Shown here in pieces: positions 1 to 64,000 of a stretch of 64,000 nucleotides of DNA. The notes beneath the pieces were generated by a model. That model made no database searches. It worked only from the letters and a program-made list of their open reading frames with translations, and had not been told where the DNA came from. The stretch comes from a phage, in assembly GCA_033286805.1 (NCBI GenBank), contig GCA_033286805.1_4727.1. The stretch is one strand, 5' to 3'. The position numbers and the translations under genes are program-made. Positions within the stretch are counted from its first letter, which is position 1. Every line of letters starts with the position of its first letter.

Positions 1-54
1 TGCTTCTTTAAGAAGCCATAGCGAACAGCCTCATCCGGCATGAGCGTCCACGCA

Positions 55-375
55 TTAACGGGTTGCTTTACGAGTTCCATGTAACACCTCATCAAGATTA
101 TCACTTACACCTGGCGGTACCACGATACCGGTACGAATCACAGCAGCAACTTCCTGCATGCCTTTACCCTTCAACGCATAGGTTTCATATACCTTATTAC
201 GTCGCGTCGTTAATCCAACAAATTTACATACGACCATGTTGTTTTCTGAAAGGTAGGCGGTGTCGAGTTCACCATGCAACAATTCTTTCTCTTTGGTATC
301 AATACCCAATAACGCAATTTGATAAGCTGAAAGTTTCCAATAGCGCATGTTATCACCCAAACTGTTAAGAAGCAT
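55..375 (-). CDS. hypothetical protein (start uncertain; internal ATG near 348 avoids overlap)
   Basis: 106-aa ORF on dominant minus strand; no recognised motif. Confidence 0.35.
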   Translation of the reverse strand: MLLNSLGDNMRYWKLSAYQIALLGIDTKEKELLHGELDTAYLSENNMVVCKFVGLTTRRNKVYETYALKGKGMQEVAAVIRTGIVVPPGVSDNLDEVLHGTRKATR

Positions 376-781
376 CCTGTTTAATGTCGATGAGTATTTC
401 CGTTCGAACCGGATTAGTCAGCACAGCACGCATGCGTTCAAGCATCATTGGGTTATCCGTAACCACCACATCGGCGTAACACAATGGATGACTTTCGAAT
501 GCTTCGGTGTCACTTACTAACATAACGCCCATCACATTTACGTATTGCGGTATGCGTCCACGGATGCGCTGCCACATGTCTTGAGTAAGGTCTTCGTTTT
601 CTAATGCAACCACGATGACAGGACTGATATTTACCGGGAAACGCGGATGCGCCGTGCGGCGAAAGGTCACCCAGCTTTCGACGTGGGATAATGCAAGTTC
701 AAGAGAACAGCACTTTGGAGAAATCTGTATGTTTATTTGCTGAATCAATGAAAGGGGGTTTTGTACAGTCGCTTCAGCCAT
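365..781 (-). CDS. hypothetical protein
   Basis: 138-aa ORF, minus-strand gene array. Confidence 0.5.
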   Translation of the reverse strand: MAEATVQNPLSLIQQINIQISPKCCSLELALSHVESWVTFRRTAHPRFPVNISPVIVVALENEDLTQDMWQRIRGRIPQYVNVMGVMLVSDTEAFESHPLCYADVVVTDNPMMLERMRAVLTNPVRTEILIDIKQDAS

Positions 782-1759
782 TTACTTTTTCCTGAAAATT
801 AATGTCGGTAAGCCATTTCTTACAGCATAATACAACACTAAGAGGTTAATCTTGCCTGCGGATACCGTAAGCATTTTACGACGACGTGGTAAACTAACCG
901 GTACGGTAGATGCCATCGTCGCACTGTTCTTGAACGTTTGGGAATAACGTCGCAGCGATGCTTCACCTAACAATGGAAGGAACAGATCCTCAGTAAGAAT
1001 ATCATCGCAGATATACGTAATCGCAAGTAACGGCGGATTCCACTCGTTCAGGAACTCGAAAATCTCGTTTGCGATACCCAGCGCGTTATTGGGAAGCGGA
1101 ACCTCACGAACGTATTTCTGATTGCCTTTATCCAGCAGGATTCTTGACATACAGTAATCGTGGATTATACCCGAAATATCATCCGCTGTTTCTGCGCTCT
1201 GCATCAACGCCTGTGCTTCTTCCCAGGTCAGTTGACGTTTTGTTTCGTAGTAGGTTGGTTTCAAAACCGCGTAAAAATCGTGGATTAAGCGACCAACGTC
1301 CCCACGGGTTTTCTCTGCCAACGCGATTGCGTACGCTTTCTTCTCCGCATCCGTTAAGATCTGATTACGCCACAACTCGTATTCGTCTAACAGCTCGGTG
1401 TATTTGGCTGTCCATTCAGAGGAAAGATAATAACCAATACTGTCAATCAATGCGTGCGTTAAAACACCCAGACGCTCGCGTCTTGGATCGACCGACGGCT
1501 CATAAACAAAAGGTAGCTTCGGTTTTTCAAAGCCGCTGGCTACAACGGTATCTGAAAAAGCGTTAGCGAAAACACCCATCGGTTTCCACGACGTAAGGAG
1601 ATCCTGATACAGCATCGGATGAACATTATTAATCGCTGTGAGTTTATCATCGAAAAGACTCACGCTTGGATGTTCGGCATTCGCAAGCTCAAAATAAATT
1701 CTTTCGAGCAACGCCTTTACCGCATCGCGTGTCTTATCGATTGGGCCAACAGAAGCCAT
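782..1759 (-). CDS. hypothetical protein
   Basis: 325-aa ORF abutting downstream gene; no recognised motif. Confidence 0.55.
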   Translation of the reverse strand: MASVGPIDKTRDAVKALLERIYFELANAEHPSVSLFDDKLTAINNVHPMLYQDLLTSWKPMGVFANAFSDTVVASGFEKPKLPFVYEPSVDPRRERLGVLTHALIDSIGYYLSSEWTAKYTELLDEYELWRNQILTDAEKKAYAIALAEKTRGDVGRLIHDFYAVLKPTYYETKRQLTWEEAQALMQSAETADDISGIIHDYCMSRILLDKGNQKYVREVPLPNNALGIANEIFEFLNEWNPPLLAITYICDDILTEDLFLPLLGEASLRRYSQTFKNSATMASTVPVSLPRRRKMLTVSAGKINLLVLYYAVRNGLPTLIFRKK

Positions 1760-1773
1760 GTAAATTATCCTCG

Positions 1774-2040
1774 TTAAAAAGTACCCATGATCGATAGGGC
1801 AATATGGTCTTTGTTCGCACGCGCTTGTAACGACATATCAAGACCGCTTTTCTTAATATGCCAGCGTGCCACCAGTTCCGGTTGGTCAACGGAATACAGC
1901 CCTTCTCGATGTTGATTCAACCATTTAGCAATCGGATGCAATTTATCGGGATTGACCACACCCAATTCCAAGCCGCCAGGTGTTAATGGTTTAGAATAAA
2001 AGTCAAGTGCGTTCCGTAAAAAGTCATCCTCGATGCTCAT
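1774..2040 (-). CDS. hypothetical protein
   Basis: 88-aa ORF; start overlaps stop of upstream small ORF (ATGA). Confidence 0.45.
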   Translation of the reverse strand: MSIEDDFLRNALDFYSKPLTPGGLELGVVNPDKLHPIAKWLNQHREGLYSVDQPELVARWHIKKSGLDMSLQARANKDHIALSIMGTF

Positions 2041-2153
2041 CGTAGCATACCTACCATGCCAATTACGGCAAACAGTACGCCGACGGCGCTATACGCAAGC
2101 AGCGCTTTAGCAGCCCAAGATTTTATTTCCGTAAGCTCGTCATTATTCACCAT
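2037..2153 (-). CDS. small hydrophobic (single-TM) protein, 38 aa, not in ORF track
   Basis: ATG at 2153 preceded by GAGGTG SD; translation MVNNDELTEIKSWAAKALLAYSAVGVLFAVIGMVGMLR; ATGA overlap with next gene. Confidence 0.4.
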   Translation of the reverse strand: MVNNDELTEIKSWAAKALLAYSAVGVLFAVIGMVGMLR

Positions 2154-2204
2154 GTTTCACCTCGTTCGGTTGTTGTCTGATCTCATACCTTTACTTAAGC
2201 GTAT

Positions 2205-2224
2205 CCCCCGTCATTAAGACGGGG
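2205..2224 (-). terminator. stem-loop downstream of gene 2231-2605
   Basis: CCCCGTC / GACGGGG stem with ATTAA loop immediately after the stop codon. Confidence 0.4.
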
Positions 2225-2230
2225 TGCTTA

Positions 2231-2605
2231 TCACCAGAGACGATTACCTTCCTCGTCCCACCAAGCAATCGCTTGTGTCGACTCGAATGTGTTAGGGCGT
2301 AATGTCATACCCTTGCGGTCAACGATTAACCGCAACTCGGTACCGAACCATTCAATCGAGATAAACAAACCCTTCCGAATGATTGCTTGATAACCTGATA
2401 GCCGCTCAAAGAGTCGTTGAAAGATCTCATCATGCCCACACGACACTAATGCTTCTGAATAGCGTCGCATCGATTTTGCATCGCTAGGTAAGCGTGTTTT
2501 ACAGTCCCACCATAACACAGCGTACATCAATGCGGCATTACGCAATCGTAACGATTGAACTGGTGTTAGCTGTCGTCCTTCAACATCATCGATAATAACG
2601 TACAT
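2231..2605 (-). CDS. hypothetical protein
   Basis: 124-aa ORF. Confidence 0.5.
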   Translation of the reverse strand: MYVIIDDVEGRQLTPVQSLRLRNAALMYAVLWWDCKTRLPSDAKSMRRYSEALVSCGHDEIFQRLFERLSGYQAIIRKGLFISIEWFGTELRLIVDRKGMTLRPNTFESTQAIAWWDEEGNRLW

Positions 2606-2838
2606 TGCGTCTTATTCCGCGTTTGTTTCCTTAACATGGACACATTCCGCATCGATAGTCACACCGGTAGAACGATGGGTCTCGCTGGTAGAATCAAATC
2701 CGCTGTTGAACAACATGGCGAACGTGTTATTATCCATACGAGCAAAGGTCTCCGCAATACGATCGGGATGAAAATCGGTGCGGTTGATGGTCGATTTCAC
2801 AAAAACTCCTATAAACAATTTAATTATTGGTATTAAGA

Positions 2839-3324
2839 TTAAAGCAGAATCTGCGGACAGCAGCATGATTCGTAACCACCTTCATGTGGTAACGTATTGC
2901 TGGTGTCAGGCCAAACAAGCTGGATACCTGCAACTTTTTTACCATAACGAGCGAAAGCCGATATCGCATACACTTCGTTGAAGGATTCAATATCCTCAAT
3001 TTCGCGCACGTCAAGACGCAAGGTTTCACCCGTACCCTTCAAAGTCAGATTGCCATCGAACGCGCCTAACGGGATGGTCTTTGCCTTCACCATGAAGTTA
3101 CCCAGTTTGTTGATTGCTGAACCAAGGGCAGGGCAGTAACCGGATACGAAGATTTCCGGCATTCCGTGTTCGGTTAGACCAACAGTATACATAAAGCCAG
3201 GCTCGTCGCTTCCCTCATCAGGAGCGACACTGATAATAGCCCATTGCTTTTTCTCGATATATTCTTCGATAAAATCGTCCAGTTTTGAAAAATTGTTTTC
3301 ATTAAGCTTAACTGTGTTACTCAT
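2839..3324 (-). CDS. hypothetical protein (possible DUF4262-like)
   Basis: 161-aa ORF; FMYTVGL...PEIFV segment recalls DUF4262, unverified. Confidence 0.5.
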   Translation of the reverse strand: MSNTVKLNENNFSKLDDFIEEYIEKKQWAIISVAPDEGSDEPGFMYTVGLTEHGMPEIFVSGYCPALGSAINKLGNFMVKAKTIPLGAFDGNLTLKGTGETLRLDVREIEDIESFNEVYAISAFARYGKKVAGIQLVWPDTSNTLPHEGGYESCCCPQILL

Positions 3325-3610
3325 GTTCTTTATCCTTTAATGCATTTTCTAACCAGCGGACATAACTTTCACGATAAAGGTGAATATGTCTTTTACCGTC
3401 GCGAAAGTTAGGGTCAATAAGATGAATCGCAGCATGGGTTGAAGTCATCGCATGCTGTAAATGTTTTCGTGTTAATCGCCCAAGTTTTACCCAGCGTTGA
3501 ATATACCGTGCGTCTGCCGCTAAACAGGTACGTTCATCGATGAAAGGTACCAATACCTGAACGATACTACCGTAATACACCATCGAACTGTTGAACATCT
3601 GCGTCTCCAT
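3317..3610 (-). CDS. hypothetical protein
   Basis: 97-aa ORF. Confidence 0.45.
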   Translation of the reverse strand: METQMFNSSMVYYGSIVQVLVPFIDERTCLAADARYIQRWVKLGRLTRKHLQHAMTSTHAAIHLIDPNFRDGKRHIHLYRESYVRWLENALKDKEHE

Positions 3611-3628
3611 GCAAATGGATGGGGCGGA

Positions 3629-3937
3629 TTAGTGAAGAATTACTGTTTGCGACCCTTTCTCGTATTCGGTAAGTAACTCGTCGTACCGACGATCGACTGC
3701 CTTGATTGCATTATCGATCTCCGACATATCTGATACAACAGATCGTTTCGCTTCCAGTCGATATACTAACGCATCACGCATACCCTCGGCTGCAGCGAGT
3801 TCGCAAGTTGCTTGATGTTTATTATCCGAAAAGACGAAGAATGGTTTGTTCTCTTCATCAGCCAGGAAGTAGTTACGAATCTCAACCAACCTTTCTTCTG
3901 GAACCAGTTCACAATTGTTTTCGTTCATTTTCATCAT
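3629..3937 (-). CDS. hypothetical protein
   Basis: 102-aa ORF. Confidence 0.45.
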   Translation of the reverse strand: MMKMNENNCELVPEERLVEIRNYFLADEENKPFFVFSDNKHQATCELAAAEGMRDALVYRLEAKRSVVSDMSEIDNAIKAVDRRYDELLTEYEKGSQTVILH

Positions 3938-3942
3938 CTCTC

Positions 3943-4275
3943 TTAAAGTTTTAACGTATTGACGCCGCTTATAAAGGCGTTGATTTCATTGTCGATGTTA
4001 CCGGTTTGCTCGATAATCTTCTCCACCATCAATCTTGGTTTGTTATAAGCAATACTTACAGCATCGGGACCATTCCCATACATGCTCGCCACGTAAATTC
4101 GAAGTTCTTTTAAACGATCAAGTAACAACTGCGCGATTTCCAGAACTTCTTCTGTAGCGGTCTGTACGTTGCATTCGCGTAACTTGTGCTCTAACAGCGA
4201 TGTCGCGGCATCGAGCATGGATGTGTATTTACGATAGTTATAAATATCAATTATAGCTGTCTGATTCATATACAC
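3943..4275 (-). CDS. hypothetical protein
   Basis: 110-aa ORF. Confidence 0.45.
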   Translation of the reverse strand: MYMNQTAIIDIYNYRKYTSMLDAATSLLEHKLRECNVQTATEEVLEIAQLLLDRLKELRIYVASMYGNGPDAVSIAYNKPRLMVEKIIEQTGNIDNEINAFISGVNTLKL

Positions 4276-4280
4276 GTTAT

Positions 4281-4649
4281 TTATTTATCGGGGTCTGGAA
4301 AATAGTAAAATCGCCAATGCAACATAGAGATCGCATTTCTTATTTGATTCGCACGAACACAGCGTCCGAGAAAGGACTTGTAGCAAGAATCGCAATCCAT
4401 GAACAACTCATGGCTCGATTTCATCAGAACCACGATGTCTCTTATATACGAATTGCAGTACTCGATAAACGGGTCTGTATCGTACGTATATTTCCTCGCA
4501 CTACCTATCCCCAACTCTCTATTTAACTCACGACAATTTATCATGAGCTTCACATAACGGATAAGCCGAACGAAGTCACGTAAATTACGATTAAACCAAT
4601 ATCGATACCAAAATGACTGTATACTCCGAACAGTTCTATTTAACTTCAT
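4281..4649 (-). CDS. hypothetical protein
   Basis: 122-aa ORF. Confidence 0.45.
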   Translation of the reverse strand: MKLNRTVRSIQSFWYRYWFNRNLRDFVRLIRYVKLMINCRELNRELGIGSARKYTYDTDPFIEYCNSYIRDIVVLMKSSHELFMDCDSCYKSFLGRCVRANQIRNAISMLHWRFYYFPDPDK

Positions 4650-5280
4650 TGATACCTTCTATTAGTTGTACAGCAACTTCTTTTTCGGTGCTATAAAAGA
4701 ACTTGCGGTGGAACTGAACAAGAAGCTTTTCGAATTTACATTGAACGATCTTTTTGCGTTCGATATGACCCAGGGAGAGCAAAGCACCCATGCAACGTAC
4801 CGCTTGTTCGAGAACCTGTTTCGCGGTATCGTGATCGTCCGGTAACGGTAAATCTTCCTCGTCATCTTTAGCGATAAGACGTCTAATGATGTTATCGATA
4901 CGTATCTCATCACCGTTAATGAAAGCGCCTTTCTCCCATTCATCAAATCGTTGATGGATTCGACGTTGTAAGTTGGCCCTGTCTTCCGTTAACTCTTTCA
5001 ACTGGCTTTCTAAGTGGGATACGGTACGGCGGTCGGTTTCAGTGAAGTTTTCCGATTCTTTGTACCACCAATCGTTACGCGCTTGTAAGTCATTAATGCG
5101 AGAAATCGTCCGACGACACTCGTTAACAAACGCATCGCCGTTCGATAGCTCCGTACCGAAATAGCATTTGTATTTATAACGCATAACACGGATTAAACGT
5201 TTCGTTAGAAAACCTTGTTTCTCCAGTTTCTTCTTCAGTTGGGTGTATTTCTCTTCTTTTGTTTCCGCGATATCTTTCAT
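4636..5280 (-). CDS. hypothetical protein
   Basis: 214-aa ORF, charged/coiled-coil-like composition. Confidence 0.5.
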   Translation of the reverse strand: MKDIAETKEEKYTQLKKKLEKQGFLTKRLIRVMRYKYKCYFGTELSNGDAFVNECRRTISRINDLQARNDWWYKESENFTETDRRTVSHLESQLKELTEDRANLQRRIHQRFDEWEKGAFINGDEIRIDNIIRRLIAKDDEEDLPLPDDHDTAKQVLEQAVRCMGALLSLGHIERKKIVQCKFEKLLVQFHRKFFYSTEKEVAVQLIEGINEVK

Positions 5281-5627
5281 GCCATATTCTCCGTTATATG
5301 CTTTAAACTGTTACGTATACTTTTCAATCGGTGGTTAAATCCGGAACGATAACATTTCCGTACAACCCTTGGCGCTCGCGCTTTATTCGCCTGATGAAGC
5401 TGTTCATTCACCTGCGACGCTATACGTAAACGCTCTAATAAAGAGCTCAACCGAATGACAACCAACGGTTGTTCTTTCACCTTCTCTAGTTTGAGTAAAG
5501 AGTCAATATGAAACTTTATATCGATAATCTGATTCCTGTTTTTGCGGTACTGATGAATATACCAGCATCGACGAAAATAGGCGATGCTAAGCATAGGGTG
5601 GATCCTCTTCAACGCTATCTCCAACAA
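5277..5627 (-). CDS. hypothetical protein
   Basis: 116-aa ORF. Confidence 0.45.
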   Translation of the reverse strand: MLEIALKRIHPMLSIAYFRRCWYIHQYRKNRNQIIDIKFHIDSLLKLEKVKEQPLVVIRLSSLLERLRIASQVNEQLHQANKARAPRVVRKCYRSGFNHRLKSIRNSLKHITENMA

Positions 5628-5812
5628 TACATCGGATTAGGTGATTTATGGCATTTATAAATACCTACTTTCTTCTGTCTACCTTTACCTGGGCCTCGTT
5701 TAACGCGTTTGTTATAAACACGACCCAAATATCGAGTGACGATAGATCGGGATAAATACATCGGATCGATATAATCCAGAGTACCCGCTTCTGTTTCTTC
5801 GAGGCATTGCAT
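5615..5812 (-). CDS. small basic protein, KxGxxKGK-motif paralog 1
   Basis: 65 aa; VKRGPGKGRQKK motif shared with two neighbouring small ORFs. Confidence 0.4.
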   Translation of the reverse strand: MQCLEETEAGTLDYIDPMYLSRSIVTRYLGRVYNKRVKRGPGKGRQKKVGIYKCHKSPNPMYCWR

Positions 5813-5838
5813 GCGTAACTCCTCTTTCCTCTAAGAAG

Positions 5839-6045
5839 TCAATCCAGCATAAGCCACGGCATCGCTTTCGCGATAGAATCCACCGCAGCATTTGCGATCC
5901 TTCGTTCAGTCGTTGGTACCACGTGCGCCACGAACCGTTTCCCTTTATTGCAACCTTTCTTGTGTTTTCCTTTGACCAAACGAACACCAATCATGTCGTT
6001 GATAACATGATTTAGTATGTGGCGCTGTAGAGAATTAATCATCAC
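5839..6045 (-). CDS. small basic protein, KxGxxKGK-motif paralog 2
   Basis: 68 aa; VKGKHKKGCNKGKRF motif. Confidence 0.4.
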   Translation of the reverse strand: MMINSLQRHILNHVINDMIGVRLVKGKHKKGCNKGKRFVAHVVPTTERRIANAAVDSIAKAMPWLMLD

Positions 6046-6181
6046 TTTTACTCCAGGCAGAGAAGATTCTCGGTTTTAGTTCTATCTGTCCGCATATCCA
6101 GGTGTATCTCCATTTACCTTTACGAGGACCTTTCTTATTTTTAACACCTATCAGAATACGATAGGGGTACGACCAAGTCAT
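6035..6181 (-). CDS. small basic protein, KxGxxKGK-motif paralog 3 (48 aa, not in ORF track)
   Basis: ATG at 6181 with AGGAG SD 7 nt upstream; translation MTWSYPYRILIGVKNKKGPRKGKWRYTWICGQ... Confidence 0.35.
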   Translation of the reverse strand: MTWSYPYRILIGVKNKKGPRKGKWRYTWICGQIELKPRIFSAWSKSDD

Positions 6182-6210
6182 TGTAAACTCCTAAATAAAT
6201 CTCAATGTTC

Positions 6211-6537
6211 TTAATGCAGTTGCTTCTTAAAACCTAATTTAAGAAGCGTCATTCTCTTGTCGATGGTATCTAATGCTTCCAGCAAGGATTCACGCTGTTC
6301 TTTCGTAAGCATATCGACGCGTAGACGTTCGTTAATTTCTGCTTTAAGCTGTATAGGAAGGGTTTGTGTAAGTATGCTATCAGCCTCCATCTCGTAACTA
6401 TTTTTCGGTGTGGGTAATGCTTCAGTAACACCGGTGAGATAAAAACCGATAGTGGTTACTCGTTCATCCATTGCTTCTAGCAGTTCAGAACTTACTTCAT
6501 CCACGATAGTTCTCCGTATTAGGGTGGGCGTACCCAC
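6211..6537 (-). CDS. hypothetical protein
   Basis: 108-aa ORF. Confidence 0.45.
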   Translation of the reverse strand: MGTPTLIRRTIVDEVSSELLEAMDERVTTIGFYLTGVTEALPTPKNSYEMEADSILTQTLPIQLKAEINERLRVDMLTKEQRESLLEALDTIDKRMTLLKLGFKKQLH

Positions 6538-6551
6538 CCTCGGTTGTTAAT

Positions 6552-7571
6552 TTACACCGCCACCTTAGCCTTGATAGCGGGGTGTGATTGATATCCGACG
6601 AACACAAAGTCTTCGTAACGGTAATCCGTAATACTTTCCGGTTTACGTACGATTGTTAGCTTCGGTAATGGGTACGGCTCACGGCTGAGCTGCTCTTTAA
6701 CCTGTTCGAAGTGGTTATGATAGATGTGGCAATCTCCACCCGTCCACACGAACTCACCAACGTCCATATTCAGCTGTTGGGCAAGCATATGCGTCAGCAA
6801 CGAATATGAGGCGATGTTGAACGGTGTTCCGAGCAACACGTCCTGTGATCTGGCTAACAGCATACAAGACAAGGCACGTGTTGGTACGTTATGCGCATTC
6901 AACCAAAGTTCCGTTTCACTATGTCGTACATCATCCGTAACCCACTGGGTTCTTAATACGTCGTTGCGTTGAACATAATCAACGCGTTCATCGACTGTGA
7001 GTTCGTGGGTATAGAACTGATAGAAACTGTGGCATGCTGGAAGCGCCATATCGTCTAAATCGCCTACGTTCCACGCGCTAACGATGATCCGTCGAGAATC
7101 AGGATCTTCTTTAAGCTGACGCATCACGTTTGCGATTTGGTCGTGGTGTTTAACATACAAGAGATGTTTGACCATACCGGCGTCAACAACACCGCAATAC
7201 TCATAGCCGCGTTGCATCAACTCACGAGTACGTTCTGTATCGTGCGGGACAACCATTTTGTAGTCGATCCATTCCCGCCATTGTTTGCCGTAAATAGGTC
7301 CTAGATTCCCTTCTTCGTCAGCCCACTCATTCCAGATGCGAACACCGTTATCCTGAAGATAAGCAACGTTTGTATCACCATTAAGAAACCAGAGCAGTTC
7401 GTGGATAACGCTCTTAAGGTGAATCTTCTTGGTGGTTACCAGCGGGAATCCTTTCTTCAAGTCAAAACGCATCTGACGTCCGAATACGGAACGGGTCCCG
7501 GTGCCTGTACGATCAGCTTTATCACGACCATTATCCATGATGTCTTGCAAAAGGTCCAAATACTGTTTCAT
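6552..7571 (-). CDS. thyA: thymidylate synthase (ThyA) with two internal insertions
   Basis: MKQYLDLLQ...DRTGTGT...FPLVTTKK...[20 protein letters not shown], catalytic-Cys region PACHSF all align to bacterial ThyA; GAGGA SD before ATG. Confidence 0.9.
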
Positions 7572-7771
7572 TTTAATCCTCTAAGTGTTTCAAGTAGTTC
7601 CTGAAATTTATAACGATATTTAGGATCGCTTAACGTGTAGCAGCAACCATGTAACACGTTATACGCGAAATCGGCTTGTAAACCACGAACCTTCGGATCC
7701 AATGATAGATTCAACGGCGCATCATCAAAAATCCACGCCTCAATGTTCTTCTTGGATTCCTTCGTTAACAT
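7568..7771 (-). CDS. hypothetical protein
   Basis: 67-aa ORF, 4-nt overlap with thyA start. Confidence 0.4.
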
Positions 7772-7902
7772 CGTTGTTCACCTCGTCGTAAAAGTAAATA
7801 GAGTTTTGTCGAGACGCCCTAATTACTTACAACGTCGGTTCTCCCGGCTTCAGAGAATTCTTAAAATCCGTTAGTTTTGATAGATAGGGTAAGACGGCAT
7901 AA

Positions 7903-7923
7903 AAGCCTCCCATTACGGGAGGC
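7903..7923 (-). terminator. GC-rich hairpin followed by TTTATGCCGTC motif
   Basis: AGCCTCCC-ATTAC-GGGAGGCT stem-loop just after stop of 7937-8485; recurrent motif family. Confidence 0.5.
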
Positions 7924-7936
7924 TCCATCAATCAAC

Positions 7937-8485
7937 TTACTTCACGAGAACAGCGAATTCGAGAACGTAAATAGTCTCGTCATCCATCGGATTTGTTGTG
8001 GTATAGCCAGCAAATTGATAGCCCATATCCACGATAAACTCGCTAAGTTTATCGATGACTGATACCCCGATACGATCGTCAACAGACAGACGACATTTAC
8101 GGGTTATGTTTTGCCCGCGAGGAACGCCAGCTAACACGGATAGGAAATGTACGATCCGGTTATTGGTTGCGAACTGCTTGAAATCGTCGTAGTGTTTAAG
8201 GTCTTTCATCGCAGACTCTACAGTCATCCGGCGACCAGGTGATACATACTCAGAATAAGAATAAGCTGCAATCGTGCGGCGGTCTTCAGTGAGGTAAGTG
8301 TTCCCATCAGGATGATAACTTTCGATTGTTCCGTCTTCATAGGCGACGGTCACAACAGGTGCGCCGTATTCGTCGCGACCGAAATCAACTTTACATTTGT
8401 CCGAAAGCGGTAGAATCGTACAAGGCTTTGCATTGTTCTCATCAGGGAGATCGTAACCACTCATCATTTTCAAGAACATAGACAT
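7937..8485 (-). CDS. hypothetical protein, tandem paralog A
   Basis: 182 aa; shares ENNAKPCTILP / FGRDEYG segments with 8572-9105. Confidence 0.55.
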   Translation of the reverse strand: MSMFLKMMSGYDLPDENNAKPCTILPLSDKCKVDFGRDEYGAPVVTVAYEDGTIESYHPDGNTYLTEDRRTIAAYSYSEYVSPGRRMTVESAMKDLKHYDDFKQFATNNRIVHFLSVLAGVPRGQNITRKCRLSVDDRIGVSVIDKLSEFIVDMGYQFAGYTTTNPMDDETIYVLEFAVLVK

Positions 8486-8537
8486 AATAGAACCTCATGA
8501 TAATAGATAATAGAAATGATAGATAGTACAGCAAAAT

Positions 8538-8561
8538 GAGGGGGTATTATCCCACCCCCTC
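8538..8561 (-). terminator. hairpin downstream of 8572-9105
   Basis: GAGGGGGT / ACCCCCTC stem then ATTTTGCTG on minus strand. Confidence 0.45.
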
Positions 8562-8571
8562 GCAGGGATTA

Positions 8572-9105
8572 CTACTTAACGATCGCGATGATTTTACCGC
8601 CCGCACCGGCGTAATATGCCGTTAAATTACCAGTAAACAACTCTTGTAAAAGACGATTTACGTGACTAACAAAGTTAGGATTGTCTGATTTTACAAACTC
8701 GATGTGACGCGTTTGTTTTATATCACGATCGATTAAGCGTATTTCCAACAACGCACGAATGAGGTTATCGTCAAGTTTACCACTTGCATCCAGCACTTCC
8801 CCATACGTCGTAGCACGGACGTCTGCATACATACGGTCAACATCATCCTTCCCAAAACCACAGGAATAGGCATACGTTGCGATGGTATTACCATTATCCA
8901 TCACGTAAACGTTACCGCCTGGGTAATCGATAAATCGTTGATCCTTATCACCATGAGCGACGAACTCCAGTGTCGGTCTACCTAGTGAATCACGATTGAA
9001 TTCGATAGTTGTCAAACGGTCAGGCACCACATGTAACGTAAACGGTTTTGCATTGTTACGATCGCTAGTATCGCAGTTGCCCATTACTTTTACGATAACA
9101 CTCAT
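8572..9105 (-). CDS. hypothetical protein, tandem paralog B
   Basis: 177 aa; DRNNAKPFTLHVVPD / FNRDSLGRPTLEF similar to neighbour. Confidence 0.55.
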   Translation of the reverse strand: MSVIVKVMGNCDTSDRNNAKPFTLHVVPDRLTTIEFNRDSLGRPTLEFVAHGDKDQRFIDYPGGNVYVMDNGNTIATYAYSCGFGKDDVDRMYADVRATTYGEVLDASGKLDDNLIRALLEIRLIDRDIKQTRHIEFVKSDNPNFVSHVNRLLQELFTGNLTAYYAGAGGKIIAIVK

Positions 9106-9179
9106 GTTTTATTCCTTAGTAGTCCTAGTAGTAGTATTGAGGAATTTCACCTCATTAGATAGTCTATTTTGGTAATGTT

Positions 9180-9512
9180 TTACTGAAACAAGACATTAAA
9201 TTCGACGAGATACCCATCGGATCTATCACCACGATATCTGTTGCAGAAAACACCGAATTTCATCAAAAACACACATAACTCTTCGGCTTTGTATAGCGGA
9301 ATACGATTTTCGTCGAGCAGGGGGCACTTATGGCTAACCCGCTCCGACGAATCAACACAACACAAATAAAGAAGGAACCGAACGATGGCTCGGTTCTTAG
9401 TGAAGCTCTCGAATTCACCTGCGGTTCTGAACTCATCGAGGAGCTTTGTCGTTTTCTTCAATCGTTCACGATCAAGCATGTTAACCTCAATACGAACATA
9501 ACCCTCCTCCAA
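9180..9512 (-). CDS. hypothetical protein (track start is TTG; ATG at 9479 more likely)
   Basis: 110-aa ORF; track start overlaps hairpin 9502-9533. Confidence 0.4.
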   Translation of the reverse strand: MEEGYVRIEVNMLDRERLKKTTKLLDEFRTAGEFESFTKNRAIVRFLLYLCCVDSSERVSHKCPLLDENRIPLYKAEELCVFLMKFGVFCNRYRGDRSDGYLVEFNVLFQ

Positions 9513-9533
9513 CCCGTCAGGGAAGGAGGAGGG
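9502..9533 (-). terminator. hairpin after 9543-9857
   Basis: CCCTCCTCC / GGAGGAGGG 9-bp stem. Confidence 0.4.
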
Positions 9534-9542
9534 GATATGCCG

Positions 9543-9857
9543 TTATTCTGTTTTCGGTGTTGAACCGTTCTTCTTGAAGTCGGATTCGTATTTCACGTTA
9601 GAATCGAGAACCTCACGAACGGTTTTATCCGTACAACCACGGGCGATGTATGCATTAAGATCGTCGCGTAATTTACGCATCGTTGTTTTATCCGCATCAG
9701 AAACATCTGACTTGGTAAGACGGAATGCGATTGCATCACGAATTTTATTCAGCGTTGCTGGGTTATTACGCTGCTCTGCAAATACCGCTTTGATGAATGT
9801 ACCGCTATCTTTCGAAGCGATGGCTGCATCAAGAATCTCAATATGCTTTTCAGACAT
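9543..9857 (-). CDS. hypothetical protein
   Basis: 104-aa ORF. Confidence 0.45.
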   Translation of the reverse strand: MSEKHIEILDAAIASKDSGTFIKAVFAEQRNNPATLNKIRDAIAFRLTKSDVSDADKTTMRKLRDDLNAYIARGCTDKTVREVLDSNVKYESDFKKNGSTPKTE

Positions 9858-9908
9858 CTTCTTTCCTTTAATAAACGATCATCGTCATATTCATTGCGCA
9901 GGACGCTA

Positions 9909-11138
9909 TCACTTCGGAAGCTTAGACACCGCCATGCTTCGCGCCATCGCAACGTCATACGCATCCATGATTGCATCACCGATAGCGGTATGACGGATCA
10001 ACGGAATACCCATATCTGGATACTCTTTGGTGCCTAAGATGGATACCGGTTTGTCTTGATATGCGGCAATCATCGAACGAATATCCTGAACCTGGTTATA
10101 ACGGCAGATTGGTTTGAAGCCTGCCTTACGGAACCAATGTTCTAATTGAGGCCAATCTGTTTCACCACGAGCAAGATAATAGAAGGTATCCTTACCGTAG
10201 TAATCAGTAAGCACATCACGAATTGTGTTAACAAACACGTTTACTTCGGTGATGGCTTCTTTATAACCCACCACCTTACAATGTTGAAAACAATAGTCAC
10301 GCGCTTCCTTCGGTGCTTTGGTTTGCCACCATTCTACTGTTGATTCACTGATGCGACCACCGTCAGCGATTTGACCATGAATGTCAGGGAAGATATCTAT
10401 ACGCGGGCCGTTAATAACAGATTCTGGGTTAGCTAGATCGAAGAACACCATACCGATTTCCAGCAGTACCCCGTTCTTTTCCAGACTGAGATTCTCAACA
10501 TCCAGACAAAAAGCGGGCTTCTCTACCGTTGAAAAATCAAAGCGTCCCTCATATCGTGGTGCTAGCTTAGCACCAAGGAACGTCTCTTGGATGAACTGGG
10601 AGAATGTTATATTCTCTGCTACTAAATCAATACCCAATTTACTTAGCAAAGGTATAAGTTCACGGTAGTTCTGCTTAATTAGCAACATTACTTGGTCGTT
10701 GACACAACAACTAATTGAGTAAAAGATATAAAAGATATCTAACGGTTTGTATGGAGCCTCAAAAATATGTTCCTGGAACGATTGGGCCAGCGCTTTATGT
10801 GTTTCCTCACGATGATTCATCAGTCGGTAAATAGCGCAACGCAGATAATGTCGAAGTGTTATCTCGTGAAGATGCGACGTATCTTCTTGAAATAACGTCA
10901 TGAAACCGTGATACGTATAATACTCTCCTCTTTTAATTTCTTCGTGGAGTTCTTTGTTCCCCTTTATTTCTTCTGGTGTTATCGGGTCGATCTGATCATG
11001 GATAATGTTGAGTAGATCGTCGCTGTGTACCTTAAACAGTTTTTCAGCGTCAAGATTAGGTAATGTCGCAATTGCTGCGTACATTAATGTTTCTGCGGGA
11101 TTAAGTTCTTTATTGTCGATTGTGATGGTTAAAGCCAT
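9909..11138 (-). CDS. DEDDh-type 3'-5' exonuclease domain protein with unknown N-terminal domain
   Basis: C-terminal half has Exo I LDVEN and Exo III HTAIGDAIMDAYD (H-x-A-x-x-D-A) motifs; ATG at 11138 with GAGGT SD (track start 11162 is TTG). Confidence 0.55.
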   Translation of the reverse strand: MALTITIDNKELNPAETLMYAAIATLPNLDAEKLFKVHSDDLLNIIHDQIDPITPEEIKGNKELHEEIKRGEYYTYHGFMTLFQEDTSHLHEITLRHYLRCAIYRLMNHREETHKALAQSFQEHIFEAPYKPLDIFYIFYSISCCVNDQVMLLIKQNYRELIPLLSKLGIDLVAENITFSQFIQETFLGAKLAPRYEGRFDFSTVEKPAFCLDVENLSLEKNGVLLEIGMVFFDLANPESVINGPRIDIFPDIHGQIADGGRISESTVEWWQTKAPKEARDYCFQHCKVVGYKEAITEVNVFVNTIRDVLTDYYGKDTFYYLARGETDWPQLEHWFRKAGFKPICRYNQVQDIRSMIAAYQDKPVSILGTKEYPDMGIPLIRHTAIGDAIMDAYDVAMARSMAVSKLPK

Positions 11139-11163
11139 TTTATTATACCTCATCGAAATCAAA

Positions 11164-11505
11164 TTAGTTCAGTTCTGGTTTATTAGCAGCCAGACCAAGT
11201 CCAGCTAATATCACGTAGTCGTACCAAGTTTTTACTTTTGCTTTCGCTTCATCTAAACTATCTGCGTTGATGTGCTGAAACTCATCGTTGACTGGGAAAG
11301 GTAAATCGCAGTCGTAGCTGGTATAATCCTTCCAACCTTTCCATTCGATAGTTAAAGAACCAAAAACGGTCTCAGCGACAACATGGTTATAGCGACAGTT
11401 TTCACATGGCGTACGCTCTTCCGACCAAACAAGCTCATGCTGCGCTAAAAGTTGTTGTACGACCGATAACGGCTGCTCTTCATTAAGTTCGATACTGTCT
11501 ATCAT
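11164..11505 (-). CDS. hypothetical protein
   Basis: 113-aa ORF. Confidence 0.45.
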   Translation of the reverse strand: MIDSIELNEEQPLSVVQQLLAQHELVWSEERTPCENCRYNHVVAETVFGSLTIEWKGWKDYTSYDCDLPFPVNDEFQHINADSLDEAKAKVKTWYDYVILAGLGLAANKPELN

Positions 11506-12098
11506 CGCATACCCTCCTTTTCCTTATCGTAATCACTGCAAATATTGACAAACGCCGTATTATCAGACAGCCTGCTGACCATCTGACGGATTGCGGCCAA
11601 CGGTTCAAGTTTAGGATTGATTGATTCACCGGTCAACGCGCTTATCGCTCGTGTGATCTCAACCAAATCAACGTTCGGGTCTTTGTCATCAATAATGAGT
11701 AAACTCTTCGCCGGTTTCTGACGACGTTTGATGATCAACAAATACGTGATGAGGTTCTCACGCCAAGCGTCAGAATCCAGATTGCGTATCAGGGTTAACG
11801 CACGACGTTCTTCCGCCCACGATGGTTTCTCACGGATAACAGGCATGTAAGATAATTGCTCAGCAAGCCCTTTCAAGCTGACACGGTTGGTGCCGCCAGG
11901 ATGCTCGCTAATCCGCAACATCTCGGTTAACAGACGGACATAGGCGGCTGTTGTCGAAACACCCCTCAGCGGCAGAAACACATTATGTCCTGGAACCCCA
12001 TCGTGACTCAGCGGTGCGATATACGCCATGAATCGCCGAATATCATCATCGGTCTGTTCTCCAGCAACGAACTTAAACGCTTCACGTAAAACGCTCAC
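11502..12098 (-). CDS. hypothetical protein
   Basis: 198-aa ORF. Confidence 0.5.
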   Translation of the reverse strand: MSVLREAFKFVAGEQTDDDIRRFMAYIAPLSHDGVPGHNVFLPLRGVSTTAAYVRLLTEMLRISEHPGGTNRVSLKGLAEQLSYMPVIREKPSWAEERRALTLIRNLDSDAWRENLITYLLIIKRRQKPAKSLLIIDDKDPNVDLVEITRAISALTGESINPKLEPLAAIRQMVSRLSDNTAFVNICSDYDKEKEGMR

Positions 12099-12384
12099 TA
12101 TGAAGTCTCCTTAATGTTTCTTGCATACGTAGTCTCTCCGGCAGGTACAGACGTTTGTATAGATCAATTAACAGATAACGCATAACAGAAGCGACCACCA
12201 GGTATTCACCTTCAGCTTCCGAATAACGTATCATGTTAATTGGGTAATTCAAATAAGAATAAGAAAAGAGATCATCGTTGGTAAGGTGATGATCTTCAAG
12301 ATACTGACGAAACAATTTTGCTAAGGCATCGTACTCCATTCCGTAGTAACACAACGACACCTGTCTTGCAGATAGTCGTTTCAT
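12082..12384 (-). CDS. hypothetical protein
   Basis: 100-aa ORF. Confidence 0.45.
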   Translation of the reverse strand: MKRLSARQVSLCYYGMEYDALAKLFRQYLEDHHLTNDDLFSYSYLNYPINMIRYSEAEGEYLVVASVMRYLLIDLYKRLYLPERLRMQETLRRLHSERFT

Positions 12385-13223
12385 GCTGGGTTACCTTTTA
12401 GTTTTCCACGTAACATGTCGACAACGCGTGAGGGATCAGAAATAACATTGGCGATAAGATGATCGATAGGTAGGTCGAGAATGATATTCTTCAGCTGGAA
12501 AGCCGTATCTTTACGACGCACGCCGTAGAACACGCCATCTTTAAACACAACCTCGTACGAAATGGGGAGCTGGCTAATAACCGTGTTAGCGTAATCACCC
12601 AACCACATCGACCCCGCCATCAGATGCGCACAAACAGCATGACTAATACGCACATCTTTGTTCTTCCGGTTAACGTCTTTGGTTTTCGACATGGTAACCA
12701 GAAGCTCACCGATCTTACTCAGCATATCGTCGTATACCCCAAAGAACTTAATCAGTTGTCGGGCACCTAACGATATATATGTTTCTCGTGGTAAGACACA
12801 ACACACCTGCGGTAACGTTCCAACACCATAGACACAACTGTGTGGTGATAATGGAAGCAAATCAGCAACCGCGTTCTTGATGTTGTTATACTCAACGATA
12901 TCGTTGAACGGTGAAAGACCTTTCGTAATCGGTTTATCAATCGCCACATCGAACTCCGCGAACGTCCATGCTGCTTTACGCGGTTCCCCTTTCTGGTACG
13001 GTGGAGCCAGTACCGCGACAACACGAAGTCGATGTTCATGGGTATCACGTAGCTTAAGTTGGATACCCTCACCGTCACCCTCACGCACAAGTGAGTAGCG
13101 GCTTGCGCAGTCATCACATACCACCGTTGGTTCGTGTTGACCGTATGCTGCAAGCATCGGTTTACTAAGATCTTTATCACAGTGTTTACAGCGATGATCC
13201 TGTTCCTGATAACTGATTTTCAC
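12381..13223 (-). CDS. zinc-ribbon-containing hypothetical protein
   Basis: 280 aa; N-terminal CKHC...CDDC pair. Confidence 0.5.
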   Translation of the reverse strand: MKISYQEQDHRCKHCDKDLSKPMLAAYGQHEPTVVCDDCASRYSLVREGDGEGIQLKLRDTHEHRLRVVAVLAPPYQKGEPRKAAWTFAEFDVAIDKPITKGLSPFNDIVEYNNIKNAVADLLPLSPHSCVYGVGTLPQVCCVLPRETYISLGARQLIKFFGVYDDMLSKIGELLVTMSKTKDVNRKNKDVRISHAVCAHLMAGSMWLGDYANTVISQLPISYEVVFKDGVFYGVRRKDTAFQLKNIILDLPIDHLIANVISDPSRVVDMLRGKLKGNPA

Positions 13224-13238
13224 ACCGAGACCCCTTTG

Positions 13239-14195
13239 TTAATGCAAGACACGATCTGCTGGAATTATCGAGGCATTGCTGTCGGACAGATTCGTCGCTT
13301 TACGATCAGGACTGAATCGACGAGCGTTCTCTTCATGGTAGTTGACGGGGTTATCCTGTTTTAACAGTTCCATTGCCTCATCAAACGTTAGTTCCCGAAA
13401 TCCTCTTGGATAGAGGAACAGGGGTTCATCAACATCCAGCCCTTTAACAAACCCGTGTGACAACCAGACGCTACCATCAGCACTGTAAAGAACCGGCTCA
13501 ACGTCATAATCCAAGACGTATTGATACCAGTAATTAAACAGTTGGGCGATCCATCGATTACGTAATAAATAATCGATTACAACCGCACTACGCACGCTGT
13601 GGCACCAGCCGATCTTACCATCAACTTTCTGCAACAACGTACCCTCATTTGCTTGATGAATAACCGCATTAAATAACCACGCGAGATCGGTTGCGAAAAG
13701 TGCGGCTTCTTGAATATCGCTAATGTAACGCACGGGTATCGTCAGATGCGTGCGGTAATGCGACATCGCCTCTTCGTAGTTGTCTCCTTCGATGCAGAGA
13801 GTCCCGTTTGGTGACAGATGTCCCTGATTCAACGACTGACCAATATAAAGATCAGCGATCGCGTTAATATATTCGACGGTGCCCAAGGTTAACTCAGACA
13901 TAAAAGAATCGACATCAACAGCCATCGATGTGCTGGAAACAAACGGATTGGTTGGGCGAGTTGTATTAGAGAAAATAATCGACCAAATCGCTTCGTGTTT
14001 TTCATCCGATGGCATAAACGAAATATGGCGTTCCGCGCTATTATCGACAACAAATACCTTTACGGTTTTCAAGCAGTTAGTACAAACATAGCACGTGTTC
14101 GGCAACGGCATATCCGAAAACATATCGTAACGAATAGATGCCAGCGAAATGTCATGTCCGCAATGAGGGCATGTCGTATCAATAAGCGTTTTCAT
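13239..14195 (-). CDS. zinc-ribbon-containing hypothetical protein
   Basis: 318 aa; N-terminal CPHC...CYVCTNC. Confidence 0.5.
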   Translation of the reverse strand: MKTLIDTTCPHCGHDISLASIRYDMFSDMPLPNTCYVCTNCLKTVKVFVVDNSAERHISFMPSDEKHEAIWSIIFSNTTRPTNPFVSSTSMAVDVDSFMSELTLGTVEYINAIADLYIGQSLNQGHLSPNGTLCIEGDNYEEAMSHYRTHLTIPVRYISDIQEAALFATDLAWLFNAVIHQANEGTLLQKVDGKIGWCHSVRSAVVIDYLLRNRWIAQLFNYWYQYVLDYDVEPVLYSADGSVWLSHGFVKGLDVDEPLFLYPRGFRELTFDEAMELLKQDNPVNYHEENARRFSPDRKATNLSDSNASIIPADRVLH

Positions 14196-14458
14196 TATTG
14201 AATTCCTTTTGATAAGAATAACTGAATATCGGTAAACTGTTCTTCAGGAACATCGTCAGCAGCCGTTAGAACCTTAGAGCCATGTTCATTGAGGTAAGCT
14301 TCCCGTAGACAACGATGACGTCGATTGGCTTCCTGGAACTCAGTGTCCGTCATGTAAACCAGCGTAAACTTCGAACGTTTATTCGGATTGTATCTCTTAT
14401 TACGTTTCTTTGGTTTCTTCGCCATAATAGCCTCGTGAAGGTGGATGGATACACCCAT
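14195..14458 (-). CDS. hypothetical basic protein
   Basis: 87-aa ORF with KKPKKRNKRYNPNKR stretch. Confidence 0.4.
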   Translation of the reverse strand: MGVSIHLHEAIMAKKPKKRNKRYNPNKRSKFTLVYMTDTEFQEANRRHRCLREAYLNEHGSKVLTAADDVPEEQFTDIQLFLSKGIQ

Positions 14459-14473
14459 CCACCTTCCTCCATG

Positions 14474-14995
14474 TTAAAGTGCGTTCAATTCTTCAGGTGT
14501 ACGTACAGTACGCGTGTTGGGATCAACCATTGCTGGCACACCCGCTGGACATTTACGGACATCGATCCGCATCTCCGGTTCGATCGGACGAACGCGATAC
14601 GTTTTGCCATCATCGGTTAACACCGAAATGGTCAACGCTTGGTTCAATTCACTAACGAAGTTCACCAAACGTTGTTGTCCGCCCTTCGACCAGAAGTTAA
14701 GATCGGTTTCTCCATTGAAATAACTGATTCCATCAGCGGTTCCAATCGTGATTTTAACGATACCCGGATAGTCACGAAGAAGAGGTGCCTGATAACCTTC
14801 ATCTTCCGTATCCAGTTTTACCCACACGCCTCCCGTAGACAAACAGTTAACTTCCAAGGCGGTTGGTGCGCTGACTTCCGCCGATGACCAGGTATACATC
14901 GTGCCTAGTTTAGCGTGTCCGGTTTCCAGCTCGCTGTAATCCCAAGCATGTGCTGATGCCGTAACAAATAAAGCCGCAAGAAACAACTTTTTCAT
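14474..14995 (-). CDS. secreted/periplasmic protein (Sec signal peptide)
   Basis: N-terminus MKKLFLAALFVTASAHA with AHA-W cleavage-type site; 173 aa. Confidence 0.6.
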   Translation of the reverse strand: MKKLFLAALFVTASAHAWDYSELETGHAKLGTMYTWSSAEVSAPTALEVNCLSTGGVWVKLDTEDEGYQAPLLRDYPGIVKITIGTADGISYFNGETDLNFWSKGGQQRLVNFVSELNQALTISVLTDDGKTYRVRPIEPEMRIDVRKCPAGVPAMVDPNTRTVRTPEELNAL

Positions 14996-15050
14996 TCTTT
15001 TCGATTCCTATTAAAAGTGACCGATTTCTGTGGTCGAGATTGCTAATAAA

Positions 15051-15512
15051 TTAATTCCGGTTTTGTTTCCGTATTGCACGGTTACGTTTACGTTCTTGGT
15101 CTTTGACTGTACCAAGAAACTTCTTTAATTCTGACGGTTCGAGTGTACCCTCACGTACCACACCGTTTTGTTCGATATGGTACGACCAATAACCAACTTC
15201 AGCCGTTAAGGATAACGTTGTCGGTTGTTCGTCAGGTAACGATCGGGGTGAGAAAATAAAGAGTAATTCAAAAGGCGTTTCTCGGCTGATGGTGGGACGG
15301 ATACTAACGTCAAGACCCTCCCATCGCTGAGGTTTAAATATTCCTCCAGCAGCAATGATTGTCTCCGAGCGTTGATCTACAAGCTCGGCTAATTCACGAT
15401 CATCGTTGAAATAAATATCGTGAAGAATATCTGTGTCGATAAAAAACCCGCGTTCCAAATCGTGACGAACAATGGAATTCTTCATTCTGCTGCCTTTGTT
15501 GTTTGTTTTCAT
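15051..15512 (-). CDS. hypothetical protein
   Basis: 153-aa ORF. Confidence 0.45.
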   Translation of the reverse strand: MKTNNKGSRMKNSIVRHDLERGFFIDTDILHDIYFNDDRELAELVDQRSETIIAAGGIFKPQRWEGLDVSIRPTISRETPFELLFIFSPRSLPDEQPTTLSLTAEVGYWSYHIEQNGVVREGTLEPSELKKFLGTVKDQERKRNRAIRKQNRN

Positions 15513-15561
15513 GTCCTATACGAACACGAAAAACCGTTAATTTTTACCATAACCACATGCG

Positions 15562-15837
15562 TTAAAATTCCACACCGCGACCCGTCATCGACGAAGGAAC
15601 CGCGCGATAATAGAAGTAGATGTAATGGTCACGATGGCTAAAATAGTTTTTGCAAGCATAGAACTCTCCAGATCCAATGAATGATTTAATACGTGTAACT
15701 TGAGGGTGTCGTGCGATTAACGCCTGTATGACGATTTCCATTTGGTGTGCGCTCAAACCAGGTCGAGCTGCAACATGATAATGAAGCTCCCTAAGAAATC
15801 GTTTCCAGGGATCAGGTTGTGTCGATGATCGAGACAT
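15562..15837 (-). CDS. hypothetical protein
   Basis: 91-aa ORF, AAGGAG SD. Confidence 0.45.
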   Translation of the reverse strand: MSRSSTQPDPWKRFLRELHYHVAARPGLSAHQMEIVIQALIARHPQVTRIKSFIGSGEFYACKNYFSHRDHYIYFYYRAVPSSMTGRGVEF

Positions 15838-15875
15838 CTTTATCTCCTTAACGGTTGCTGGTAACGCGGCATAAA

Positions 15876-15893
15876 CCCTCCCCGAAGGGAGGG
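15876..15893 (-). terminator. GC-rich hairpin followed by TTTATGCCGCG motif
   Basis: CCCTCCC-CGAA-GGGAGGG immediately after stop of 15904-16461. Confidence 0.5.
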
Positions 15894-15903
15894 TGATTAA
15901 CGA

Positions 15904-16461
15904 TTACTCCATCCATACTTCTTCGTCGTAATGATTTTCTATCGCATTACGCCAAAAACGCACGGTGTCCAAACTAATCGGCGCATAAAAATGCTGATCA
16001 ACGCCGACATTAAGTCCGTTGGCCTTCGCTAACATACAGCGATGAATATGACCGAATAGATTGAAGTAGCCTGGGTTTCTTTCGCTGGGCTTATGGCATA
16101 GCCAGTAGGATTCGTCATTGCTAATCGGCAACACCAACGGATGTTCATAAACCGCAGCAAACCCCATACCGAGCAATTTATCACGCCATGCTTCAAAGCT
16201 TAATCCTGTTGCTTTGTATGCGTCTTCGTCCCAATTCCCCAATACCAATTGAACCTGGATATCAGAACGAATGGCTTCCACGAACTCGAACTTACCCCAA
16301 TCACCTAAATGCCATAACACACTGTTCTTTGGAAGCTTGTTGATGGCTTTCAGCATATGCTGGTTCATATCGGCGACGCTTGCGAACGGACGGCGTGAAT
16401 ACGTCCATGTACGCTCGCTATCAAAATGGGTATCCGACATAAAGAAGATGGACGGGGTCAT
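15904..16461 (-). CDS. calcineurin-like metallophosphoesterase
   Basis: Ordered motifs MSDTHFD, LGDWG, GNWDE, GHIH typical of metallophosphoesterase fold. Confidence 0.65.
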   Translation of the reverse strand: MTPSIFFMSDTHFDSERTWTYSRRPFASVADMNQHMLKAINKLPKNSVLWHLGDWGKFEFVEAIRSDIQVQLVLGNWDEDAYKATGLSFEAWRDKLLGMGFAAVYEHPLVLPISNDESYWLCHKPSERNPGYFNLFGHIHRCMLAKANGLNVGVDQHFYAPISLDTVRFWRNAIENHYDEEVWME

Positions 16462-16940
16462 TGATCTAATTGCTCCAGAAATGCACGACCCGATTTACTT
16501 GCTTTTAAATGCTGTTCTGCGGAAGTAAGCAGAAGATCGGTTGGTGTATATGCAGCGCTACCTTTCCACGCTGTTTTCAGTTTACCCTTTTCGATACTGA
16601 ACTGAATCAGTTGTTGGGTACCGAAGTTAAGCGTGTTCGTCGCGGCGCTAAATACACCACCCATCATGCTGTAACCAAAGACTTTCACGTTTTCCGTGTA
16701 GAAGTCATTGTCGATCAATTTGTTCTGGAGCTCGAGTTGGTCGGACGGCAGCAATCCCCCATCGAAGACGCTTAAAATACCAGCCAGGCGATACATACTC
16801 ACCTTTCCTGAAACGCCCACCACGTAGTTGCCGTACACGGTTTCTTCCAGTTTAGCAACAACGGTGCGATCGTCGGAGGTTTTCATCGAAACCTCAATAC
16901 CATCACCAACTTCTGTTAACGTTAAATCAACGATACTCAT
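16458..16940 (-). CDS. hypothetical protein
   Basis: 160-aa ORF. Confidence 0.45.
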   Translation of the reverse strand: MSIVDLTLTEVGDGIEVSMKTSDDRTVVAKLEETVYGNYVVGVSGKVSMYRLAGILSVFDGGLLPSDQLELQNKLIDNDFYTENVKVFGYSMMGGVFSAATNTLNFGTQQLIQFSIEKGKLKTAWKGSAAYTPTDLLLTSAEQHLKASKSGRAFLEQLDQ

Positions 16941-16962
16941 TCATTATTCTCCGCTTTCATGT

Positions 16963-17649
16963 TTAACACATGATTTCACCATGTTTCTTTTCAACATACG
17001 TATAAACGTCATCCAAATAAGCAATGAGTTTATCACGATCCGCACAGAGCGATTTAATCATCGCAATCTCTTTCATATAAAGCTGCTGACCTAACGCCGG
17101 ATAGGTAATCCAAGCGTAGCCGTCAGGCGCAAATTTAGAAATAAGATAATCGGCGGTTTCCTGTAATGCGAACTCTTTGCTCATCTGGCCGTAACGATGT
17201 TCGATTGCACGGATACCAAAACGTTCGCTATCGAGACGACCCATATCCGCCAGACGAAGCACCTGAGAAGCAACAGAACTACGTGGACCAGAGTGCGAGG
17301 CACGATGTTCAGCAATAAGTACGCGTATCTCCTCGATGTCTTCCGGTGTGAAAATATCCTGCTCGTTACGAAGCAGGATAACCGATGCACGAATACCACC
17401 GATAAGGTGGTGGTATGTTCTGTTTTCGTGGCAAGCGATATCATGCATAAAAGCAGCGGTTAATAGACGACGACGTTCCGTGGGTCTGATGATCCCAACC
17501 ACATCAGCAAGTTCATTTGCCAGTTCAACAACAGCAAGCACATGTTCTTCTTGATGTGCAAGATCGTTCTTCCGAATATTTTCAATTACTTCAGCGCGAG
17601 TTTCCTGAGATAAGAAATTTAAACAATCCAACGAATATAAAGATTTCAT
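16963..17649 (-). CDS. HD-domain phosphohydrolase-like protein
   Basis: H...HD...H...D pattern (EEHVLAV ... AAFMHDIACHE); preceded by early-promoter-like motif. Confidence 0.45.
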   Translation of the reverse strand: MKSLYSLDCLNFLSQETRAEVIENIRKNDLAHQEEHVLAVVELANELADVVGIIRPTERRRLLTAAFMHDIACHENRTYHHLIGGIRASVILLRNEQDIFTPEDIEEIRVLIAEHRASHSGPRSSVASQVLRLADMGRLDSERFGIRAIEHRYGQMSKEFALQETADYLISKFAPDGYAWITYPALGQQLYMKEIAMIKSLCADRDKLIAYLDDVYTYVEKKHGEIMC

Positions 17650-17690
17650 CGCACGTACCTCTTTGAATCTATTAATAAATTTTCTTTACT

Positions 17691-17716
17691 CACGTAAGTA
17701 ATATAGCCGTGAAAGG
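17691..17716 (-). promoter_or_regulatory. early-promoter-like motif copy 1
   Basis: Minus-strand TTTCACGGCTATATTACTTACGTG ~48 nt upstream of ATG 17649; four near-identical copies in window. Confidence 0.45.
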
Positions 17717-17793
17717 ATTTGTGTTGGTCCGTTTCGATGCCCATCGTATTTTATGGATTGTCGAATGACGTCATTTTAAGGGACATCCCCGGC

Positions 17794-17827
17794 CTCCTCC
17801 CCAGGAAAGGTGTGGGGAGGAGTTTTT
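17794..17827 (+). terminator. plus-strand hairpin plus T5 run in leader of helicase gene
   Basis: CTCCTCCCC / GGGGAGGAG 9-bp stem followed by TTTTT. Confidence 0.4.
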
Positions 17828-17857
17828 ATCATACATTCTATTAAATCGAGCGCGATT

Positions 17858-19939
17858 ATGTTGGATAGAATCAATCGTTTAATGAACCGAATAACGGTTA
17901 AAAATCAGAGTAACAATACCGTGCATATCGGGGGTATCGATGCCTGGCGTCTTTCAGATGACATTCAGCGAATATGGGGTACCTCCCGATTTATGAAACA
18001 TATGTTTCGTAATTTCTCTTCTAGTGGACTCAGTCTCCACAATTTTTACCTTCCCGATTTCGTTTATATTCTCGAAACGATCATCGAAGCAAAGAATACC
18101 CGCAGTAATAAACGCATGCTGAAACACCTTATTGAGGTACTGCTGCAGGAAACCTGGTTGCAAAATACCACAATCGAGCAACCTGCAATCCTCGATAAAG
18201 CACGCATGAACAAAATGCTAACGCTCTCCCTGTTCGATTATCAAGATGAGTTTATCGACATCTATAACCGTAACGTACCTAAATATCGACTGAAAGGATA
18301 CGTGTGTGCGATGGGTGCGGGTGCTGGTAAAACAATCACCGCATTGGCTTTAAGCGCCGCAATGAACGTCGACGTATTTGTGGTCTGCTGTCCTAAGAAC
18401 ACCATGCGTTCAGCATGGCAATCCGATGTAAACAAAGCCATCGTTGACCCCGCAACAGAAACCGCATTCTGGTCAGATACAATGCCACCATCACAGCTGC
18501 AGAAAAGCGATAAGTATTATTTTCTGCATTACGAGTCGATGGGTTTATTAAACGATGTAATGATCAAGCATAAACGCACCGCGAAGCGAGTTCTTATTGT
18601 TGTTGACGAAAGCCATAACTTCAACGACAAGAACAGCCAACGTTCCCAACGACTGGTTGATCTCGTACAGACGATGCGTCAGACCATGAATGCTGATGTT
18701 CATGTCTTGTTTATGTCGGGTACGCCTGTTAAACAAATGGGTTCTGAGATGATCCCGTGTTTAGGTTGTATTGACCCAATGTTCCAAGGACAGGTGGTCG
18801 ATAGCTTCAAAGCAATTTACGGTTTAACCAGCAGTCGCGCTAACGATATCCTCAGACATCGTCTTGGGTTCATGATGCATGTCGTACCTAAAGAGGCTTA
18901 TCGTAAAACCCGTCCGGAAGTTCAGGACGTTTACGTGAAGCTCCCTAACGGTAGCGATTATACCATCTCAAGTATCCGCGACGACATGGCGATATTTGTA
19001 CGCGATCGGGCAAAGTATTACAAGGATAACTGGGGGCATTACAGAAAGATTTTTGATGACGCCTTGGACTACTATCGTAAGACTATTCGTACCGATGGTG
19101 AACGTAAAGAGCTATCTCGATACGAATCGATTGTTGCTCGTTTCCAGAAAGGTTACGACCCCGTCAGAGACAAAGAAGATGCGATGTTCTGCAACGCGTT
19201 TGAAAAACGTTCCATCATGCCGGTTCTTCCTTCCGATTTAAGGGTTGCTTTCAAAGACGCCAAGAGCGTCATCAAGTACGTTGGGTTGAAAATTCAGGGT
19301 GAAGCGTTGGCACGTGTTCTAGGTGCAGCCCGCATTCGGTGTCATGTCGACATGGTGGAGTACATCGACTTCGAAGGGTACATCAATAACGCCGAAGCCA
19401 AAGTGTTGATCTTCACGTCGTACGTTCAGGTGGTTGAACGCGTCGACAACATGCTTCGTGATGCGGGTTTCTTACCTGAACCCATTTACGGGAAGACCAA
19501 CAAGAACATCAACCAAATACTTGCTCGTCTACGCGATGATCCTGACAGCGGTCCCGCTATCGCAACATTTGATAGCTTAGCTGAAGGGGTTCCGATGCTG
19601 ATGTGTAATGTCGGCCTTTTCCTGAACAATCCATGGCGTTCATCCGATGAAATCCAAGCCATCAGCCGTCTCGATCGTGTAGGGCAAACGCAGCCCGTTC
19701 GGATTTATCGTTTCATGTTGGATACAGGAAGCGAGGGTAACGTTTCTACACGTAGCCACGAAATCATGGAGTTAAGTCGACAGCTTGTTGAAGAAATCAC
19801 GGGTGTCAAATATGTAGTGAACAAGCAAGACGATGTTAACTTGCAAGAAACGTTGGCGATGGAAGGATACGATCAATACGTTACCGTAAACACCACGGAA
19901 TACGATATTAAACCGCGACCTGCATTCTTGGAATGGTGA
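17858..19939 (+). CDS. SF2 (SNF2/DEAD-like) helicase
   Basis: Walker A AMGAGAGKT, DExH box VVDESHN, MSGTP, motif VI QAISRLDRVGQ; track start 17810 is GTG inside hairpin, ATG 17858 preferred. Confidence 0.7.
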   Translation: MLDRINRLMNRITVKNQSNNTVHIGGIDAWRLSDDIQRIWGTSRFMKHMFRNFSSSGLSLHNFYLPDFVYILETIIEAKNTRSNKRMLKHLIEVLLQETWLQNTTIEQPAILDKARMNKMLTLSLFDYQDEFIDIYNRNVPKYRLKGYVCAMGAGAGKTITALALSAAMNVDVFVVCCPKNTMRSAWQSDVNKAIVDPATETAFWSDTMPPSQLQKSDKYYFLHYESMGLLNDVMIKHKRTAKRVLIVVDESHNFNDKNSQRSQRLVDLVQTMRQTMNADVHVLFMSGTPVKQMGSEMIPCLGCIDPMFQGQVVDSFKAIYGLTSSRANDILRHRLGFMMHVVPKEAYRKTRPEVQDVYVKLPNGSDYTISSIRDDMAIFVRDRAKYYKDNWGHYRKIFDDALDYYRKTIRTDGERKELSRYESIVARFQKGYDPVRDKEDAMFCNAFEKRSIMPVLPSDLRVAFKDAKSVIKYVGLKIQGEALARVLGAARIRCHVDMVEYIDFEGYINNAEAKVLIFTSYVQVVERVDNMLRDAGFLPEPIYGKTNKNINQILARLRDDPDSGPAIATFDSLAEGVPMLMCNVGLFLNNPWRSSDEIQAISRLDRVGQTQPVRIYRFMLDTGSEGNVSTRSHEIMELSRQLVEEITGVKYVVNKQDDVNLQETLAMEGYDQYVTVNTTEYDIKPRPAFLEW

Positions 19940-19945
19940 TTAAGA

Positions 19946-19971
19946 AGCTCTGCCTGACATCAGGCAGAGCT
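19946..19971 (+). terminator. palindromic hairpin after helicase gene
   Basis: AGCTCTGCCTG-ACAT-CAGGCAGAGCT. Confidence 0.5.
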
Positions 19972-20038
19972 TCATGCTGTATTTGTTGCAAGATCGTATG
20001 ACGTATATGCGTTGTACTTATTTAATAAGGCAGAATAA

Positions 20039-21490
20039 ATGAAACTTAAACAAAGCTGGAAAGACGAACTTCTCGCGTTAGTAAATAGCAAAAACAGTTT
20101 ACAGCTGACATTAGCCGACGTAAAATTTGAGTTAACTGAACCGGTAAGCGAAGTGCCCGGAACGGTTGTTGTTACGATCAAACCGAACGATGATAGCCGT
20201 TACTTTAACGAGCAGTCTCTGACCTACATTCGTCGAGACATCGCTAAAAACTTCACCGGGATCCCGTTACGGGTTATCGTTAAAAATGATACCGCCGTAA
20301 GGGATATCATCAACACGATCGCTGAACGTTACGGATTGGTATTTGACACAACCGTCGACTTCCTCGAATCCGAACTGAATAAACAAATTACGTTCGAAGA
20401 CACCGGTATTAAAGACATTACGGTTCCGGTTGCAAACACGTCTTATGTTTGGGCTGGTAATCTTCAGTTCAATATCGCTAACGATACGTTGAGCTTGATT
20501 ACGATCATCAAGCAAACCAATCTTACGAATCTGGTTTATCTGGATGGTGTTGAATCTAACACATCGGGTTCGTTACTATTAGCAACGACCTCGGTTATCG
20601 GCGAAAACGGAAATGCCGAAACAACTGAAGGTGTCCTTGACGCCGCGTACTTCCAGAATATCCTGAACGTCATGGTTCGTTATGGTGATATTACCAGCGA
20701 ACAAATGCAACAAGCAATGCAGACAATTAACGGAAGCGAAGACGCTCGTAGAGTAGAGGTGCGGTCATACGGTGACGCCGAATTATTGGTAACCACCAAG
20801 AAAGATTGGGTTATCGGTAGCCTTAAGGGTGCTATGGTTGTTGGTCACGCTTCACCTAAACCAATCCAATACGTTCTTAAAACAAAAGGCGGCACCATTA
20901 TATTGTCATTAGATGGTTGGACAAATGTCAATATCGATTGGGGTGATGGGAATAAGACGACGCAGGACTCCGGCGATAATGAATATCAGCACAATTACGC
21001 GGACACTACAGAACGTACGATCGTCGCTACGGGTACCCCTACCAACGTTGAAGATACAGACGTACAGCAAAGCTTCACCGGTGGTAACATCACTGAAATC
21101 GTTGACTGGAACAACGGATTACCTAAGGCCCCATCATTACTTGCGGCGAACAGTTTAATTAAGGTTCCCGATTATATCCCGGCATACTGGACATCGTTAG
21201 AAGGTATGTTTACGCGATGCAGCGCTATTAACGACGTGAACATCACCAAATGGAACACCCGCAACATTACTTCAATGAAGGACCTCTTCTACGGTTGCGC
21301 TACGTTCAACCAACCGATCGGTTCGTGGGATGTTTCGTCTGTTAAGAATGCAGACAATATGTTGTCTGGGTGCTTCGCGTTCAATCAGGATCTGAGTGGT
21401 TGGACATTCCCGGCAGGCACTTCACACATCAACTACGACGCCATGACCGCCGCATGGCAGGCTGGTTATAAACCACACTTCACCGAGTAA
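20039..21490 (+). CDS. DUF285/BspA-like repeat protein
   Basis: C-terminal repeats MFxxCxxxNxxxxxxWxxxxV x3 (e.g. LFYGCATFNQPIGSWDVSSV); 483 aa. Confidence 0.55.
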   Translation: MKLKQSWKDELLALVNSKNSLQLTLADVKFELTEPVSEVPGTVVVTIKPNDDSRYFNEQSLTYIRRDIAKNFTGIPLRVIVKNDTAVRDIINTIAERYGLVFDTTVDFLESELNKQITFEDTGIKDITVPVANTSYVWAGNLQFNIANDTLSLITIIKQTNLTNLVYLDGVESNTSGSLLLATTSVIGENGNAETTEGVLDAAYFQNILNVMVRYGDITSEQMQQAMQTINGSEDARRVEVRSYGDAELLVTTKKDWVIGSLKGAMVVGHASPKPIQYVLKTKGGTIILSLDGWTNVNIDWGDGNKTTQDSGDNEYQHNYADTTERTIVATGTPTNVEDTDVQQSFTGGNITEIVDWNNGLPKAPSLLAANSLIKVPDYIPAYWTSLEGMFTRCSAINDVNITKWNTRNITSMKDLFYGCATFNQPIGSWDVSSVKNADNMLSGCFAFNQDLSGWTFPAGTSHINYDAMTAAWQAGYKPHFTE

Positions 21491-21513
21491 AAAAAAAAAA
21501 ATAGATAGCATAT

Positions 21514-21546
21514 CTTCCTCCCTACCCATAACGGGCGGGGAGGAAG
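21514..21546. terminator. bidirectional hairpin between convergent genes
   Basis: CTTCCTCCC / GGGAGGAAG stem flanked by A12 upstream and T-rich downstream. Confidence 0.55.
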
Positions 21547-21563
21547 GTTTATGTCAATTTAAT

Positions 21564-21902
21564 TTAGAACCAGAGTTCTTTCATGAGGTAAGCTTCCATA
21601 TCGTAGATAAGCCACTCGTCAGGGATTTCTAAAGGATCGTCTTCGGTTAAGGTCAGCATGTGCAGGGCGAACGCACGCTTAATATCGTTCAGCAGTTTTT
21701 CGTCGTCGTAACCTTCTGGTAGTTTACGGTCTACCAGCTGGGTTTGTTTATAGACATCGCGGAATGCTTCAGGGCTGTGTTTGTCCATCGGAAATTGTTC
21801 AGCAGCCTGAACCATAGAAAGCGTCCAGCTTACAACATTGTAACGCTCACCGTTAATTTCACTGAACTGATCATCGATTAAACAGATTTGTTGTACATTC
21901 AT
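21564..21902 (-). CDS. hypothetical protein
   Basis: 112-aa ORF. Confidence 0.45.
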   Translation of the reverse strand: MNVQQICLIDDQFSEINGERYNVVSWTLSMVQAAEQFPMDKHSPEAFRDVYKQTQLVDRKLPEGYDDEKLLNDIKRAFALHMLTLTEDDPLEIPDEWLIYDMEAYLMKELWF

Positions 21903-22792
21903 TCATTTTCTCCATTCTTATCTTGGTCGCAATCACACTCTTCGACGTCTTTCTTACTTAAACGTAAGACGCCGAGTGCGGCATGCTTGAGTTCTTGCAA
22001 CGCGCTTTTCAGCTGACCTTCTTCATCGAAATCAAAATACTTCTCGTTGTAGCTTAACGCTGGAATCATATTTACGAGAGGTTCGATGGCGGGCATCAGC
22101 ATTTCAATGACGACCTTAGGATCAACAAAGCGTTCGAACCCTTCAGGAAGTTTGCTCGCTACAACCTTATCGTTTTTGATGTAGAATTTGTTCTTGAACA
22201 AATCGTCAAGAATAGCATTCTCTTCATCCGTACGTTTTGCGTGAGGACGATCGATCATCTGCACAAACACATCGCTCAACGCTTCAGGCAACGTCGGATT
22301 TTCACGAAGATAAGTTCCGGCTGGAATTTCAATATCGATCTTCGTCCACTCAACAACCTGGTGGTCTCGCGTATAGATGACGTCAACTTCCCATGCCAGG
22401 CCATCAGCGCTTTCTACGGTGTAACGTGTTTTCGCCTGGCCTTCAGGAGCCATGCGTTCGATCGCGTCAAACATCTCGACTGGGATTTCGACTTCGCTTT
22501 CCGTCGCATCACCTGGACCACGATACACCTTCGTGGTCATGATGTATTTCGGCTCTTCGTTATCGATCTGGATCGCACGTGCGCGCACCTGACCTTTCAC
22601 GCCACCAACGGCCGTGTTATCAAACAACCACTGATGTTGCACCATATGTTCGATTTTTGATGCGACTTGACGAAGACGTTCAACACCGTCTTCAGCCAGT
22701 TTACCAAAGAAGACCAGCTCACGTTCCTGCTGTGTCTCACCACTTAACATCATTAAATTGGCGATTTGTTTCACGCCTCTTACTTGTGACAT
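21899..22792 (-). CDS. hypothetical protein
   Basis: 297-aa ORF. Confidence 0.5.
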   Translation of the reverse strand: MSQVRGVKQIANLMMLSGETQQERELVFFGKLAEDGVERLRQVASKIEHMVQHQWLFDNTAVGGVKGQVRARAIQIDNEEPKYIMTTKVYRGPGDATESEVEIPVEMFDAIERMAPEGQAKTRYTVESADGLAWEVDVIYTRDHQVVEWTKIDIEIPAGTYLRENPTLPEALSDVFVQMIDRPHAKRTDEENAILDDLFKNKFYIKNDKVVASKLPEGFERFVDPKVVIEMLMPAIEPLVNMIPALSYNEKYFDFDEEGQLKSALQELKHAALGVLRLSKKDVEECDCDQDKNGENE

Positions 22793-22860
22793 ACATGCTC
22801 CGGTTATAAGGGCCTACATCGAGGCCCCTCATTGATTTTTGATTCCACCAAACGCTATCG

Positions 22861-25491
22861 TTACAATTCAAAATCTTCATCGATAACACGCTGGGTAAGC
22901 ACTTTGTCGCTGAAGAACTCCACCTTGCGCTGATGGTATTTACGGTGCGCTTCGATAGAAGTACATACCAGATACCAGAACGTTGGCGTCATTCCTTCAA
23001 ACTTCCCTTTCAGCTGACGCAGTCGTCCCAACACCTGAATGTTGCCGGTTCGTGACCCCATCGCTAACGTCATGAACGTCATCACCAAGTCAGGAAGGTC
23101 GATACCGGTACCTGCCGATTTCACGGTTGTAACGCTAATATCGTTATCCAGCAAGACCATGAAATCTTCTTCAGCAGTATAAGGACCGATCTCTAGCTCA
23201 GGAATACGTTCACTGAGATAATGCGACAACGACTTACACATATCAACGGTTGCACAATACACCAGCATCTTCATACCTTCCTGATACTGGTTCATAAAAC
23301 CTTTGATAATAACGGTATAGATGAAGTTAAAGTACGCGAGTTTGAGTTGCTTGTTCTTCATGATAGACTGTTCAAATATCGTGTGCGAATAAGCTCCACC
23401 AAACCCTTTGTATCTGACTTTATCTGTACTGCGTAGTCGATATGTTACCGCATTTACCGCAATGTATTTCTTGTATTCGCCTTTCGCATAACGGGCTTCT
23501 TTCGGATACATCAAATACAGCATCTGTTCGATAAACGGATCATCGGATACCGCTGTTGCCGACAGATAAATGATTTCCGGAATATTGGCGTAACACTTGA
23601 CCTTAAACAAGAAATGCAATGCTTCGTGACACTCGTCATGAATCAGCAAACCTATGCCGGTCTTTTCCCAAAACTCAGCGGGATGGAAGGCATATGGCGC
23701 AACGCAGTTATTCTTCTCGTAGTCCGCAATATAACGTTGGAACATGTTCAAGGAGAACAATGCGATTTTGAAGTCGAGTTCACCCTGTTCAACCAAGGTT
23801 TGAAACTCCAGCATGCTGTAACGAGGAATGTCGGGATGCGGTGGATCCTCCTTAGCGTTCCCGCGTATCTCGATAACATCCCCTGGTTCCATCCCGAAGA
23901 AGTTCAGCAGCGAGCTTCGCCAACCTGGCATATACCGTGGAGAAAGTATAATGCCTGTGCGCACACCCCGTCTAAACACGATTTCCTGCGACATCGCGGT
24001 GTTGTGTGTGACGATAAAGTCTTTCACCACAAACAACGCTGAAGGATCATCGATCGTAATGCAACGTGCATCCGCAACACGGGAAGGTTTGATTGACAGT
24101 ACACGCAGCATACTTTCGAAGTATTGTCCGTCGACAGGACAACGTTCCAGCTTCTTCGGAAGTGTAACGATTTCATGTGGACGTTTATACCGTATCGTAA
24201 CCATGTACGCCAATCGTCCCTTATGTCTTTCCCCCTTGTAGGTGTAATACGGTTGTTTAATACGTAGACGAGCATATCCACCGATCGAACGAACCAAGTA
24301 GATAACGTCATCTGAAAGCTGTTTGCTCGAAGTACAGAAAACAATAGATCCGCCTTTATCTACCGTTCCGTCGGTATCGATAAGACCTGCAAGTATTTCG
24401 CAACGCTGTCTATGCGACGCCATCATGTACTGTTTCGGAACAAACTTCTCCCAGGCTCGTTTACCCATCAACCCCAACTGATCAAGCGCGGATGCTGTCT
24501 CCGACCGCCCACCGTAATTGATTAACGTTGCGGCAGGCGTCTTCGTTACCGCATAGTCGTATTTGTCACGGTACTGTATTTCACAGTCATCAGGAAGACG
24601 ACTTAACACCTTATTCAAGATGAAATCGTCAGGAGTTGTAATGATTGGAGATGTCGTTAAATGACCGTCCCCTAACAGAACACCAAGCACGTACGGATCA
24701 AGCGGTAAATCTGCATCAGGAGTATCCTCAGACTCACAATACGGAATGTAAAGTCGTTTATTGGACAGCTCCAGGATACGAATCATCTCAAGTGTATTGA
24801 TAACCCGCATGGGATAAGGATTGTTTTTGTCCCATCCCCAGTTAGGTCTCATGCACGCCCAGAGATGCTCGCCGCAGGCTTCAACACGACGACCGTCAGC
24901 AAAGACAATCTCATAGAGCTGTTTTGCTTTATGGTCGAAGATATTGGTTACCTTCGTTGGTCGGCCATTAGCAGCCGTGATGGTATCACCTAGCTTCAAA
25001 TCGCCTAATTGACGCCATCCGCCAGGGACTTTTACGAGCGTGGTAAGCGGATTCGCTTTACCAGACCCCGTTTGAGCGGTGTTTAGGCTCATTCTGAAGG
25101 GGGTATCCTTACCCCCGTTCATGTACTCCAGCCATTCTTGTTGATCTTCACGCCACGGAAACTTCCATTTCTTTACGAACTCCACTTCCTTACCTGGTAC
25201 CGGATCGTGATAAACGATTTCCAACCACTCTTTTCGGATTCCTCGAGAGAAGATAAAATCCAAAAACGATTTCAACTGTTCGCGGAGTAAGTATACCTCG
25301 CTATAATCGCTTCTCGCTGCGGCGTAGGTGTTAATGGTATCGGTGACCATTCTCCGTGTACGAGGGTCGCGTCGTTTCCGTAGATGCAAACAACGGTCTC
25401 GAAGGTAATGGCCAATCAAATGGGCAAATCGAAGTCCGTATCCGCTCAGCCTCATGCCATGCGAGAAGACGTCGATACGAGCTAACTTCAT
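22861..25491 (-). CDS. DExH-box SF2 helicase precursor containing an intein
   Basis: Walker A split as TGSGK|...|TAM; after the insertion: DExH LLIHDECHEA, VKSAGTGIDLPDL, motif VI LGRLRQ; ATGA overlap with upstream gene. Confidence 0.75.
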   Translation of the reverse strand: MKLARIDVFSHGMRLSGYGLRFAHLIGHYLRDRCLHLRKRRDPRTRRMVTDTINTYAAARSDYSEVYLLREQLKSFLDFIFSRGIRKEWLEIVYHDPVPGKEVEFVKKWKFPWREDQQEWLEYMNGGKDTPFRMSLNTAQTGSGKANPLTTLVKVPGGWRQLGDLKLGDTITAANGRPTKVTNIFDHKAKQLYEIVFADGRRVEACGEHLWACMRPNWGWDKNNPYPMRVINTLEMIRILELSNKRLYIPYCESEDTPDADLPLDPYVLGVLLGDGHLTTSPIITTPDDFILNKVLSRLPDDCEIQYRDKYDYAVTKTPAATLINYGGRSETASALDQLGLMGKRAWEKFVPKQYMMASHRQRCEILAGLIDTDGTVDKGGSIVFCTSSKQLSDDVIYLVRSIGGYARLRIKQPYYTYKGERHKGRLAYMVTIRYKRPHEIVTLPKKLERCPVDGQYFESMLRVLSIKPSRVADARCITIDDPSALFVVKDFIVTHNTAMSQEIVFRRGVRTGIILSPRYMPGWRSSLLNFFGMEPGDVIEIRGNAKEDPPHPDIPRYSMLEFQTLVEQGELDFKIALFSLNMFQRYIADYEKNNCVAPYAFHPAEFWEKTGIGLLIHDECHEALHFLFKVKCYANIPEIIYLSATAVSDDPFIEQMLYLMYPKEARYAKGEYKKYIAVNAVTYRLRSTDKVRYKGFGGAYSHTIFEQSIMKNKQLKLAYFNFIYTVIIKGFMNQYQEGMKMLVYCATVDMCKSLSHYLSERIPELEIGPYTAEEDFMVLLDNDISVTTVKSAGTGIDLPDLVMTFMTLAMGSRTGNIQVLGRLRQLKGKFEGMTPTFWYLVCTSIEAHRKYHQRKVEFFSDKVLTQRVIDEDFEL
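24001..25056 (-). mobile_element. intein (352 aa) with LAGLIDADG homing-endonuclease domain, Ala-1 / WCT-type (class 3-like)
   Basis: Begins ANPLTTLVKV after GSGK, ends FIVTHN before T; LLGDGHL and ILAGLIDTDG motifs; block B GEHLW, block F Cys (RCITIDD), Thr before HN. Confidence 0.65.
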
Positions 25492-27494
25492 AACGTGATT
25501 ACATCCTCCGGTTTAGGTTCTTTACGCGGTAAAAGCATGTAGTCGATCGGATGATCCGGCTTCATGGTTGGGATATAACTGTTCGGGTTTTGGAACGCAT
25601 CCAGTTGCTCTTGGTGAGCGAACTTCATACTCAAGGAGCGCATGTTCATGTTCTTCTTGAAGGTACTGAAGTATCGTGTTGTTCCCTGTTTCGGCATGCG
25701 ATAATCTTTCGTGTGTGGCGAACGAATCATGCTGGCGTAGAGAATAACGTCGAGATGCGAAAGGTTCATTCGCAGACGCTGGGCACACAGGCGATGCCAA
25801 TAATACAGCACGTTTGCAACTTCTTCCGGTGTTGCTTCGTCTTCCGAGAGGAATCCGGCACTGAAAGAACCTTTCCCGAATTTGAACTCACGTTCGATTT
25901 CTTTTGCGTATTCCATCATGTTTTTGTGGATTAACGGCATCTGGAATAACGTACGTGAATTGTCCCAATGTTTCAAGTCGAAAATCACAATCCCGTCAGA
26001 CGTCACTTCCCAGCTATGGCGTTTAAGATAACGGATAAACGCTTTACTCGGGACGACGGGACGTCCACAGAAATCGAAATTGACTTTGAGCTTACGATAG
26101 CTTTCATCTTTCCTGTCGTAAATCTCCATATCACAAAGCGTCATGTTAAACAGACGTTGCGGTATCAGCGAACTGATTTCTTCCGCTTCGGCTACATCGT
26201 ACAACATGTTCGCAAGACCTAACTTCATCTTAATCAGCACGTGTTTACCTTTCAGCTCACGTGCGAGTTTGATGTCGTTCATGTTCTGGCTGTAGCGAAG
26301 GATATGTTGATATTCCGGCGGGATTGGTGCTGTGGATACCGTTGACGAACCATCGTGGTGTTTGGTGGAAAGAATGTTCTGCGTTACCTGTTGCGAACAG
26401 GTACGCGCTGCGCCATCGCCAACATTATCGGTTAGTGCGAAGTTATGACTTAATTCACCATAACACGTTGTACATACCCCAGCAGGATCGGGATGATGAC
26501 AATAGTTAACGGAGCGCATGCGTACCGTCGTGCCGATCAATTCTTTCATGTGTGGTTGTATAGCTACCAACGAACCGTCATCACGAATAATGAATCGACC
26601 ATGGAAGCCACGCAGGTCGGTCTCATCGCGGATTGGCATCGGGATGGTCTCTTTACTACCACAATCACCAGGATGAAGTCGTTGTACAACCGCTGTCGCT
26701 ATCTGAAGTTCACGACCGAAATATTCAGACTTTTTAATCTGCTCTTTGTTGAACAGCAACGATTTCGCCGCAGAACGACTTTCTTTCAAGCTGTCGGGAA
26801 GAGAGATCAAACCAGCTGCGTATGACCGCATTACTGGATCACGGAATATCTCGGAGTTAATATCAGTCAAGAATCCACGCATCCCAATACACTGTAGCAC
26901 CTGCCCAATCGAAACGTGTTCGGTTCTTACCGCACGTGCAATAGGGTTTGCATGTAACGTTTTATCGGTGCTCAGTACCTTCGTCAGTTTCTTGTATGCG
27001 CTTTCGATACCTTCGCGGGTGGGTTCCGCTTCAGCGATGATTTTCTTAACTTCAGGGTGTACAGTAATCTGATAAAAATCATCCGCACAAATAGTTGTTA
27101 CGTATTCCTCCAACGCATACGTAAAGAAGTTATACACATTGTTAAACATATCGAACAATGCTTTCCAGAGAACCTCGCGATTCTCTTGTGGGTAAGCATA
27201 CATACATTGACGATACGCTGCGCTTTGCAACGCAACCGACGAACCAGCAGTAAACTTGCGTTTATCGACCAGGTTCTCTTTTGTCAACGGTGTCTCAGGA
27301 TACATGCGATGCACAGACCAATGCATGTAACTAAAGAAAATGCGTCGCGCACGTAATTCATGAACGCCATCGTCCATCTCGATATATACACGGTCATTAG
27401 GCTGTGCCCATTCGAACACCTCATCAACCGGCCAGTGCATAAGCTCGCGTGCCCTCACACGACGTTTCGTGGTGGTCGTCTGTGTTGTATTCAT
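25488..27494 (-). CDS. multisubunit RNA polymerase beta-prime subunit, C-terminal fragment
   Basis: IGMRGFL (cf. bacterial AGMRGLM) and YCHHPDPAGVCTTCYGELS (cf. SCDTDFGVCAHCYGRDL) in correct order. Confidence 0.65.
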   Translation of the reverse strand: MNTTQTTTTKRRVRARELMHWPVDEVFEWAQPNDRVYIEMDDGVHELRARRIFFSYMHWSVHRMYPETPLTKENLVDKRKFTAGSSVALQSAAYRQCMYAYPQENREVLWKALFDMFNNVYNFFTYALEEYVTTICADDFYQITVHPEVKKIIAEAEPTREGIESAYKKLTKVLSTDKTLHANPIARAVRTEHVSIGQVLQCIGMRGFLTDINSEIFRDPVMRSYAAGLISLPDSLKESRSAAKSLLFNKEQIKKSEYFGRELQIATAVVQRLHPGDCGSKETIPMPIRDETDLRGFHGRFIIRDDGSLVAIQPHMKELIGTTVRMRSVNYCHHPDPAGVCTTCYGELSHNFALTDNVGDGAARTCSQQVTQNILSTKHHDGSSTVSTAPIPPEYQHILRYSQNMNDIKLARELKGKHVLIKMKLGLANMLYDVAEAEEISSLIPQRLFNMTLCDMEIYDRKDESYRKLKVNFDFCGRPVVPSKAFIRYLKRHSWEVTSDGIVIFDLKHWDNSRTLFQMPLIHKNMMEYAKEIEREFKFGKGSFSAGFLSEDEATPEEVANVLYYWHRLCAQRLRMNLSHLDVILYASMIRSPHTKDYRMPKQGTTRYFSTFKKNMNMRSLSMKFAHQEQLDAFQNPNSYIPTMKPDHPIDYMLLPRKEPKPEDVITL

Positions 27495-27639
27495 TATTGC
27501 TTTCCGATTTAAATGGTTTTATCATACGGTTTACCAAATCCGTTGGACTTTACTATCGTTGTGATAGCATCGGGAATCCCTTCCCTTAGGTTATGTAGGT
27601 GTTAATATATCTCCACTGCTGGCCTTTATGTCGGCAGCA

Positions 27640-28125
27640 TTATCCAGCTTTCTGTTGTAAAGCGTATGGATCCATAGCGTCAGACATATCCGCAAAAACG
27701 GTGAGAATAAACCCCTTTATCTGTCTCACCTCGGTTACACGAAGCCCTTTATCATTGCGATATACGTTTTCTTCACCGACCAACTTTGGTCGAATAACAT
27801 AAACTCCATCAACAAGCGGGAATGTCGGATACGGATAAATACCGATACGAATGATGTTTGGGTGATCGCCTAGAAGGTCACGTCCAAACTTATCGACTCG
27901 ACCATAAATCGCCCCATCCACACCTTCCACTTCAATGAGATCGTTTCGAATATCCTGAAATAGCTGCTCTAACGTGTCGGCGGGGTACGTATATGCGACA
28001 CCTAACGCTGGATCCTCAATGGTTTTGACACTGAATCCGTTAAGCCAAACAATCTGTTCATCCGCCCATGTTTCTTCATATACCGTTAATCCATCGCCGT
28101 ATATGTTGGCGTGTGCTATCTCCAT
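27640..28125 (-). CDS. hypothetical protein
   Basis: 161-aa ORF. Confidence 0.45.
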   Translation of the reverse strand: MEIAHANIYGDGLTVYEETWADEQIVWLNGFSVKTIEDPALGVAYTYPADTLEQLFQDIRNDLIEVEGVDGAIYGRVDKFGRDLLGDHPNIIRIGIYPYPTFPLVDGVYVIRPKLVGEENVYRNDKGLRVTEVRQIKGFILTVFADMSDAMDPYALQQKAG

Positions 28126-28239
28126 AATCTCATTTCCTCTTATACGTTAGGATAGATGACATGTTGGATATACGTTGCCTTTGCATATATTGCTTTATTT
28201 CCGTCAGAAATAACGGAAAATAAAAACAACGACATAATT

Positions 28240-28269
28240 CCCTCCCACCTCCACATGGGAGAGGGAGGG
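28240..28269 (-). terminator. hairpin after 28283-28645
   Basis: CCCTCCC...GGGAGGG imperfect stem followed by T-rich tract on minus strand. Confidence 0.45.
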
Positions 28270-28282
28270 TTATTCGTGTTTA

Positions 28283-28645
28283 TTATTCTACGCTGTCTTC
28301 TTCCGTATCTTCCTCTTCGGAACCATCGAATGTTTTCATTGTGACGGTGGTATCCCAGTTAGCCGCGTAATCAGCCATCGCTTCACGCAGCGCTTCTTCA
28401 CCAGCATCACCAGCCAGGTCAAGTACAACCAAACCCTGTGCGACGTTTTGAGCAACGGTATCAATAACGGTTGCATCTTCTTCAAAACTACGTACGGGTT
28501 CAATGGTACCTACATCAACAGCGTAGTTCGTGGTTGCTGTAAACACGGCGACTTGTAGCGCATTGCTATCTTCATCATGCAGTGCTGCTTCAATACCGAT
28601 CGGACGAGCCAGTTCTTGTAGTGTTAATTTGCGAATTAAGTTCAT
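28283..28645 (-). CDS. hypothetical acidic protein
   Basis: 120-aa ORF, acidic C-terminus. Confidence 0.45.
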   Translation of the reverse strand: MNLIRKLTLQELARPIGIEAALHDEDSNALQVAVFTATTNYAVDVGTIEPVRSFEEDATVIDTVAQNVAQGLVVLDLAGDAGEEALREAMADYAANWDTTVTMKTFDGSEEEDTEEDSVE

Positions 28646-28677
28646 TATGTTTTCCTCAGGTGAATGTTAGCAATCGT

Positions 28678-29103
28678 TTAAAACTTTAAAACTTTTTCGA
28701 TACGATGGTTGACGAGTTCATTGAACGACTCTTCAGCTTGTTCGATGATTTCATCAACGTCGATATCTAATTGTTGGGGTTGGATAACATGCTCTTTCAT
28801 GGTTTCCAGCCAGTATTCGGCTTTAATCATGACGTTAGCGACGTGTTCGACCTGGCTGCGTATGTCGACGATCTGGCAGTCAGGATTGTTAATATCGATG
28901 ATGTGTCCGTGGTGGTTGATAAAACCTAGCTTATTTGATGCCCTTACCGCATCGCGGGTAAGTTCTTGCAAGATTAAATTATTAACGTAGTTCACTGCTA
29001 CGGAACGATTTTCGTTATCACTCATACCAGGGATCCTCTTTAAGTCATCACATTCTAGTGTTAAGCAGTTAAAATAAACCGTTCCTTTTATCAGCATAAA
29101 CAT
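28678..29103 (-). CDS. hypothetical protein
   Basis: 141-aa ORF. Confidence 0.45.
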   Translation of the reverse strand: MFMLIKGTVYFNCLTLECDDLKRIPGMSDNENRSVAVNYVNNLILQELTRDAVRASNKLGFINHHGHIIDINNPDCQIVDIRSQVEHVANVMIKAEYWLETMKEHVIQPQQLDIDVDEIIEQAEESFNELVNHRIEKVLKF

Positions 29104-29132
29104 CCTCCTCCCACCACATGGGTAGGAGGAGG
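29104..29132 (-). terminator. hairpin followed by TTTATGCTG variant
   Basis: CCTCCTCC / GGAGGAGG stem after stop of 29144-29554. Confidence 0.45.
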
Positions 29133-29143
29133 CGTAATATGCA

Positions 29144-29554
29144 TCAGAAAGGAGGACGATCTTTAAATTCTAGCAACGTGTCTTCGAAGCAAGCGATGAG
29201 TTCAGACTGCAATTCGGTACGGCCTTGTTCACCGAAGAGTTCCAGCAACATTAACCCCCGAGCGGTCTTCGTAGCAACCTCTTCGCAGATGCGGAGATCG
29301 CGAACTTCATCATCGCCGACATCTTTACGTAACTGCGCTGCAATGGGCTTAAGATTACCGTTTTCATCGTGTTCGTCACGAAATGCATCATAAGCCGCAT
29401 CGATGTTCGCGATCCGTGTCAACCCTTCAGAATCCCGCCAGTCTCGATATAATCCAAGCAGACGGTTATGATTCTTCGTTTTGACGTTCGGTGCTGGAAG
29501 GTTGCGCAACAGATGTGGTGTAATCATTGCTATCACGCTATCCGAATGATCCAT
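29144..29554 (-). CDS. hypothetical protein
   Basis: 136-aa ORF. Confidence 0.45.
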   Translation of the reverse strand: MDHSDSVIAMITPHLLRNLPAPNVKTKNHNRLLGLYRDWRDSEGLTRIANIDAAYDAFRDEHDENGNLKPIAAQLRKDVGDDEVRDLRICEEVATKTARGLMLLELFGEQGRTELQSELIACFEDTLLEFKDRPPF

Positions 29555-29565
29555 CGTATACCTCG

Positions 29566-31734
29566 TTAGCTTTCGCAGTCATCTGCGTCGATGATTTGTC
29601 CGCCAGCAACGTTCAGTTGATGATACAGAATCCTCAACGCACGGTTGCCGCCAATGGGATACTTCTCGAAGTTGGTCGCAATAGGAATCGCTGACGGTTT
29701 ATCGGTCGCATAGATGCTTTCAGTGATGCTATCCACCTGTTTTGGATTGTTCGCATAATCCATAAAGACGCTTGCGAACCATCCGCCAGCAAAGGCGGTA
29801 ACTTCGCGATGTTCAGATTCACCACAGTAACGAGTTGGTTGCTCTTTACCCGGAGAACTGTATTTATCGCTATTACTGAGTTTCGACGGTAATCCATGCG
29901 CTTGCAGTTTAGGGATGCCCACCGCTGACCAGTCGTTCGCCGTCTTCTCCAACATCATGATGTACGTGTCACCGATCGCAATATCGTTCTTGGTTGTCCG
30001 CCATTGCCCAGAACGTCCACGATACCGTACAGGACCTTTCTTCAACGGGAACTCACGAATCAGATTCTCCATACGTTCTGAACCTGCTGCGATACTGTCC
30101 GTCGGGATATAAACTTCCGTACCGTGGCGCTGTACGTACCGTAAATGATCCCATTTATCCTCATCCGTGATACAGTATTTTTCAACAACCTGTTCCACGA
30201 ACTCAGGACTGACGATATAGTAGTAGCGCATCAGTGTGTTCCAAGCGGTCTCCAGATCGCCTGCATCCATCACCGGTTTCAGTTCACGCATGATCTGATC
30301 ACCAACGCCGTTGATGTACGGTGCGTTAACACGACTTAAACTCATCCTTTTGATTACCGTACTATCGTCGAACATGAAGTCCGCAACGTTACCCCATTGG
30401 TCGACCGGCATTTCATCGTCTTCCATGATGTCGGTTACGACGAATTTATCACCCGCCATACCGGTGAATTTAAACCCGATACCTGGAACGACGTCGTACG
30501 TGTACGTGATGGTCACACGCCAATCATCGAGATTCTCTTTGCGGTAATCGCGAGTCGGTAGCACATGACGTAGCTGTCCGTTGGGATTGCGGATATCAAT
30601 ACCATGTTCAGCATCAGCCAGGTTCAACCACCACATCACCGTTTGATGATGACGTATCGGCGTACCAACGCGTTCACGTTCGTACTTACGAACAGCATCC
30701 TGAATCCGGGTGTAAAGCAAACCGATTGCGTTCTCGTATTTCAGGAATTGACGATACGGAGGACGCATCTTCTCTTCCATCATAATCGCACGCTCGCGGG
30801 CTTGACGTCCAGAACGACGATGTCGATCGCTGACAACATCGATATCCGTTACACGCGCATTCGGTTCCGCGTAAGTGAGGTCATCGTAAACATAATCCAC
30901 GCGCTGAAGATTACACGTCATCATGTCAACAACGCTAAGGATAGGATCGATTTCGCGTGTTGCTGCGAGTAACCCATCCTTACGAATACGCTCACCGTTC
31001 TCGGGTATTGCTTGATATACCTCGTCATCACCGTAGAGATTGATTGGGTATCGCGATTTACCTGACGTGATTGTTCGCTTCTCAATACCGGTACTGGTGA
31101 AATGCTTCAATACACCACGACGGGCAACGCCACCATCTTCAATACACTGATAGAAGCTACCGAAACACACCTTGCAATCGCGACCGTAGCCCCACTCGCG
31201 CGTTTCTTGATTGATCGCTGGGCTTTCCATCAAACGAGAATATCGCGGTACGATCTGGCCTCGACGGAGGGAATGGAACAAGTTGGTTGGTCGAAAACGG
31301 AAACCGTACTGCTGATGCATGATGTGATGCTCAGGCACTTCGAGCAAACGCAGTTCGTGACGGTTACCATCCTCTTGGTTTTCATACAGCACGTAATGCA
31401 TCGTGTTTGTTTTGATGCTGTTTGCTGTATGCCCCGGTTGGAAACGTGGGATGATATCTATGATGCGAGATTCAACTGGAAACTCTACTGACCACGTGTT
31501 CTGTCCGTACTGGTATTCGATCCCCGTCGTCAGTCGGGACGGTTTCGCATCTTTGATAACCAACGCTTGGCTAAGATGTCCACCAAACATCGCAGCGCGC
31601 TGTGCTGAGTTATAATGCAATAGCCCGTTAAGTCCTGTCCCTACGCCAGTATACTCCTGTTTAATGGGAATGATTTTACCTTCAGCGATTGCCTGCTTCA
31701 CAGATTCATAAAGAGGTTTTTCTTTATAATGCAT
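29566..31734 (-). CDS. multisubunit RNA polymerase beta subunit, C-terminal fragment
   Basis: NSAQRAAMFGGHLSQA (cf. ANRALMGANMQRQA), GDKFVVTD...EMPVD...SRVN (cf. GDKMAGRHGNKGV...EDMPYD...SRMN), RYCGESEHREVTAFAGGW (cf. QRFGEMEVWALEAYGA); ATG 31734 with AGGAAG SD, alternative 31899. Confidence 0.65.
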   Translation of the reverse strand: MHYKEKPLYESVKQAIAEGKIIPIKQEYTGVGTGLNGLLHYNSAQRAAMFGGHLSQALVIKDAKPSRLTTGIEYQYGQNTWSVEFPVESRIIDIIPRFQPGHTANSIKTNTMHYVLYENQEDGNRHELRLLEVPEHHIMHQQYGFRFRPTNLFHSLRRGQIVPRYSRLMESPAINQETREWGYGRDCKVCFGSFYQCIEDGGVARRGVLKHFTSTGIEKRTITSGKSRYPINLYGDDEVYQAIPENGERIRKDGLLAATREIDPILSVVDMMTCNLQRVDYVYDDLTYAEPNARVTDIDVVSDRHRRSGRQARERAIMMEEKMRPPYRQFLKYENAIGLLYTRIQDAVRKYERERVGTPIRHHQTVMWWLNLADAEHGIDIRNPNGQLRHVLPTRDYRKENLDDWRVTITYTYDVVPGIGFKFTGMAGDKFVVTDIMEDDEMPVDQWGNVADFMFDDSTVIKRMSLSRVNAPYINGVGDQIMRELKPVMDAGDLETAWNTLMRYYYIVSPEFVEQVVEKYCITDEDKWDHLRYVQRHGTEVYIPTDSIAAGSERMENLIREFPLKKGPVRYRGRSGQWRTTKNDIAIGDTYIMMLEKTANDWSAVGIPKLQAHGLPSKLSNSDKYSSPGKEQPTRYCGESEHREVTAFAGGWFASVFMDYANNPKQVDSITESIYATDKPSAIPIATNFEKYPIGGNRALRILYHQLNVAGGQIIDADDCES

Positions 31735-31765
31735 AGGACTTCCTATTATCGAATTGAGGTACGTC

Positions 31766-32119
31766 ATGTCTAACACGCCCCTGAACGACTTTCTTAAGAC
31801 AAACCCCGATGACCTCATCCACGATCTTGATTTCAGGAACGTTGTTGAGATGCATCTGGAATATTTCAAAAATGCCGGACTGGTCTCTACGATAGACATA
31901 CCACCCGAACGCGCCTACGAATTCGATGGTAACTTTTATGGATTGTGTCGTGTTCTGCTCGGTGAGGGCAGTGAACCAATGCACTGGATAACCATGAGAC
32001 TCAATGGTTATCGCGACCCTACGGAATACACCGCCGATGTTCTAACCATGAGGATTGTCGATACAAGCGCAATCAACACATTAAAACAACAGTACCGCAC
32101 AATCCACTACAGCGCTTAA
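31766..32119 (+). CDS. hypothetical protein
   Basis: 117 aa from ATG 31766 with GAGGT SD; followed by plus-strand terminator hairpin. Confidence 0.4.
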   Translation: MSNTPLNDFLKTNPDDLIHDLDFRNVVEMHLEYFKNAGLVSTIDIPPERAYEFDGNFYGLCRVLLGEGSEPMHWITMRLNGYRDPTEYTADVLTMRIVDTSAINTLKQQYRTIHYSA

Positions 32120-32124
32120 GATAA

Positions 32125-32153
32125 CCCTCCCACAGCGTAAAGCGTAGGGAGGG
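32125..32153 (+). terminator. plus-strand GC-rich hairpin followed by TTTATGCCGTCG
   Basis: CCCTCCC / GGGAGGG stem; same motif family as minus-strand copies. Confidence 0.45.
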
Positions 32154-32184
32154 CATTTATGCCGTCGTTCGATGACTTAATACA

Positions 32185-33465
32185 TCAGAAACGATTCACA
32201 GTACGTCCTGTCCACGCGCTCAGGATGTTGTTACGTTCCATCTCAGCACGACGACGTAAACCGTTTGGCGACTGCGGTGCTTGCGGCATCCCCCATCCAG
32301 CCGGTTGCATACCCATGCCCGGCCAAGCAGCGTTATTGAACATCGTACCGTTACGTTCCGCAACACGGTTCATCAGCGCATCAAACGTGCTATTACCTGC
32401 CGGTTGGTTACCGCCGCTTTCCCACTGATTAGGTTGGACAGGTGCGGTTTTACCTAACAGGTTATCGATCACACTGCCTGTTGAAGCAGGACGCGGTTGC
32501 ATACCTTCATGTGCAGCTGCTGATGGATTTGGCTTAACCGTCGGCTGCGGACGACTGTTCAGCGTTACACCCATGTTGTATTTCGCTGGCGGAATCTGAC
32601 CACGATGTTGATTGATCGGTTCAAAATCCTCAACCCAGGTAACATCACAATAACCGTTCTCTTTACCGTCGTACTTATCACCAAACAGTTTGATGAGATT
32701 GTTCAGCGGTTCCATCAGCTTAGCGAAGCTGTGGATAAGACAATCGAAATACGGAGCATGAGGATCGCTTGACCCAGCGTTGTACGTTTCGCTTACTTCA
32801 CCCGCGTGCGGGATAACGTACTCAACCAGGTTTCTCAGCATGTTAAGATCTTTCTTGGAAATCTCAACACCACACCAGTACGTTTTCTTATCTTTCGTGC
32901 TGATATGTTCTTCTTCCATGAACGGGAAAGTAACGACCGCAACACGGGTCATCTTCTTACCCATGTAGGTTGCACCAGTACGACGAAGATAAATTTTAGA
33001 CAACGTATACGGTGTGTCACGTTTCAACCAAACGGTGACCAGTTTACCTAACGTCGTTAGCGTTTTATCGCTGGCGTCCGCAAGGATGTTGAAGAACTCT
33101 TTTTGCTTCGGTCCGAAACGTTTTGCTTCTTTAGGGTTGATTGCGGTTTCAACCATCCAAATCAACATGGAGCACAGCGTGGCATTAAAACGAACAACCA
33201 TCGCACGACGCAGGAATTGAAGGACTTCCGATTCGCCGTTCATCACGTCTTCACTTAGCGGATGGAACAGCACACGTTCAGCCAGCTGATTTCCGGTACG
33301 GACTTCGGAAACCGGCATAAGCAACGGCATGCTTTCCACGGTAGCGGCAACTGCAACAACTTTACCATCCCCATCCGTAAAACGATATTCTAATTCGTGG
33401 GCGTCATTCTCAAAATAGTTAACGCTCTGTAGTGCTTTGCGATAAGCTTCGATAAGCTTCGACAT
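32185..33465 (-). CDS. hypothetical protein with low-complexity G/P/Q-rich C-terminus
   Basis: 426-aa ORF. Confidence 0.5.
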   Translation of the reverse strand: MSKLIEAYRKALQSVNYFENDAHELEYRFTDGDGKVVAVAATVESMPLLMPVSEVRTGNQLAERVLFHPLSEDVMNGESEVLQFLRRAMVVRFNATLCSMLIWMVETAINPKEAKRFGPKQKEFFNILADASDKTLTTLGKLVTVWLKRDTPYTLSKIYLRRTGATYMGKKMTRVAVVTFPFMEEEHISTKDKKTYWCGVEISKKDLNMLRNLVEYVIPHAGEVSETYNAGSSDPHAPYFDCLIHSFAKLMEPLNNLIKLFGDKYDGKENGYCDVTWVEDFEPINQHRGQIPPAKYNMGVTLNSRPQPTVKPNPSAAAHEGMQPRPASTGSVIDNLLGKTAPVQPNQWESGGNQPAGNSTFDALMNRVAERNGTMFNNAAWPGMGMQPAGWGMPQAPQSPNGLRRRAEMERNNILSAWTGRTVNRF

Positions 33466-33520
33466 ATTGTATTTCCTTTTCTTTACGTCAACGGTCCCCC
33501 TACAACAGGGGACCTATGGA

Positions 33521-35107
33521 TTAGAAGTTGCCTTTGGTAGTTACCGCATCCACCAGGTTAAACAAATCAACGCTCAGCTTATACACCTCCTGCTGGCTAC
33601 GGTTGAGCAGCGGACTGTATGCAGATGGGTTGATGTTCGGCATGGTGTACGGAATCGGTGCAGAACCGTCAACGCTGATCTTGAACTGGCTGTCCAGGAA
33701 CAGGTTAATCGCGCCGCTCACCATAACCGCATTCGGGTTGTTGCCCAACATGGAGGGTAGGATATTGGTAATCATGTCAGAACGCATTTGTTCAGCAGCA
33801 CGGTTACAATCGTATCCTTTAATGAACGGTACTGCGTCGGTAACCGCAACCGCCCACTGACCTGGCATGATACCGAGTTCTGGGTGACCATGGTTGTCAG
33901 CAATGAAACGGAACGATTCCAACATGCGATACGTCATCGCAGCAGGCATCATTGCAGCAAGCGATGAACAATACAGCGTTGGATAATCGATCACATCCCA
34001 GCTCTGGCTGTCGGTCGGCATCCAACCAAACTCGGTGGTTGCTGATGTACCACGACGAGCTTCCACATACGGGAATAACGTTAAGACGTCACGGATATGT
34101 TCACCGAACATCCGTTTCATGTCAGCCCAACTCAGGCTACCGCTGAAAGCGAATCCTTCATCACGCATAATCGCACCGAATACCGGATGCGCAACCAACG
34201 GTTCTTCACGAACAGCTTGAGCGGCTTCCACGTAAATATCCTCGTTCTCTGCGCTACCTGGATGAGACCCGCTTTCGTACGTCTGACGAATAGCTCCAAC
34301 ATTATCGAAGGCTTTTCTCAGATAGATGGTTGGGATGTTCGTATCGGCACTAGCGGGTTTGATTTTCTCTGTCGCGAAACACATTGCTGCTTCCACACCA
34401 CGGAAAACCGGTTCCGGTTGCGGTGGATAGGATGTACGATGAACCACATCAGCGTAGGCTGGATCGAACTGTTGCATCACGTTCTGCATGGCTGGGTCCA
34501 TGAACTGGTTATCAAAACCACCATTACCTACCCAACGTGCTGTTGATGCATAGGTCAGCGTATCCTGAACACGAGTACTGAACTGAACATCACGATTAAC
34601 AGGGTCGTATGCGCCGGTCAACAGGTTCGTTGCGTCCATCGGGGTCGCGCGAACGATTTGCTTACCGAACATATCTGTCGTGGTTGTTTCGGTTACCTGG
34701 ATTACGTTCGTGAAGAAGAACACCAGTTCATTCGGCAGATCGATAGCACGCGTTGTAAACGCATCGAGGCTTACAGAATGGTCGGTGTATCCAGAAATGT
34801 AATGGACACGCTTGGTTCCTGGTGCAAGGGCCAAGGATTCTTCTACCGCCATCATGAAATGGAAACGGCGTGTGCCCCAACCATTCGCAATCTCCGAAAC
34901 CCCCTCAGGTTCTGCAGACTGCTGCAACAAACCGGTTGCAAGCTTATTGATTGCTGATGGTGTTGTTGCCGTACCGAACCGCGTCGTGTTAATAAAGTCT
35001 TCGATGCTACGCATGCTATCTGCGTGGAATCGTAGTGGACGACGTTGTACGTTGTTGTACGGTGCGGTTTCAACCATCAGTATTTCACGAACATTCATCG
35101 GGATCAT
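33521..35107 (-). CDS. hypothetical protein
   Basis: 528-aa ORF, no recognised motif. Confidence 0.55.
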   Translation of the reverse strand: MIPMNVREILMVETAPYNNVQRRPLRFHADSMRSIEDFINTTRFGTATTPSAINKLATGLLQQSAEPEGVSEIANGWGTRRFHFMMAVEESLALAPGTKRVHYISGYTDHSVSLDAFTTRAIDLPNELVFFFTNVIQVTETTTTDMFGKQIVRATPMDATNLLTGAYDPVNRDVQFSTRVQDTLTYASTARWVGNGGFDNQFMDPAMQNVMQQFDPAYADVVHRTSYPPQPEPVFRGVEAAMCFATEKIKPASADTNIPTIYLRKAFDNVGAIRQTYESGSHPGSAENEDIYVEAAQAVREEPLVAHPVFGAIMRDEGFAFSGSLSWADMKRMFGEHIRDVLTLFPYVEARRGTSATTEFGWMPTDSQSWDVIDYPTLYCSSLAAMMPAAMTYRMLESFRFIADNHGHPELGIMPGQWAVAVTDAVPFIKGYDCNRAAEQMRSDMITNILPSMLGNNPNAVMVSGAINLFLDSQFKISVDGSAPIPYTMPNINPSAYSPLLNRSQQEVYKLSVDLFNLVDAVTTKGNF

Positions 35108-35108
35108 T

Positions 35109-36695
35109 TTATTTTTTTCCTCTTAAATTTACTACGTGTTCATTTAATCGAACAACTAATTGCACAAGCTGCTGACGGATATCTGCTGGACAAAGCATCA
35201 ATCCTTTACGATCAGCTGGGACTTTCTCAAGGATTTCCGGGCCTGCTGCTGAAACATCCCAGTCCCATTCACAAAACGCATCGGCCACCATGTTAATACC
35301 GACAACCGGTAAAGTTGTACGTTCATCTTCATACATGGCGTGTGGATACAATTTATTGACAGTAATGATCTCCTGTGGTTTTAATTGGTGGATAATCTGA
35401 TAAACATCGTCGCGTTTAACCTGGATACCTACGGTCAGCGCTGCTAGTTGAGGAAAACCCCAATGGTCTAATAAGCAAGCTGCGATCGCTAACGCTTTTG
35501 CTTGATGCACGGCTTCAATCGGTGCCAGACTTCTCGCCGGAAGATGGCTATCAAGCAACCATTGTGCCAGTGCTCGGCATCCACGGTTGATTGGTTTTAA
35601 CTCAACGGTGTCATCATGTTTAGCGTACGTGTATCCGTCGTAACGTTTTGCGATACGCGCATACATGTCTTCAACTTTACCGTAAGGTGCTGTTTCGTCG
35701 ACGTCGTGTAACACACGTTCCATCTGGGTAAGATACGCAATGTCGAGAATGAGTACACGTGGTGAACGTTTATCTTTCACCATCAACGCATCAATCACGC
35801 CTTGACTATCTTCATCTTGCGCGTTCCCTCGCGGGGTTTTCTCACGAATCGGTCCGCTGAAACGTCGTTCCGTACAAAGGTTATTCACATAGCTAAAGAT
35901 CAGTGTTACCAGATGCGTACAACTCACCAACACCCCATCTTTAACGACAGGCTGTACGGCTTGGTCCAAGTCGCGTACGGCGAGGCGGCGGACGATGGCT
36001 TGTGAACGCAACCAGCCGGGCACTTTCTCCGTCGACATGTAATCCACGGTCATCGACAGTGTGATCTTTTTATCACCCGTCTGTGCGCGGATATAGTCTT
36101 CCAGTCGGTCGTAAGCGGCGATATCATGGATGCGTGTTTTATACATCAACGACATGGCCACTTCTTCTTTACGGACTGTCCCGTACGTTTTCCCTGCGTC
36201 AATCAGAAACTCTGCCCAAATCGGCACCATCAGACGGACGTAGATCGCTAACGCTGTTAACTCAACGTAATCATTTCGTAAATAGGTTTTCTCAGGTATG
36301 TCATCCTCACCTAATGTTGTTTTCATGTCTGGTGGTAATTTTACCCAACCTGGGGTATTACACAACGCCAGAATCTCTTCATACACAACCGGTTTGTAAA
36401 TTTCACCAACAGCGCGACTCAACTCCTCCATTTGTTGTTGTGGAGCAATGTAGTTATCCATCGCTTCACGTGCTTTAACGAACCCTTCGAAGATGTCGTC
36501 AATTCGACGTGGGTTCTTTTGTTCTATCCAGGCGAGATACTTGTTAATCTCCCGCATCTGATTGCTAGCCATATCCCCATCAATCTTGATGTAACCCTGA
36601 CCTGAAAATTCTACAGTACGTCCATCACGATGTTTGATGAGATAGTGATCCAGCTTTTCTTTTCCTTGCGTCGTAATGACGGGCACTATGTGCAT
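35109..36695 (-). CDS. hypothetical protein (early-promoter-driven)
   Basis: Start set to ATG 36695 (MHIVPVITT) with AGAGG SD; track N-terminal extension would lie upstream of the promoter motif. Confidence 0.55.
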   Translation of the reverse strand: MHIVPVITTQGKEKLDHYLIKHRDGRTVEFSGQGYIKIDGDMASNQMREINKYLAWIEQKNPRRIDDIFEGFVKAREAMDNYIAPQQQMEELSRAVGEIYKPVVYEEILALCNTPGWVKLPPDMKTTLGEDDIPEKTYLRNDYVELTALAIYVRLMVPIWAEFLIDAGKTYGTVRKEEVAMSLMYKTRIHDIAAYDRLEDYIRAQTGDKKITLSMTVDYMSTEKVPGWLRSQAIVRRLAVRDLDQAVQPVVKDGVLVSCTHLVTLIFSYVNNLCTERRFSGPIREKTPRGNAQDEDSQGVIDALMVKDKRSPRVLILDIAYLTQMERVLHDVDETAPYGKVEDMYARIAKRYDGYTYAKHDDTVELKPINRGCRALAQWLLDSHLPARSLAPIEAVHQAKALAIAACLLDHWGFPQLAALTVGIQVKRDDVYQIIHQLKPQEIITVNKLYPHAMYEDERTTLPVVGINMVADAFCEWDWDVSAAGPEILEKVPADRKGLMLCPADIRQQLVQLVVRLNEHVVNLRGKK

Positions 36696-36750
36696 AACAA
36701 CCTCTTTTCGCGGTTCCCTGTTAAAACGTCTTCTGTGACGTCTACCACAA

Positions 36751-36772
36751 AGGTAATATAAGCGTGAATAAT
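36751..36772 (-). promoter_or_regulatory. early-promoter-like motif copy 2
   Basis: Minus-strand ...CACGCTTATATTACCTTT ~56 nt upstream of ATG 36695. Confidence 0.4.
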
Positions 36773-36899
36773 TTTGGATTCCGGCTGAGTTATCGCTCAG
36801 CATGCAAGGCATCCCGCCGAAGCGAGACACCTTGCACTAACGGAAAATATTCGCGTTACCTTCTGAATCGAAGACTCAGAATGCGATACTAAAGCATCA

Positions 36900-37688
36900 T
36901 TAGAATGCTAAACCATCAAAGGCGATTGACGGATCATCGTCGTCATTTGCGCTAGGCGCGTCCCAACGTGTGTCAGGGGCTGCTGAAGCCGAACTTGAGG
37001 CATTAGAGTTACCGTTGTACTGGCCGTTACCAGCATTACGGTTACCGCCACCGTTGTTATTGTTACGATTGTAGCTGTTGTTACCATTGCTTACGCTACG
37101 ACTTTCACCGTCAAAGTTGGTTGCGAGGATGCTTGGTAACACCGCACGATGGATACGTACGAATTCCAGCGCACAAAGCGGAGAAACAACACCGATCTGC
37201 AAAGGTTGTCCAGACTCATCAACCAAAGCGTGGAAACGCGGCGGTTTGAACACGAATTGGATGTTCGGTTTTTGGTACGCGGTTACCGCGATGTACACCG
37301 AACCATCGTCATTCTTACCCACCCACGTTGTGCTCTCGGTAATCTGCTTTTTCTTACCTGGGTTATTGCGATCATCGATAACCTTTTCGTTCTTCATCGC
37401 AAAGCGTTGACCAGGTTTACCCTTAGCAACCTGCTCGAGGATCGCAAGCAGGTTATAGAACGCGTATGAGCTCATGCGTGCCCAAATGCTTTCAGCGCGA
37501 CCCTGCTGGTCTTTACGACCGGTGTAAACCGTGATACGCGGTTGATTCTTAGCAACGCTAATTTTCAATGAGGGGACTGAATTACCGCCCTCAACCTTTT
37601 CGTCCGCCCACAGTTTCCAGTTGTTGTCGTCATACGCTGTAGGAATAATGTTTCCTTGTGGTTTACTGCCCGAATTCCAATTGCTCAT
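36900..37688 (-). CDS. putative ssDNA-binding-like protein (N/G-rich linker, acidic C-terminal tip)
   Basis: C-terminus NGNNSYNRNNNNGGGNRNAGNGQYNGNS...DDDDPSIAFDGLAF resembles SSB linker and acidic tail; fold unverified. Confidence 0.35.
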   Translation of the reverse strand: MSNWNSGSKPQGNIIPTAYDDNNWKLWADEKVEGGNSVPSLKISVAKNQPRITVYTGRKDQQGRAESIWARMSSYAFYNLLAILEQVAKGKPGQRFAMKNEKVIDDRNNPGKKKQITESTTWVGKNDDGSVYIAVTAYQKPNIQFVFKPPRFHALVDESGQPLQIGVVSPLCALEFVRIHRAVLPSILATNFDGESRSVSNGNNSYNRNNNNGGGNRNAGNGQYNGNSNASSSASAAPDTRWDAPSANDDDDPSIAFDGLAF

Positions 37689-37761
37689 TTTCAGCCTCGT
37701 TACGTAGTGTGAATCAATTTCTGGTTCAGATGATAGTTAATATTAGTTAAAAATTACAGCC

Positions 37762-38595
37762 TCAGCGGAACATGTCCAACAGAAAACGTTTTGCAAAGGG
37801 GTCACGTAACTGGTTGACGCCAAAGCGCGTACGGTCTTCCGTTGTTAATGGATTCCACTGACTCTGTTTCGCAAGATCTAACAGCATCCTTTTTATTTTC
37901 ACCGGCCCACTGTTAAACTGTACGGCTTGGTCACCGAACGTTCCCAAGGTCATCTTTGTAAATGGAAGATTCGCAACCTCTGGACGATCCCCACCAGTAA
38001 GTTTAGTCGACCACTGATGTTTTCGTTTCAAGGTTCCGGTATGGCTCTCTACCAAAATAAGTTCACCAAAACCGGTTCTTGCCAACAAGTCAGAAACATA
38101 GTGCGTGGTGATATACGATGTCTTGGTTATCGCGGGTAATTTACAATCCATCGATTCGATATTAGGGAGTCGATCTACAGACGCCATTAACCCACGATAA
38201 AGTGTCGCGAGTCCTTTTTGTTTTTCGGTGTGTGGCTCCTTATGTATAGCGTGCGGATAAACACGCTTTATTGATGCGTAGGTTGGCGCATATATCCGCA
38301 AGCGAATATGAGGAACGAGTTCATTCACCAGCTGCCTTAGCTGCAGTAATTCGTTTTGAAAATCCCCCGTTATCGTCGACAACGGTAATTTATGTTGTTC
38401 AACGTCTTCAAAGCTTTCAACGAAATTGCGTGCTAAAGTACGCAGGTTGAACAACCAATCCATCGGTGTTTCTGGCTGTTGCTGCACTGCGGATAGTGTT
38501 GCTGATGTCCCTACCGATAAAGGATAATCACCTAACGTGCGGGCGTACATATCGCTCATACCCCACAACTCCTTCTTATCATGGCAACGTATCAA
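37762..38595 (-). CDS. hypothetical protein
   Basis: 277-aa ORF. Confidence 0.5.
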   Translation of the reverse strand: MIRCHDKKELWGMSDMYARTLGDYPLSVGTSATLSAVQQQPETPMDWLFNLRTLARNFVESFEDVEQHKLPLSTITGDFQNELLQLRQLVNELVPHIRLRIYAPTYASIKRVYPHAIHKEPHTEKQKGLATLYRGLMASVDRLPNIESMDCKLPAITKTSYITTHYVSDLLARTGFGELILVESHTGTLKRKHQWSTKLTGGDRPEVANLPFTKMTLGTFGDQAVQFNSGPVKIKRMLLDLAKQSQWNPLTTEDRTRFGVNQLRDPFAKRFLLDMFR

Positions 38596-39721
38596 GCCAA
38601 GCAGAAACCTTTAAGGCGTCAACGTTCGGGTATTTATTACGGATGCGTTCAACCAACAAACGCTTAACGTTGTCCTTTGTCAAGTCCCCACCTTTCTCGA
38701 TAACGTTATTGACAAAACTGTTCTTTAATAGCGACTGGTTGTTCTTGGCATCCGTTTTAATTGACCAGACAAAGCCCGGATACAAAGAAGGGATAGAACG
38801 AAACGTTTTCGCTGCGTCGTCTTCCTTATCGCAGCGTATTCGAATATGATCGCCCTTCTTCAATGGAGCCAATTCCCGTTCCAACACACGGACAATTTCA
38901 TCTCCAACAAGACCATGCAGTTTTATCGTCTTATAGACATCTGCTTTCTTGTTCTCAACAAATTCCCACTGGTCGTTAAACGATTCTGTTAACGTATAAC
39001 GGAGATACCCCTTTGGACCTTCTTCGCCATGCGCCAAGCGACCAAACGAACCGCCAACCATGATACGTCCTTTCTGGGATTGTAAGTGGATATGCCCGCT
39101 CACAATCCATCCCTGGGTCTTCTCTACCATTGAGTTATACGCATCACTGCTATGAACACATGTTGCTTTTAACGCTTCTGGTGGAAGCTGATATTCAAAC
39201 GCACCGTGCATCAGAATGAAGTCTGGCGATCCCTTCTCATCAATAAGTCGGTTCACGGCCGACAACGTCACATCCGGATCGTGGCTGTAGTTATCTGGAA
39301 GATAAAGCACTTTTAAACCAAAGTCTTCATCAACCATGCAGAGGTCATCGTAATAACGAACTTTCGCTCCTATCTCCATGACCTCGTTCTGTTCAACGAA
39401 CCACTGACTTTGCTTCTGGTCGTGTAAATTGGTACCCTCAAGAAAGATCAACGTAATATCGTGTTTTCTCGCATACCGTAACAACCAGGTACCCCAGGCA
39501 CGAACAGCAACCACATCACTCGTCACAAATGTCGTAATACGATCGAAGACATCGCCACTGAACGTAATCACATCAAGCAGCGCAGGATCTTCTTTTGTAA
39601 TGTAATAACGCAGTTGGCTAATCAGGTTTACTGTCGGTGTTTGACGATGGATAAAGTGAATATCCGACAAATTGATTCCACGTAATACCCCAGGCGTTTT
39701 ATTTCGACTGAAGTCTCGCAT
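38579..39721 (-). CDS. SbcD/Mre11-like metallophosphoesterase nuclease
   Basis: Motifs INLSDIHF, FSGDVFDR, LEGTNLHD, LMHGAF, VSGHIHLQ in canonical order. Confidence 0.55.
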   Translation of the reverse strand: MRDFSRNKTPGVLRGINLSDIHFIHRQTPTVNLISQLRYYITKEDPALLDVITFSGDVFDRITTFVTSDVVAVRAWGTWLLRYARKHDITLIFLEGTNLHDQKQSQWFVEQNEVMEIGAKVRYYDDLCMVDEDFGLKVLYLPDNYSHDPDVTLSAVNRLIDEKGSPDFILMHGAFEYQLPPEALKATCVHSSDAYNSMVEKTQGWIVSGHIHLQSQKGRIMVGGSFGRLAHGEEGPKGYLRYTLTESFNDQWEFVENKKADVYKTIKLHGLVGDEIVRVLERELAPLKKGDHIRIRCDKEDDAAKTFRSIPSLYPGFVWSIKTDAKNNQSLLKNSFVNNVIEKGGDLTKDNVKRLLVERIRNKYPNVDALKVSAWLDTLP

Positions 39722-40503
39722 CAGAATTCCTCTAGGTTGCTGCTGCTAATAGTCCCCGTCGTAGACGGCATGTTTCTACTGCTCGCTGACGCAGTTGTTG
39801 AAGAAGTTCTGGCTAGATTCAATCCATTTAATAACCCACGCTCTTTTACTGTACGACGTGAACCATCACGAACGTCGTAAAGGGGTACGTTATAATGGTC
39901 AAAAATCCGAAGCCATTGCACGTAATCAGCAACAACATGGTCTTTGCTTTCATTCGGGGCAAAGCGATCAAGCTGATGGTCGACGTAAGCTTTAGCGCTT
40001 TCAGGATTGAAGTTATACTGTCGACGTGCTTTGTCCACCATCGCGAGGAAACACGTGTTGGGGTCACGATTGATGTATGAACGCGTCCTGATAAAGATAG
40101 CCGGTACCGTAAACAGAACCTTGTTGTTATTCCCATCAGCAACGATGTTAACCGCACGATGTGGTTGGCCTGCTATCTTGCACCAATCGTGAACAATGGT
40201 GCTATTACTCAGCATCTCCGCGTATTCAGGATCCTGCGAAAACATTCCTGCGAACGGATACAAGAAATGTTTAACAAACAGCGACTCAGGCAGGATGTTG
40301 GGACGCGTCATCTCCTGTAAACCTTTTCGTAGAAGCTCGCTGTTGTCTACCAGCTCCTGCCACATGTCCGGTCGTGTTTTCGGGATGGACGGATCCTGAG
40401 CGCGGCGAATGCGCTCTTCCTCATTTACAACCACTACCCCAGCCGGATACCCCAATAAATCCGTTCCTTCGCTAACGTTGCTGTTAGTTTGGCGCGCCTT
40501 CAT
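39721..40503 (-). CDS. hypothetical protein
   Basis: 260-aa ORF. Confidence 0.5.
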   Translation of the reverse strand: MKARQTNSNVSEGTDLLGYPAGVVVVNEEERIRRAQDPSIPKTRPDMWQELVDNSELLRKGLQEMTRPNILPESLFVKHFLYPFAGMFSQDPEYAEMLSNSTIVHDWCKIAGQPHRAVNIVADGNNNKVLFTVPAIFIRTRSYINRDPNTCFLAMVDKARRQYNFNPESAKAYVDHQLDRFAPNESKDHVVADYVQWLRIFDHYNVPLYDVRDGSRRTVKERGLLNGLNLARTSSTTASASSRNMPSTTGTISSSNLEEF

Positions 40504-40891
40504 TTACTTCCTCCTGCCACTTGATAAAATTACCACGCTCGGATCGCAGAACACCGCCCAAATCGTACGATATACCTTTCTCTGTGACAATCCCACCAAT
40601 CTGGAGATCAACACGTTCCGTCGTCGGATCGATATACTTGACACGGACTTTCAATTCCACGCGATCGTAATAACGCATTAAATAATCATACAACATCCGG
40701 TATGTCGCATCTTCCAATTTGGGTGCGCTATACTGCGATGTTGCAATGAGGTACGGTAGTGAAACGATAGAGCCTTGGTAGCAATACGACTGGGAATAAT
40801 TCGATATTGCAAAATTGGTCATTAATCCATCCAGCTTTTTTCCCGACGCGGTTAAAAAGCTCGACAGTCCCGGTAACGGATTCGATGCCAT
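40484..40891 (-). CDS. hypothetical protein
   Basis: 135-aa ORF. Confidence 0.45.
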   Translation of the reverse strand: MASNPLPGLSSFLTASGKKLDGLMTNFAISNYSQSYCYQGSIVSLPYLIATSQYSAPKLEDATYRMLYDYLMRYYDRVELKVRVKYIDPTTERVDLQIGGIVTEKGISYDLGGVLRSERGNFIKWQEEVNEGAPN

Positions 40892-40904
40892 GAGGAACTC
40901 CTCT

Positions 40905-41444
40905 TTAAGCGTAATTCATTCCAACCAATCTATCGTAGTTAGGCATATGCCCTAACTCCAGTTCGACGGGCATGGATACATTGGTGCGTGGCGCGTAAAA
41001 TGTTCGCGTATGCATATCGATATACCCACAGTCCAAATAAACAATATCGGACAACTCCGCTGGATGTTTAGGTGCGGGAATCTTTAAGCGATTGTAACAC
41101 TCAAGCTGCCACCAGGCATGAAAAAAGTTATTGTAGGCGTACGATTTACTGTTGGCAACTTTAAGTCCGTAGATCACCCATAACGCCGCCATGAAGTTGG
41201 TCGCGTTAATTCGCATCGGTTGTTCATTATTGAGCATGTGCGTGTAGGTAAACAACGGTGTGTTACCATCACCGAAACGTCCGACTAAGGTATTGTTCGT
41301 GTGTTCGACCTCAAAGGAAAAATGCTGGCTGCTATTGCCATCAAAATGGATCATTCCGTTCTCCTCAAGCTTTTTCATTTCATAGAGTGGTGGAAATTCG
41401 TAGAAAGTTACAAAAATAAAAAAGAATGGGCAGCCCCTCCCCAC
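40905..41444 (-). CDS. hypothetical protein
   Basis: 179-aa ORF. Confidence 0.45.
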   Translation of the reverse strand: MGRGCPFFFIFVTFYEFPPLYEMKKLEENGMIHFDGNSSQHFSFEVEHTNNTLVGRFGDGNTPLFTYTHMLNNEQPMRINATNFMAALWVIYGLKVANSKSYAYNNFFHAWWQLECYNRLKIPAPKHPAELSDIVYLDCGYIDMHTRTFYAPRTNVSMPVELELGHMPNYDRLVGMNYA

Positions 41445-41460
41445 CCGAAGGTAGGGAGAG
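41436..41460 (-). terminator. hairpin after 41474-41938
   Basis: CCTCCC...GGGAGAG stem followed by T-rich run on minus strand. Confidence 0.45.
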
Positions 41461-41473
41461 ACCGCAAATATAC

Positions 41474-41938
41474 TTAAACCAAAGCTGCGATAACGTCGTT
41501 AACATTACGGCCTCGCAACTCTGCCGCTAAACGAATAACCTCATCCAGGGAACGGTTTGTACGAATCTTGGCCACTTTCCAATTTTCAGGATACTGTTCG
41601 AAGTTAAGCAACCAAGTCATTACCTTTGCTTGTTCCATACCGTTGAGTTTGATTGTCGTGCGCGGATTGGCTTTGAACCACTTCTTGCTCAGCTGCGCCA
41701 TACGGCGAACAGGGTAAGCGTAAGCGCGAGTCCAGTCTTTGGACAGATTGTCGAGTAATTCACGGTAGCTGCTGTCGTAGTCTTTGTTGATACGACGTAA
41801 TAACCAGTTGGCGGTCATCTGGTAAAGTTTATCATCTTCACGTAACCGCATACCCGCTACTGCTAAATAAATGATAAGACCTGCGCCCAGGATGAGAGAC
41901 AGGATAAACAGAATTTGGGTTTCTTGTGCTAAAGTCAT
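41474..41938 (-). CDS. membrane protein (N-terminal TM helix)
   Basis: ILFILSLILGAGLIIYLAVAG hydrophobic segment; early-promoter-like motif upstream. Confidence 0.5.
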   Translation of the reverse strand: MTLAQETQILFILSLILGAGLIIYLAVAGMRLREDDKLYQMTANWLLRRINKDYDSSYRELLDNLSKDWTRAYAYPVRRMAQLSKKWFKANPRTTIKLNGMEQAKVMTWLLNFEQYPENWKVAKIRTNRSLDEVIRLAAELRGRNVNDVIAALV

Positions 41939-42024
41939 TTTATTATCCTCGGATTTCGTTAGGATTTAATTTCCAATATAAGGGCAATGTGATATGCCTT
42001 ATACAGTCGATTGATGTTGTACAT

Positions 42025-42050
42025 CACTTAAGTAATATAGCCGTGAAAAA
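42025..42050 (-). promoter_or_regulatory. early-promoter-like motif copy 3
   Basis: Minus-strand TTTTTCACGGCTATATTACTTAAGTG upstream of 41474-41938. Confidence 0.45.
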
Positions 42051-42057
42051 TGTTGGA

Positions 42058-42855
42058 TTAACGTGTTCTCCTATCACGATGCGTATACGACTGAAGACCG
42101 ATGTCCATATGCGGTAACGTCAGCGTCTGCCAGATCTGTCGTGCGTAGCGATCGAGCGTATGATCATCAGTAACACAATCGACGGGTTCGATGAGGTGAG
42201 TCGTATACTGGCTTTTCTCAGAGAAAGGTTCGATGTTAGCTGTATCTCCTAATCCGCTTTTCACCGTGAAGACAAGACGTGTGACTATCATCGCCTTATG
42301 TTGCTGTTCGTTATAACGAAGGCTGCGGTATACGGCATAGCTTCCTCCTTTTAGGCTTCGGGTATAACGAAGGTCGGAGGTCGTCTCGGAAATCTGATAC
42401 AGCATCCAGTCCAACGTATCACGCCAGTACGCATCATCCACATCAGGAACCGTGATACCGTATCGCGTAGGCAGCAGTTCTAAAAGCAATTTATAAAGTC
42501 CGCGACGCAGACCATGCTCTTCTGTTTCCGATAAACCGTTTCCAACGTAACGTGAAATACGCGTACGTAAATACGTACGGATGAACATATTCGCCATCAG
42601 TGTTTTCACTCTGCTACTTGTATCCTCAAAGCGATCAACGCTGAAACTCGTTTCAATCAGCCGTCCATTAAAATACAATGCGGCAACATACATCGCGTTA
42701 TTGCTATCACGTTCAATGTTTAAACGACCGCAGATATTGGCTGCGTCGTTCATGGTAAATTCTAATTTATCGTGTTCGATACGATAGATAATATCCTCTT
42801 GGGTTGCCAGGCTCGCAATGCGACGGTAGCCCGGAGAAGTACGTTTTACACTCAT
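42058..42855 (-). CDS. hypothetical protein
   Basis: Start set to ATG 42855 (MSVKRT) with GAGGA SD; track start 42894 is the ATG inside the TTTATGCCG motif. Confidence 0.5.
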   Translation of the reverse strand: MSVKRTSPGYRRIASLATQEDIIYRIEHDKLEFTMNDAANICGRLNIERDSNNAMYVAALYFNGRLIETSFSVDRFEDTSSRVKTLMANMFIRTYLRTRISRYVGNGLSETEEHGLRRGLYKLLLELLPTRYGITVPDVDDAYWRDTLDWMLYQISETTSDLRYTRSLKGGSYAVYRSLRYNEQQHKAMIVTRLVFTVKSGLGDTANIEPFSEKSQYTTHLIEPVDCVTDDHTLDRYARQIWQTLTLPHMDIGLQSYTHRDRRTR

Positions 42856-42897
42856 GATTGTCCTCGTTTTCAATTTTAAGATTGCATGCGGCATAAA

Positions 42898-42922
42898 CCC
42901 TCCCCGCCTTATGCAGGGAGGG
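42898..42922 (-). terminator. GC-rich hairpin followed by TTTATGCCGC motif
   Basis: CCCTCCC / GGGAGGG stem after stop of 42938-43576. Confidence 0.5.
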
Positions 42923-42937
42923 TAGCCATTAAATGGA

Positions 42938-43576
42938 TTAACCTAATTTACCACCGGCGATGTTGGTGAAATCTTCGCCATCAGGAACTTGCAGTAGGAT
43001 ACGTGCCATGTCCCAGTTGGTTAATGTAATTGCTTTATCATCGATACTCAGTTCTGGTAGGTCGAGTTCATGATCATCAAACTCGTAGGAAATACTCCAC
43101 GTTTCGTCTGTTTTAGGATCGGTTATCAACACACCGTCTGTTACACGCATGTAGTCCGGATGCAATTCATTACTGAATGTGCTGAACGGATCGGTGTAAC
43201 ACTCAGCATACCCCTCGATCTGCTGACGCTGTGCCTTCGTACGTAATTCAGGGCACGCCATGATCAGTTGTCGAGATATGCCGTTTGCAGCACGGAAGTC
43301 TTCCACGGTGTTACATGGCATAACCACATCGTCATGGAAGATGTTCTCCGATTGTCTCAGCAAAGTCTTACGGAGTTCAGCATAGTTTATCTGATTGAAT
43401 GCATCGAACGTTGCTAACGATTCAGCGTAAAAATGCTTTACGTGTTCGCTCGCGCCGCCGAGGCTATTCATCAACTTGTGTCCATACTCCATGAAGCTTT
43501 TATCGAGACCGGAGGACATTTCTCCGAACCTCAGTGCACGATAACTGTCTCGTCCACCTGTAAATATTTGCGCCAT
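42938..43576 (-). CDS. hypothetical protein
   Basis: 212-aa ORF. Confidence 0.5.
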   Translation of the reverse strand: MAQIFTGGRDSYRALRFGEMSSGLDKSFMEYGHKLMNSLGGASEHVKHFYAESLATFDAFNQINYAELRKTLLRQSENIFHDDVVMPCNTVEDFRAANGISRQLIMACPELRTKAQRQQIEGYAECYTDPFSTFSNELHPDYMRVTDGVLITDPKTDETWSISYEFDDHELDLPELSIDDKAITLTNWDMARILLQVPDGEDFTNIAGGKLG

Positions 43577-43591
43577 TACAGGCGTCCTCCT

Positions 43592-43816
43592 TTAGCAATG
43601 GTTGTTAGTTGCTTCTATTTCGTCAAGATAAGGTTCTACGTCATCGCCCTCCACGAATTCGTTGAACCAACAGTCAATGGTAGAAATAACCGGTGACTGG
43701 TGTTCACATTTCTTAGATACCTTAAAAGGTACGTTATTATCCATCATACCGAGTTCGGGTCGGAATCTCCCGAAATGTTTCGCAGTCCAAATGTCTGGGA
43801 CGATATGGTTGTTCAT
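43592..43816 (-). CDS. RNA polymerase beta-prime N-terminal fragment, proposed exon 3
   Basis: Translation MNNHIVPD...GMMDNNVPF matches the bacterial beta-prime segment directly after NADFDGD (QMAVHVPL...ALMMSTNNILSP). Confidence 0.5.
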   Translation of the reverse strand: MNNHIVPDIWTAKHFGRFRPELGMMDNNVPFKVSKKCEHQSPVISTIDCWFNEFVEGDDVEPYLDEIEATNNHC

Positions 43817-44173
43817 CAATATCTTCAATACGAATCGCTACTTCGTATCCGCAGCATTACCTGCAGCTCCTGGTGTTACCAGGATGTTGAGAGTATATCA
43901 TGTCCATATTCCAAATGGAACGTAGGACTTCCGCGCTGGATCTCGCTTGAGACCGCTTACTCGTTGAACGTTCTCCTAAACGGAGCTTCGCTGCTGATTG
44001 GACATTGTTACGTACGGTAGGCGTCCCATTAAAGGGATTTTCATTGAAGCCGCGTACATCCGTTACCTTGTTTCTACCTTATCGGTTCCTCTTACGAGGC
44101 GTAACGGCTTTAGCCTATTCCAGCAATTCACGGAATGCATATTCTCCTTTTCAGGAGATAAGGCCATGGCTCT
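43817..44173 (-). ncRNA. intervening sequence 2 (putative self-splicing intron, group I-like; boundaries approximate)
   Basis: Paralog of IVS1: shared 3' end ...CCTGGTAACACCAGGAGCTGCAGGTAATGCTGCGG...GAAGATA..G and hairpins with compensatory changes; ends in G. Confidence 0.4.
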
Positions 44174-44191
44174 GGCATCACCGTCAAAGTC
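44174..44191 (-). CDS. RNA polymerase beta-prime proposed micro-exon 2 encoding DFDGD(A)
   Basis: Minus-strand GAC TTT GAC GGT GAT GCC; in-frame TGA three codons upstream so it cannot be reached by read-through from exon 1. Confidence 0.45.
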
Positions 44192-44541
44192 CACGTATCT
44201 TCAGTATGGTTCGCTACTCCATACCCGCAGCATTACCTGCAGCTCCTGGTGTTACCAGGACGGAGAGATCATCTCATCACCCACGAAGGGTGTTCCGCGC
44301 TACCCTCAGCGAATTCGAGGGACATGATCGTTGAACCTTCCACCGATAATCGGCGGCTAGGCTGCTGATTGAACATTGTACGTTGGGGTGGCATCCTGGT
44401 GCAGGACTGTCGTTGAAGCCTCCCAACATCCACTCACTTATTTCCGCCTTATCGGCTCCCACAAGGGCAGAGTGGCTTTAGCCCGTCTCAGCAATTCACG
44501 GAATTCAAGCTCTTCCTTTCGGAAGGCAGGGCCTCATTTGA
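44192..44541 (-). ncRNA. intervening sequence 1 (putative self-splicing intron, group I-like)
   Basis: 350 nt between ...GYNA codon (ends in U) and DFDGD codons; ends in G; multiple hairpins conserved by covariation with IVS2. Confidence 0.45.
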
Positions 44542-45792
44542 AGCGTTGTATCCCTTAAGGATCATCACGCTTAACCCGATGGTGTTATCCTGCGGATCGC
44601 GTTTAACCTTGGTGATTTCAAGACATTGGTTACTGCTTCGGTCAAGTGATGGGTTTCGAACAAAGCCGCACACAATCCCATCGAACGGTGTATCAGCAAT
44701 AAGCTCATCGTGCAGCTCGCTCATCATCGGATGATAATTACGGACATGTTCCGCAACGAACGCACGTGCCGCTCTTGGCGAATAACCACGATGGAATAAC
44801 TTGGATTGGATATGTTCTTTATTGGTTAAAGTAAATGGTGCGTATGGGAAATGCAGATGATAATAACGATGGTTCGCTGTTATCGAACTGATTACAGTAC
44901 GCGTGGTGAATGGATGTAATGTACCTAATATGTTTTTACGTGTGATACCTTTCTTCTTACCGATGAACTCATCGAAAATTGCTGCGTGGTATTGCAGTAG
45001 CTTCAGTTGTACTTTCGCCATCCAGTTTTCTTTCTTTCTGGCGCTCAAAGGTGTTGTTGGGTGATAGATACTATTCAACGTACCGATAGCATCGATCGCA
45101 CCTTCCATTTTGCTATCTGCATAACGACCGGTCGGCGTATTTTCGATAACGAACATCATGGCCGCAGGAAAGCTGATATACTGACTGAAGAACTTATCAC
45201 GATGGATACGGATGAATTCTCGTAGCGTGTCAACTTTCTCCGTGTTCTTCGGTCCACGTAACGTGGGTCCTTTATACAAGATCTCCATGATACGATCGAA
45301 GTTCTGTATAAAGCTATTTACGCCACGTCGTATCCCGAATGCATCAAATTGCTGCTCTAGATAGTTCTTGAGTTCAATGGGTCGTTTTACATTTGGACGG
45401 TAACTGGCATCAATGAGCCACGTCATCGTTTCAAAGCTTTTGATATTCAACTCGCTTGCCAGCACGAGATGGACCAACGGGTTAATGAACGCATCGATTC
45501 CTTCAGGGACACGCGCCCAGACCGTCGAACGAATCTCTTGTTCTGCTGGGTAGGTTACAACCGTTTTACAGTTTGGACACACCGTGCCGAGTAGCTCACC
45601 ACGATTGTAGAAACCACAACCACATTGTGGTGTGATATCCAACGTATCGCTGGAGTAAACACGGGTGATAAAACTGTTTAATTTCTTCTTCTCTTCGACG
45701 ACTTTTGTATCGTAATCATTCAACAAAATCGGCGTAAAAGGAAGTTCTGCGAGCTGTCTATCGAAACTCACGATATCGAGCATGATGGCCAT
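44542..45792 (-). CDS. RNA polymerase beta-prime N-terminal fragment, exon 1
   Basis: Zinc-binding CGCGFYNRGELLGTVCPNCKTVV (cf. [23 protein letters not shown]), GKKKGITRKNILG...TRTVISS (cf. [23 protein letters not shown]), ends ...VMILKGYNA; AGGAG SD. Confidence 0.65.
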
Positions 45793-45834
45793 GGGGTATC
45801 TCCTACAAATGAAAAAGAACGTTAGGACGTATAA

Positions 45835-45858
45835 GGGAGGGAGGTTGCCCTCCCTCCC
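45835..45858 (-). terminator. hairpin after 45885-47780
   Basis: GGGAGGGAGG-TTGC-CCTCCCTCCC 10-bp stem. Confidence 0.5.
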
Positions 45859-45884
45859 GTCAGATTACATCGAACGTTCTTCCA

Positions 45885-47780
45885 TTAGAACAGGTTGAAT
45901 GCCCCACCCATGTTGTTAACGCCAACATTCGGACGATCGCTACGTGCGTAGATGTTACCGGAGATGTTACCCAGACCACGAGCACGTGCTGCCATGTTAC
46001 CACGAACGGCGGTACCTGCCAGATGCTGGATGTTCTCAGGACGGATGGTGAAGCCAGCATCAGCCGCAGCTTCGATCAGCGCCTGCAGTGCTAACGGATC
46101 GAAGTCGTAACGCATTGCCCAGCCGGTTTGTTCCCAGCTACCAGACAGAACACGATCGATGATTTCGTGACGAGCGACAACACGCTGAGACATCGTCATA
46201 TCGGTACGGTCGAAGCTGTCTTCCCAAGCTTCTACGGTATCCGGGTTAGTGATGTTCATCATGTACAGATCGTCCATATCACGAATATCGTGACGGTGAC
46301 CATCCTGGTGGTTGTAGTAACCCAGCGGGATACGGTTACCGGTAGCGTAGACCAGCGGTTGGCCGTATTGATATTTCTTGCTGAAGCAACCCAGGGTAGT
46401 ATCATCGAAGGCACGGTAGAGTGCTTTGTAACCTTCGGAGATTTCCCGGACTTCACCTTCAACTTTGCCCGTAAAGATCTTCTCAGCCGCCGGGATCATA
46501 CGCAGCAGCCAGCTATACTCGCCTTCTTCTGGTACGTCGATAGAAATCAGCAGAGACGGATACAGAACCTGTTGCAGGAACTTGTAAATCTGCTCGTTGG
46601 TTTGCGTAGACAGATCCAGCGGTGCAGTCACTTCAGGATCCAGCACCATCGCCAGAGCACCTGGGTTATGCGGACCAATACCACGAGCCGCGTTGCTGAT
46701 TAAAGACTGTGCCCATGCCATGCCGCTGTTCAGCGTAGCGATGGTACCAATCAGACCCAGCACGAAGCTGTTCGGTGTGAACGCATCCAGCTCCAGCGGG
46801 TAAACGCTGGTCATCACGTAACGCGGCTGGTATTGTACAGTCGGCGGTACCGGATAGCCGTTAACCAGAACAGGGCCTTGGTTGAAGGTCGGGTTCTGCG
46901 GGCTGTAGGTCAGGTCAATGTAACCGGTGGTGGCGACCAGACGCTGTTGACTATCGTAATCGCTCATCGCTTGACGGATGCGGTTAGAGATAGTTACAGT
47001 GATGTCAGAACGCACAGGGTTACCAACAATATCGCTGTCCTGCATACCGCTGGTGTTGTACTGAACGCTGCTGATTGGCTGATCGCTTGCCATCATGCCC
47101 AGGTTGAACTGCGGCAGACCCAGTTTATCACCGAGACGGATTTCGATCGCGGTTTGGATTGCGTTATCTGCAGCAGACAGCAGGGTGGTTGCCAGATGCG
47201 CAGATTCAGCGGTGATTTCATTGGTCACCACAGCCAGACCAGCGATACGAACAGTACCGTTAGACTTACCGCCAATAGCTGAATACATTGCCGCCATGAC
47301 TTCGTTGATGAACGTACCGTTCAGGTTATCAACCCAGGTACGCGGTACCAGAATGTTACCATGCGGACCTTGTTCTTCACGACGCGGCAGCGGAGCCAGA
47401 CCAGCAACCAGCGGCAGGACGTAACCGAAGAAGTGGTTATGATCACCAACTTTTGCACCGCTCATAACAACCAGGGTCGGATACGGTACGCTGTACTGGT
47501 TCGGGTCAACCGCAACAAAGATGAAGTCGTCTTTGAACTGGGTATCTTCCAGATATTTCTCCATCAGACGACGGAGATTCAGTACCTGCTCGGAGCCGGT
47601 ATTACGGCTGATACGACGGCTCAGTGTACGGTTGATCGTACGCATCGTATGAGTTACTTTAGGACGGTCGGCAAAATCTGCAGCGGTTTCCAGCGCCTCA
47701 TCAGCACGTTGTGCGGTGCGGGTTTCAGCTGCACGAATTTCTACATTATCGTTACCGTTATTACGTACGTCTAAGCCCAT
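45885..47780 (-). CDS. candidate chimallin (phage nucleus shell protein ChmA) or other major early protein
   Basis: 631 aa; early-promoter-like motif upstream; about 11 genes from PhuZ, matching my recollection of Goslar layout; no sequence-level confirmation possible here. Confidence 0.4.
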   Translation of the reverse strand: MGLDVRNNGNDNVEIRAAETRTAQRADEALETAADFADRPKVTHTMRTINRTLSRRISRNTGSEQVLNLRRLMEKYLEDTQFKDDFIFVAVDPNQYSVPYPTLVVMSGAKVGDHNHFFGYVLPLVAGLAPLPRREEQGPHGNILVPRTWVDNLNGTFINEVMAAMYSAIGGKSNGTVRIAGLAVVTNEITAESAHLATTLLSAADNAIQTAIEIRLGDKLGLPQFNLGMMASDQPISSVQYNTSGMQDSDIVGNPVRSDITVTISNRIRQAMSDYDSQQRLVATTGYIDLTYSPQNPTFNQGPVLVNGYPVPPTVQYQPRYVMTSVYPLELDAFTPNSFVLGLIGTIATLNSGMAWAQSLISNAARGIGPHNPGALAMVLDPEVTAPLDLSTQTNEQIYKFLQQVLYPSLLISIDVPEEGEYSWLLRMIPAAEKIFTGKVEGEVREISEGYKALYRAFDDTTLGCFSKKYQYGQPLVYATGNRIPLGYYNHQDGHRHDIRDMDDLYMMNITNPDTVEAWEDSFDRTDMTMSQRVVARHEIIDRVLSGSWEQTGWAMRYDFDPLALQALIEAAADAGFTIRPENIQHLAGTAVRGNMAARARGLGNISGNIYARSDRPNVGVNNMGGAFNLF

Positions 47781-47845
47781 TTGGGATTCCTCTTTTCTTA
47801 AACTTTATTAAATGACGTCATTGAATCAGCTTCTACTCGCTCATT

Positions 47846-47870
47846 CACCTAGGTAATATAACCCTGAAAT
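47846..47870 (-). promoter_or_regulatory. early-promoter-like motif copy 4
   Basis: Minus-strand ATTTCAGGGTTATATTACCTAGGTG ~73 nt upstream of ATG 47780. Confidence 0.45.
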
Positions 47871-48034
47871 TTTTTTCAATATTGGTGTAACCACATTGAA
47901 CGATATAAACCCCCAGGCGAACGCTGCCGAGAAGCAACATTCTTTCTACATATAATCAGGATATGTCTGTAAACTTTTACTTCTCTTATTGAGAGTAAAG
48001 TCATATCCGTTTACCATCTTCTTACGGAGTTCGT

Positions 48035-49129
48035 ATGTTTCGTGTTTTAAATAACCTCCCGCGAACATCATCGGGTGTGCAACCCGTCCCTCAGAAAGAC
48101 TATCTAATACGTGAAGTTCAAAGAAACCTACAGACAATCCAGAACCACTATCAAGGTTTTACCTTCGCGGTTCAGAGCGATCACATCCTTGCATTGCTGC
48201 TCGCACAGCTCCCTATGAGATACGACATCTCAGTACAAACTTACTACGACATGATTCTCGATCTTACGCCAGAATTGGGTAATCGTGTCAAGTTGACAAC
48301 ATCAAGATACGCGGGTAAGTTATTCGACGGTGCTTTCTATCCGGGATTGCACGAAGCTATTATCGCAACCGGTGAAAGTCGTCTTATTTCACGTGATGTT
48401 CTTGACAACTGGCGTAATTGGTCACCAGTTAGAATCGTGACGCACCCATACGCAAATCTTCGTTACATTCCTCTTCACCAAAAGCAGGTTGAAGAAGGAC
48501 GAGGTTTTGCGGTCATTATGGTTGACGTACCTTTATTAGCGCTACAGTATCGAATGTGGTCTTTGGTCATGGGTCATAACGTCGACGGTAAATGGGTGGT
48601 TAAAGAACCGGTTACAAGCTTCCTTGCGAGTTTTCCGTTGGTTAACGTATTATACTCACACAACGATGTTGTTATACGTAATCGTTGTTTGTGGGTATCT
48701 CCGGCTAAGAATCCACTCAAATCACCAATTTACGTTAACGACCTTGATAACGTATTCAGCCAAGTCGTTCTGTCCGTACAGCATCATTTATTACGAAGAA
48801 GACGAAGCTACACCGACATGCTTAAACAGATACCGAGTTTATACGGGGATCAGTACCAAGCAACCCGGATGGGCTATACCGTCGATCTTCGACAAACACG
48901 ATGGGCAAGGGATCTGGGTTGTCTGTCATTATGGCAACAACTCGTCACACTACAAAACGTATCTGAAAGCGTCGGGTTCAGCAGTCAAATCGATAACGAC
49001 CTGTATCGTGCCGCCGACCGAAGTCTAAAAGAAGGTAACTGGGAATCCTCTCCGTTACCTGGCGATTTAAGACGTGAAGTTATCGCACAGGTTGCCGACC
49101 TCTTAAAAATTCTTCCTGCTGGTACATAA
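48035..49129 (+). CDS. hypothetical protein
   Basis: 364-aa plus-strand ORF with GGAG SD; CCGTTTACCATCT motif upstream. Confidence 0.55.
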   Translation: MFRVLNNLPRTSSGVQPVPQKDYLIREVQRNLQTIQNHYQGFTFAVQSDHILALLLAQLPMRYDISVQTYYDMILDLTPELGNRVKLTTSRYAGKLFDGAFYPGLHEAIIATGESRLISRDVLDNWRNWSPVRIVTHPYANLRYIPLHQKQVEEGRGFAVIMVDVPLLALQYRMWSLVMGHNVDGKWVVKEPVTSFLASFPLVNVLYSHNDVVIRNRCLWVSPAKNPLKSPIYVNDLDNVFSQVVLSVQHHLLRRRRSYTDMLKQIPSLYGDQYQATRMGYTVDLRQTRWARDLGCLSLWQQLVTLQNVSESVGFSSQIDNDLYRAADRSLKEGNWESSPLPGDLRREVIAQVADLLKILPAGT

Positions 49130-49149
49130 TCACCTCCCTCTTCCCTTGC

Positions 49150-49180
49150 ATCCTCCCAACCCGTAAGGGAAGGGAGGATG
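49150..49180. terminator. hairpin between convergent genes
   Basis: CATCCTCCC / GGGAGGATG stem within longer imperfect palindrome. Confidence 0.45.
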
Positions 49181-49195
49181 GGGTGGTGGATTATG

Positions 49196-51349
49196 TTACT
49201 CTGCGGTTTCTCGCTTCGGTAAATAACTTGCTGCGATGTCTTGGGCCAACAATGTATTGTTTTTATTCGAGATGAAAATACCGTAACTTTCCATTAACGC
49301 GTAATACGAACGCACGAGCGTAGAGATCAATCGACGAATATCCATACCTTGAATAAAGATATCGGGAAGCCCGGAGGCTTCGATCACCGGTAATGGTATC
49401 GTTAAGTTGCTTATCGTTTTCTTATCGTTACGTACAATCCAATCACGGAAACGTTGTTGTAACCCTTTATCCTCCCAGGAATCAATCCAATCGTTAAGAA
49501 GCGTTTTGTTCTTCGTCGCCAACGGCACACGAACCCCAACATAGGGTGGTTCCTGGCAATGGCCGTACGATTGAGCAAACACCTCTTCCCACATATCGTA
49601 AGACTGTTTCGTTACTGCAACATGCGGTTTCACTTTAACACGTGTTAAGAAATCAGGATCACCACGTTTCATGGACTCAACGATTTCGTTTTCTAACGAG
49701 ATAATATCATCAAGAACCAATCGAATGCTGATCTTCTCATTACGTAACAGCTTATCCATGATACCACACATCATGCGTTCAACACGTTTGACGATCATTT
49801 TTGGTGCTGACGCATCGCGCATAACCGGACCTTTCAATTCCAGCTTCGGTGGATTGATAGGAACCCCCTCACGCATGGTCATGTAACCGTAATAGTTTTT
49901 ACCCATCGAGGTTAACGACAGAATCAAGAACATATATTCGTTCTTCATTTCCATTACGTACATATGCTCTTTCGCCACACCGATATTACCAGAACACATC
50001 GCCATCAGATGGACTGTAATCTGCGTAACCAGATAGATAAGCGTGTTTGCTAAGCGCGTCGAAACTGGATTGATCTCCATATTTCCAAATCGCCACTGAA
50101 CCCACTCCTGGCAGGTAAACACCGTCGAGTCGGTATCAGACAACACGCCCACTTCACGGATTGCTGATGGGAAAGCATAAACACCAGCCGGTTGGTTCTC
50201 GGTACGCCAGAACGCCATAATCAAATCAGCATAGCTTTGAATACGCTGTAGCATTAATTTTGTCGTTGCTGCAGTAAGACGATAACCAAGCTCATTTCCT
50301 TTTTCTAGCGCTACGTAAATCGCTTCCCCATTCAAGAACTCCGTACATTGTGCTGTAATCCAAGCGACCGTGTTGTTATCCATGGAAGCAATAATGGCTT
50401 TAGCCTCTTCCATCGTTTCAACAGGTTCGGATGCCAGCTCGCATAACGAATCAAGAAAATCTCGAACAAATTCAGGATTAAGCTCACGTAACGAGTACAG
50501 GTTATTGCTGTACATGTAGCAGGCGCGTTCCAGTGGGGTTAAACCGGTAATTAACTCCCGGATAGTCAGTTCTTTCTCTGGGTCGAAAGTATACCGATGC
50601 AAGCATTTCGATACGTTAGCCCAAACCTCTTCCGGCGTAGGGTAATGTAGTTTGTATTTTACCATTACCTGTTCAATGGCTTTACGATCGCTGTTGCGGA
50701 CAATACTCACGATGTTTTCAATTGCGATATCACAATCGTAATAATGGAAATTGCCCGCAAGGAAGCGTTCGTTGTTCGCATTGGCTGAACCTGAAGCACA
50801 GCGACATGTTGTCGTTAAACTTGGATGTGCGATCGGATTATAAAAAGGGTTAAACTTGGACGCCTGGGTTCCTGACAAACTGTTGTTATCTAACTTGGTG
50901 TTGGTTTGTCGTTTATCGTGTAACTCAGCTTCATCTTTACGTCCGTGTGCTTGTGCTATCGACATTTGTTTCTTTTGTTTCTTACGCAACTTACCGTTTT
51001 CAACCGCGAAATCGCTTAGCACACTGGAACGTGTTTCACGTGGATAACAGTTAGCCCATACCGGCGTGATAATTAAATTATTTTCTTTAATATCATTGAA
51101 GTATTGGCTGAACTTAATGACTTCTTTTTCTCGATTTCCTTCGGTACGCTGTGTTAATACAAGACAGTCGGGATCAACCATCCCGTATTTTCCACCGGGA
51201 CGAACCGTATCAAGGACAAACTGTAACGCTTCCTGCTGTGATATCCCACGCATGCGCATTAAGAACAGGGTATAATCCTGTACCGCTTCTTTGGTCATAT
51301 CCAACGTACGACCATATCCGTTTTCATCGTAAAAGAACGGATTTTCCAT
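49196..51349 (-). CDS. large hypothetical protein (717 aa)
   Basis: Long ORF; YAFPSAI and LSDTDS segments noted but no confident family assignment. Confidence 0.55.
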   Translation of the reverse strand: MENPFFYDENGYGRTLDMTKEAVQDYTLFLMRMRGISQQEALQFVLDTVRPGGKYGMVDPDCLVLTQRTEGNREKEVIKFSQYFNDIKENNLIITPVWANCYPRETRSSVLSDFAVENGKLRKKQKKQMSIAQAHGRKDEAELHDKRQTNTKLDNNSLSGTQASKFNPFYNPIAHPSLTTTCRCASGSANANNERFLAGNFHYYDCDIAIENIVSIVRNSDRKAIEQVMVKYKLHYPTPEEVWANVSKCLHRYTFDPEKELTIRELITGLTPLERACYMYSNNLYSLRELNPEFVRDFLDSLCELASEPVETMEEAKAIIASMDNNTVAWITAQCTEFLNGEAIYVALEKGNELGYRLTAATTKLMLQRIQSYADLIMAFWRTENQPAGVYAFPSAIREVGVLSDTDSTVFTCQEWVQWRFGNMEINPVSTRLANTLIYLVTQITVHLMAMCSGNIGVAKEHMYVMEMKNEYMFLILSLTSMGKNYYGYMTMREGVPINPPKLELKGPVMRDASAPKMIVKRVERMMCGIMDKLLRNEKISIRLVLDDIISLENEIVESMKRGDPDFLTRVKVKPHVAVTKQSYDMWEEVFAQSYGHCQEPPYVGVRVPLATKNKTLLNDWIDSWEDKGLQQRFRDWIVRNDKKTISNLTIPLPVIEASGLPDIFIQGMDIRRLISTLVRSYYALMESYGIFISNKNNTLLAQDIAASYLPKRETAE

Positions 51350-51424
51350 AAATCCTCCAAAAGTTATTTAGTCTGTCTACATCATCTCGTATATCTGTTA
51401 AAAAAGAAGGACGGCATAAAAAAG

Positions 51425-51452
51425 AACCGATCCAGCCGAAGCCAGATCGGTT
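51425..51452 (-). terminator. hairpin followed by TTTTTTATGCCGTCC motif
   Basis: AACCGATC / GATCGGTT stem. Confidence 0.45.
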
Positions 51453-51648
51453 AAAAAAGGATAATAACTGACAGAAAGATATCGATGATGTTCGTGAAAC
51501 AAGATCTTCTCTCGTGTACAATGATGCTAGATCAGAGGGAGGTTGTAACACGAGAGGTGGTCCGCCAAAGAAGGAATAAAAACACGAACCTATCTTATTT
51601 CACTGATGGCACTAACCACTCAAAATATATAGTACCGTATGTAAAAGT

Positions 51649-52062
51649 TTACTGATTAATCAAGTCGTTAGCAACAATCTTGGTGTAACCTGCTTGATTA
51701 AGAATTTGATTAATTTTCGTCACGTCGGTCGCATCCTCAATAACGATGCTGGGTTTATAGATCAGCGTCTTGGTAACGACGATTGTACTCTCCTTAATCC
51801 AAGGAATCCCTAGAATCACATACTCACCATCGGCTGTAATGACCTCGACGTAATTGTATTTCGTCGGATCGTTCGGTACACTAGACGGGAGCCGGGAATA
51901 AATCTGTTGGTGAATGGCATCTACATCACGACCGTTACGTACAGCTGTGCGATAATTGTACACAGCGCTAATTTCTACTCCGTTGAAGTTAACCCCAAGT
52001 TCTGGGGCGTACACATCAAAACTCACAACAGAGCCAATCTTTTCTAAATCAGAAGCTGGCAT
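51649..52062 (-). CDS. hypothetical protein
   Basis: 137-aa ORF. Confidence 0.45.
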   Translation of the reverse strand: MPASDLEKIGSVVSFDVYAPELGVNFNGVEISAVYNYRTAVRNGRDVDAIHQQIYSRLPSSVPNDPTKYNYVEVITADGEYVILGIPWIKESTIVVTKTLIYKPSIVIEDATDVTKINQILNQAGYTKIVANDLINQ

Positions 52063-52077
52063 AATAGCATCCTTTAT

Positions 52078-52596
52078 TTAAAAAATGTATTCATATCCGA
52101 AAGTCGTCGCTGACCAGACCCGGATAGATGATAGTGTTCCGCCACGATAAAACGTTTTTGTGAATTCCATATCCTGGACAACACGATAATAAACACGTCC
52201 GATAATACGTACGATAAGGTTTCGTGATAACGATCTCTCCTCGCAGTATTCATCGATAAAGTCATCGTCGATATCCGATAAGACAACATCCGCAATTTCT
52301 TGCAGTAGATTCCTCATCAGCATCTGCCTTCCTTCGGTACCCCACCCAGACAAACAGTAATCGTCTTCTGCCTGACTATAGATGTCGTTAACCGCCTGTT
52401 CGAGCAGTTGCTCAAGATAGTAGTCATCGCGTTTTATAACGTGGCGACGGCGCTCAGTGGCGTATTTTTCCATCCTGTGTTTCTCTTGTTCGGCGTATGT
52501 ATTAACGACGCCACAGTCTTTTCTGGATCGTCCCACAATGCACGACGAAAACTGGATACTACCATAACGGTAGGATAGATTTGTACAACCTCCCAT
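52078..52596 (-). CDS. hypothetical protein (start uncertain)
   Basis: 172-aa ORF overlapping next ORF by 162 nt as drawn. Confidence 0.35.
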   Translation of the reverse strand: MGGCTNLSYRYGSIQFSSCIVGRSRKDCGVVNTYAEQEKHRMEKYATERRRHVIKRDDYYLEQLLEQAVNDIYSQAEDDYCLSGWGTEGRQMLMRNLLQEIADVVLSDIDDDFIDEYCEERSLSRNLIVRIIGRVYYRVVQDMEFTKTFYRGGTLSSIRVWSATTFGYEYIF

Positions 52597-52922
52597 CCGT
52601 AACGATGTGCGTTAGTCGTACGTCCGACATTGAACAGACATAGCTGATTTAAGAAACAGAGCTGCATCTTCGTAAATAACACCATGTCTTCACGTTTAAC
52701 GTATCCGAGGATATACGCATTCTCGAACGCCTCGCGCGACAAGACGGGACGATTAAGATACCGCAACGACAGTACCAACAACGTTGTTATACGCAACGGA
52801 TCTTCTGGGTCATTCATGGTGCTCAGCTCTGCTTGTAACCAGTCAGGGATAGTAACCGTCAGACGATAGGTATCTGTTCCACGATCAACCACATTCAATG
52901 TTGAAAAAGGCAACATATCCAT
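52434..52922 (-). CDS. hypothetical protein
   Basis: 162-aa ORF. Confidence 0.4.
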   Translation of the reverse strand: MDMLPFSTLNVVDRGTDTYRLTVTIPDWLQAELSTMNDPEDPLRITTLLVLSLRYLNRPVLSREAFENAYILGYVKREDMVLFTKMQLCFLNQLCLFNVGRTTNAHRYGWEVVQIYPTVMVVSSFRRALWDDPEKTVASLIHTPNKRNTGWKNTPLSAVATL

Positions 52923-53379
52923 GAATTCCTTCTAGCTCGAGGTTATTCTCGCCCGTCTTCGGTAATAACCCACTGGCCGTTAACATCTGCGTCATCGAGT
53001 AGTCAAAGCACGGAAATATCAGGTTAACGGTTTCCTGGATCGCGTCAACATAACTATAAATGGCTTCATAATACTCACCGTCATGATCTACACTAACCAG
53101 TTCCTGACACAGTTCTTCGCTTATCATTTCATATACCGGTGGATACCATGATTGAAATGGTCGCTGCATACGTAACGACCAATACTCGTACGTCGTATAC
53201 TGAAGCACGTCGTAAGCCGATACGTTAATGCGGTCGAAGAAAGCATACTTGTCCATATGCTGATACAACATCGCCAGCACGGTTTCCAAGCACACCGATA
53301 TCCGCACGCCGTCATCTTTCCCGTTAAGAAAATTAGGTTTCTGCCGATAACGCACAAATGCCGACGGCTTTGATTGCAT
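52885..53379 (-). CDS. hypothetical protein (start trimmed to ATG 53379, TAATG overlap)
   Basis: Track ORF 52885-53460; internal ATG gives 1-nt overlap with upstream stop. Confidence 0.4.
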   Translation of the reverse strand: MQSKPSAFVRYRQKPNFLNGKDDGVRISVCLETVLAMLYQHMDKYAFFDRINVSAYDVLQYTTYEYWSLRMQRPFQSWYPPVYEMISEELCQELVSVDHDGEYYEAIYSYVDAIQETVNLIFPCFDYSMTQMLTASGLLPKTGENNLELEGIHGYVAFFNIECG

Positions 53380-53930
53380 TATTCCACCACCAACCATAAC
53401 GTCATACTCGTATCTAACGTAAAATTGAAATGCCACCAATCTTCTACACGTGGAATCCACGTACGAAGGATTTGGTTAACTTCGCTTCGCATCACCGATA
53501 AACGACAACGAAAATCGAACTTCTCATCATGACCGTAGTCTTCATGCATGAAAACTTCATCCAAAACGAACTCAAGTTGCATGTCGACATCACGACCAGA
53601 GATATTCCGTTTGTACAAATACAACTCAATCGTGTCGTAAAGCAACGTATGAATATCATAATTTCCGTTCGGTGAGAAATAAGGTAATCGCTCATCGAAC
53701 ATCGAAAACAGATATTCGCTGTAGTTTAATAACGGGATGATGTACCGACGCCCTGTCTGTGGTGTGCGAATATGTATCGAAACCTGACTTGGGCGCGGAA
53801 TAACCGACGGCTTAGAATCGTCTCTCTGAAATTGCTCTAAAGATCGCAACAAAGGTGGCCGCATTGTAACTCTCCAACGCCCAATTGTAAGGCCCTTCCA
53901 ACATGTGTTCCCATACGTGAATAAACTCAC
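53379..53930 (-). CDS. hypothetical protein (start uncertain)
   Basis: 183-aa ORF. Confidence 0.4.
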   Translation of the reverse strand: MSLFTYGNTCWKGLTIGRWRVTMRPPLLRSLEQFQRDDSKPSVIPRPSQVSIHIRTPQTGRRYIIPLLNYSEYLFSMFDERLPYFSPNGNYDIHTLLYDTIELYLYKRNISGRDVDMQLEFVLDEVFMHEDYGHDEKFDFRCRLSVMRSEVNQILRTWIPRVEDWWHFNFTLDTSMTLWLVVE

Positions 53931-54441
53931 TACCGAAGACAGGCTCTAGCGCCATAGTGAGATTCGTAAGTTCTGACGCGGCCGCATGGTAAGCATCAAC
54001 ATGTCTTTCCATTGACGGATCGTCTTCATTGAAAATACGTTCTGTATCGCCAGCGCGCTCAATAAGTTCGGTAATGAGATCTGTCCATGTCTCGTGACAC
54101 GTCATCATTTCCTGTTCTCGACTTAGTATGCCGATGTCTGCGTGGACGCTGGACTCGAACCGGTCTAAAAGGACCCGAAGAACGTGCACCTTGTCGATGT
54201 ATTTCACCGTTATCCAAGAAAGCGGTTGCCACCGACTCAGCATCCATCCGGTACTCGGGAACCCCAAACTCATATAGTACGGGTTGCACCGGACCGAAGA
54301 CGGAGCGACGTTGTTTAAATCGCTCCTTAAGGGCAAGGCCTTGTTTAATATAAACGGGTTCATTGGCGAGTTGTTCCGCTTTTCGTTTTGCGTGAGCCAA
54401 TCGAAGTTCTTCCAATTGCCCAAGCCATTCAAATTGTTCAT
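53812..54441 (-). CDS. hypothetical protein (start uncertain; likely internal Met)
   Basis: 209-aa ORF overlapping 54059-55036 by 383 nt as drawn. Confidence 0.3.
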   Translation of the reverse strand: MNNLNGLGNWKNFDWLTQNEKRNNSPMNPFILNKALPLRSDLNNVAPSSVRCNPYYMSLGFPSTGWMLSRWQPLSWITVKYIDKVHVLRVLLDRFESSVHADIGILSREQEMMTCHETWTDLITELIERAGDTERIFNEDDPSMERHVDAYHAAASELTNLTMALEPVFGSEFIHVWEHMLEGPYNWALESYNAATFVAIFRAISERRF

Positions 54442-55036
54442 CTGTTAGCTCCTGGGGACGTTCAACAATCGCGCCAGACGGGCAGATATTGATCGTAATG
54501 TTAATTGACGGCATCGCCATCACTCGAGGATTACTATTACGTACGCGGACAACGTGTTCGGTTGCTGATTTACGATCGACGCAATACTCTGTTTCTTGGA
54601 ACTCAAATGCTTTTAACGGCGCTGGTTTTGTTTGACGTTTAGGAACGCGACCAAGATCAACAATATAGGCATAATCGCACACACGTTCTATTCCGTAAAT
54701 ACGGTTATCCGACCAGTTCTTACCAAACAGCTTGTTGTGATGATAAGACAAATATTCGGTTACCATACCCTGGACAACATCGAAGTCTTCTCGAAATTCG
54801 GGTTGGTACCAAATCGGGCCGAGAATATCTGCGAACGATTCATGACGATATCGAGGATCATGTCGAGTCCAGGTCATTCTCTGGTTAAGATCGAAATCCA
54901 CCAACAACTCGGTTAATTGCAATTTTTCCTTCGGAGAAAGCTGGCGTTGATGATGCAAACTCAGGCAATCGATAAGCGGTAATGAAACCCACGATGCTAA
55001 TGTGTACAAATCGATCCTGGCTAATCTCTTGGTCAT
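54059..55036 (-). CDS. hypothetical protein
   Basis: 325-aa ORF. Confidence 0.5.
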   Translation of the reverse strand: MTKRLARIDLYTLASWVSLPLIDCLSLHHQRQLSPKEKLQLTELLVDFDLNQRMTWTRHDPRYRHESFADILGPIWYQPEFREDFDVVQGMVTEYLSYHHNKLFGKNWSDNRIYGIERVCDYAYIVDLGRVPKRQTKPAPLKAFEFQETEYCVDRKSATEHVVRVRNSNPRVMAMPSINITINICPSGAIVERPQELTDEQFEWLGQLEELRLAHAKRKAEQLANEPVYIKQGLALKERFKQRRSVFGPVQPVLYEFGVPEYRMDAESVATAFLDNGEIHRQGARSSGPFRPVRVQRPRRHRHTKSRTGNDDVSRDMDRSHYRTY

Positions 55037-55127
55037 ACTCTTTTCCTAAGTCCCCATTGTTTATACACACGATATCTGGGAATAGTTAAAATATACGGCG
55101 TAAAACGAAGCAGGAGAGTTTCTGACG

Positions 55128-55448
55128 TCATTTTCTCCCTCTTCGAATACCACCGATACCTCTTTCGTCTAAGACGTCCCAAGCACGCTTTATTTCATCC
55201 TCCGTTGCTCTGGTATCTGGAGGGACAACCATAACACAGTCGTGGAATGGCCAATGTGTAGGTCTGGGGTTAGCGAACAAATCATCCCATTCAAATGTCC
55301 ATTCTTTCTTTGAGCGATTGTAGTAGAGCGTAAGGTACGTGTTGGTATACGCCGGATAACCGCGCATAACTTCAATATCCTTACGATCTTGCCGTTCCTG
55401 ATTCCAATCGTTAAACCGCTTTCTTATTTTCTCCCACCACTTTCCCAT
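55128..55448 (-). CDS. hypothetical protein
   Basis: 106-aa ORF; AGGAG SD; TTTATGCCGTC motif 20 nt upstream. Confidence 0.5.
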   Translation of the reverse strand: MGKWWEKIRKRFNDWNQERQDRKDIEVMRGYPAYTNTYLTLYYNRSKKEWTFEWDDLFANPRPTHWPFHDCVMVVPPDTRATEDEIKRAWDVLDERGIGGIRRGRK

Positions 55449-55470
55449 GCTTTCTCCTAGACGGCATAAA

Positions 55471-55492
55471 AGCCTGCCCCGAAGGACAGGCT
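55471..55492 (-). terminator. hairpin followed by TTTATGCCGTC motif
   Basis: AGCCTGCCC-CGAA-GGACAGGCT stem after stop of 55502-55702. Confidence 0.5.
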
Positions 55493-55501
55493 CGATAGAA
55501 C

Positions 55502-55702
55502 TTAACGACCATCCAATTTCAATGAAGGATGGTTGACGATATGTGCGTGTTTTGCTGGGTCATATAGCTGATATGGAAAATAGCCATGCCATTGACGGCC
55601 TTGGCATTTCGTACACAGGAACTGACCAACACCTTGTCGATTCTCGTAAGCGAGTTCGGTACTATCAACATGTCCGCAACGTTCGCAGATAAACAGCGAC
55701 AT
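55502..55702 (-). CDS. small zinc-ribbon protein
   Basis: CERCGH...CTKCQG, 66 aa. Confidence 0.45.
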   Translation of the reverse strand: MSLFICERCGHVDSTELAYENRQGVGQFLCTKCQGRQWHGYFPYQLYDPAKHAHIVNHPSLKLDGR

Positions 55703-55739
55703 AGCGCATCCCCATTCACTTGAACCTTTTGGTTCGGCA

Positions 55740-56720
55740 TTAGAAAAGCAAGAAACCGCTATTCTTCGCTTCCGCTACAGTTTCGTCACCAACTTTCGGT
55801 GCTTGTTGACGTGCGTTACGATGTTCGATGTAACGTTTCGCTTCGTCCGCGATCTGTTTGATAATACCCCCTAAACGATCGGTACTTAAAACAAACGACG
55901 TCGCTTCACGAATCGGGCTGCTTTCAGGCACAAAACCATCACAGCTATAAATAGCGCTAACACCCATGACTTTTGTCGCGTCTTTCGGATAAAGCGTACA
56001 GAAAGCAATCGGGCTATCGTTCTCTTTCGTCCAATCGTATCCCATGAACGTATTCAGTTCGGTGATCGTTGGTTCCAAACCGGTAACACGTGGATGGTTT
56101 AAGAAGTTTTCCAGGTCGGCGCTGTCAAGACGACGGTTCTCGCCAGAAAACAGAACACAAAGCTGGCTAATAACAACCTGGACGTCCAGGTTGACATCCT
56201 GCTCCGATTTCCCATTTTCGCCATTCATGTGATAGCTAACAATCACCGGACGTTTCAATCCTTCTGCGGCTGCCATCAGTCCTTTGAAGGTGCGATCGGC
56301 GTTGATCGTCTGGCGCTCATCATCGAACGAGGCAACGATACAACACACCACACGTTCACCGCGTTCCAGCAGGTTAGCAACCAACGCAGGACCGGCAACA
56401 GAACCTGAACCACCGCTCAAACTAAAGACCACGATATTAAATTTACCCGGCGTATGCTTATTGAGAATACCTGGGATTTGTGAACAGATCAGTTCAGCGT
56501 TCTCATCACGCTTCTTACCAGAACCGTCTAACTCACGACCAGCTGCATCTTTAAAGATGTAAATATGATCGTCGCCCAGTGTGCTATCGCGTAGGTTAGC
56601 GCGGCTGGTATCAACATACGTCATGCTGTGTAATCCTTTCGCGACTTCGCCTTCAAATGCTGAGCCGATTTCGCCACCACAACCACCGACAGCCCAAATA
56701 TGTACTTGGTTCTCTTGCAT
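55740..56720 (-). CDS. phuZ: phage tubulin PhuZ (tubulin/FtsZ-like GTPase)
   Basis: N-terminal IWAVGGCGGEIG and T4-loop-like FSLSGGSGSVAGPALV closely parallel recalled PhuZ (IFAGGTGMNV...YSLGGGSGSVLGPLI); 326 aa; AGGAG SD. Confidence 0.75.
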   Translation of the reverse strand: MQENQVHIWAVGGCGGEIGSAFEGEVAKGLHSMTYVDTSRANLRDSTLGDDHIYIFKDAAGRELDGSGKKRDENAELICSQIPGILNKHTPGKFNIVVFSLSGGSGSVAGPALVANLLERGERVVCCIVASFDDERQTINADRTFKGLMAAAEGLKRPVIVSYHMNGENGKSEQDVNLDVQVVISQLCVLFSGENRRLDSADLENFLNHPRVTGLEPTITELNTFMGYDWTKENDSPIAFCTLYPKDATKVMGVSAIYSCDGFVPESSPIREATSFVLSTDRLGGIIKQIADEAKRYIEHRNARQQAPKVGDETVAEAKNSGFLLF

Positions 56721-56784
56721 GTGAACTCCTAACTTAATATGTATTTAACGCACAATGAATCTTTCTTTGCTAAAGGGGTGACCC

Positions 56785-57627
56785 ATGGGTGCTATTGACT
56801 ACAGTGTAGATCGTATCTGTCGTACAATACCGGCAGATATCCTACAGTATTGCTATATCGATCGTTACGACTGGCGTAATCGCTATCCTCGTTCCGTAGA
56901 AGACATCATTACCGATTGGGTAATCCGTAAACGGGTTATCGGCGACATCGATATATACGGGGGACTACAAACCGTTATCCCCCTTGATGATGCCGGTGTC
57001 ACTATCGAAGAAGTCACCATTAACTGTTATGTTTTCCACATCCCGTTGGAAGCCACACAGGGACGTTATATCACGTCTGCATTATCCATTATTTCAGGGA
57101 GCGTGAACAACTACGGAATAAACTATAACGGGCAATGGGGTGCTTTCAACCAAACCCAGTTTCAACGTCAGCTTTGTGGGTGGAACCCTGCAAGCAACAC
57201 GTTACAGCAGGGGATGAACGCGTTCGGTCCTATGAACGTTCTTAGTACAGCCAACGTTGATATCATCGCCCCTAACACCATCATGGTGAACAACGTCACG
57301 CCGGTACAATTTCCCCTGAGCCTACGTTGTTTCCTTGCCCACGATCCGGAACTTACTAACCTCAGCATGGAGGTTTGGAACGACTTCTACAAACTCTGTT
57401 TATACGCCACACAAAGTGACATCTATAACAGAACCGTTATCCGTCTCGATAGAGGTGTTACAGCACAAGGACAAGAAGTCGGTGCATTCAAGGAATACAT
57501 CGATCGCTTTGCCGATGCTGAAAACACATATCAGGAATTCCTCAACGAAACGTGGGCAGGCGTTGCCGCCTGGAACGATCCGCAAACTAAACGTCGCGCC
57601 ATTCGACTACAAACCGGTTACTTCTGA
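56785..57627 (+). CDS. hypothetical protein
   Basis: 280-aa plus-strand ORF, AAGGGG SD. Confidence 0.55.
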   Translation: MGAIDYSVDRICRTIPADILQYCYIDRYDWRNRYPRSVEDIITDWVIRKRVIGDIDIYGGLQTVIPLDDAGVTIEEVTINCYVFHIPLEATQGRYITSALSIISGSVNNYGINYNGQWGAFNQTQFQRQLCGWNPASNTLQQGMNAFGPMNVLSTANVDIIAPNTIMVNNVTPVQFPLSLRCFLAHDPELTNLSMEVWNDFYKLCLYATQSDIYNRTVIRLDRGVTAQGQEVGAFKEYIDRFADAENTYQEFLNETWAGVAAWNDPQTKRRAIRLQTGYF

Positions 57628-58151
57628 TTAACGACAGCTTCCTCCCTCGGAGTTTTCGAGGGAGGTATTTGCCGCTTGAACACTTTCAGCATGTTCGCAA
57701 AATCAGCAGCAATAATACAGGCCGAGGTTGACAGCTTATTGCTGAAAATGAGATCGTCCGGTAAACAATCGAACTGAATACCGTATTGCGTCTTTGTCTC
57801 ATCAACGATCAATGATGGTGTCGATCTTGTCTTCGCGATGTCGGTGATATACAAACGTAAAAATAATTCACCGTCTTCGCTATCCATAAAACGATAAGCG
57901 TTACCAGAAAATGCAGCATGTGGCGTAACGATAAATTGAACACGATCGTCGGTCGGATGGATATTTAACCAACGTTCGATATCACTGCTACTCACATTTT
58001 GCATATTTACTACGGTAAAAGCAAATAGCGTATCGTGATGTTTGGAATAATGCAGCACATACGCCGCATCTTTCTTTCCGTGAATCCCTTCAATGTATTC
58101 TATTGTCGTATAGCCGGATTTATATAGCTTTACTTGCGGTTTATCACTCAT
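57618..58151 (-). CDS. hypothetical protein (start trimmed to ATG 58151)
   Basis: Track ORF 57618-58235; ATGATGA start/stop coupling with upstream gene. Confidence 0.45.
   Translation of the reverse strand: MSDKPQVKLYKSGYTTIEYIEGIHGKKDAAYVLHYSKHHDTLFAFTVVNMQNVSSSDIERWLNIHPTDDRVQFIVTPHAAFSGNAYRFMDSEDGELFLRLYITDIAKTRSTPSLIVDETKTQYGIQFDCLPDDLIFSNKLSTSACIIAADFANMLKVFKRQIPPSKTPREEAVVNQK
57641..57665 (+). terminator. hairpin after 56785-57627, lying inside 3' codons of convergent minus gene
   Basis: CCTCCCTCG-GAGTTTT-CGAGGGAGG 9-bp stem followed by TATTTGCCGC. Confidence 0.45.
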
Positions 58152-58450
58152 CATAACAACCCTTCCCGTTTCATCGCAGCACGCATACTTGCGTAAAGCG
58201 CATTCCTCATTGCACCCGGACGCAACGGATAACAAATCTCATATCGACGTCCTTGTTTTACAGCAATTTTCCTTCCATTCAGAAACAACGTGCCATTATC
58301 CAGCAACAACTCACCTTGTAGTACCATGAGTCCTGCTTTAACATGACGTCCTTCTTCTTTAGTTAAGACCTTATAGCCGTGTTTATCCAATAACCACAAT
58401 TCGTAGATACCATGCGCAGCCTTCGGCATTACTTTCTTCTTCGTCGTCAT
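58151..58450 (-). CDS. hypothetical protein
   Basis: 99-aa ORF. Confidence 0.45.
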   Translation of the reverse strand: MTTKKKVMPKAAHGIYELWLLDKHGYKVLTKEEGRHVKAGLMVLQGELLLDNGTLFLNGRKIAVKQGRRYEICYPLRPGAMRNALYASMRAAMKREGLL

Positions 58451-58462
58451 GGAAGATCCTCC

Positions 58463-58837
58463 TTAAACTCCTTGTCGGATCATCACCAACCGGAGCATGT
58501 TGTATTCCAATGTAGCGCTTTCTAATTCGAATTCATATCGATACCAGAAATTCGGCTCTAATTGACCTACAACACATTTACGAACATCTGTCTGCACCTT
58601 CCTCGACAACACCTGTAACAGTTGTGTTATCTCCGGCTTGAAGTAATGCGCCAAACCTAACTGATCAGAATAAAACAGGCCACAATCAAAGATGGCCTGT
58701 AAAATAACATATTCAACCATCAGGTGACGCGCATCGGGGTCAGGGAATGGCGAACGTAAAGCGAGGTCTAACACATCGACAATTGGGCCGACATAAATGG
58801 CGGCACGGTACTCACGAATAACACTGATGTTATCCAT
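58463..58837 (-). CDS. hypothetical protein
   Basis: 124-aa ORF. Confidence 0.45.
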   Translation of the reverse strand: MDNISVIREYRAAIYVGPIVDVLDLALRSPFPDPDARHLMVEYVILQAIFDCGLFYSDQLGLAHYFKPEITQLLQVLSRKVQTDVRKCVVGQLEPNFWYRYEFELESATLEYNMLRLVMIRQGV

Positions 58838-58850
58838 GATAACCTATTCG

Positions 58851-59675
58851 TTAACTGTCGCTTTCTGACGTATCGACGTAGTTGAAAATACGATCCCGCA
58901 AACACTCATAACGAGGCAACGCACTAAGAATGATCATCTTCAACTGCATCGCGATCGATACACGTTCTTCATCCGACGCATCGTCTCCCCATTTACCTGG
59001 CTTAACCTGAATAGGTTCGTGCGGATCCTGCGGGAATATAAAACTTAACAACAGATAATCCGTACGGAACTCCCATACTTCTCGACCGTTGTTATCGGTT
59101 TCTTTACGCAACGTGAAGAGTTGGCGTTCGGTGGTTGGATCCAGCATCAGCGGTCGGCCACGAACAATCTCCAGTTTACGTGGGCTGACGAACGTCGTAC
59201 GTTCAGGAAGGTATTTTTCAACATCATCCGTATCCAACAAGAACAAAATGATGTCGTCGAAATACTTCGGTGCGTACGTGTGTATCGGTTCGCCGTCGCT
59301 ATACGAAGAGATCTCTTGAAGTATTGGTGTCTTACACGAAAAGTTCTGGCACGAACCACGGGTGATCGGTAAGGTGGTCCATTGATGTTCTGTAGACAAT
59401 TCAACAGGCACCAACGGATAATCATCGATGAAGACCACGCACGTTGTGCTAATGGGTATTCTTCCATCATTACCTGGTTCAAAAACCAAACGTATCTTAC
59501 CAGTAATCAGCGCCATCTCATCTGGCATTAAATGGCTTGCTGAACGAGCAAGTCTGAAACCGGCCGCCTGTTTATAAGGTTCGGGTTTATAGCCACGGAC
59601 AATAAGAGAGACATCCGCAAGTTCAACGCTCACGAACGCATCTTTGGTGTCTTCATTGTTCGTCGTTAACGTCAT
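58851..59675 (-). CDS. hypothetical protein
   Basis: 274-aa ORF. Confidence 0.5.
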   Translation of the reverse strand: MTLTTNNEDTKDAFVSVELADVSLIVRGYKPEPYKQAAGFRLARSASHLMPDEMALITGKIRLVFEPGNDGRIPISTTCVVFIDDYPLVPVELSTEHQWTTLPITRGSCQNFSCKTPILQEISSYSDGEPIHTYAPKYFDDIILFLLDTDDVEKYLPERTTFVSPRKLEIVRGRPLMLDPTTERQLFTLRKETDNNGREVWEFRTDYLLLSFIFPQDPHEPIQVKPGKWGDDASDEERVSIAMQLKMIILSALPRYECLRDRIFNYVDTSESDS

Positions 59676-60690
59676 TGCTCATTTTCTCCACTGCAACAAA
59701 TCGTTCAAGCTCGCGTAATAAACGCTCTTTTAACGCAGGATCAACTTCCGGAGCATGTTTATCACGATACCATTCGGTCCCGTTGTATTGCAGGCTAACA
59801 TGCCATGTTCCTAACGGGCTTTCCTCTGCAGCGGCGATGAAATTCTTAACGCCGGTTTTGGTAGGATACTCCATGATAGGAACAGCCTGCTTCAGATCCA
59901 TTACGGTAAGATCCTGGAAGTTGTAGTCCAGGAGCGTTAATGCACGTTTGTCGCGTAGCAGTAACCCGCAATCCAAGATGGTGAAATCAATACCCCAGAA
60001 ACGTAACTTACCTCCAACCCCAACAGGAGTGTGACCACGATAAACCGCGAGATAAATCTCACCTTTATCGGTTTCTTTGTTGTATCCAGCAATGAAAGCG
60101 GCTGTGATTAATGGTTGGTGTCCTTTCGCTAAGAAGACAGGGTGGTTATGATACAACCAGTCACTACGAATCAGATCGGTAACCTGACCTAAACGTGCTG
60201 TTGGTACCATCACCGATCCCAGAGTTTCATCAACAGGAACCTGGTAATATTCAAACAGAACACCATCGATTTCTTCGGTAGCGTAAGGGGTACGTGCTGG
60301 ATCGTTAAGGAGTTTACGGAGTTTTGTGTCGATTTCGTTAACACGGCTACCCTGTTCTTTCTCGCGACTACCGATCACAAAAGCAACAAGATTGCGTACG
60401 CTAACAAAAACATCATCTTTCTCGGTGTCGCTGAGATCAGCTTCATCAGGCATTGTTGTCCAATGTAACGGGCCTTCAACAACCTTAAGCCATCTATCTT
60501 CACGTCCCGGATAAACAAAAGGCTTATGCACAGGAACACTGGTATGCTGAACCCGTAATAACAGGCTACATAACGGTGGTAATGTTTTCTCTAGAGGAGG
60601 AACAATACCTGATGTAACAGCGATGACGTGACGGTTAAGAACAAGAGAAGCTGAATAGGTGATGTTATCTAATCCTGGTAATTGATCCAT
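59653..60690 (-). CDS. hypothetical protein
   Basis: 345-aa ORF; AAGGA SD; AT-rich region upstream. Confidence 0.55.
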   Translation of the reverse strand: MDQLPGLDNITYSASLVLNRHVIAVTSGIVPPLEKTLPPLCSLLLRVQHTSVPVHKPFVYPGREDRWLKVVEGPLHWTTMPDEADLSDTEKDDVFVSVRNLVAFVIGSREKEQGSRVNEIDTKLRKLLNDPARTPYATEEIDGVLFEYYQVPVDETLGSVMVPTARLGQVTDLIRSDWLYHNHPVFLAKGHQPLITAAFIAGYNKETDKGEIYLAVYRGHTPVGVGGKLRFWGIDFTILDCGLLLRDKRALTLLDYNFQDLTVMDLKQAVPIMEYPTKTGVKNFIAAAEESPLGTWHVSLQYNGTEWYRDKHAPEVDPALKERLLRELERFVAVEKMSNDVNDEQ

Positions 60691-60998
60691 GATAGGAATC
60701 CTTAGTATGTTTGATATGTTGTTTAATTGACATATTAAGTTTAAAAGAGGTTATGTTTTACGTATGGTTAATAAAGTATTCTTATCTCTATTAAGTTATA
60801 TTCTATCTAAAGATAGTAAACAGATATAATGCTCCCCACCTCCCCATTCTCCCAAGTAATACTGGCCTACCGGCCCTCTCCTTTTTAAGGGAGAGAGTAA
60901 GCATTCAGTATTGCTCAAATGAATAAGCAAAACAGTATAAACTTACCGTCTCGAGTCGTCTCGAGACGGCGTAGTAGTATCTGTTTATCTCTTTTATG

Positions 60999-61352
60999 CT
61001 AACAGCCTATTTCTGCATGAACCTTTAACGATTCGAATACATCTTCCTTCTTTGTCATCGTCTTGTATAAACGTGATTGAGCAATGATCTTTATCCATTG
61101 TTGTGGATCGCGTAAATTCACATTTTCAAAACGGGGTGGGGTATTATCTCCGTCGAGTCGGATATACCCTAAGAGCAATCCTTCATGGTCTCCTCGACGG
61201 ATTTCGATATGCGGTTTGAGGAAGACACGATTGTCTGGTGGATACCAGCTTACGGTGTAGTAATGGTTTCCTGAAACAACGAATTCGTGAACGGTTTTTG
61301 TCTCATCGTCAATGACCGCATTTACGCTGGGAATCATTAATTTTTGAAGCAT
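60999..61352 (-). CDS. hypothetical protein
   Basis: 117-aa ORF. Confidence 0.45.
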   Translation of the reverse strand: MLQKLMIPSVNAVIDDETKTVHEFVVSGNHYYTVSWYPPDNRVFLKPHIEIRRGDHEGLLLGYIRLDGDNTPPRFENVNLRDPQQWIKIIAQSRLYKTMTKKEDVFESLKVHAEIGC

Positions 61353-61936
61353 GGGACATAAACCTCCATCAACATCGCATAAAGCGCACCAAGCCCATGC
61401 AGGACTTGGTTAGGTGCAAAGGTCGGAGTGTAACATACTTGTTCGGTTGGTGCTTGTTGACGTAAGTCTAACGGATCTCCGTTGATAAGCATCTGCAGGA
61501 GATCAGCATCATCTTGCAATGTGTCTTCATCGATATACGCATCAACACAAAGCAGTCGGTGTAACTGTTCGGGTTTAATTGAAATACCTACAACCATGCA
61601 GTTGTTGTAGGTGGCGTTGTCCAGAAAGAAGTGGATGACGCCCGCTTGAGGATCGCCACCGTAGTGAAGCCAACGCGTAAAACCAGCCGACATCATCCAT
61701 AGCGGGTTGTGTTGTAACGCACTGACGACACGGGTCTCGAAATCCAAACCAAACTTCTGGAAGATTGCACCCATCTGGAAACGATCTTCATCGAGACGGT
61801 AGCGGAATATACAGGCATCCGATCCCGTTGAGTTATCGTACACCGAAAGATACCCACGATGGATTTCCACAGTAACATTGTTGTCGTCAAGCGTAGCGCT
61901 CGCAACGCCGTTAGAAAAGGTTGGAACAAAGCTCAT
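61337..61936 (-). CDS. hypothetical protein
   Basis: 199-aa ORF. Confidence 0.5.
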   Translation of the reverse strand: MSFVPTFSNGVASATLDDNNVTVEIHRGYLSVYDNSTGSDACIFRYRLDEDRFQMGAIFQKFGLDFETRVVSALQHNPLWMMSAGFTRWLHYGGDPQAGVIHFFLDNATYNNCMVVGISIKPEQLHRLLCVDAYIDEDTLQDDADLLQMLINGDPLDLRQQAPTEQVCYTPTFAPNQVLHGLGALYAMLMEVYVPCFKN

Positions 61937-62484
61937 CTTGTAATCCTTAATTTACCTGAATGAATTATCGTTGACGGGTCCACGACGCGACCGTATTTCG
62001 CGTTACGTAATACACGATGCCCAAAGAAGTCAGCGGTTTCCAAAACAACCGTATAACAACCCAGCTGATGTTGATGTCCCCAAAACCGTTCAATGGGAAT
62101 CCAGCAGGGCGACATGCCTTTGTGTCGCCAATCCGTAACACAACCGAATTCAGCAAACTGTTCAGTAAACCACTCGTCAATATCGGTATCCGTAAAGAGA
62201 AACACGTGGTTTTTAACCAGATAAGCGAACCCAGGATAAAAAAGCTGAGGGTCATCCGGGTCACGGAGATAAACACGAAGTTTGTCTAGCGTACCCTCGA
62301 CAACGATTGTATCGGGTAATCCTGGCGGCGTGAACCGAAGTTGGAAGTTATCCTCGTTTGCCGAGGCGTTAACCAAATACCCCAGTTGAAGGGGTCGATG
62401 CAGTTCGAAAAGGTTAAACGTTAATGCATATTCGATATACTCTAATCCTATATTCATGTCTGGCCTATGTGGTATGGACGGCAT
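61933..62484 (-). CDS. hypothetical protein
   Basis: 183-aa ORF. Confidence 0.5.
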   Translation of the reverse strand: MPSIPHRPDMNIGLEYIEYALTFNLFELHRPLQLGYLVNASANEDNFQLRFTPPGLPDTIVVEGTLDKLRVYLRDPDDPQLFYPGFAYLVKNHVFLFTDTDIDEWFTEQFAEFGCVTDWRHKGMSPCWIPIERFWGHQHQLGCYTVVLETADFFGHRVLRNAKYGRVVDPSTIIHSGKLRITR

Positions 62485-62589
62485 TGCATTGCCTTCCGCG
62501 AGTGTAATCAGGAAGGTAATGTAGGTTTATTTTAATCTCCATTTCGCGATGATATGACAGTCTTTATTACGTTTACCATCTGAGGGAGC

Positions 62590-63834
62590 ATGCTCATGTC
62601 TTCTATTTTACAGGTGTTTAATGCGCATGCGGAAGGCATTGACATCGACGAGTATTTTGTTAATCAGGTTATCCGTTACGCGACACGCTTCCGTACGCAA
62701 GACCAAGAACACATGCGTTTTTTCGGTGGGGTTCTGTTAGGTGTACAGAAAATCCGATTCACAACAAGACATAACGATACATGGTTTTCCGACGTCTTGA
62801 TGATGGATGAAGAAAGCTTACGGCGCGATTTGAGTAAACTGCCCTTCTACAATACGCAGACCAACCGTGTTGCCTCAAACGCCTTTAACCTAAGTTGCTG
62901 TTGGTTGCTTTATGCGATCTTCCACAGCAAACAAATCAAAAAAGAAAAGGTTCGTGAAGCCGGGATGCTTGCAGCAATGCAAGTCCTCCATTATAAATTC
63001 ATTTGTGGTCTGGTAGCACGACGTTATCCTTATAACGCCGATCCGGCTATCGCCATTAAGGCGTACGATGAGTTAACACTCAAATCAGGCATCAAGCGCA
63101 TGAATAGCTGGAATGAGTACATCGACGAACGCTGTAACGCCATCATCGCGCGTAATAGTACACATTTCAGTCGTTGGTCAACCCTGGAACCTGATAGCGT
63201 CGCCGAACGTTTTGTGCGTGATGTGAATACCGGAATCCGTAAGGTTATCAACCGTATCACCGATACGTACTACGCGATGTACGAAGAAGGTAAGAAGATA
63301 GGCACGTCTTCTCAAACTGTAGAATTAGACGATGGTCTCGCTGTCCGCGATATTAAACGCAACGAAACCACTTATCGTCAATATCTGTTCGAAATCGCTT
63401 ATGACCGAACGAGTTTCGTTAAACGTGAACTCATGATCGTCATCCTCGACGTGCATCATACTACCAATCTTTTATCCCTTGAGCGAGCGTTAAGCTATAT
63501 CAGCGCTAACGTAGAACGACCGACAAGAGACGGAAAACAGGTCTCTCAGATGTTGCGGCTTGTAATGGAGCATGCTATCGAGTATATCATCTTGAATAAG
63601 GTCGATATGCGCGATCTTACGTTCTTATTCTACATGCGTAACGTGTACACGTCTAACCGCACTAGCAACCCGAAACTGTTAGAACTGCGTAAAATTGGCT
63701 CTGAAGTCATTAAGAAAGCAACCAATGCGAGAAACGACGCTGAAGCTGCAGCGACACGTACTGGTGTCTTTCTGTATATCCTACTTCGTGTGTTTAGCCG
63801 TAACTATTACGTTCGACGTGCGATGTCACGTTAA
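62590..63834 (+). CDS. hypothetical protein
   Basis: 414-aa plus-strand ORF; GAGGGAG SD; CGTTTACCATC motif upstream. Confidence 0.55.
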   Translation: MLMSSILQVFNAHAEGIDIDEYFVNQVIRYATRFRTQDQEHMRFFGGVLLGVQKIRFTTRHNDTWFSDVLMMDEESLRRDLSKLPFYNTQTNRVASNAFNLSCCWLLYAIFHSKQIKKEKVREAGMLAAMQVLHYKFICGLVARRYPYNADPAIAIKAYDELTLKSGIKRMNSWNEYIDERCNAIIARNSTHFSRWSTLEPDSVAERFVRDVNTGIRKVINRITDTYYAMYEEGKKIGTSSQTVELDDGLAVRDIKRNETTYRQYLFEIAYDRTSFVKRELMIVILDVHHTTNLLSLERALSYISANVERPTRDGKQVSQMLRLVMEHAIEYIILNKVDMRDLTFLFYMRNVYTSNRTSNPKLLELRKIGSEVIKKATNARNDAEAAATRTGVFLYILLRVFSRNYYVRRAMSR

Positions 63835-64000
63835 CAATGTAACGGTAAAACTTTACTGACGTTGGTTATTATTTGAAGCATAGGGCTTCACCCAGGAGTA
63901 CCATCCCTTTAAGTCGTTTGTCCTCTCCTGGTTAACTGTCGTTCTCTCACAGTGCTCGACAGACCAAAAATGCTCAGGCCTCATAGCCTCCTCTGGGAAT

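Follow-up and report, generated by a model that had tools for sequence, protein, structure and literature searches.

The window analysed here, a stretch of 64,000 nucleotides of phage DNA, is about 96-97% identical to phage Goslar and comes from a nucleus-forming jumbo phage of E. coli that resembles Goslar. A helicase gene lies on the minus strand and overlaps by 4 nt with the stop of the upstream RNA polymerase beta-subunit gene (25488..27494). It is the orthologue of Goslar gp164, annotated as 'DNA helicase', and lies in synteny with it. The parts of the gene are as follows.

22861..25491, minus strand: helicase precursor gene, 876 amino acid residues plus stop, from the list of open reading frames
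25057..25491, minus strand: N-extein, 145 residues, ending in the Walker A sequence TGSGK with Lys at -1, from alignment with the intein-free Goslar allele
24001..25056, minus strand: intein, 352 residues (ANPLTT...FIVTHN), with a LAGLIDADG endonuclease domain set within a HINT splicing domain, from the gap in Goslar gp164
22861..24000, minus strand: C-extein, 379 residues plus stop, beginning TAMSQ, from alignment with Goslar and Erwinia phage Rebecca
23626-23637, minus strand: motif II DECH (context HDECHE), in the C-extein

The insert and the intein-free Goslar allele

The initial annotation had placed an insert of 352 residues between TGSGK and TAMSQ at 24001-25056, without stating the strand. 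The insert is present on the minus strand: TGSGK occupies residues 141-145 of the precursor, the insert residues 146-497, and TAMSQ follows directly. The plus-strand reading of the same interval was rejected, since its frames are full of stops. The short strings quoted from the insert (GEHLW, RCITIDD, LLGDGHL, ILAGLIDTDG, and THN followed by Thr) are all found in the translation of the frame, and the host, described as a DExH helicase, does contain motif II as HDECHE.

The protein gp164 of Goslar (524 residues) aligns with the precursor with a single clean gap of 352 residues and reads GSGK-TAMSQ. The insert is in frame and absent from this orthologous allele, which lacks exactly residues 146-497; this confirms the earlier proposal that excision restores the P-loop GSGKT. 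The intein-free allele also fixes the junction, so the boundary cannot slide and no nucleophile can be hidden at position 1. Across the insertion point the DNA of Goslar gp164 reads ACGGGGTCTGGTAAA|ACAGCCATGTCGCAGGAG, and this site has two synonymous differences from the spliced junction of the carrier phage within 6 nt downstream. No further copies of the intein were found in the window by tblastn.

The Walker A sequence GSGKT formed after excision, the DECH residues 619-622 and the helicase lobe carried by the C-extein identify the host as an SF2 helicase of DExH type (XPB/SSL2-like). The profile matches are weak, with Pfam ResIII, DEAD and Helicase_C below threshold and NCBIfam XPB at E 6e-6, the Helicase_C and XPB-type matches being those of the C-terminal lobe. 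The intein-free form of the helicase matches the PHROG 16 DNA helicase family with E 6.4e-26. The exteins are 98% identical to Goslar gp164 in amino acid sequence despite 10% nucleotide divergence, with 125 synonymous and 13 non-synonymous codon differences. Judging from these values, the extein is under strong constraint and the helicase is under selection.

Fold, splicing blocks and endonuclease domain

The elements of the insert, with residues numbered from its first residue, are listed here in the order of the protein chain.

25018..25056, minus strand: block A, first residue Ala (codon GCG), from the sequence
24853..24894, minus strand: block B (…VEACGEHLWAC), with His64 at B:10 and Trp66 at B:12, from HMMER alignment to 6rix/6bs8
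24157..24744, minus strand: LAGLIDADG homing endonuclease domain, approximately residues 105-300, from Pfam LAGLIDADG_3 and Hom_end
24661-24696, minus strand: LAGLIDADG motif 1, PYVLGVLLGDGH
24361-24399, minus strand: LAGLIDADG motif 2, EILAGLIDTDGTV
24025..24072, minus strand: block F (DARCITIDDPSALFVV), with Cys332 at F:4 (codon TGC, 24061-24063), aligned to RCVEVDNP of 6rix/6bs8
23998..24021, minus strand: block G (DFIVTHN) and Thr+1, with Thr350 at G:5, His351 at G:6 and Asn352 at G:7

The AF2 model of the intein has a pLDDT of 95.3 and a pTM of 0.93. In Foldseek searches the model matches inteins only, with PI-SceI, TliVMA and PI-PfuI at E-values from 7e-18 to 5e-12. These proteins, the top structural matches with TM up to 0.75, have the same two-domain architecture, but they differ from the window intein in having Cys1, the class 1 route and no WCT triplet, in their archaeal or yeast hosts, and in sequence (12-17% identity). 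The endonuclease domain of the model matches the folds of I-DmoI and PI-SceI. The model is a confident one, and its match to inteins of the PI-SceI type corresponds to a HINT splicing fold combined with a LAGLIDADG endonuclease. The HINT features of the sequence are blocks A, B, F and G, His B:10, the C-terminal His-Asn and Thr+1.

The best sequence matches in the PDB are the mycobacterial DnaB inteins MchDnaB1 (6rix/6riy) and Msm DnaBi1 (6bs8), with E-values from 3.5e-9 to 1.8e-7. In the alignment to these solved class 3 inteins HLW falls on HQW, RCITIDDP on RCVEVDNP and THN on THN, and all of them share the Thr-His-Asn end and an N-terminus of the Ala type, as well as His B:10, Trp B:12 and Cys F:4. 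Their HINT halves superpose on the model at 1.2-1.4 Å, the splicing half giving an rmsd of 1.3 Å over 69 residues with 6rix. However, they are mini-inteins lacking an endonuclease and are found in bacterial DnaB, while the host of the window intein is a phage SF2 helicase, interrupted at its Walker A K|T. A further difference from the mycobacterial DnaB mini-inteins is Cys61, which occupies B:7, the usual position of Thr in class 1 inteins.

Alignment with intein profiles had been suggested as a check, with the lack of a Hint match counting against an intein. The LAGLIDADG profiles pass this check, but the Pfam profile Intein_splicing (PF14890) remains below threshold on the insert, scoring 14.8 bits where the gathering score is 35.8, which technically is such a lack of match. 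NCBIfam intein-containing models match the insert only in part. The sub-threshold score of PF14890 was overridden in view of the strength of the fold and of the direct matches to solved inteins, and this profile appears to represent the intein clade poorly.

The initial annotation had also read Ala1, Trp in block B, Cys in block F and Thr before His-Asn as a class 3 signature. This agrees at every position with the published definition, which is the absence of a nucleophile at position 1 together with Trp B:12, Cys F:4 and Thr G:5 (PMC5222942, PMC5050341, PMC3196547). The window intein has Ala146 of the precursor at position 1, and hence no N-terminal nucleophile, the triplet W66/C332/T350, and Thr498 of the precursor at +1, a position usually taken by Ser or Thr and rarely by Cys in class 3 inteins (PMC5222942).

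The WCT positions, His B:10 and Asn G:7 are invariant or nearly so across 55 aligned homologues. Cys F:4 is found in 55/55, and His64, Thr350 and Asn352 are likewise invariant; Trp66 is found in 50/55 (Phe in the remaining 5) and His351 in 53/55. Position 1 is Ala in 35 of 47 aligned homologues, usually as AQPL. At -1, 43 of the 46 that could be scored have Lys, and at +1 there are 44 homologues with Thr, 9 with Ser and 1 with Cys. As read from this alignment, the signature pattern is not due to chance. The homologues with high scores have the class 3 signature, while the weak matches P0072, P0075 and P0077 have Gly at F:4. The top PDB matches are class 3 and rank above the class 1 gp41-1 intein, a ranking that serves as a proxy only and does not replace a phylogeny with class 1 outgroups. 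Class 3 inteins reportedly form a monophyletic clade, as described by Tori and Perler in 2011. It should be noted that Thr at +1 is a weaker nucleophile than Cys, which counts against the class 3 reading. In addition, transplanting WCT into a class 1 intein is not enough to produce class 3 splicing (PMC7664689), which indicates that the motif is necessary and not sufficient.

The presence of two LAGLIDADG motifs in the insert (LLGDGHL and ILAGLIDTDG) is borne out by the sequence and by the profiles LAGLIDADG_3, at 30.3 bits over a cutoff of 22.5, and Hom_end, at 22.9 bits over a cutoff of 21.1. Both motifs retain their acidic residues, D130 in LLGDG and D229 in LIDTDG. In the homologue alignment G125, D130, G131, G224 and G230 are invariant, and conservation at D227, D229 and K204 is 90% or more.

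Distribution of the intein and signs of mobility

The same helicase site is already filled, unannotated, in many public jumbo-phage genomes of other chimalliviruses, and about 50 relatives occupy GxGK|T P-loops in other ATPases. In the orthologous helicase, same-site inteins were found in Erwinia phage Rebecca, Proteus phage 10, Xanthomonas phages RTH11/LucasX, Salmonella phage SA002, Serratia phage 2050HW and the Pseudomonas EL group; SA002 was left out of the alignment owing to a helicase frame broken near the intein start. As in the window, these inteins lie in the gene adjoining the nvRNAP beta-subunit gene and at the same insertion point (GKGK|T). Their identity to the window intein is only 38-44% in amino acid sequence, approximately equal to the divergence of the exteins. 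The Rebecca copy, in gp251 ('putative RAD2/SF2 helicase'), is the sole same-site copy aligned residue by residue; it is similar in size (345 residues) and has Ala1, EHLW, QCITVD, VTHN|T and the LAGLIDADG domain. None of the examined same-site records annotates the insert as an intein, and a full-text search of the literature gave no description of an intein in a chimallivirus or phiKZ-like helicase or in Goslar.

The distribution of the intein is sporadic within Agricanvirus ray. The site is empty in RAY, the near-identical sibling of Rebecca, and other siblings (Ea35-70, Simmy50 and others) match the C-extein only. No copy had been seen in the Goslar lineage before the window intein, and the reference phage Goslar is without it.

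The mycobacteriophage class 3 inteins (MP-Catera gp206, cluster C1 helicase, TerL1) resemble the window intein in their LAGLIDADG domain, their length of about 350 residues and their P-loop NTPase hosts, and about 300 Mycobacterium phage records match it. They differ in belonging to actinobacteriophages and in their extein family, whereas the present carrier is a Gram-negative nucleus-forming jumbo phage. Tori and Perler (2011) are reportedly among the sources on these LAGLIDADG-bearing inteins. There is ample documentation of class 3 LAGLIDADG inteins at the P-loop K|T in helicases and terminases of phages, and Walker A K|T is called a 'classic' P-loop intein site (Kelley et al. 2016, PMC5050341; Gosselin et al. 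2025, bioRxiv 10.1101/2025.01.02.630785).

A second carrier was found by scanning JGI/ENA metagenomes. The intein of this Goslar-like contig, L008 (ERZ1664509), is 98% identical in amino acid sequence to that of the window and differs from it by 52 nucleotides and only 8 amino acids. The whole intein gives a dN/dS of 0.05, its endonuclease domain 0.056 and its splicing domain 0.042; by this measure the intein is under purifying selection. The Logan contig SRR24668568 does not differ from the window and therefore does not count as independent evidence. Megablast and blastn searches of 50,697 phage records for a near-identical intein or donor gave the Goslar exteins only, scanning IMG/VR with the exact junction 24-mer or a peptide pattern gave no donor, and the protein search gave no intein above 42% identity.

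The C-terminal junction of the intein is bordered by an unusual section of the gene.

23536..24000, minus strand: divergent tract beside the C-terminal junction of the intein, about 465 bp, extein codons 146-300

Identity to Goslar is 75-83% in this tract, or 77-78.5% for the interval as listed, compared with a median of 97.5% for the window, and only 9 of the 314 window bins fall below 88%. Its synonymous sites are saturated, with pS 0.84 and pN 0.03, while pS is 0.17-0.24 elsewhere in the helicase gene; raw pS is given, as the JC-corrected dS fails at saturated sites. The window and L008 agree with each other here (95-97% over 23561-23860 and 87% in the 150 bp adjoining the junction), and both differ from Goslar. 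We regard the tract as a putative co-conversion scar of homing. With three alleles compared, the event could be a gain of the intein in the carrier lineage, or a loss or replacement in Goslar. Together with the low dN/dS, sporadic presence in close relatives and a junction-anchored tract common to the carriers indicate an apparently functional and mobile intein.

The locus very probably contains a class 3 intein with a LAGLIDADG homing endonuclease in the helicase P-loop of a Goslar-like phage. We infer that this intein splices by way of Cys332 and that its endonuclease is active at present. The freed protein of 352 residues would be a monomeric endonuclease with two LAGLIDADG motifs, expected to act during co-infection by cutting intein-free helicase alleles, for example gp164 of Goslar, at the site of insertion. 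Through repair, the cut allele would then receive the intein along with part of the adjacent extein DNA.

It is unlikely that the intein has left the mobile phase of its homing cycle and is now passed on vertically as a passenger, splicing while its endonuclease is inactive on the available targets. The intein DNA of the two carriers is 93-97% identical, which is about the divergence of the genome background, so the intein was not acquired very recently by either carrier. This, and the lack of a close donor in the phage, IMG/VR and protein collections, would fit such a passenger. On the other hand, both LAGLIDADG motifs, the acidic residues and the conserved Lys204 are intact, the dN/dS of the endonuclease domain is low like that of the splicing domain, and the presence/absence polymorphism is accompanied by the recombination tract anchored at the junction. 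The sporadic distribution in Agricanvirus ray also argues against it.

Proposed splicing route and the phage nucleus

The class 3 mechanism has been published (PMC5222942, PMC3196547, PMC5050341, PMC7664689). In the present case the precursor of 876 residues would be translated with a broken P-loop and be inactive. Since position 1 is Ala, splicing would start from the internal Cys332, the initiating nucleophile predicted from the alignment. Aided by His64, Trp66 and Thr350, this residue would attack the Lys145-Ala146 bond of the precursor, giving a branched intermediate with a block F thioester. The N-extein would move to the hydroxyl of Thr+1 (block G branch), and cyclisation of Asn352, helped by His351, would free the intein. 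An O-to-N acyl shift would finally produce the helicase of 524 residues with an intact GSGKT loop.

A class 2-like route, in which Thr+1 attacks the N-terminal junction directly and Cys332 is structural or regulatory only, is very improbable. We know of no precedent for direct attack of a Thr hydroxyl on an amide, which counts against it. Ala1 is found in class 2 inteins as well, and the class 3 signature could allow either route until Cys F:4 is mutated (Tori and Perler, PMC5222942). However, class 2 inteins are known only from KlbA proteins (PMC3196547), Cys F:4 is invariant among the relatives, and class 3 inteins are the nearest relatives with solved structures. For mycobacterial DnaB class 3 inteins, experiments have proven splicing through Cys F:4 (PMC5222942, PMC7664689), and Msm DnaB-1, the intein of 6bs8, strictly needs this residue (PMC5222942). 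Assignment to class 2 of the KlbA type was rejected in view of the WCT triplet, Thr in place of Cys at +1 and the helicase host; only Ala1 is shared.

The least credible explanation is a dead intein or tolerated domain insertion, with a mature form of 876 residues and a helicase that is inactive or works without a canonical P-loop: the sub-threshold Pfam HINT profile would agree with it, and one decayed class 3 intein is on record (Arsp-FB24 Arth_1007, PMC3196547), but Arth_1007 is without Cys F:4 and His B:10 while the window intein keeps every catalytic residue, the dN/dS is low across the intein, the exteins stay close to Goslar in protein sequence despite the saturated synonymous sites in the tract, and an insert of 352 residues inside GSGK|T is incompatible with ATP binding.

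The class 3 intein with its homing endonuclease should also be considered in relation to the phage nucleus, the shell gene of which lies in the window.

45885-47780: gene for chimallin, which forms the shell of the 'phage nucleus'

In Goslar-type phages DNA is replicated inside the chimallin shell and translation occurs outside, so the endonuclease could home only if it is inside the shell. It is conceivable, if rather doubtful, that the intein is imported within the helicase precursor by the import signal of the helicase and then spliced inside, or has evolved its own import signal, and that it then acts as a weapon against intein-free co-infecting phages. In this it would resemble the intron-encoded nuclease of PhiPA3. 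If this were true, the intein would cut the essential helicase gene of relatives like Goslar and affect competition and speciation among nucleus-forming phages.

The intein itself adds little to what is known. Its practical worth lies in a natural matched pair, Goslar without the intein and a carrier of about 96% identity, and Goslar is a laboratory model of the E. coli phage nucleus. As the pair has a visible putative scar, homing and the entry of the endonuclease into the phage nucleus are directly testable by co-infection. Finally, an annotation problem is apparent: intein sequence contaminates family profiles, and as a result genes that contain inteins are wrongly annotated as terminase, RNA polymerase or DarB-like.

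The helicase gene and its insertion

The insertion is located in the helicase gene listed below, whose sole megablast match among 50,697 phage records is Escherichia phage vB_EcoM_Goslar; the match is in two pieces that together span 60% of the gene.

22861..25491, minus strand: helicase precursor open reading frame (from the ORF list), 876-residue product

The Goslar orthologue, gp164, is a "DNA helicase" of 524 residues, found at the same location downstream of the RNA polymerase beta-subunit gene. The two proteins have 98% amino-acid identity, and the alignment contains a single clean gap of 352 residues with the junctions ...TGSGK / ANPLTT...FIVTHN / TAMSQ.... Because of this gap, window positions 24001-25056 are identified as an in-frame insertion in the Walker A motif. 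As the initial annotation had it, the insert splits the motif between the invariant Lys and the Thr, and its removal restores GSGKT. The coordinates proposed there are exact; the position stands and the strand is minus, a plus-strand reading being rejected because that frame is full of stops. Motif II, read from the same alignment, is DECH, in keeping with the DExH assignment. The intein-free protein matches PHROG 16 "DNA helicase" (E 6.4e-26), with weak matches to XPB-type and Helicase_C models. Along its full 64 kb the window aligns collinearly with Goslar 125083-189116 (96-97% identity), and the two differ in structure at only two places, one of them the insert.

The class 3 signature and the predicted fold

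Class 3 inteins have no nucleophile at position 1, carry Trp, Cys and Thr at block positions B:12, F:4 and G:5, and typically are followed by Ser or Thr, not Cys, at +1 (PMC5222942, PMC5050341, PMC3196547, PMC7664689). The insert contains Ala1, His64 (B:10), Trp66 (B:12), Cys332 (F:4), Thr350 (G:5), His351, Asn352 and Thr+1, which include the Ala1 and Trp/Cys/Thr signature of the initial annotation. The endonuclease part scores above the Pfam thresholds for LAGLIDADG_3 (30.3 bits) and Hom_end (22.9 bits). The generic Pfam splicing-domain model reaches just 14.8 bits where its cutoff is 35.8, so that of the profile matches anticipated initially the LAGLIDADG ones were found and the splicing-domain one was not, a result that had been named in advance as speaking against an intein. 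Among all PDB sequences, the best phmmer matches are the Mycobacterium chimaera DnaB1 intein structures 6rix and 6riy (E 3.5e-9 and 1e-8) and the M. smegmatis DnaB intein 6bs8 (E 1.8e-7), all class 3; the class 1 gp41-1 intein ranks next. In these alignments EHLW falls on HQW, RCITIDDP on RCVEVDNP and VTHN on PTHN.

An alignment of the intein with 54 homologues (n=55) shows H64, C332, T350 and N352 to be invariant, with W66 in 50 of 55 (Phe in the rest) and H351 in 53 of 55. Ala occupies position 1 in 35 of 47 sequences and Lys position -1 in 43 of 46; the +1 residue is Thr in 44, Ser in nine and Cys in one. The AlphaFold2 model built on this alignment is of very high confidence, with a mean pLDDT of 95.3 and a pTM of 0.93. 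A Foldseek search of the PDB matched it to PI-SceI, TliVMA and PI-PfuI (E 7e-18 to 5e-12), which have the two-domain HINT and LAGLIDADG architecture in common with the model. The splicing half superposes on 6rix and 6bs8 with an rmsd of 1.2-1.4 Å over 69 residues (30-34% identity); for the endonuclease half the match is I-DmoI. Wherever sequence and fold bear on the question, they support the assignment to class 3 inteins carrying a LAGLIDADG endonuclease.

Block B positions 6 and 7 are residues 60-61 of this intein (window ~24874-24879). B:7, where the class 1 TxxH motif has its Thr, is Cys here and in 28 of the 55 relatives; B:6 is Cys in 34 of 55 and Ala here. The catalytic Cys of Msm DnaBi1 reportedly forms a redox-sensitive disulfide. 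By analogy, the B:7 Cys could do so if it lies near Cys332.

Selection, probable mobility and proposed mechanism

A second copy of the intein, at identical junctions, was found in another Goslar-like phage, metagenomic contig L008 (ERZ1664509 NODE-51), which matches the window at 94.8% identity along 5.1 kb. There are 52 nucleotide differences between the copies but just eight amino-acid changes (41 synonymous and eight non-synonymous codons), giving a dN/dS of 0.05 overall, 0.056 for the endonuclease domain and 0.042 for the splicing domain. The acidic residues of both LAGLIDADG motifs are intact and the conserved Lys204 is present. The exteins differ from Goslar by 125 synonymous and 13 non-synonymous codons. 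The helicase is clearly under selection, for which its P-loop has to be restored.

Cut into 314 bins of 200 bp, the window has a median identity to Goslar of 97.5%. Only nine bins fall below 88%, and two of these (77.0% and 78.5%) directly adjoin the intein on the C-extein side. Of the synonymous sites in extein codons 146-300, 84% are changed relative to Goslar, which is saturation, compared with 17-24% in the rest of the gene; the non-synonymous difference is only 3%. In this tract both intein-carrying alleles are 75-85% identical to Goslar, and they are 95-97% alike over most of it and 87% in the junction-proximal 150 bp. In the rest of the stretch compared, the three alleles mostly share 90-100% identity. 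No sampled phage is closer to the tract than Goslar. Linked to the intein and starting at its junction, the tract has the form expected of co-conversion during homing from a far more distant donor. The comparison rests on three alleles, and the reverse event, replacement of the tract in the Goslar lineage, may have produced the same pattern.

The precursor would be translated with a split P-loop. Cys332, placed with His64, Thr350 and Trp66 as in MchDnaB1 (PMC7664689), is proposed to attack the Lys145-Ala146 bond, forming a block-F thioester branch. The N-extein would next be taken over by Thr+1, cyclisation of Asn352 would free the intein, and an acyl shift would give the 524-residue helicase. 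The freed intein may then act as a site-specific endonuclease against empty alleles. That the intein is spliced but immobile seems rather improbable, given the tract at its junction and a constrained endonuclease domain with intact motifs. A class 2-like splicing route is very unlikely beside the complete signature, and a dead intein, which would leave the P-loop split, is the least probable of all.

The chimallin shell gene is present in the window, the host being a nucleus-forming phage. It may be speculated that for this reason the homing enzyme must cross the shell, alone or within the helicase precursor. Equally speculatively, Goslar and the carrier parallel PhiPA3 and phiKZ, in whose competition an intron-encoded nuclease is used (reviewed in PMC13282480); the pair makes shell crossing by a homing enzyme testable.

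Relatives of the intein and other differences from Goslar

With tblastn the intein matched 872 phage records, all at no more than 44% identity. The whole precursor was covered to at least 80% by 28 records. These represent the helicase with an intein at the position seen here; among the phages are Erwinia phage Rebecca, Proteus phage 10, Xanthomonas RTH11 and LucasX, the Pseudomonas EL group and Serratia 2050HW. Rebecca gp251 aligns to this intein with GKGK/ATTL...VTHN/TFCG, EHLW and QCITVD. In a collection of 5.8 billion proteins, relatives occupy the GxGK/T loops of PhoH, ClpX, helicases, terminases and RecA/DnaB-like ATPases, nearly all with the signature AQPL...W...C...THN/T. The Lys/Thr position is the "classic" P-loop insertion of Kelley et al. 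(PMC5050341), and class 3 inteins of ~350 residues with LAGLIDADG domains are known from phage helicases (bioRxiv 10.1101/2025.01.02.630785). No description of this helicase intein in phiKZ-like phages, chimalliviruses or Goslar was found in the open-access literature, and none of the database records examined annotates the insert as an intein.

Within Agricanvirus ray, the 345-residue intein is present in Rebecca (segment L002, 2057-4639) and absent from its near-identical sibling RAY (L012, 1030-2577). The empty RAY allele has Ser (GKGKS) where the occupied one has Thr+1, and the flanks differ by only 0-5 nt per 150 bp. In Salmonella phage SA002 (MN445183, 2058-4648) the orthologous helicase gene, which contains the intein, is annotated as two, "RAD2/SF2 helicase 1" and "2", the frame breaking right at the P-loop/intein start (...LQTGKEKPNH*); either a frameshift from sequencing or decay of the allele could account for this. 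In the EL group (e.g. NC_007623 45428-50164) the precursor matches over ~4.7 kb in three pieces and four places match the intein, which points to more than one intein in the EL helicase. The intein alone matches the PHROG families "terminase large subunit" (phrog_36964, E 5.7e-37), "DNA primase" and "DnaC-like helicase loader", and intein-bearing helicases are labelled in public records as terminase, RNA polymerase beta subunit, DarB-like antirestriction or DOD-type homing endonuclease. Intein sequence contaminates family profiles and propagates wrong names.

The other structural difference between the window and Goslar lies within the nvRNAP beta' gene.

43869-44552, minus strand: interruption of the nvRNAP beta' gene, exons up to 45792 and down to ~43592; ORF 44488..45792 ends ...ILKGYNA
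44245-44552 and 43869-44189, minus strand: two tandem group-I-intron-like elements, full-length but sub-threshold Rfam RF00028 matches (26.4 and 28 bits)

A micro-exon between the elements encodes DFDGD of the catalytic NADFDGD motif, and the gene resumes as ...LMNNHIVPD, annotated separately in Goslar as hypothetical gp185. Assembled at approximate putative splice sites, the peptide of exons 1-2-3 aligns unbroken across NADFDGD to intron-free PhiPA3 gp054. At the upstream position (NC_048170 168194-169660; L007 11194-12660) Goslar has a different group I intron of 377 nt (46.9 bits), followed by the HNH endonuclease gene gp186. The window lacks both and carries at 44166-44542 an endonuclease-free element of 377 bp, ~71% identical to the neighbouring intron. 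The 109 bp adjoining this swap are unusually divergent (84% identity to Goslar). After the intein, the swap is the second mobile-element polymorphism that distinguishes these phages.

Across the entire window, divergence from Goslar peaks at 59943-60743, within ORF 59653..60690 (minus strand), a homologue of hypothetical Goslar gp228, where identity falls to 68-82% over ~800 bp against the 97.5% median; neither an indel nor an evident mobile element is present there. Lesser drops in identity are found at 6801-7000 and 28257-29056.

Follow-up and report, generated by a model that had tools for sequence, protein, structure and literature searches.

Background

Which RNA polymerase is encoded by a phage DNA stretch of 64,000 nt (contig GCA_033286805.1_4727.1; the whole stretch is called the window below), in which three open reading frames (ORFs) carry motifs of the bacterial beta and beta' subunits, and where do the catalytic aspartates of its beta' subunit lie? 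Phage phiKZ has a virion-packaged enzyme (vRNAP; gp178, gp149, gp180, and gp80) and a non-virion enzyme (nvRNAP; gp55, gp68, gp71-73, gp74, and gp123; PDB 7OGP/7OGR/8QUE/9RJS). We took the roles of the nvRNAP subunits from PMC8287921 and PMC7598289.

In the present study, we found four of the five nvRNAP subunit genes in the window. It is highly probable that the DNA comes from a Goslar-like, nucleus-forming jumbo phage of E. coli (Chimalliviridae), and that two group I introns interrupt its gene for the N-terminal part of beta' (beta' N). The nvRNAP itself is already known; it is expected for a chimallivirus, and the Goslar orthologues are annotated. The new part is the intron arrangement in beta' N, the underlying theme of which is known. 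In the literature searched, neither tandem introns nor a micro-exon turned up for Goslar-type RNA polymerase genes, although such an arrangement may have been published.

Methods

Predicted proteins were compared with PDB sequences (phmmer), PHROG profiles, and phage proteins (BLASTP), and phage proteins were used as tblastn queries against the window. Pfam was nearly blind to the subunits, giving nothing for either part of beta' and only a sub-threshold match (Rpb2_6) for the C-terminal part of beta (beta C); PHROGs and PDB sequence searches were required. For the introns, Rfam RF00028 (gathering score 50) was searched in E-value mode on a 1.4-kb region, and both matches lay on the coding strand. 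Across the whole window, no Rfam family was found at the gathering thresholds, and ARAGORN found no tRNA.

Four nvRNAP subunit genes in a Goslar-like genome

The window is collinear with positions 125083-189116 of Escherichia phage Goslar (vB_EcoM_Goslar, NC_048170) at a nucleotide identity of about 96-97%, and the Goslar counterparts of its nvRNAP genes (Table 1) are in identical order. Synteny with phiKZ is complete for gp50 (DNA polymerase), gp54 (chimallin), gp55, gp65-70, gp71-73, gp74, and gp75, and the nvRNAP genes of the window lie within this conserved chimallin/nvRNAP block. Unlike Goslar, the window has an intein in the neighbouring helicase gene.

Table 1. nvRNAP subunit genes of the window and the predicted parts of the beta' N gene
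Feature	Position	Strand	Remarks
beta' C-terminal subunit (beta' C)	25488..27494	-	668 aa; phiKZ gp74 orthologue, Goslar gp165
beta C-terminal subunit (beta C)	29566..31734	-	722 aa; phiKZ gp71-73 orthologue, Goslar gp171
Fifth, sigma-like subunit	35109..36695	-	528 aa; phiKZ gp68 orthologue, Goslar gp175
beta' N gene, three predicted exons	43592-45792	-	Goslar gp247 + gp185; phiKZ gp55 orthologue
Predicted exon 1	44542..45792	-	417 codons; ends GGA TAC AAC GCT (GYNA)
Putative group I intron A	44192..44541	-	350 nt, no ORF; paralogue of intron B; absent from Goslar
Predicted micro-exon GACTTTGACGGTGATGCC	44174..44191	-	18 nt; DFDGDA, catalytic Asp triad of beta'
Putative group I intron B	43817..44173	-	357 nt, no ORF; orthologue of Goslar's second, unannotated intron (G2)
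Predicted exon 3	43592..43816	-	225 nt; 74 codons (MNNHIVPD...NNHC) and stop

The first-pass annotation had assigned three ORFs to beta' N, beta' C, and beta C by their motifs. All three are present, on the minus strand, and most of the motifs were found: the zinc motif (CGC...CPNC, aa 57-75) in beta' N, GMRG (aa 204) and CTTCYG (aa 341) in beta' C, and GDK (483), SRVN (522), and GESE (693) in beta C, in the numbering of the long ORF. The exact pattern A.EA.G did not occur; the sequence there is GESEHREVTAFAGGW. The assignments were borne out, at a significance well beyond chance, by phmmer matches to the phiKZ enzyme: exon 1 of beta' N to 7OGP_A (gp55; E 1.1e-60), beta' C to 7OGP_D (gp74; E 1.3e-86, residues 11-654), and beta C to 7OGP_C (gp71-73; E 1e-85), the last with weak matches also to residues 1063-1241 of E. 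coli beta. PHROG agreed, in that the profiles matching the three ORFs are 'RNA polymerase beta subunit' families (E 1e-115 to 1e-180; phrog_3015 for beta' C, E 5e-170).

The phiKZ gp71 and gp73 queries matched the beta C gene side by side (31638-30451 and 30411-29602, tblastn); this gene is interrupted in phiKZ by an intron with gp72, whereas it is uninterrupted in the window. The mechanical ORF reaches 31899, and the start at 31734, with AGGAAG upstream, is that of Goslar gp171; the extent given in Table 1 is likely the true one. A large ORF left unassigned in the first pass, 35109-36695 (to a GTG at 36830 in its mechanical form), encodes the homologue of the sigma-like gp68. It was matched by the phiKZ gp68 query (tblastn, E 2e-35), its product matched 'PHIKZ068' (7OGP_B/9RJS_B, E about 5e-28, residues 68-563), and its position equals that of gp68 in the phiKZ gene order.

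The virion and non-virion enzymes both consist of split beta/beta' homologues with similar motifs, and the first-pass annotation, unable to separate them, had held that sequence alone could not tell which was present. Comparison with the phiKZ subunits gave nvRNAP matches only. By BLASTP, the window subunits matched their nvRNAP paralogues at E 1e-33 to 1e-95 (beta' C matched gp74 at E 1.6e-95 and no vRNAP subunit), whereas none showed similarity to gp178, gp180, gp80, or gp149 better than E about 1. The gp80 and gp149 queries had no tblastn match in the window, and the Goslar homologue of gp80 (gp078) lies at 88 kb, beyond the window's span. Because the subunits match nvRNAP paralogues only and the gene order follows phiKZ gp50-gp75, the enzyme is, judged from these comparisons, the nvRNAP. 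That the ORFs encode a vRNAP of the gp178/149/180/80 type is hardly credible, also in view of their place within the chimallin/nvRNAP block.

The N-terminal part of beta (beta N, phiKZ gp123) had been supposed to be either one of the unassigned ORFs or outside the window. The former did not hold: the ORFs 33521-35107 and 32185-33465, rejected as beta N, are homologues of gp69 and gp70, which are not RNA polymerase subunits. In the 64-kb window, gp123 gave no tblastn match at E <= 0.01, and the best match of Goslar beta N (gp039) was at E 0.12. In Goslar, gp039 (39828-41624; E 2e-53 to gp123) is about 85 kb away. From this collinearity, the window's phage is likely to have its beta N gene close to that of the major head protein, beyond the stretch analysed here; the gap is a property of the window, not of the phage. 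By analogy with phiKZ, the subunits would be made from early transcripts, and the five-subunit enzyme would assemble without alpha or omega subunits and transcribe middle and late phage genes within the chimallin shell.

A predicted micro-exon between two putative group I introns

The ORF taken in the first pass as the whole of beta' N does not end at 44542; it runs on to a stop at 44488, and 44542 is the last base of exon 1, so that U is the final exon nucleotide. The alignment with Goslar ceases to be collinear at 44543. The catalytic motif NADFDGD falls outside this ORF, and the gene is predicted to extend to 43592. The phiKZ gp56.1 query matched exon 3 (tblastn, E 4e-5), the counterpart of which is annotated in Goslar as a separate hypothetical gene, gp185.

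Joined together, exon 1, the micro-exon, and exon 3 give GYNADFDGDAMNNH, in agreement with two intronless homologues (P0002 and P0003) and with NADFDGDQLN of phiKZ gp55. The frame is uninterrupted, and the spliced ORF has 497 aa, compared with 496 and 491 aa in the intronless homologues. The spliced protein matched residues 41-495 of 7OGP_A, with NADFDGD aligned, at E 8.6e-75, compared with 1.1e-60 for exon 1 alone. Splicing would thus join ...GYNA, DFDGDA, and MNNH..., rebuilding the Mg2+-binding loop NADFDGD. The predicted mRNA reads ...AACGCU/GACUUUGACGGUGAUGCC/AUGAACAAC (junctions GCU/GAC and GCC/AUG), and the predicted tryptic peptide is GYNADFDGDAMNNHIVPDIWTAK.

Both introns matched RF00028 over the full length of the model (1-253) at scores below the gathering score: 26.4 bits (E 2.6e-4) for intron A and 28.0 bits (E 8.9e-5) for intron B. 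Below 44136, intron B shows about 95-97% identity with Goslar, and the 3' terminal hairpins of introns A and B are near-identical. The common structure of introns A, B, and G2 has 105 pairs, with 97.9% of cells paired, and 30 of these pairs show compensatory changes, a count made on the same 5-sequence alignment from which the structure was derived. Slid controls gave 1-2 such pairs and shuffles 7.1 +/- 2.2, and none of the 500 shuffles reached 30.

Each intron ends with G at its 3' end. At the 5' splice site of intron A, the U at -1 is paired to G (GCU/GGC). Intron B has C at -1 (GCC/GGC), and a C-G pair replaces the near-universal U.G wobble; its orthologues in Goslar and in two other genomes (L006 and L012) have U at -1, G2 of Goslar following GCT. 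In studies of the Tetrahymena ribozyme, a C-G pair at the 5' splice site slows the first splicing step. We rejected an in-frame 5' site of intron B after GAU, which would place U at -1: it deletes the conserved residue following DFDGD, no guide sequence complementary to it was found, and it does not fit the way in which introns A and G2 align with intron B. For beta' N to be made, both introns must self-splice, which we infer that they do.

The window and Goslar differ at eight positions within the 33 nt that surround the splice sites, a rate of 24% compared with 2% in the flanking exons, and all eight differences are synonymous. Five genomes encode the same micro-exon peptide although 8-9 synonymous changes have accumulated. 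Because its evolution is strictly synonymous, the micro-exon appears to be translated.

These observations bear on two other ways of reading the gene. If the transcript were left unspliced, beta' N would be a protein of 434 aa ending ...SLNSVNC at 44488, 43592-43816 would be an independent gene, and the intron-like sequences would be decayed. The end of the mechanical ORF at 44488, the separate listing of gp247 and gp185 in the Goslar RefSeq record, and the sub-threshold Rfam scores all fit such a reading. However, an nvRNAP without NADFDGD and its Asp triad would be catalytically dead, the intron helices are maintained by 30 compensatory changes, a DFDGDA micro-exon lies exactly between two intron cores and in frame, and eight of eight substitutions around the splice sites are synonymous; in phiKZ, the fusion of exons in gp55 (gp55/gp56.1) is established. 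We regard the unspliced reading as very improbable. The other possibility is that 44541 to 43817 is removed in one step, between the 5' site of intron A and the 3' site of intron B, so that the main product is GYNA/MNNH without the micro-exon. Cross-reaction is conceivable between paralogous introns with near-identical 3' terminal hairpins, the skipped product keeps the frame, and tandem group I introns of phage Twort reportedly cause exon skipping. Skipping in engineered tandem introns is also reported (PMC10136302). None of the three catalytic aspartates would be present in such a main product, and the strictly synonymous evolution of the micro-exon argues for its translation; we consider skipping as the main outcome very unlikely, although it may occur as a by-product of beta' N splicing. 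The reading that we prefer remains the removal of both introns with retention of the micro-exon.

Different intron combinations at neighbouring sites

In Goslar and three metagenomic relatives, introns are combined in other ways, with four insertion sites in a stretch of 31 nt, and the Goslar-like genomes form an allele series (A+B, G1-HNH+G2, and X+G1+G2). Intron A is also present, in the same arrangement as in the window, in one IMG/VR contig (L011). Goslar shares with the window the second intron (B/G2) and exon 3. In contrast, its first intron (G1; Rfam 46.9 bits) is unrelated to intron A, carries the HNH gene gp186, and is inserted after GAC TT, 5 nt downstream of the site of intron A (after GCT), leaving a micro-exon of 13 nt instead of 18 nt. 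In the region coding for Y-NADFDGD-A, at least two more sites occur in phiKZ/KpGz_1 and pEa_SNUABM_54, and the beta' N match is interrupted in about 31 of 290 phage records.

The introns are probably mobile or formerly mobile selfish elements directed at those codons of the beta' N gene that are conserved most strongly, and related phages have differing combinations at neighbouring sites. Tentatively, introns and homing endonucleases of co-infecting chimalliviruses could be competing for the 31 nt coding for Y-NADFDGD-A, and the ORF-less intron A might make the phage that carries it immune to attack of the gp186 type. The presumed target of gp186 would be destroyed because intron A is inserted 5 nt upstream of the site of the Goslar HNH intron. 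We consider this possible but doubtful.

Discussion

An essential enzyme appears to have its catalytic aspartates encoded on a micro-exon of 13-18 nt between two ribozymes. On the tentative view of competing introns given above, the two paralogous ribozymes, one with a non-canonical C-G pair at its 5' splice site, would also have to undergo ordered, ribosome-independent splicing in the phage nucleus. For Goslar, an experimental model phage, the annotation would be corrected: gp247 stops short at the first intron, the ORF listed as gp185 is in fact exon 3, and neither the second intron nor the micro-exon is annotated at present. Recombinant expression of a Goslar-type nvRNAP would require the spliced 497-aa beta' N sequence, and the natural allele series could serve to test, with E. 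coli as host, whether introns mediate competition and immunity.

The subunits of the phiKZ nvRNAP are 24-32% identical to those of the window. In phiKZ, too, an intron splits the beta' N gene within the NADFDGD codons, and its 3' end is similar to those of introns A and B; however, phiKZ gp55 has a single intron with the HNH gene gp56, after AAT, whereas the beta' N gene of the window has two ORF-less introns. According to PMC10914365, the gp55 intron was predicted in 2002. Splicing of the phiKZ introns was undetected by ONT-cappable-seq under the conditions tested (PMC10914365); the spliced phiKZ protein is nevertheless what was solved in 7OGP.

In PhiPA3, a group I intron with gp210 lies at the conserved aspartate codons of a vRNAP gene and offers a model of how introns let co-infecting phages compete (Birkholz et al. 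2024, PMC11620839). The gp210 intron interrupts the vRNAP beta gene and encodes an active nicking endonuclease, whereas the introns of the window are in the nvRNAP beta' gene and have no endonuclease gene. Immunity conferred by intron A, if true, would be the reverse of the gp210 interference weapon.

Several self-splicing group I introns per gene, near active-site codons, occur in orf142 and nrdE of Staphylococcus phage Twort. Multi-intron genes are also described in Bastillevirinae (PMC11878797), and several group I introns per gene near active-site codons are common to these genes and the window. The difference is that the introns here are only 13-18 nt apart, so that the catalytic motif itself is a predicted micro-exon.

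Three-exon structure of the beta' N-terminal gene

The gene for the N-terminal part of the RNA polymerase beta' subunit (beta' N) consists of three exons, separated by two ORF-less introns, A and B (Table). By megablast of window 25000-46000, the sole phage matched was Escherichia phage vB_EcoM_Goslar (96.8% identity), a Goslarvirus of the nucleus-forming Chimalliviridae. No isolate closer than Goslar was found in the phage collection, and the IMG/VR contig 3300011560_000001 was about 97% identical to the window. Goslar 125083-189116 was collinear with the entire window, with only two structural differences. Collinearity broke exactly at 44543, and window 44137-44542 (406 bp) stood where Goslar has 1496 bp, with the HNH gene gp186 and a group I intron annotated in it.

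Of the 508 residues of the phiKZ chain, the beta' N ORF spanned no more than 41-437; the chain's PDB name ('PHIKZ055 ... PHIKZ056.1') reflects an exon fusion. On the coding strand, Rfam in E-value mode gave two Intron_gpI matches, both full-length and sub-threshold (44552-44245, 26.4 bits, and 44189-43869, 28.0 bits), and the intronless homologues P0002 and P0003 read ...KGYNADFDGDAMNHH... The predicted spliced protein of 497 aa matched 7OGP_A residues 41-495 (E 8.6e-75) with NADFDGD in register; therefore, an 18-nt exon flanked by two ribozymes encodes the universally conserved aspartate triad that binds Mg2+.

The Goslar RefSeq annotation of this gene is incomplete at 167622-170910 (L001 24529-27817): gp247 stops short at the first intron, gp185 is exon 3 of the same gene, and neither the 13-nt micro-exon nor the second intron (G2) is annotated. 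A terminal stem of the first Goslar intron, G1 (ACGTGCACCGAC...GTCGGTGCACGT), contains the HNH gene gp186.

Features of the window, read on the minus strand, with phiKZ counterparts
Feature	Position	phiKZ	Evidence or detail
DNA polymerase, divergent family B	49196-51349	gp50	Pfam
Chimallin	45885-47780	gp54	Pfam
beta' N ORF	44488-45792	gp55	phmmer, E 1.1e-60
Exon 1	to 44542		3' end GGA TAC AAC GCT
Intron A	44541-44192		350 nt, 3' end ...ACGTG
Micro-exon	44191-44174		GAC TTT GAC GGT GAT GCC (DFDGDA)
Intron B	44173-43817		357 nt, 3' end ...ATATTG
Exon 3	43816-43592		ATG AAC AAC CAT... through stop codon
SbcD-like		gp65
Homologues		gp66, gp67
Sigma-like subunit	35109-36830	gp68	tblastn, E 2e-35; PDB 'PHIKZ068', E 5e-28
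Homologue	33521-35107	gp69
Homologue	32185-33465	gp70
beta C	29566-31899	gp71-73	phmmer, E 1e-85
beta' C	25488-27494	gp74	phmmer, E 1.3e-86
Helicase	22861-25491	gp75

Identity of the RNA polymerase

The first-pass annotation had proposed three split RNA polymerase ORFs, and all of them were found on the minus strand. Most of the motifs it named were present, namely GMRG and CTTCYG in beta' C, GDK, SRVN, and GESE in beta C, and the zinc motif CGC...CPNC in beta' N; the exact string A.EA.G was not found. Pfam was nearly blind to the three proteins, and PHROGs 'RNA polymerase beta subunit' families took all three ORFs (E 1e-115 to 1e-180). By phmmer against PDB sequences, each ORF matched one chain of the phiKZ non-virion polymerase (nvRNAP) structure 7OGP. 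We assigned 29566-31899 to the C-terminal part of beta because it also matched residues 1063-1241 of E. coli beta, although weakly. The original observation holds and had been interpreted correctly.

The choice between the virion (vRNAP) and non-virion enzymes had been regarded as undecidable from sequence, but orthology settles it in favor of the latter. The comparison set, taken from the annotated phiKZ record, consisted of the nvRNAP subunits gp55, gp68, gp71, gp73, gp74, and gp123 and the vRNAP subunits gp178, gp180, gp80, and gp149. In BLASTP, the nvRNAP paralogues matched the window subunits at E 1e-33 to 1e-95, versus a best E of about 1 for the vRNAP paralogues. The window genes, read on the minus strand, reproduced the phiKZ gp50-gp75 order, and PhiPA3 has the same gene block (PMC11077065). 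The vRNAP subunit gp80 also has a homologue in Goslar, gp078, located at 88 kb.

The composition and roles of nvRNAP subunits have been described (PMC8287921, PMC7598289), and gp68, the sigma-like fifth subunit, is needed for the enzyme to assemble and to bind promoters (PMC8287921). The gp68 homologue in the window probably begins with the ATG at 36695; the protein would then be 528 aa long, like Goslar gp175. The N-terminal part of beta (gp123 in phiKZ), suspected at first to be either an unassigned large ORF or outside the window, was absent from it: tblastn of the window gave nothing at E <= 0.01 with gp123 and a best match of E 0.12 with its Goslar homologue, gp039. The latter ('polymerase', 39828-41624, E 2e-53) is found some 85 kb ahead of the window's start and, like its phiKZ counterpart, two genes away from the major head protein. 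By analogy with phiKZ, the enzyme would have five subunits without alpha or omega, the gp68 homologue would act in a sigma-like manner, and middle and late transcription would take place inside the chimallin shell.

Among the neighboring ORFs, 36900-37688 (minus strand) is the gp67 counterpart by position, and gene order alone suggests that it may be linked to ChmC, the RNA-binding protein gp61 of PhiPA3. The ORF at 55740-56720 (minus strand) corresponds by collinearity to Goslar gp234, the tubulin PhuZ. The gp75-like SF2 helicase carries a 1062-bp (354-aa) in-frame insertion at 23995-25056 (minus strand), not in Goslar, that interrupts the Walker A motif (GSGK/T). Pfam placed a LAGLIDADG homing-endonuclease domain in the insertion (E 2e-6), and the intein hallmarks GEHLW (block B) and RCITID (block F) are present; its first residue is Ala, not Cys or Ser, and it ends in THN, followed by Thr at +1. 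We take these hallmarks to be the WCT pattern of class 3 inteins.

Evidence for intron function

Introns A and B are paralogous (about 70-78% identical). We aligned them with three G2 orthologues and predicted 109 pairs with RNAalifold. In the 105 pairs counted, 97.9% of cells were paired, a value inflated because the structure came from the same small alignment. The count of compensatory double changes is not so inflated: they occurred in 30 pairs, versus 1-2 in slid controls and 7.1 +/- 2.2 in shuffles (0/500 reaching the observed value). In intron A, one 6-bp helix was wholly replaced with pairing retained. The RNA structure is thus conserved.

The predicted spliced peptide, KGYNADFDGDAMNNH, was identical in all five genomes. 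Over the 33 nt that begin with the K codon and end with the A codon following DFDGD, the window and Goslar differed at 8 positions; the other 12 nt of the compared 45-nt segment were identical, and the flanking exons diverged by about 2% (24/1200 nt in exon 1 and 5/225 nt in exon 3). All eight differences were synonymous and at third codon positions; therefore, the micro-exon is translated, and it is under purifying selection. The clustering of these changes at the splice sites (window 44542-43816) suggests either co-conversion from diverged donors during intron homing or selection for escape from endonucleases.

A U.G wobble is near-universal at the 5' splice site of group I introns. The canonical U is present in intron A and in the intron B orthologues (GCT/) of Goslar and of the Logan contig L006 and IMG/VR contig L012. 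Intron B follows a C (GCC/, 44174/44173), so the pair formed with its guide (GGC) is C-G; this C is not a sequencing error, because the IMG/VR contig L011 has it too. We infer, with good support, that both introns are functional. They would self-splice in a GTP-initiated reaction; ribosomes are presumably not involved, since the phage nucleus is the site of transcription.

Insertion hotspot in chimalliviruses

The arrangement of A and B was found in the window and L011. The Goslar order is ...GAC TT/G1/C GAC GGT GAC GCT/G2/ATG..., with G1 scoring 46.9 bits in Rfam. The Goslar-like genomes L006 and L012 have three introns, including an extra one, X, in the order ...GGG T/X/AT AAT GCA GAT TT/G1/C GAC GG. 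GA. GCT/G2/ATG..., and their G1 is without the HNH gene. These three introns leave two 13-nt micro-exons (L006 1448-2590 and L012 4224-5365). The P0001 cluster (159 member sequences) is a gene call running from exon 1 into intron X. Goslar-like genomes thus have four intron sites within 31 nt. We speculate that intron A protects the phage: lying 5 nt upstream of the G1 site, it would break up the sequence targeted by a Goslar-type HNH endonuclease.

Elsewhere, a single intron follows AAT in phiKZ (L002 19167-20539) and KpGz_1 (L016 4715-5192), and GGT (DFDG/) in Erwinia phage pEa_SNUABM_54 (L017 4746-6109). The 3' end of the phiKZ intron resembles the A/B/G2 family, and so, to judge from its translated start only, does the pEa_SNUABM_54 intron in its 5' part. 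The beta' N query was matched without interruption over at least 80% of its length in 259 of 290 records of the phage collection; therefore, about a tenth are interrupted or truncated.

Comparison with known systems

Introns at conserved chimallivirus RNA polymerase codons are known: the prediction of those of phiKZ gp56, gp72, and gp179 goes back to 2002 (PMC10914365), and a characterized example is PhiPA3 gp210 (PMC11620839). We found no description of this tandem arrangement or of the micro-exon in the literature searched. The beta C genes of phiKZ (gp72) and PhiPA3 (gp65-66) contain an intron, whereas those of the window (29566-31734, minus strand) and Goslar are uninterrupted. The polymerase itself is a known system, and its phage is closely related to one already described. 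What our analysis adds is the corrected three-exon beta' N gene, the gp68-like subunit, and the intron hotspot, which together vary a known theme in a new way.

Follow-up and report, generated by a model that had tools for sequence, protein, structure and literature searches.

The stretch of 64,000 nucleotides analysed here (the window) belongs to a nucleus-forming jumbo phage of the Chimalliviridae that resembles phage Goslar, with which it shares 94.9% nucleotide identity and synteny. Directly downstream of the chimallin ORF (45885-47780, minus strand) lies the minus-strand gene for beta-prime-N of the non-virion RNA polymerase (nvRNAP), the homologue of phiKZ gp55, and this gene is interrupted by two intervening sequences (IVS). 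Exon 1 (44542-45792) encodes 417 amino acids ending in ...VMILKGYNA, with U44542 as its last base. IVS1 (44192-44541, 350 nt) occupies the NA|D site, between GCU (Ala) and GAC (Asp), and is followed by a micro-exon of 18 nt (44174-44191; GACTTTGACGGTGATGCC / GACUUUGACGGUGAUGCC), which encodes DFDGDA and thereby the three catalytic aspartates of the universal NADFDGD motif. IVS2 (43817-44173, 357 nt) sits at DFDGDA|M, between GCC (Ala) and AUG (Met). Exon 3 (43592-43816) starts at 43816 with ATG AAC AAC CAT... (MNNHIVPD), ends with ...ATNNHC and a stop codon, and supplies the C-terminal 74 amino acids of beta-prime-N. Both IVS are ORF-less, and all these features lie on the minus strand.

Read without splicing, the exon-1 ORF (44488-45792, minus strand) comprises 434 amino acids; after ...VMILKGYNA it continues with SNEALPSERKSLNSVNC up to a UGA at 44490-44488, which lies within helix P4 of IVS1. 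The ORF list and the sequence agree with the initial annotation that this frame stops without an Asp triad, and the minus-strand DFDGD codons at 44177-44191 are indeed preceded by an in-frame TGA, four codons upstream. A strong Shine-Dalgarno sequence precedes exon 1 and the next gene, whereas none was seen upstream of the exon-3 ATG.

Joining the three exons yields GYNADFDGDAMNNH, which is collinear with the uninterrupted homologues P0002 (GYNADFDGDAMNHH) and P0003 (AYNADFDGDEMNNH), and the complete spliced protein of 497 amino acids is collinear with more than 60 uninterrupted homologues. The homologues P0002-P0071 bear the PF00623 domain. A PF00623 match across both junctions (36.9 bits, residues 371-428) is gained in the joined protein only and is missing from the exon-1 ORF, which supports the proposed reconstitution of the active site from three pieces. 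Exon 3 aligns with the residues that follow DFDGD in phiKZ gp55 (PDB 7OGP chain A), as expected from its earlier assignment to the beta-prime segment behind NADFDGD. The predicted tryptic peptide across both junctions is GYNADFDGDAMNNHIVPDIWTAK, while unspliced translation would give ...GYNASNEALPSER instead. In a set of 5.8 billion proteins, the spliced sequence matched the unspliced exon-1 product best, and the set contained no near-identical full-length entry of 497 amino acids, so that no assembled spliced transcript was found.

No family other than RF00028 (Intron_gpI) was matched significantly in the window, and the RF00028 matches coincide exactly with IVS1 and IVS2. The alignments (cmscan) span the full model, positions 1-253, in both cases, with 28.0 bits for IVS2 (E = 7.6e-5 locally, 0.004 for the whole window) and 26.4 bits for IVS1 (E = 2.3e-4 and 0.012, respectively), scores that stay below the RF00028 gathering score of 50 bits and are seen in E-value mode only. 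At gathering thresholds, Rfam gave no match anywhere in the 64-kb window; the low scores are plausibly caused by large insertions in P5 and P7.1. The Infernal search that had been suggested for this locus also gave no group II match for the IVS, even at E<=10. The 5' ends of the IVS are UCAAAU and AGAGCC, and the group II pattern would be 5' GUGYG, a domain V and 3' AY. Searches of the ORFs overlapping IVS1 or IVS2 returned no homing endonuclease or other Pfam domain at E<=1. A group II intron, an intein and translational bypass were considered as well and rejected because of stop codons in all frames, the 350-nt length and the group I fold.

Over 342 aligned nucleotides, IVS1 and IVS2 have 66% identity, and they share an identical block of 32 nt (44256-44225 in IVS1, 43880-43849 in IVS2; 2 matches versus 0.00 expected from shuffles), in line with the initial annotation, which had described them as homologous with a near-identical 3' end. 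The block (44225-44256, minus strand, in IVS1) contains the 3' part of P9 and P9.1 and is followed by a covarying P9.2 hairpin and a UGAAGAU tail. This P9/P9.1-P9.2 tail module is common to IVS1, IVS2, the phiKZ gp55 intron and a further intron, designated X, of contigs L003 and L094. At the 5' side of the core, a 16-mer of IVS1 (AUUCCGUGAAUUGCUG; 44489-44504, minus strand) covers the 5' strand of P3, J3/4 and the 5' strand of P4, and an exact copy is present in IVS2 at 44136-44121. The same 16-mer was found in >120 viral contigs; 103 of its 124 occurrences are accompanied by the P4' motif and 89 by the J6/7-P7 motif.

In the alifold consensus, both IVS adopt the canonical group I architecture from P1 to P9.2, with core helices that are 100% paired. 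The P7 pseudoknot of IVS1 (44267-44329, minus strand) pairs GAUCA (44329-44325) with UGAUC (44271-44267) and encloses P7.1, P3' and P8; its counterpart in IVS2 pairs GAGUA (43962-43958) with UACUC (43895-43891). Within the P7 helix, the third pair varies between AU, UA and GC and the fourth between UA and CG, with standard pairs throughout. The minimum free energy fold of IVS1 recovers P2-P9.2 (z = -2.43), and the z score for IVS2 is -3.25. Covariation was scored after aligning IVS1 and IVS2 with three Goslar-type B introns; 97.2% of the pairing cells of this alignment can pair. Two-sided compensatory changes occur in 32 of the 97 base pairs, compared with 1-2 when the partners are slid by 1-3 columns, and the observed score was matched by none of 500 shuffles; these values refer to a structure derived from the same alignment as was tested and to about three intron lineages only. 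The changed pairs are spread over 14 of the 19 helices, the P7 pseudoknot included. Between P7 and P3', where introns of subgroup IA have additional P7.1/P7.2 helices, a single hairpin (P7.1) was seen, and all six of its pairs carry two-sided changes. Compensatory substitution reaches far beyond the four hairpins claimed initially.

Intron-lacking alleles define the boundaries of both IVS. As had been noted before, the last base of exon 1 is U, and each IVS terminates in G (omega-G; 44192 in IVS1, 43817 in IVS2). P1 of IVS1 (44531-44544, minus strand) is formed by exon GCU plus intron UC (44544-44540) and the guide GAGGC (44535-44531), with a U44542.G44533 wobble pair at the 5' splice site. 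P1 of IVS2 (44163-44176, minus strand) is formed by exon GCC plus intron A (44176-44173) and UGGC (44166-44163). As the last base of the micro-exon is C, the 5' splice site of IVS2 has a C44174-G44165 pair where a U.G wobble is usual. This splice-site pair (columns 21 and 30 of the alignment) is UG in five sequences and CG in one, and the C(-1)-G of IVS2 is the lone exception among ten mapped junctions of this gene family. Inspection of other possible 5' sites for IVS2 gave none with a U.G pair that would preserve the frame or the D-x-M/L-N spacing of one residue that is present in all homologues. The IVS2 guide CAUGGC (44168-44163) can, also by inspection, pair over its full length with the ligated junction GCC^AUG and would provide a P10 pairing; P10 pairings are proposed rather than observed features of these introns.

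From this arrangement a splicing pathway can be proposed. A single precursor transcript would contain exon 1, IVS1, the 18-nt exon, IVS2 and exon 3. The IVS1 guide GAGGC would bind the exon-1 GCU, and the IVS2 guide CAUGGC would bind GCC^AUG. Exogenous guanosine would attack each 5' splice site, and the freed exon 3'-OH would then attack behind the terminal G of each IVS. Ligation of GYNA-DFDGDA-MNNH would produce the 497-amino acid subunit with an intact NADFDGD Mg-binding loop. Judged from sequence, both introns probably splice in this phage, and do so unaided.

Near-identical phages carry different intron complements in the same motif. IVS1 together with IVS2 is found in the window and in L079, an independent genome of 237.5 kb that has the same arrangement and differs from the window at 3.4% of positions. 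Contigs L217, L219 and L220 have IVS1 only and an uninterrupted DFDGDAMNNH; the lone 350-nt intron at the IVS1 site of L217 and L219 is 97% identical to IVS1. L218 has intron X only, Goslar combines an intron A, which bears an HNH gene, with an intron B, and L003 and L094 contain X, A and B. The IVS1 site is empty in Goslar, where NADF is uninterrupted, and the IVS2 site is empty in L217-L220, where GAC GCG|ATG AAC is contiguous. When spliced in silico, all five sequences with a complete CDS (window, L079, Goslar, L094 and L003, representing three architectures) yield 1494 nt, an identical motif and proteins that differ by 0-2 amino acids. Between alleles, the exons show 34-53 nucleotide versus 0-2 amino acid differences and are under strong purifying selection. 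A Goslar-type allele or cDNA with no intron at all was searched for as DNA encoding DFDGDAMNNHI, with 0 matches in IMG/VR; the search retrieved 4 metagenome contigs that lack the B intron only.

The 30-nt motif itself shows 7-8 synonymous differences between intron architectures, which could be the trace of co-conversion: the introns may have been gained by homing or by recombination with co-conversion of the flanking exon. A different origin was also considered for IVS1, namely reverse splicing in which a B-type intron entered a second site with ACGCU. This idea rested on ACGCU at the IVS1 site of the window and at the Goslar B site and on near-identical P1-P2 segments, and it is weakened by the AAUGCU of the IVS1-only alleles, which indicates that only GCU is required.

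The closest known parallel is phiKZ gp55, which likewise encodes the nvRNAP beta-prime-N next to chimallin and is interrupted in the same catalytic motif. Here, PHIKZ055 ends with APN|, followed by the gene for the HNH protein gp56 and then by a ribozyme core that ends in ...AAUACG|GCUGAUUUUGACGGCGAU; the parts are annotated as PHIKZ055, the HNH endonuclease PHIKZ056 and PHIKZ056.1. The phiKZ intron shares with those of the window a homologous AAUUGCUGG...CAAUCAGCAG core and the P9.1-P9.2-UGAA tail. It differs in being a single intron, located one codon upstream (N|A) and equipped with an HNH ORF, whereas the window has two ORF-less introns around an 18-nt exon. The solved nvRNAP structures contain the phiKZ subunit in its joined form, APN-ADFDGDQ: chain A of PDB 7OGP is 'PHIKZ055,PHIKZ056.1', a single chain with contiguous APNADFDGDQLN, and the motif is numbered 417-DFDGD-421 (PMC8287921). 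An ONT-cappable-seq study reported that, under its conditions, no reads showed splicing of the introns predicted in phiKZ (PMC10914365). Joining is nevertheless needed to obtain the phiKZ subunit sequence of the structural work. RF00028, the fold with its covariation, the joined reading frame, the presence/absence polymorphism and the phiKZ homologue together support that IVS1 and IVS2 are, as initially proposed, group I introns, belonging to one family that includes the phiKZ gp55 intron.

In Goslar (NC_048170: gp247, Intron_gpI, HNH gp186, gp185), the same gene of a ~95% identical genome is affected. The Goslar B intron is the orthologue of IVS2, with 84% identity and the same site. Intron A is a different ribozyme with ~41% identity to IVS1 and 47 bits to RF00028; it carries an HNH/NUMOD1 endonuclease and is inserted 5 nt downstream of the IVS1 site, after GAC UU and inside the Phe codon, which leaves a micro-exon of 13 nt (CGACGGUGACGCU) compared with 18 nt in the window. 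The Goslar GenBank record annotates one intron; the B intron and a joined CDS are absent from it, and the exon-3 product gp185 is listed as a separate 'hypothetical protein'. A group I intron with the HNH endonuclease gp210 has also been described in the vRNAP of PhiPA3 (Birkholz et al., Science 2024, PMC11620839), where it is inserted next to the codons of conserved aspartates. Such introns take part in the competition between co-infecting chimalliviruses (PMC11620839). In PhiPA3 as in the window, a group I intron interrupts a multisubunit RNAP gene of a jumbo phage, but the PhiPA3 case concerns the virion RNAP and a single intron with an endonuclease and a competitive function, as opposed to two endonuclease-free introns in the nvRNAP.

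Across chimalliviruses, at least 8 insertion sites were found, all within ~36 nt of the motif. The distant relative L126 has twin introns (54.8 and 68.3 bits to RF00028) around a 12-nt DFDG exon, L125 has an intron in the same motif (87.8 bits), all three thus exceeding the gathering score that IVS1 and IVS2 miss, and a further insertion site after NADFDGD| is used in L157 and possibly L168. HNH-type ORFs are borne by the introns of Goslar A, phiKZ, L125 and L131. The contigs of P0024, P0039 and P0051 end within introns and are informative on the insertion site only. The collection of loci that added the L157 site was made with NADFDGD as the search pattern, which favours uninterrupted genes, so that it gives no interruption frequency. 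The architecture had been called very unusual on first inspection. This has to be toned down insofar as introns in this motif are recurrent in nucleus-forming jumbo phages, with one of the Goslar introns already annotated in GenBank, and the architecture is not unique, as it recurs in the same gene of other phages; the packing of several introns around micro-exons does appear to be undescribed in the searchable literature, in which no full text was found that describes multiple introns or micro-exons in this motif.

Phage genes with several introns are known in other contexts. Jug phages contain 18.5 introns per genome on average (PMC12880540). Their terL and nrdD resemble the window in having several paralogous group I introns in one essential gene. 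A capsid-like gene of the viral contig L053 contains four RF00028 matches of >80 bits, all with the P3-P4 16-mer of the window, and its first two introns are ~90 nt of exon apart. Twort orf142 reportedly has three group I introns. In these multi-intron genes (Twort, Jug and L053), exons are, where measured, much longer than 12-18 nt, and none of the cases brackets a catalytic triad. Fungal mitochondrial genes such as cox1 do have mini-exons between group I introns, resulting from repeated invasion of conserved coding sequence. The fungal cox1 case differs in being organellar, in the usual splicing help by maturases or LAGLIDADG proteins and in that no phage RNAP active site is involved.

These data make it very probable that the nvRNAP beta-prime-N gene is cut by two group I introns around a DFDGDA micro-exon and is spliced to an intact subunit. 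Among the other explanations, the one with most weight, though still rather unlikely, accepts the group I introns but assumes that at least one of them does not self-splice autonomously, being slow, dependent on an RNA chaperone or maturase of phage or host, or prone to occasional exon skipping. IVS2 would be the likelier candidate because of the C-G pair at its 5' splice site, and the identical 32-nt 3' module could confuse the choice of the 3' splice site. In engineered Anabaena introns, the splice-site position may be Y, either C or U (PMC12355055). The perfect complementarity of CAUGGC to GCC^AUG speaks against an impaired IVS2, and the occurrence of the GCC allele in two genomes 3.4% apart (window and L079) argues for a viable phage. 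Skipping is disfavoured, as nothing in the IVS1 guide could pair with the beginning of exon 3. A product joining exon 1 directly to exon 3 would be catalytically dead.

It is very improbable that the locus is a pseudogene or defective allele with decayed, non-splicing IVS in a non-viable assembled genome. The sub-threshold Rfam scores and the non-canonical 5' splice site of IVS2 would fit such decay, but 97% of the predicted pairs are kept via compensatory change, the exons are strongly constrained, and the independent L079 genome has the same arrangement. Moreover, the analogous A+B allele occurs in Goslar, an isolated and propagated phage, and the nvRNAP performs middle and late transcription in these phages (PMC8287921).

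We consider a truly split gene hardly credible. Its pieces would be the 434-amino acid exon-1 product, a GTG-started ORF of 43 amino acids that includes DFDGD (44063-44194) and an exon-3 product of 74-78 amino acids, assembling non-covalently, with the IVS as spacers or regulatory RNAs. Jumbo-phage RNAP subunits already consist of several polypeptides (PMC7598289), and each piece has an ORF with a start codon. The split would cut the catalytic loop on both sides of the Asp triad, however, and the micro-exon and exon 3 have no strong ribosome-binding site. Uninterrupted homologues and alleles that lack one or the other IVS are collinear to the nucleotide, the presumed spacers have a conserved ribozyme fold, and the phiKZ subunit in the solved structures is one joined chain. 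Equally far-fetched is an assembly artefact that fused an IVS1 allele and an IVS2 allele of a mixed population via the 32-nt repeat. In its favour, IVS1-only alleles exist, and Logan contig L134, which matches the window at 100% identity, stops precisely at this repeat. The micro-exon is only 18 nt long, however, so that k-mers >=21 linking the 3' end of IVS1 to the 5' end of IVS2 need real reads; L079, assembled independently, has the same junctions, and equivalent multi-intron arrangements are present in Goslar, L003, L094 and L126.

With two group I introns and a micro-exon as the favoured reading, the locus is an extreme example of the known habit of mobile introns to settle in enzyme active sites. 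Goslar-like genomes are currently annotated with a truncated 'RNA polymerase beta subunit' and a 'hypothetical protein', which overlooks both the B/IVS2 intron and the micro-exon; the corrected product is a 497-amino acid protein with intact NADFDGD. Of interest for RNA mechanism are a naturally occurring C-G pair at a 5' splice site and paralogous ribozymes, each of which has to choose the right sites 18 nt apart. Five intron architectures within one 30-nt stretch among phages that are >94% identical make the locus an unusually dense natural experiment on group I mobility, on splice-site specificity with exons of 12-18 nt and on the conflict between introns and endonucleases, and extend the work on 'weaponised introns' in PhiPA3 and phiKZ. 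A tentative reading, which we regard as possible but not probable, is that an arms race between co-infecting chimalliviruses left the pile-up of introns in the ~36-nt motif as its footprint, with ORF-less introns such as IVS1 and IVS2 as 'shields' of the essential nvRNAP gene. If so, each ORF-less intron would be kept because it physically interrupts the site recognised by an intron-encoded endonuclease of a rival phage, such as the HNH enzymes Goslar gp186 or phiKZ gp56-like proteins. Repeated invasion, together with selection for resistance, would then have produced the micro-exons of 12-18 nt and the surplus of synonymous changes in the motif as side effects.

Identity to Escherichia phage vB_EcoM_Goslar is 94.9% for the 2.6 kb used as query and 96-97% for the entire window, with two large indels. 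On the minus strand, directly downstream of the ORF for the nuclear shell protein chimallin (45885-47780), lies a split gene homologous to phiKZ gp55, which encodes the N-terminal beta-prime-like subunit of non-virion RNA polymerase. Exon 1 (45792-44542) ends with GGA UAC AAC GCU (GYNA) and is followed by a 350-nt intervening sequence (IVS1, 44541-44192), the micro-exon GAC UUU GAC GGU GAU GCC (DFDGDA, 44191-44174), a 357-nt intervening sequence (IVS2, 44173-43817) and exon 3 (43816-43592), which runs from AUG AAC AAC CAU (MNNHIVPD...) through the stop; both IVS end in G. Read-through of exon 1 into IVS1 continues for 17 codons to a UGA (44488-44490), and an in-frame TGA is located four codons upstream of the micro-exon. 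The exons, IVS ends and stops had all been read correctly from the minus strand in the initial annotation. Because the read-through stop sits inside helix P4 of IVS1, a ribosome on unspliced RNA would unwind P1-P4. Speculatively, this may be less important here, as transcription in the phage nucleus is separate from translation.

The proposal that two paralogous group I introns cut the gene at NADFDGD is supported by several features of the IVS. No Rfam match was found in the window at curated thresholds. Searching by E-value instead, we obtained significant matches in the 64 kb to Intron_gpI (RF00028) alone, on exactly IVS1 and IVS2 and over the full model in each case. IVS2 scores 28.0 bits and IVS1 26.4 bits (E-values 7.6e-5 and 2.3e-4 when 1.2 kb was searched; 0.004 and 0.012 for the whole window), below the gathering score of 50 bits; these low scores accompany long insertions within P5 and in the P7-P3' interval. 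IVS1 and IVS2 share 66% identity, and an unannotated Goslar intron (B) occupying the IVS2 site is 84% identical to IVS2. When IVS1, IVS2 and three B introns were folded jointly with RNAalifold and the P7 pseudoknot was added, the consensus contained P1, P2, P3, P4, an extended P5, P6, P7.1, P8, P9, P9.1 and P9.2. In this structure, 97.2% of alignment cells pair and 32 of 97 pairs carry two-sided changes, compared with 1-2 in controls whose 3' partners were slid by 1-3 columns. The P7 strands are GAUCA/UGAUC in IVS1, GAGUA/UACUC in IVS2 and GAAUA/UAUUC in B. None of 500 shuffles reached the observed covariation score, which reflects about three lineages and a structure taken from the same alignment. 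Folded singly, IVS1 and IVS2 also exceed their shuffles in stability (z = -2.43 and -3.25). We conclude that the finding is real and that its two-intron interpretation is supported by the group I fold, full-model matches and covariation.

Three independent lines agree that the exon boundaries are right and that joining the pieces restores the active-site motif. Uninterrupted homologues read GYNADFDGDAMNHH (P0002, 65% identity) and AYNADFDGDEMNNH (P0003), and in all homologues exactly one residue separates the last Asp from M/L-N. PF00623 (RNA_pol_Rpb1_2) matches the joined protein across both junctions (36.9 bits, residues 371-428), while the exon-1 ORF alone has no Pfam match. Finally, empty sites for both introns exist in near-identical phages: Goslar has uninterrupted AAU GCC GAC UU at the IVS1 site, and three metagenome contigs of 238-249 kb (L217, L219, L220), whose 350-nt IVS1 is 97% identical, continue downstream of it with uninterrupted GAC UUU GAC GGN GAC GCN AUG AAC. 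In-silico spliced CDSs of the window, L079, Goslar, L094 and L003 are 1494 nt each, with the same motif and 0-2 amino acid differences.

Splice-site pairings were assigned partly by inspection. In IVS1, P1 pairs GCU^UC with GAGGC, its U.G pair being the canonical one, and UCAAA (44541-44537) could form a P10 with UUUGA of the micro-exon (44188-44184). In IVS2, GCC^AUG at the ligated junction is matched by the complementary guide CAUGGC (44168-44163), and thus the cleavage-site pair is C-G, the sole such case among ten junctions mapped. Since an intron-less relative (L004) reads ...GAU GCC AUG AAC at this site, the GCC context may have been brought with the intron from an L004-like lineage. In the Anabaena intron, C or U is accepted at the splice-site position (PMC12355055). 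The two helices using the micro-exon do not overlap.

Goslar-like genomes display five architectures. IVS1 plus IVS2 occurs in the window, in L079 (IMGVR_UViG_3300011560_000001; 96.6% identity to the window over 10.7 kb, 99.8% over the intron kilobase) and in the partial, 100% identical L134. IVS1 alone is found in L217, L219 and L220, and intron X alone, after LKG+U, in L218. Goslar combines intron A, carrying the HNH/NUMOD1 endonuclease gp186, with B around a 13-nt exon; its B intron and joined 497-aa CDS are unannotated in NC_048170 and MK327938 (locus L001 3425-5235). L003 (1467-2589) and L094 (reverse strand) contain X, an ORF-less A and B, three introns within 30 nt, separated by two 13-nt exons, AUAAUGCAGAUUU and CGACGGNGAYGCU. 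Between architectures, the 30-nt motif has 7-8 differences, all synonymous, against 2-3% elsewhere in the gene (binomial P ~1e-6), from which we infer that exons were co-converted and/or that homing sites were under selection. Identity between the window (38100-48900) and L079 is mosaic: 99.3-100% across 44700-43200 (introns and flanks) and 48000-46800, and 92-94% in 46800-45900 (chimallin 3' half) and 42900-42300. Such a pattern fits frequent recombination, and a recent exchange may account for the intron tract.

Beyond Goslar-like phages, PHIKZ055 ends in ...KAPN^, followed by the HNH gene gp56 and a ribozyme core ...CUGAACAAUACG^GCUGAUUUUGACGGCGAU, after which the frame resumes into PHIKZ056.1; the P9.1-P9.2 tail is visibly homologous to those of IVS1 and IVS2. 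PDB 7OGP chain A ('PHIKZ055, PHIKZ056.1') contains contiguous APNADFDGDQLN, and the published numbering 417-DFDGD-421 (PMC8287921) fits a 415-aa phiKZ exon 1 joined to exon 2. A homologous intron one codon away is thus already on record, and structural work has used the sequence of its joined product. In one transcriptome study, however, the predicted phiKZ introns gave no splicing reads under the conditions used (PMC10914365). In total, at least eight insertion sites fall within ~36 nt: N^A (phiKZ, KpGz_1), NA^D (window IVS1, L126 intron 1), NAD^ (P0024, P0030, P0051, P0063), within the Phe codon (Goslar A), NADFDG^D (L125, L126 intron 2, Erwinia phage pEa_SNUABM_54, P0039, P0042), NADFDGD^ (L157), DFDGDA^M (B/IVS2) and G(U)^AY (X). 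L126, a distant chimallivirus contig with only ~30% protein identity, has twin introns (54.8 and 68.3 bits, both above the Rfam threshold) around the 12-nt exon GAUUUCGACGGU; an IS605 OrfB/TnpB-like gene (Cas12f1-like_TNB, 6519-7751) follows ~1 kb after its split polymerase gene ends. Most isolates are uninterrupted: in 259 of 290 phage records, a single piece covers 80% or more of the query.

A Pfam search of overlapping ORFs detected no endonuclease in IVS1 or IVS2. More than 120 viral contigs contain the core 16-mer AUUCCGUGAAUUGCUG, the majority together with the downstream core motifs. L053 (IMGVR_UViG_3300031687_000268), a viral contig unrelated to the window, resembles it in this 16-mer and in having several introns in one gene: four RF00028 matches of 83-91 bits occupy a major-capsid-like gene (2891-4657; see also L064), and the first two are paralogous, carry the window's P3-P4 16-mer and flank a ~90-nt exon. 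The intron family is therefore found widely among phages and tends to multiply locally. A 3'-terminal module, made up of P9.1, a P9.2 hairpin whose loop resembles GUAGCGA and the tail UGAAGAU, recurs in otherwise dissimilar introns (window 44204-44256 and 43828-43880; 3' end of intron X in L094; phiKZ, L136 ~1590-1640). X and IVS1 are only 47-49% identical overall, yet share 31 identical nt at the 3' end, which suggests exchange between neighbouring introns or a conserved tail function. Elsewhere in the window, an SF2/RAD-type DNA helicase gene (ORF 22861-25491, minus strand) has a 1062-nt in-frame insertion (23995-25056), not present in Goslar, that divides the Walker A motif (..TGSGK^ANPLTT....VTHN^TAMS..) and matches LAGLIDADG_3 (28.4 bits) and Hom_end. 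The insertion resembles an intein carrying a homing endonuclease and would be the window's second case of a mobile element in a catalytic motif.

Group I introns near the catalytic aspartates of jumbo-phage RNA polymerase genes are known from PhiPA3 (PMC11620839) and from phiKZ gp55, gp71-73 and gp180 (PMC10914365), and GenBank annotates one intron in Goslar's copy of the gene. In the searchable literature, we found no description of two or three introns packed into the NADFDGD motif, of 12-18-nt exons therein, of intron polymorphism at this motif among near-identical phages, or of the B/IVS2 intron itself. IVS1 and IVS2 are new members of a known intron family, they occupy a type of target that is also known, and their arrangement is unusually dense. 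Although the mechanism is conventional, the locus lends itself well to work on how introns compete and how splice sites are chosen.
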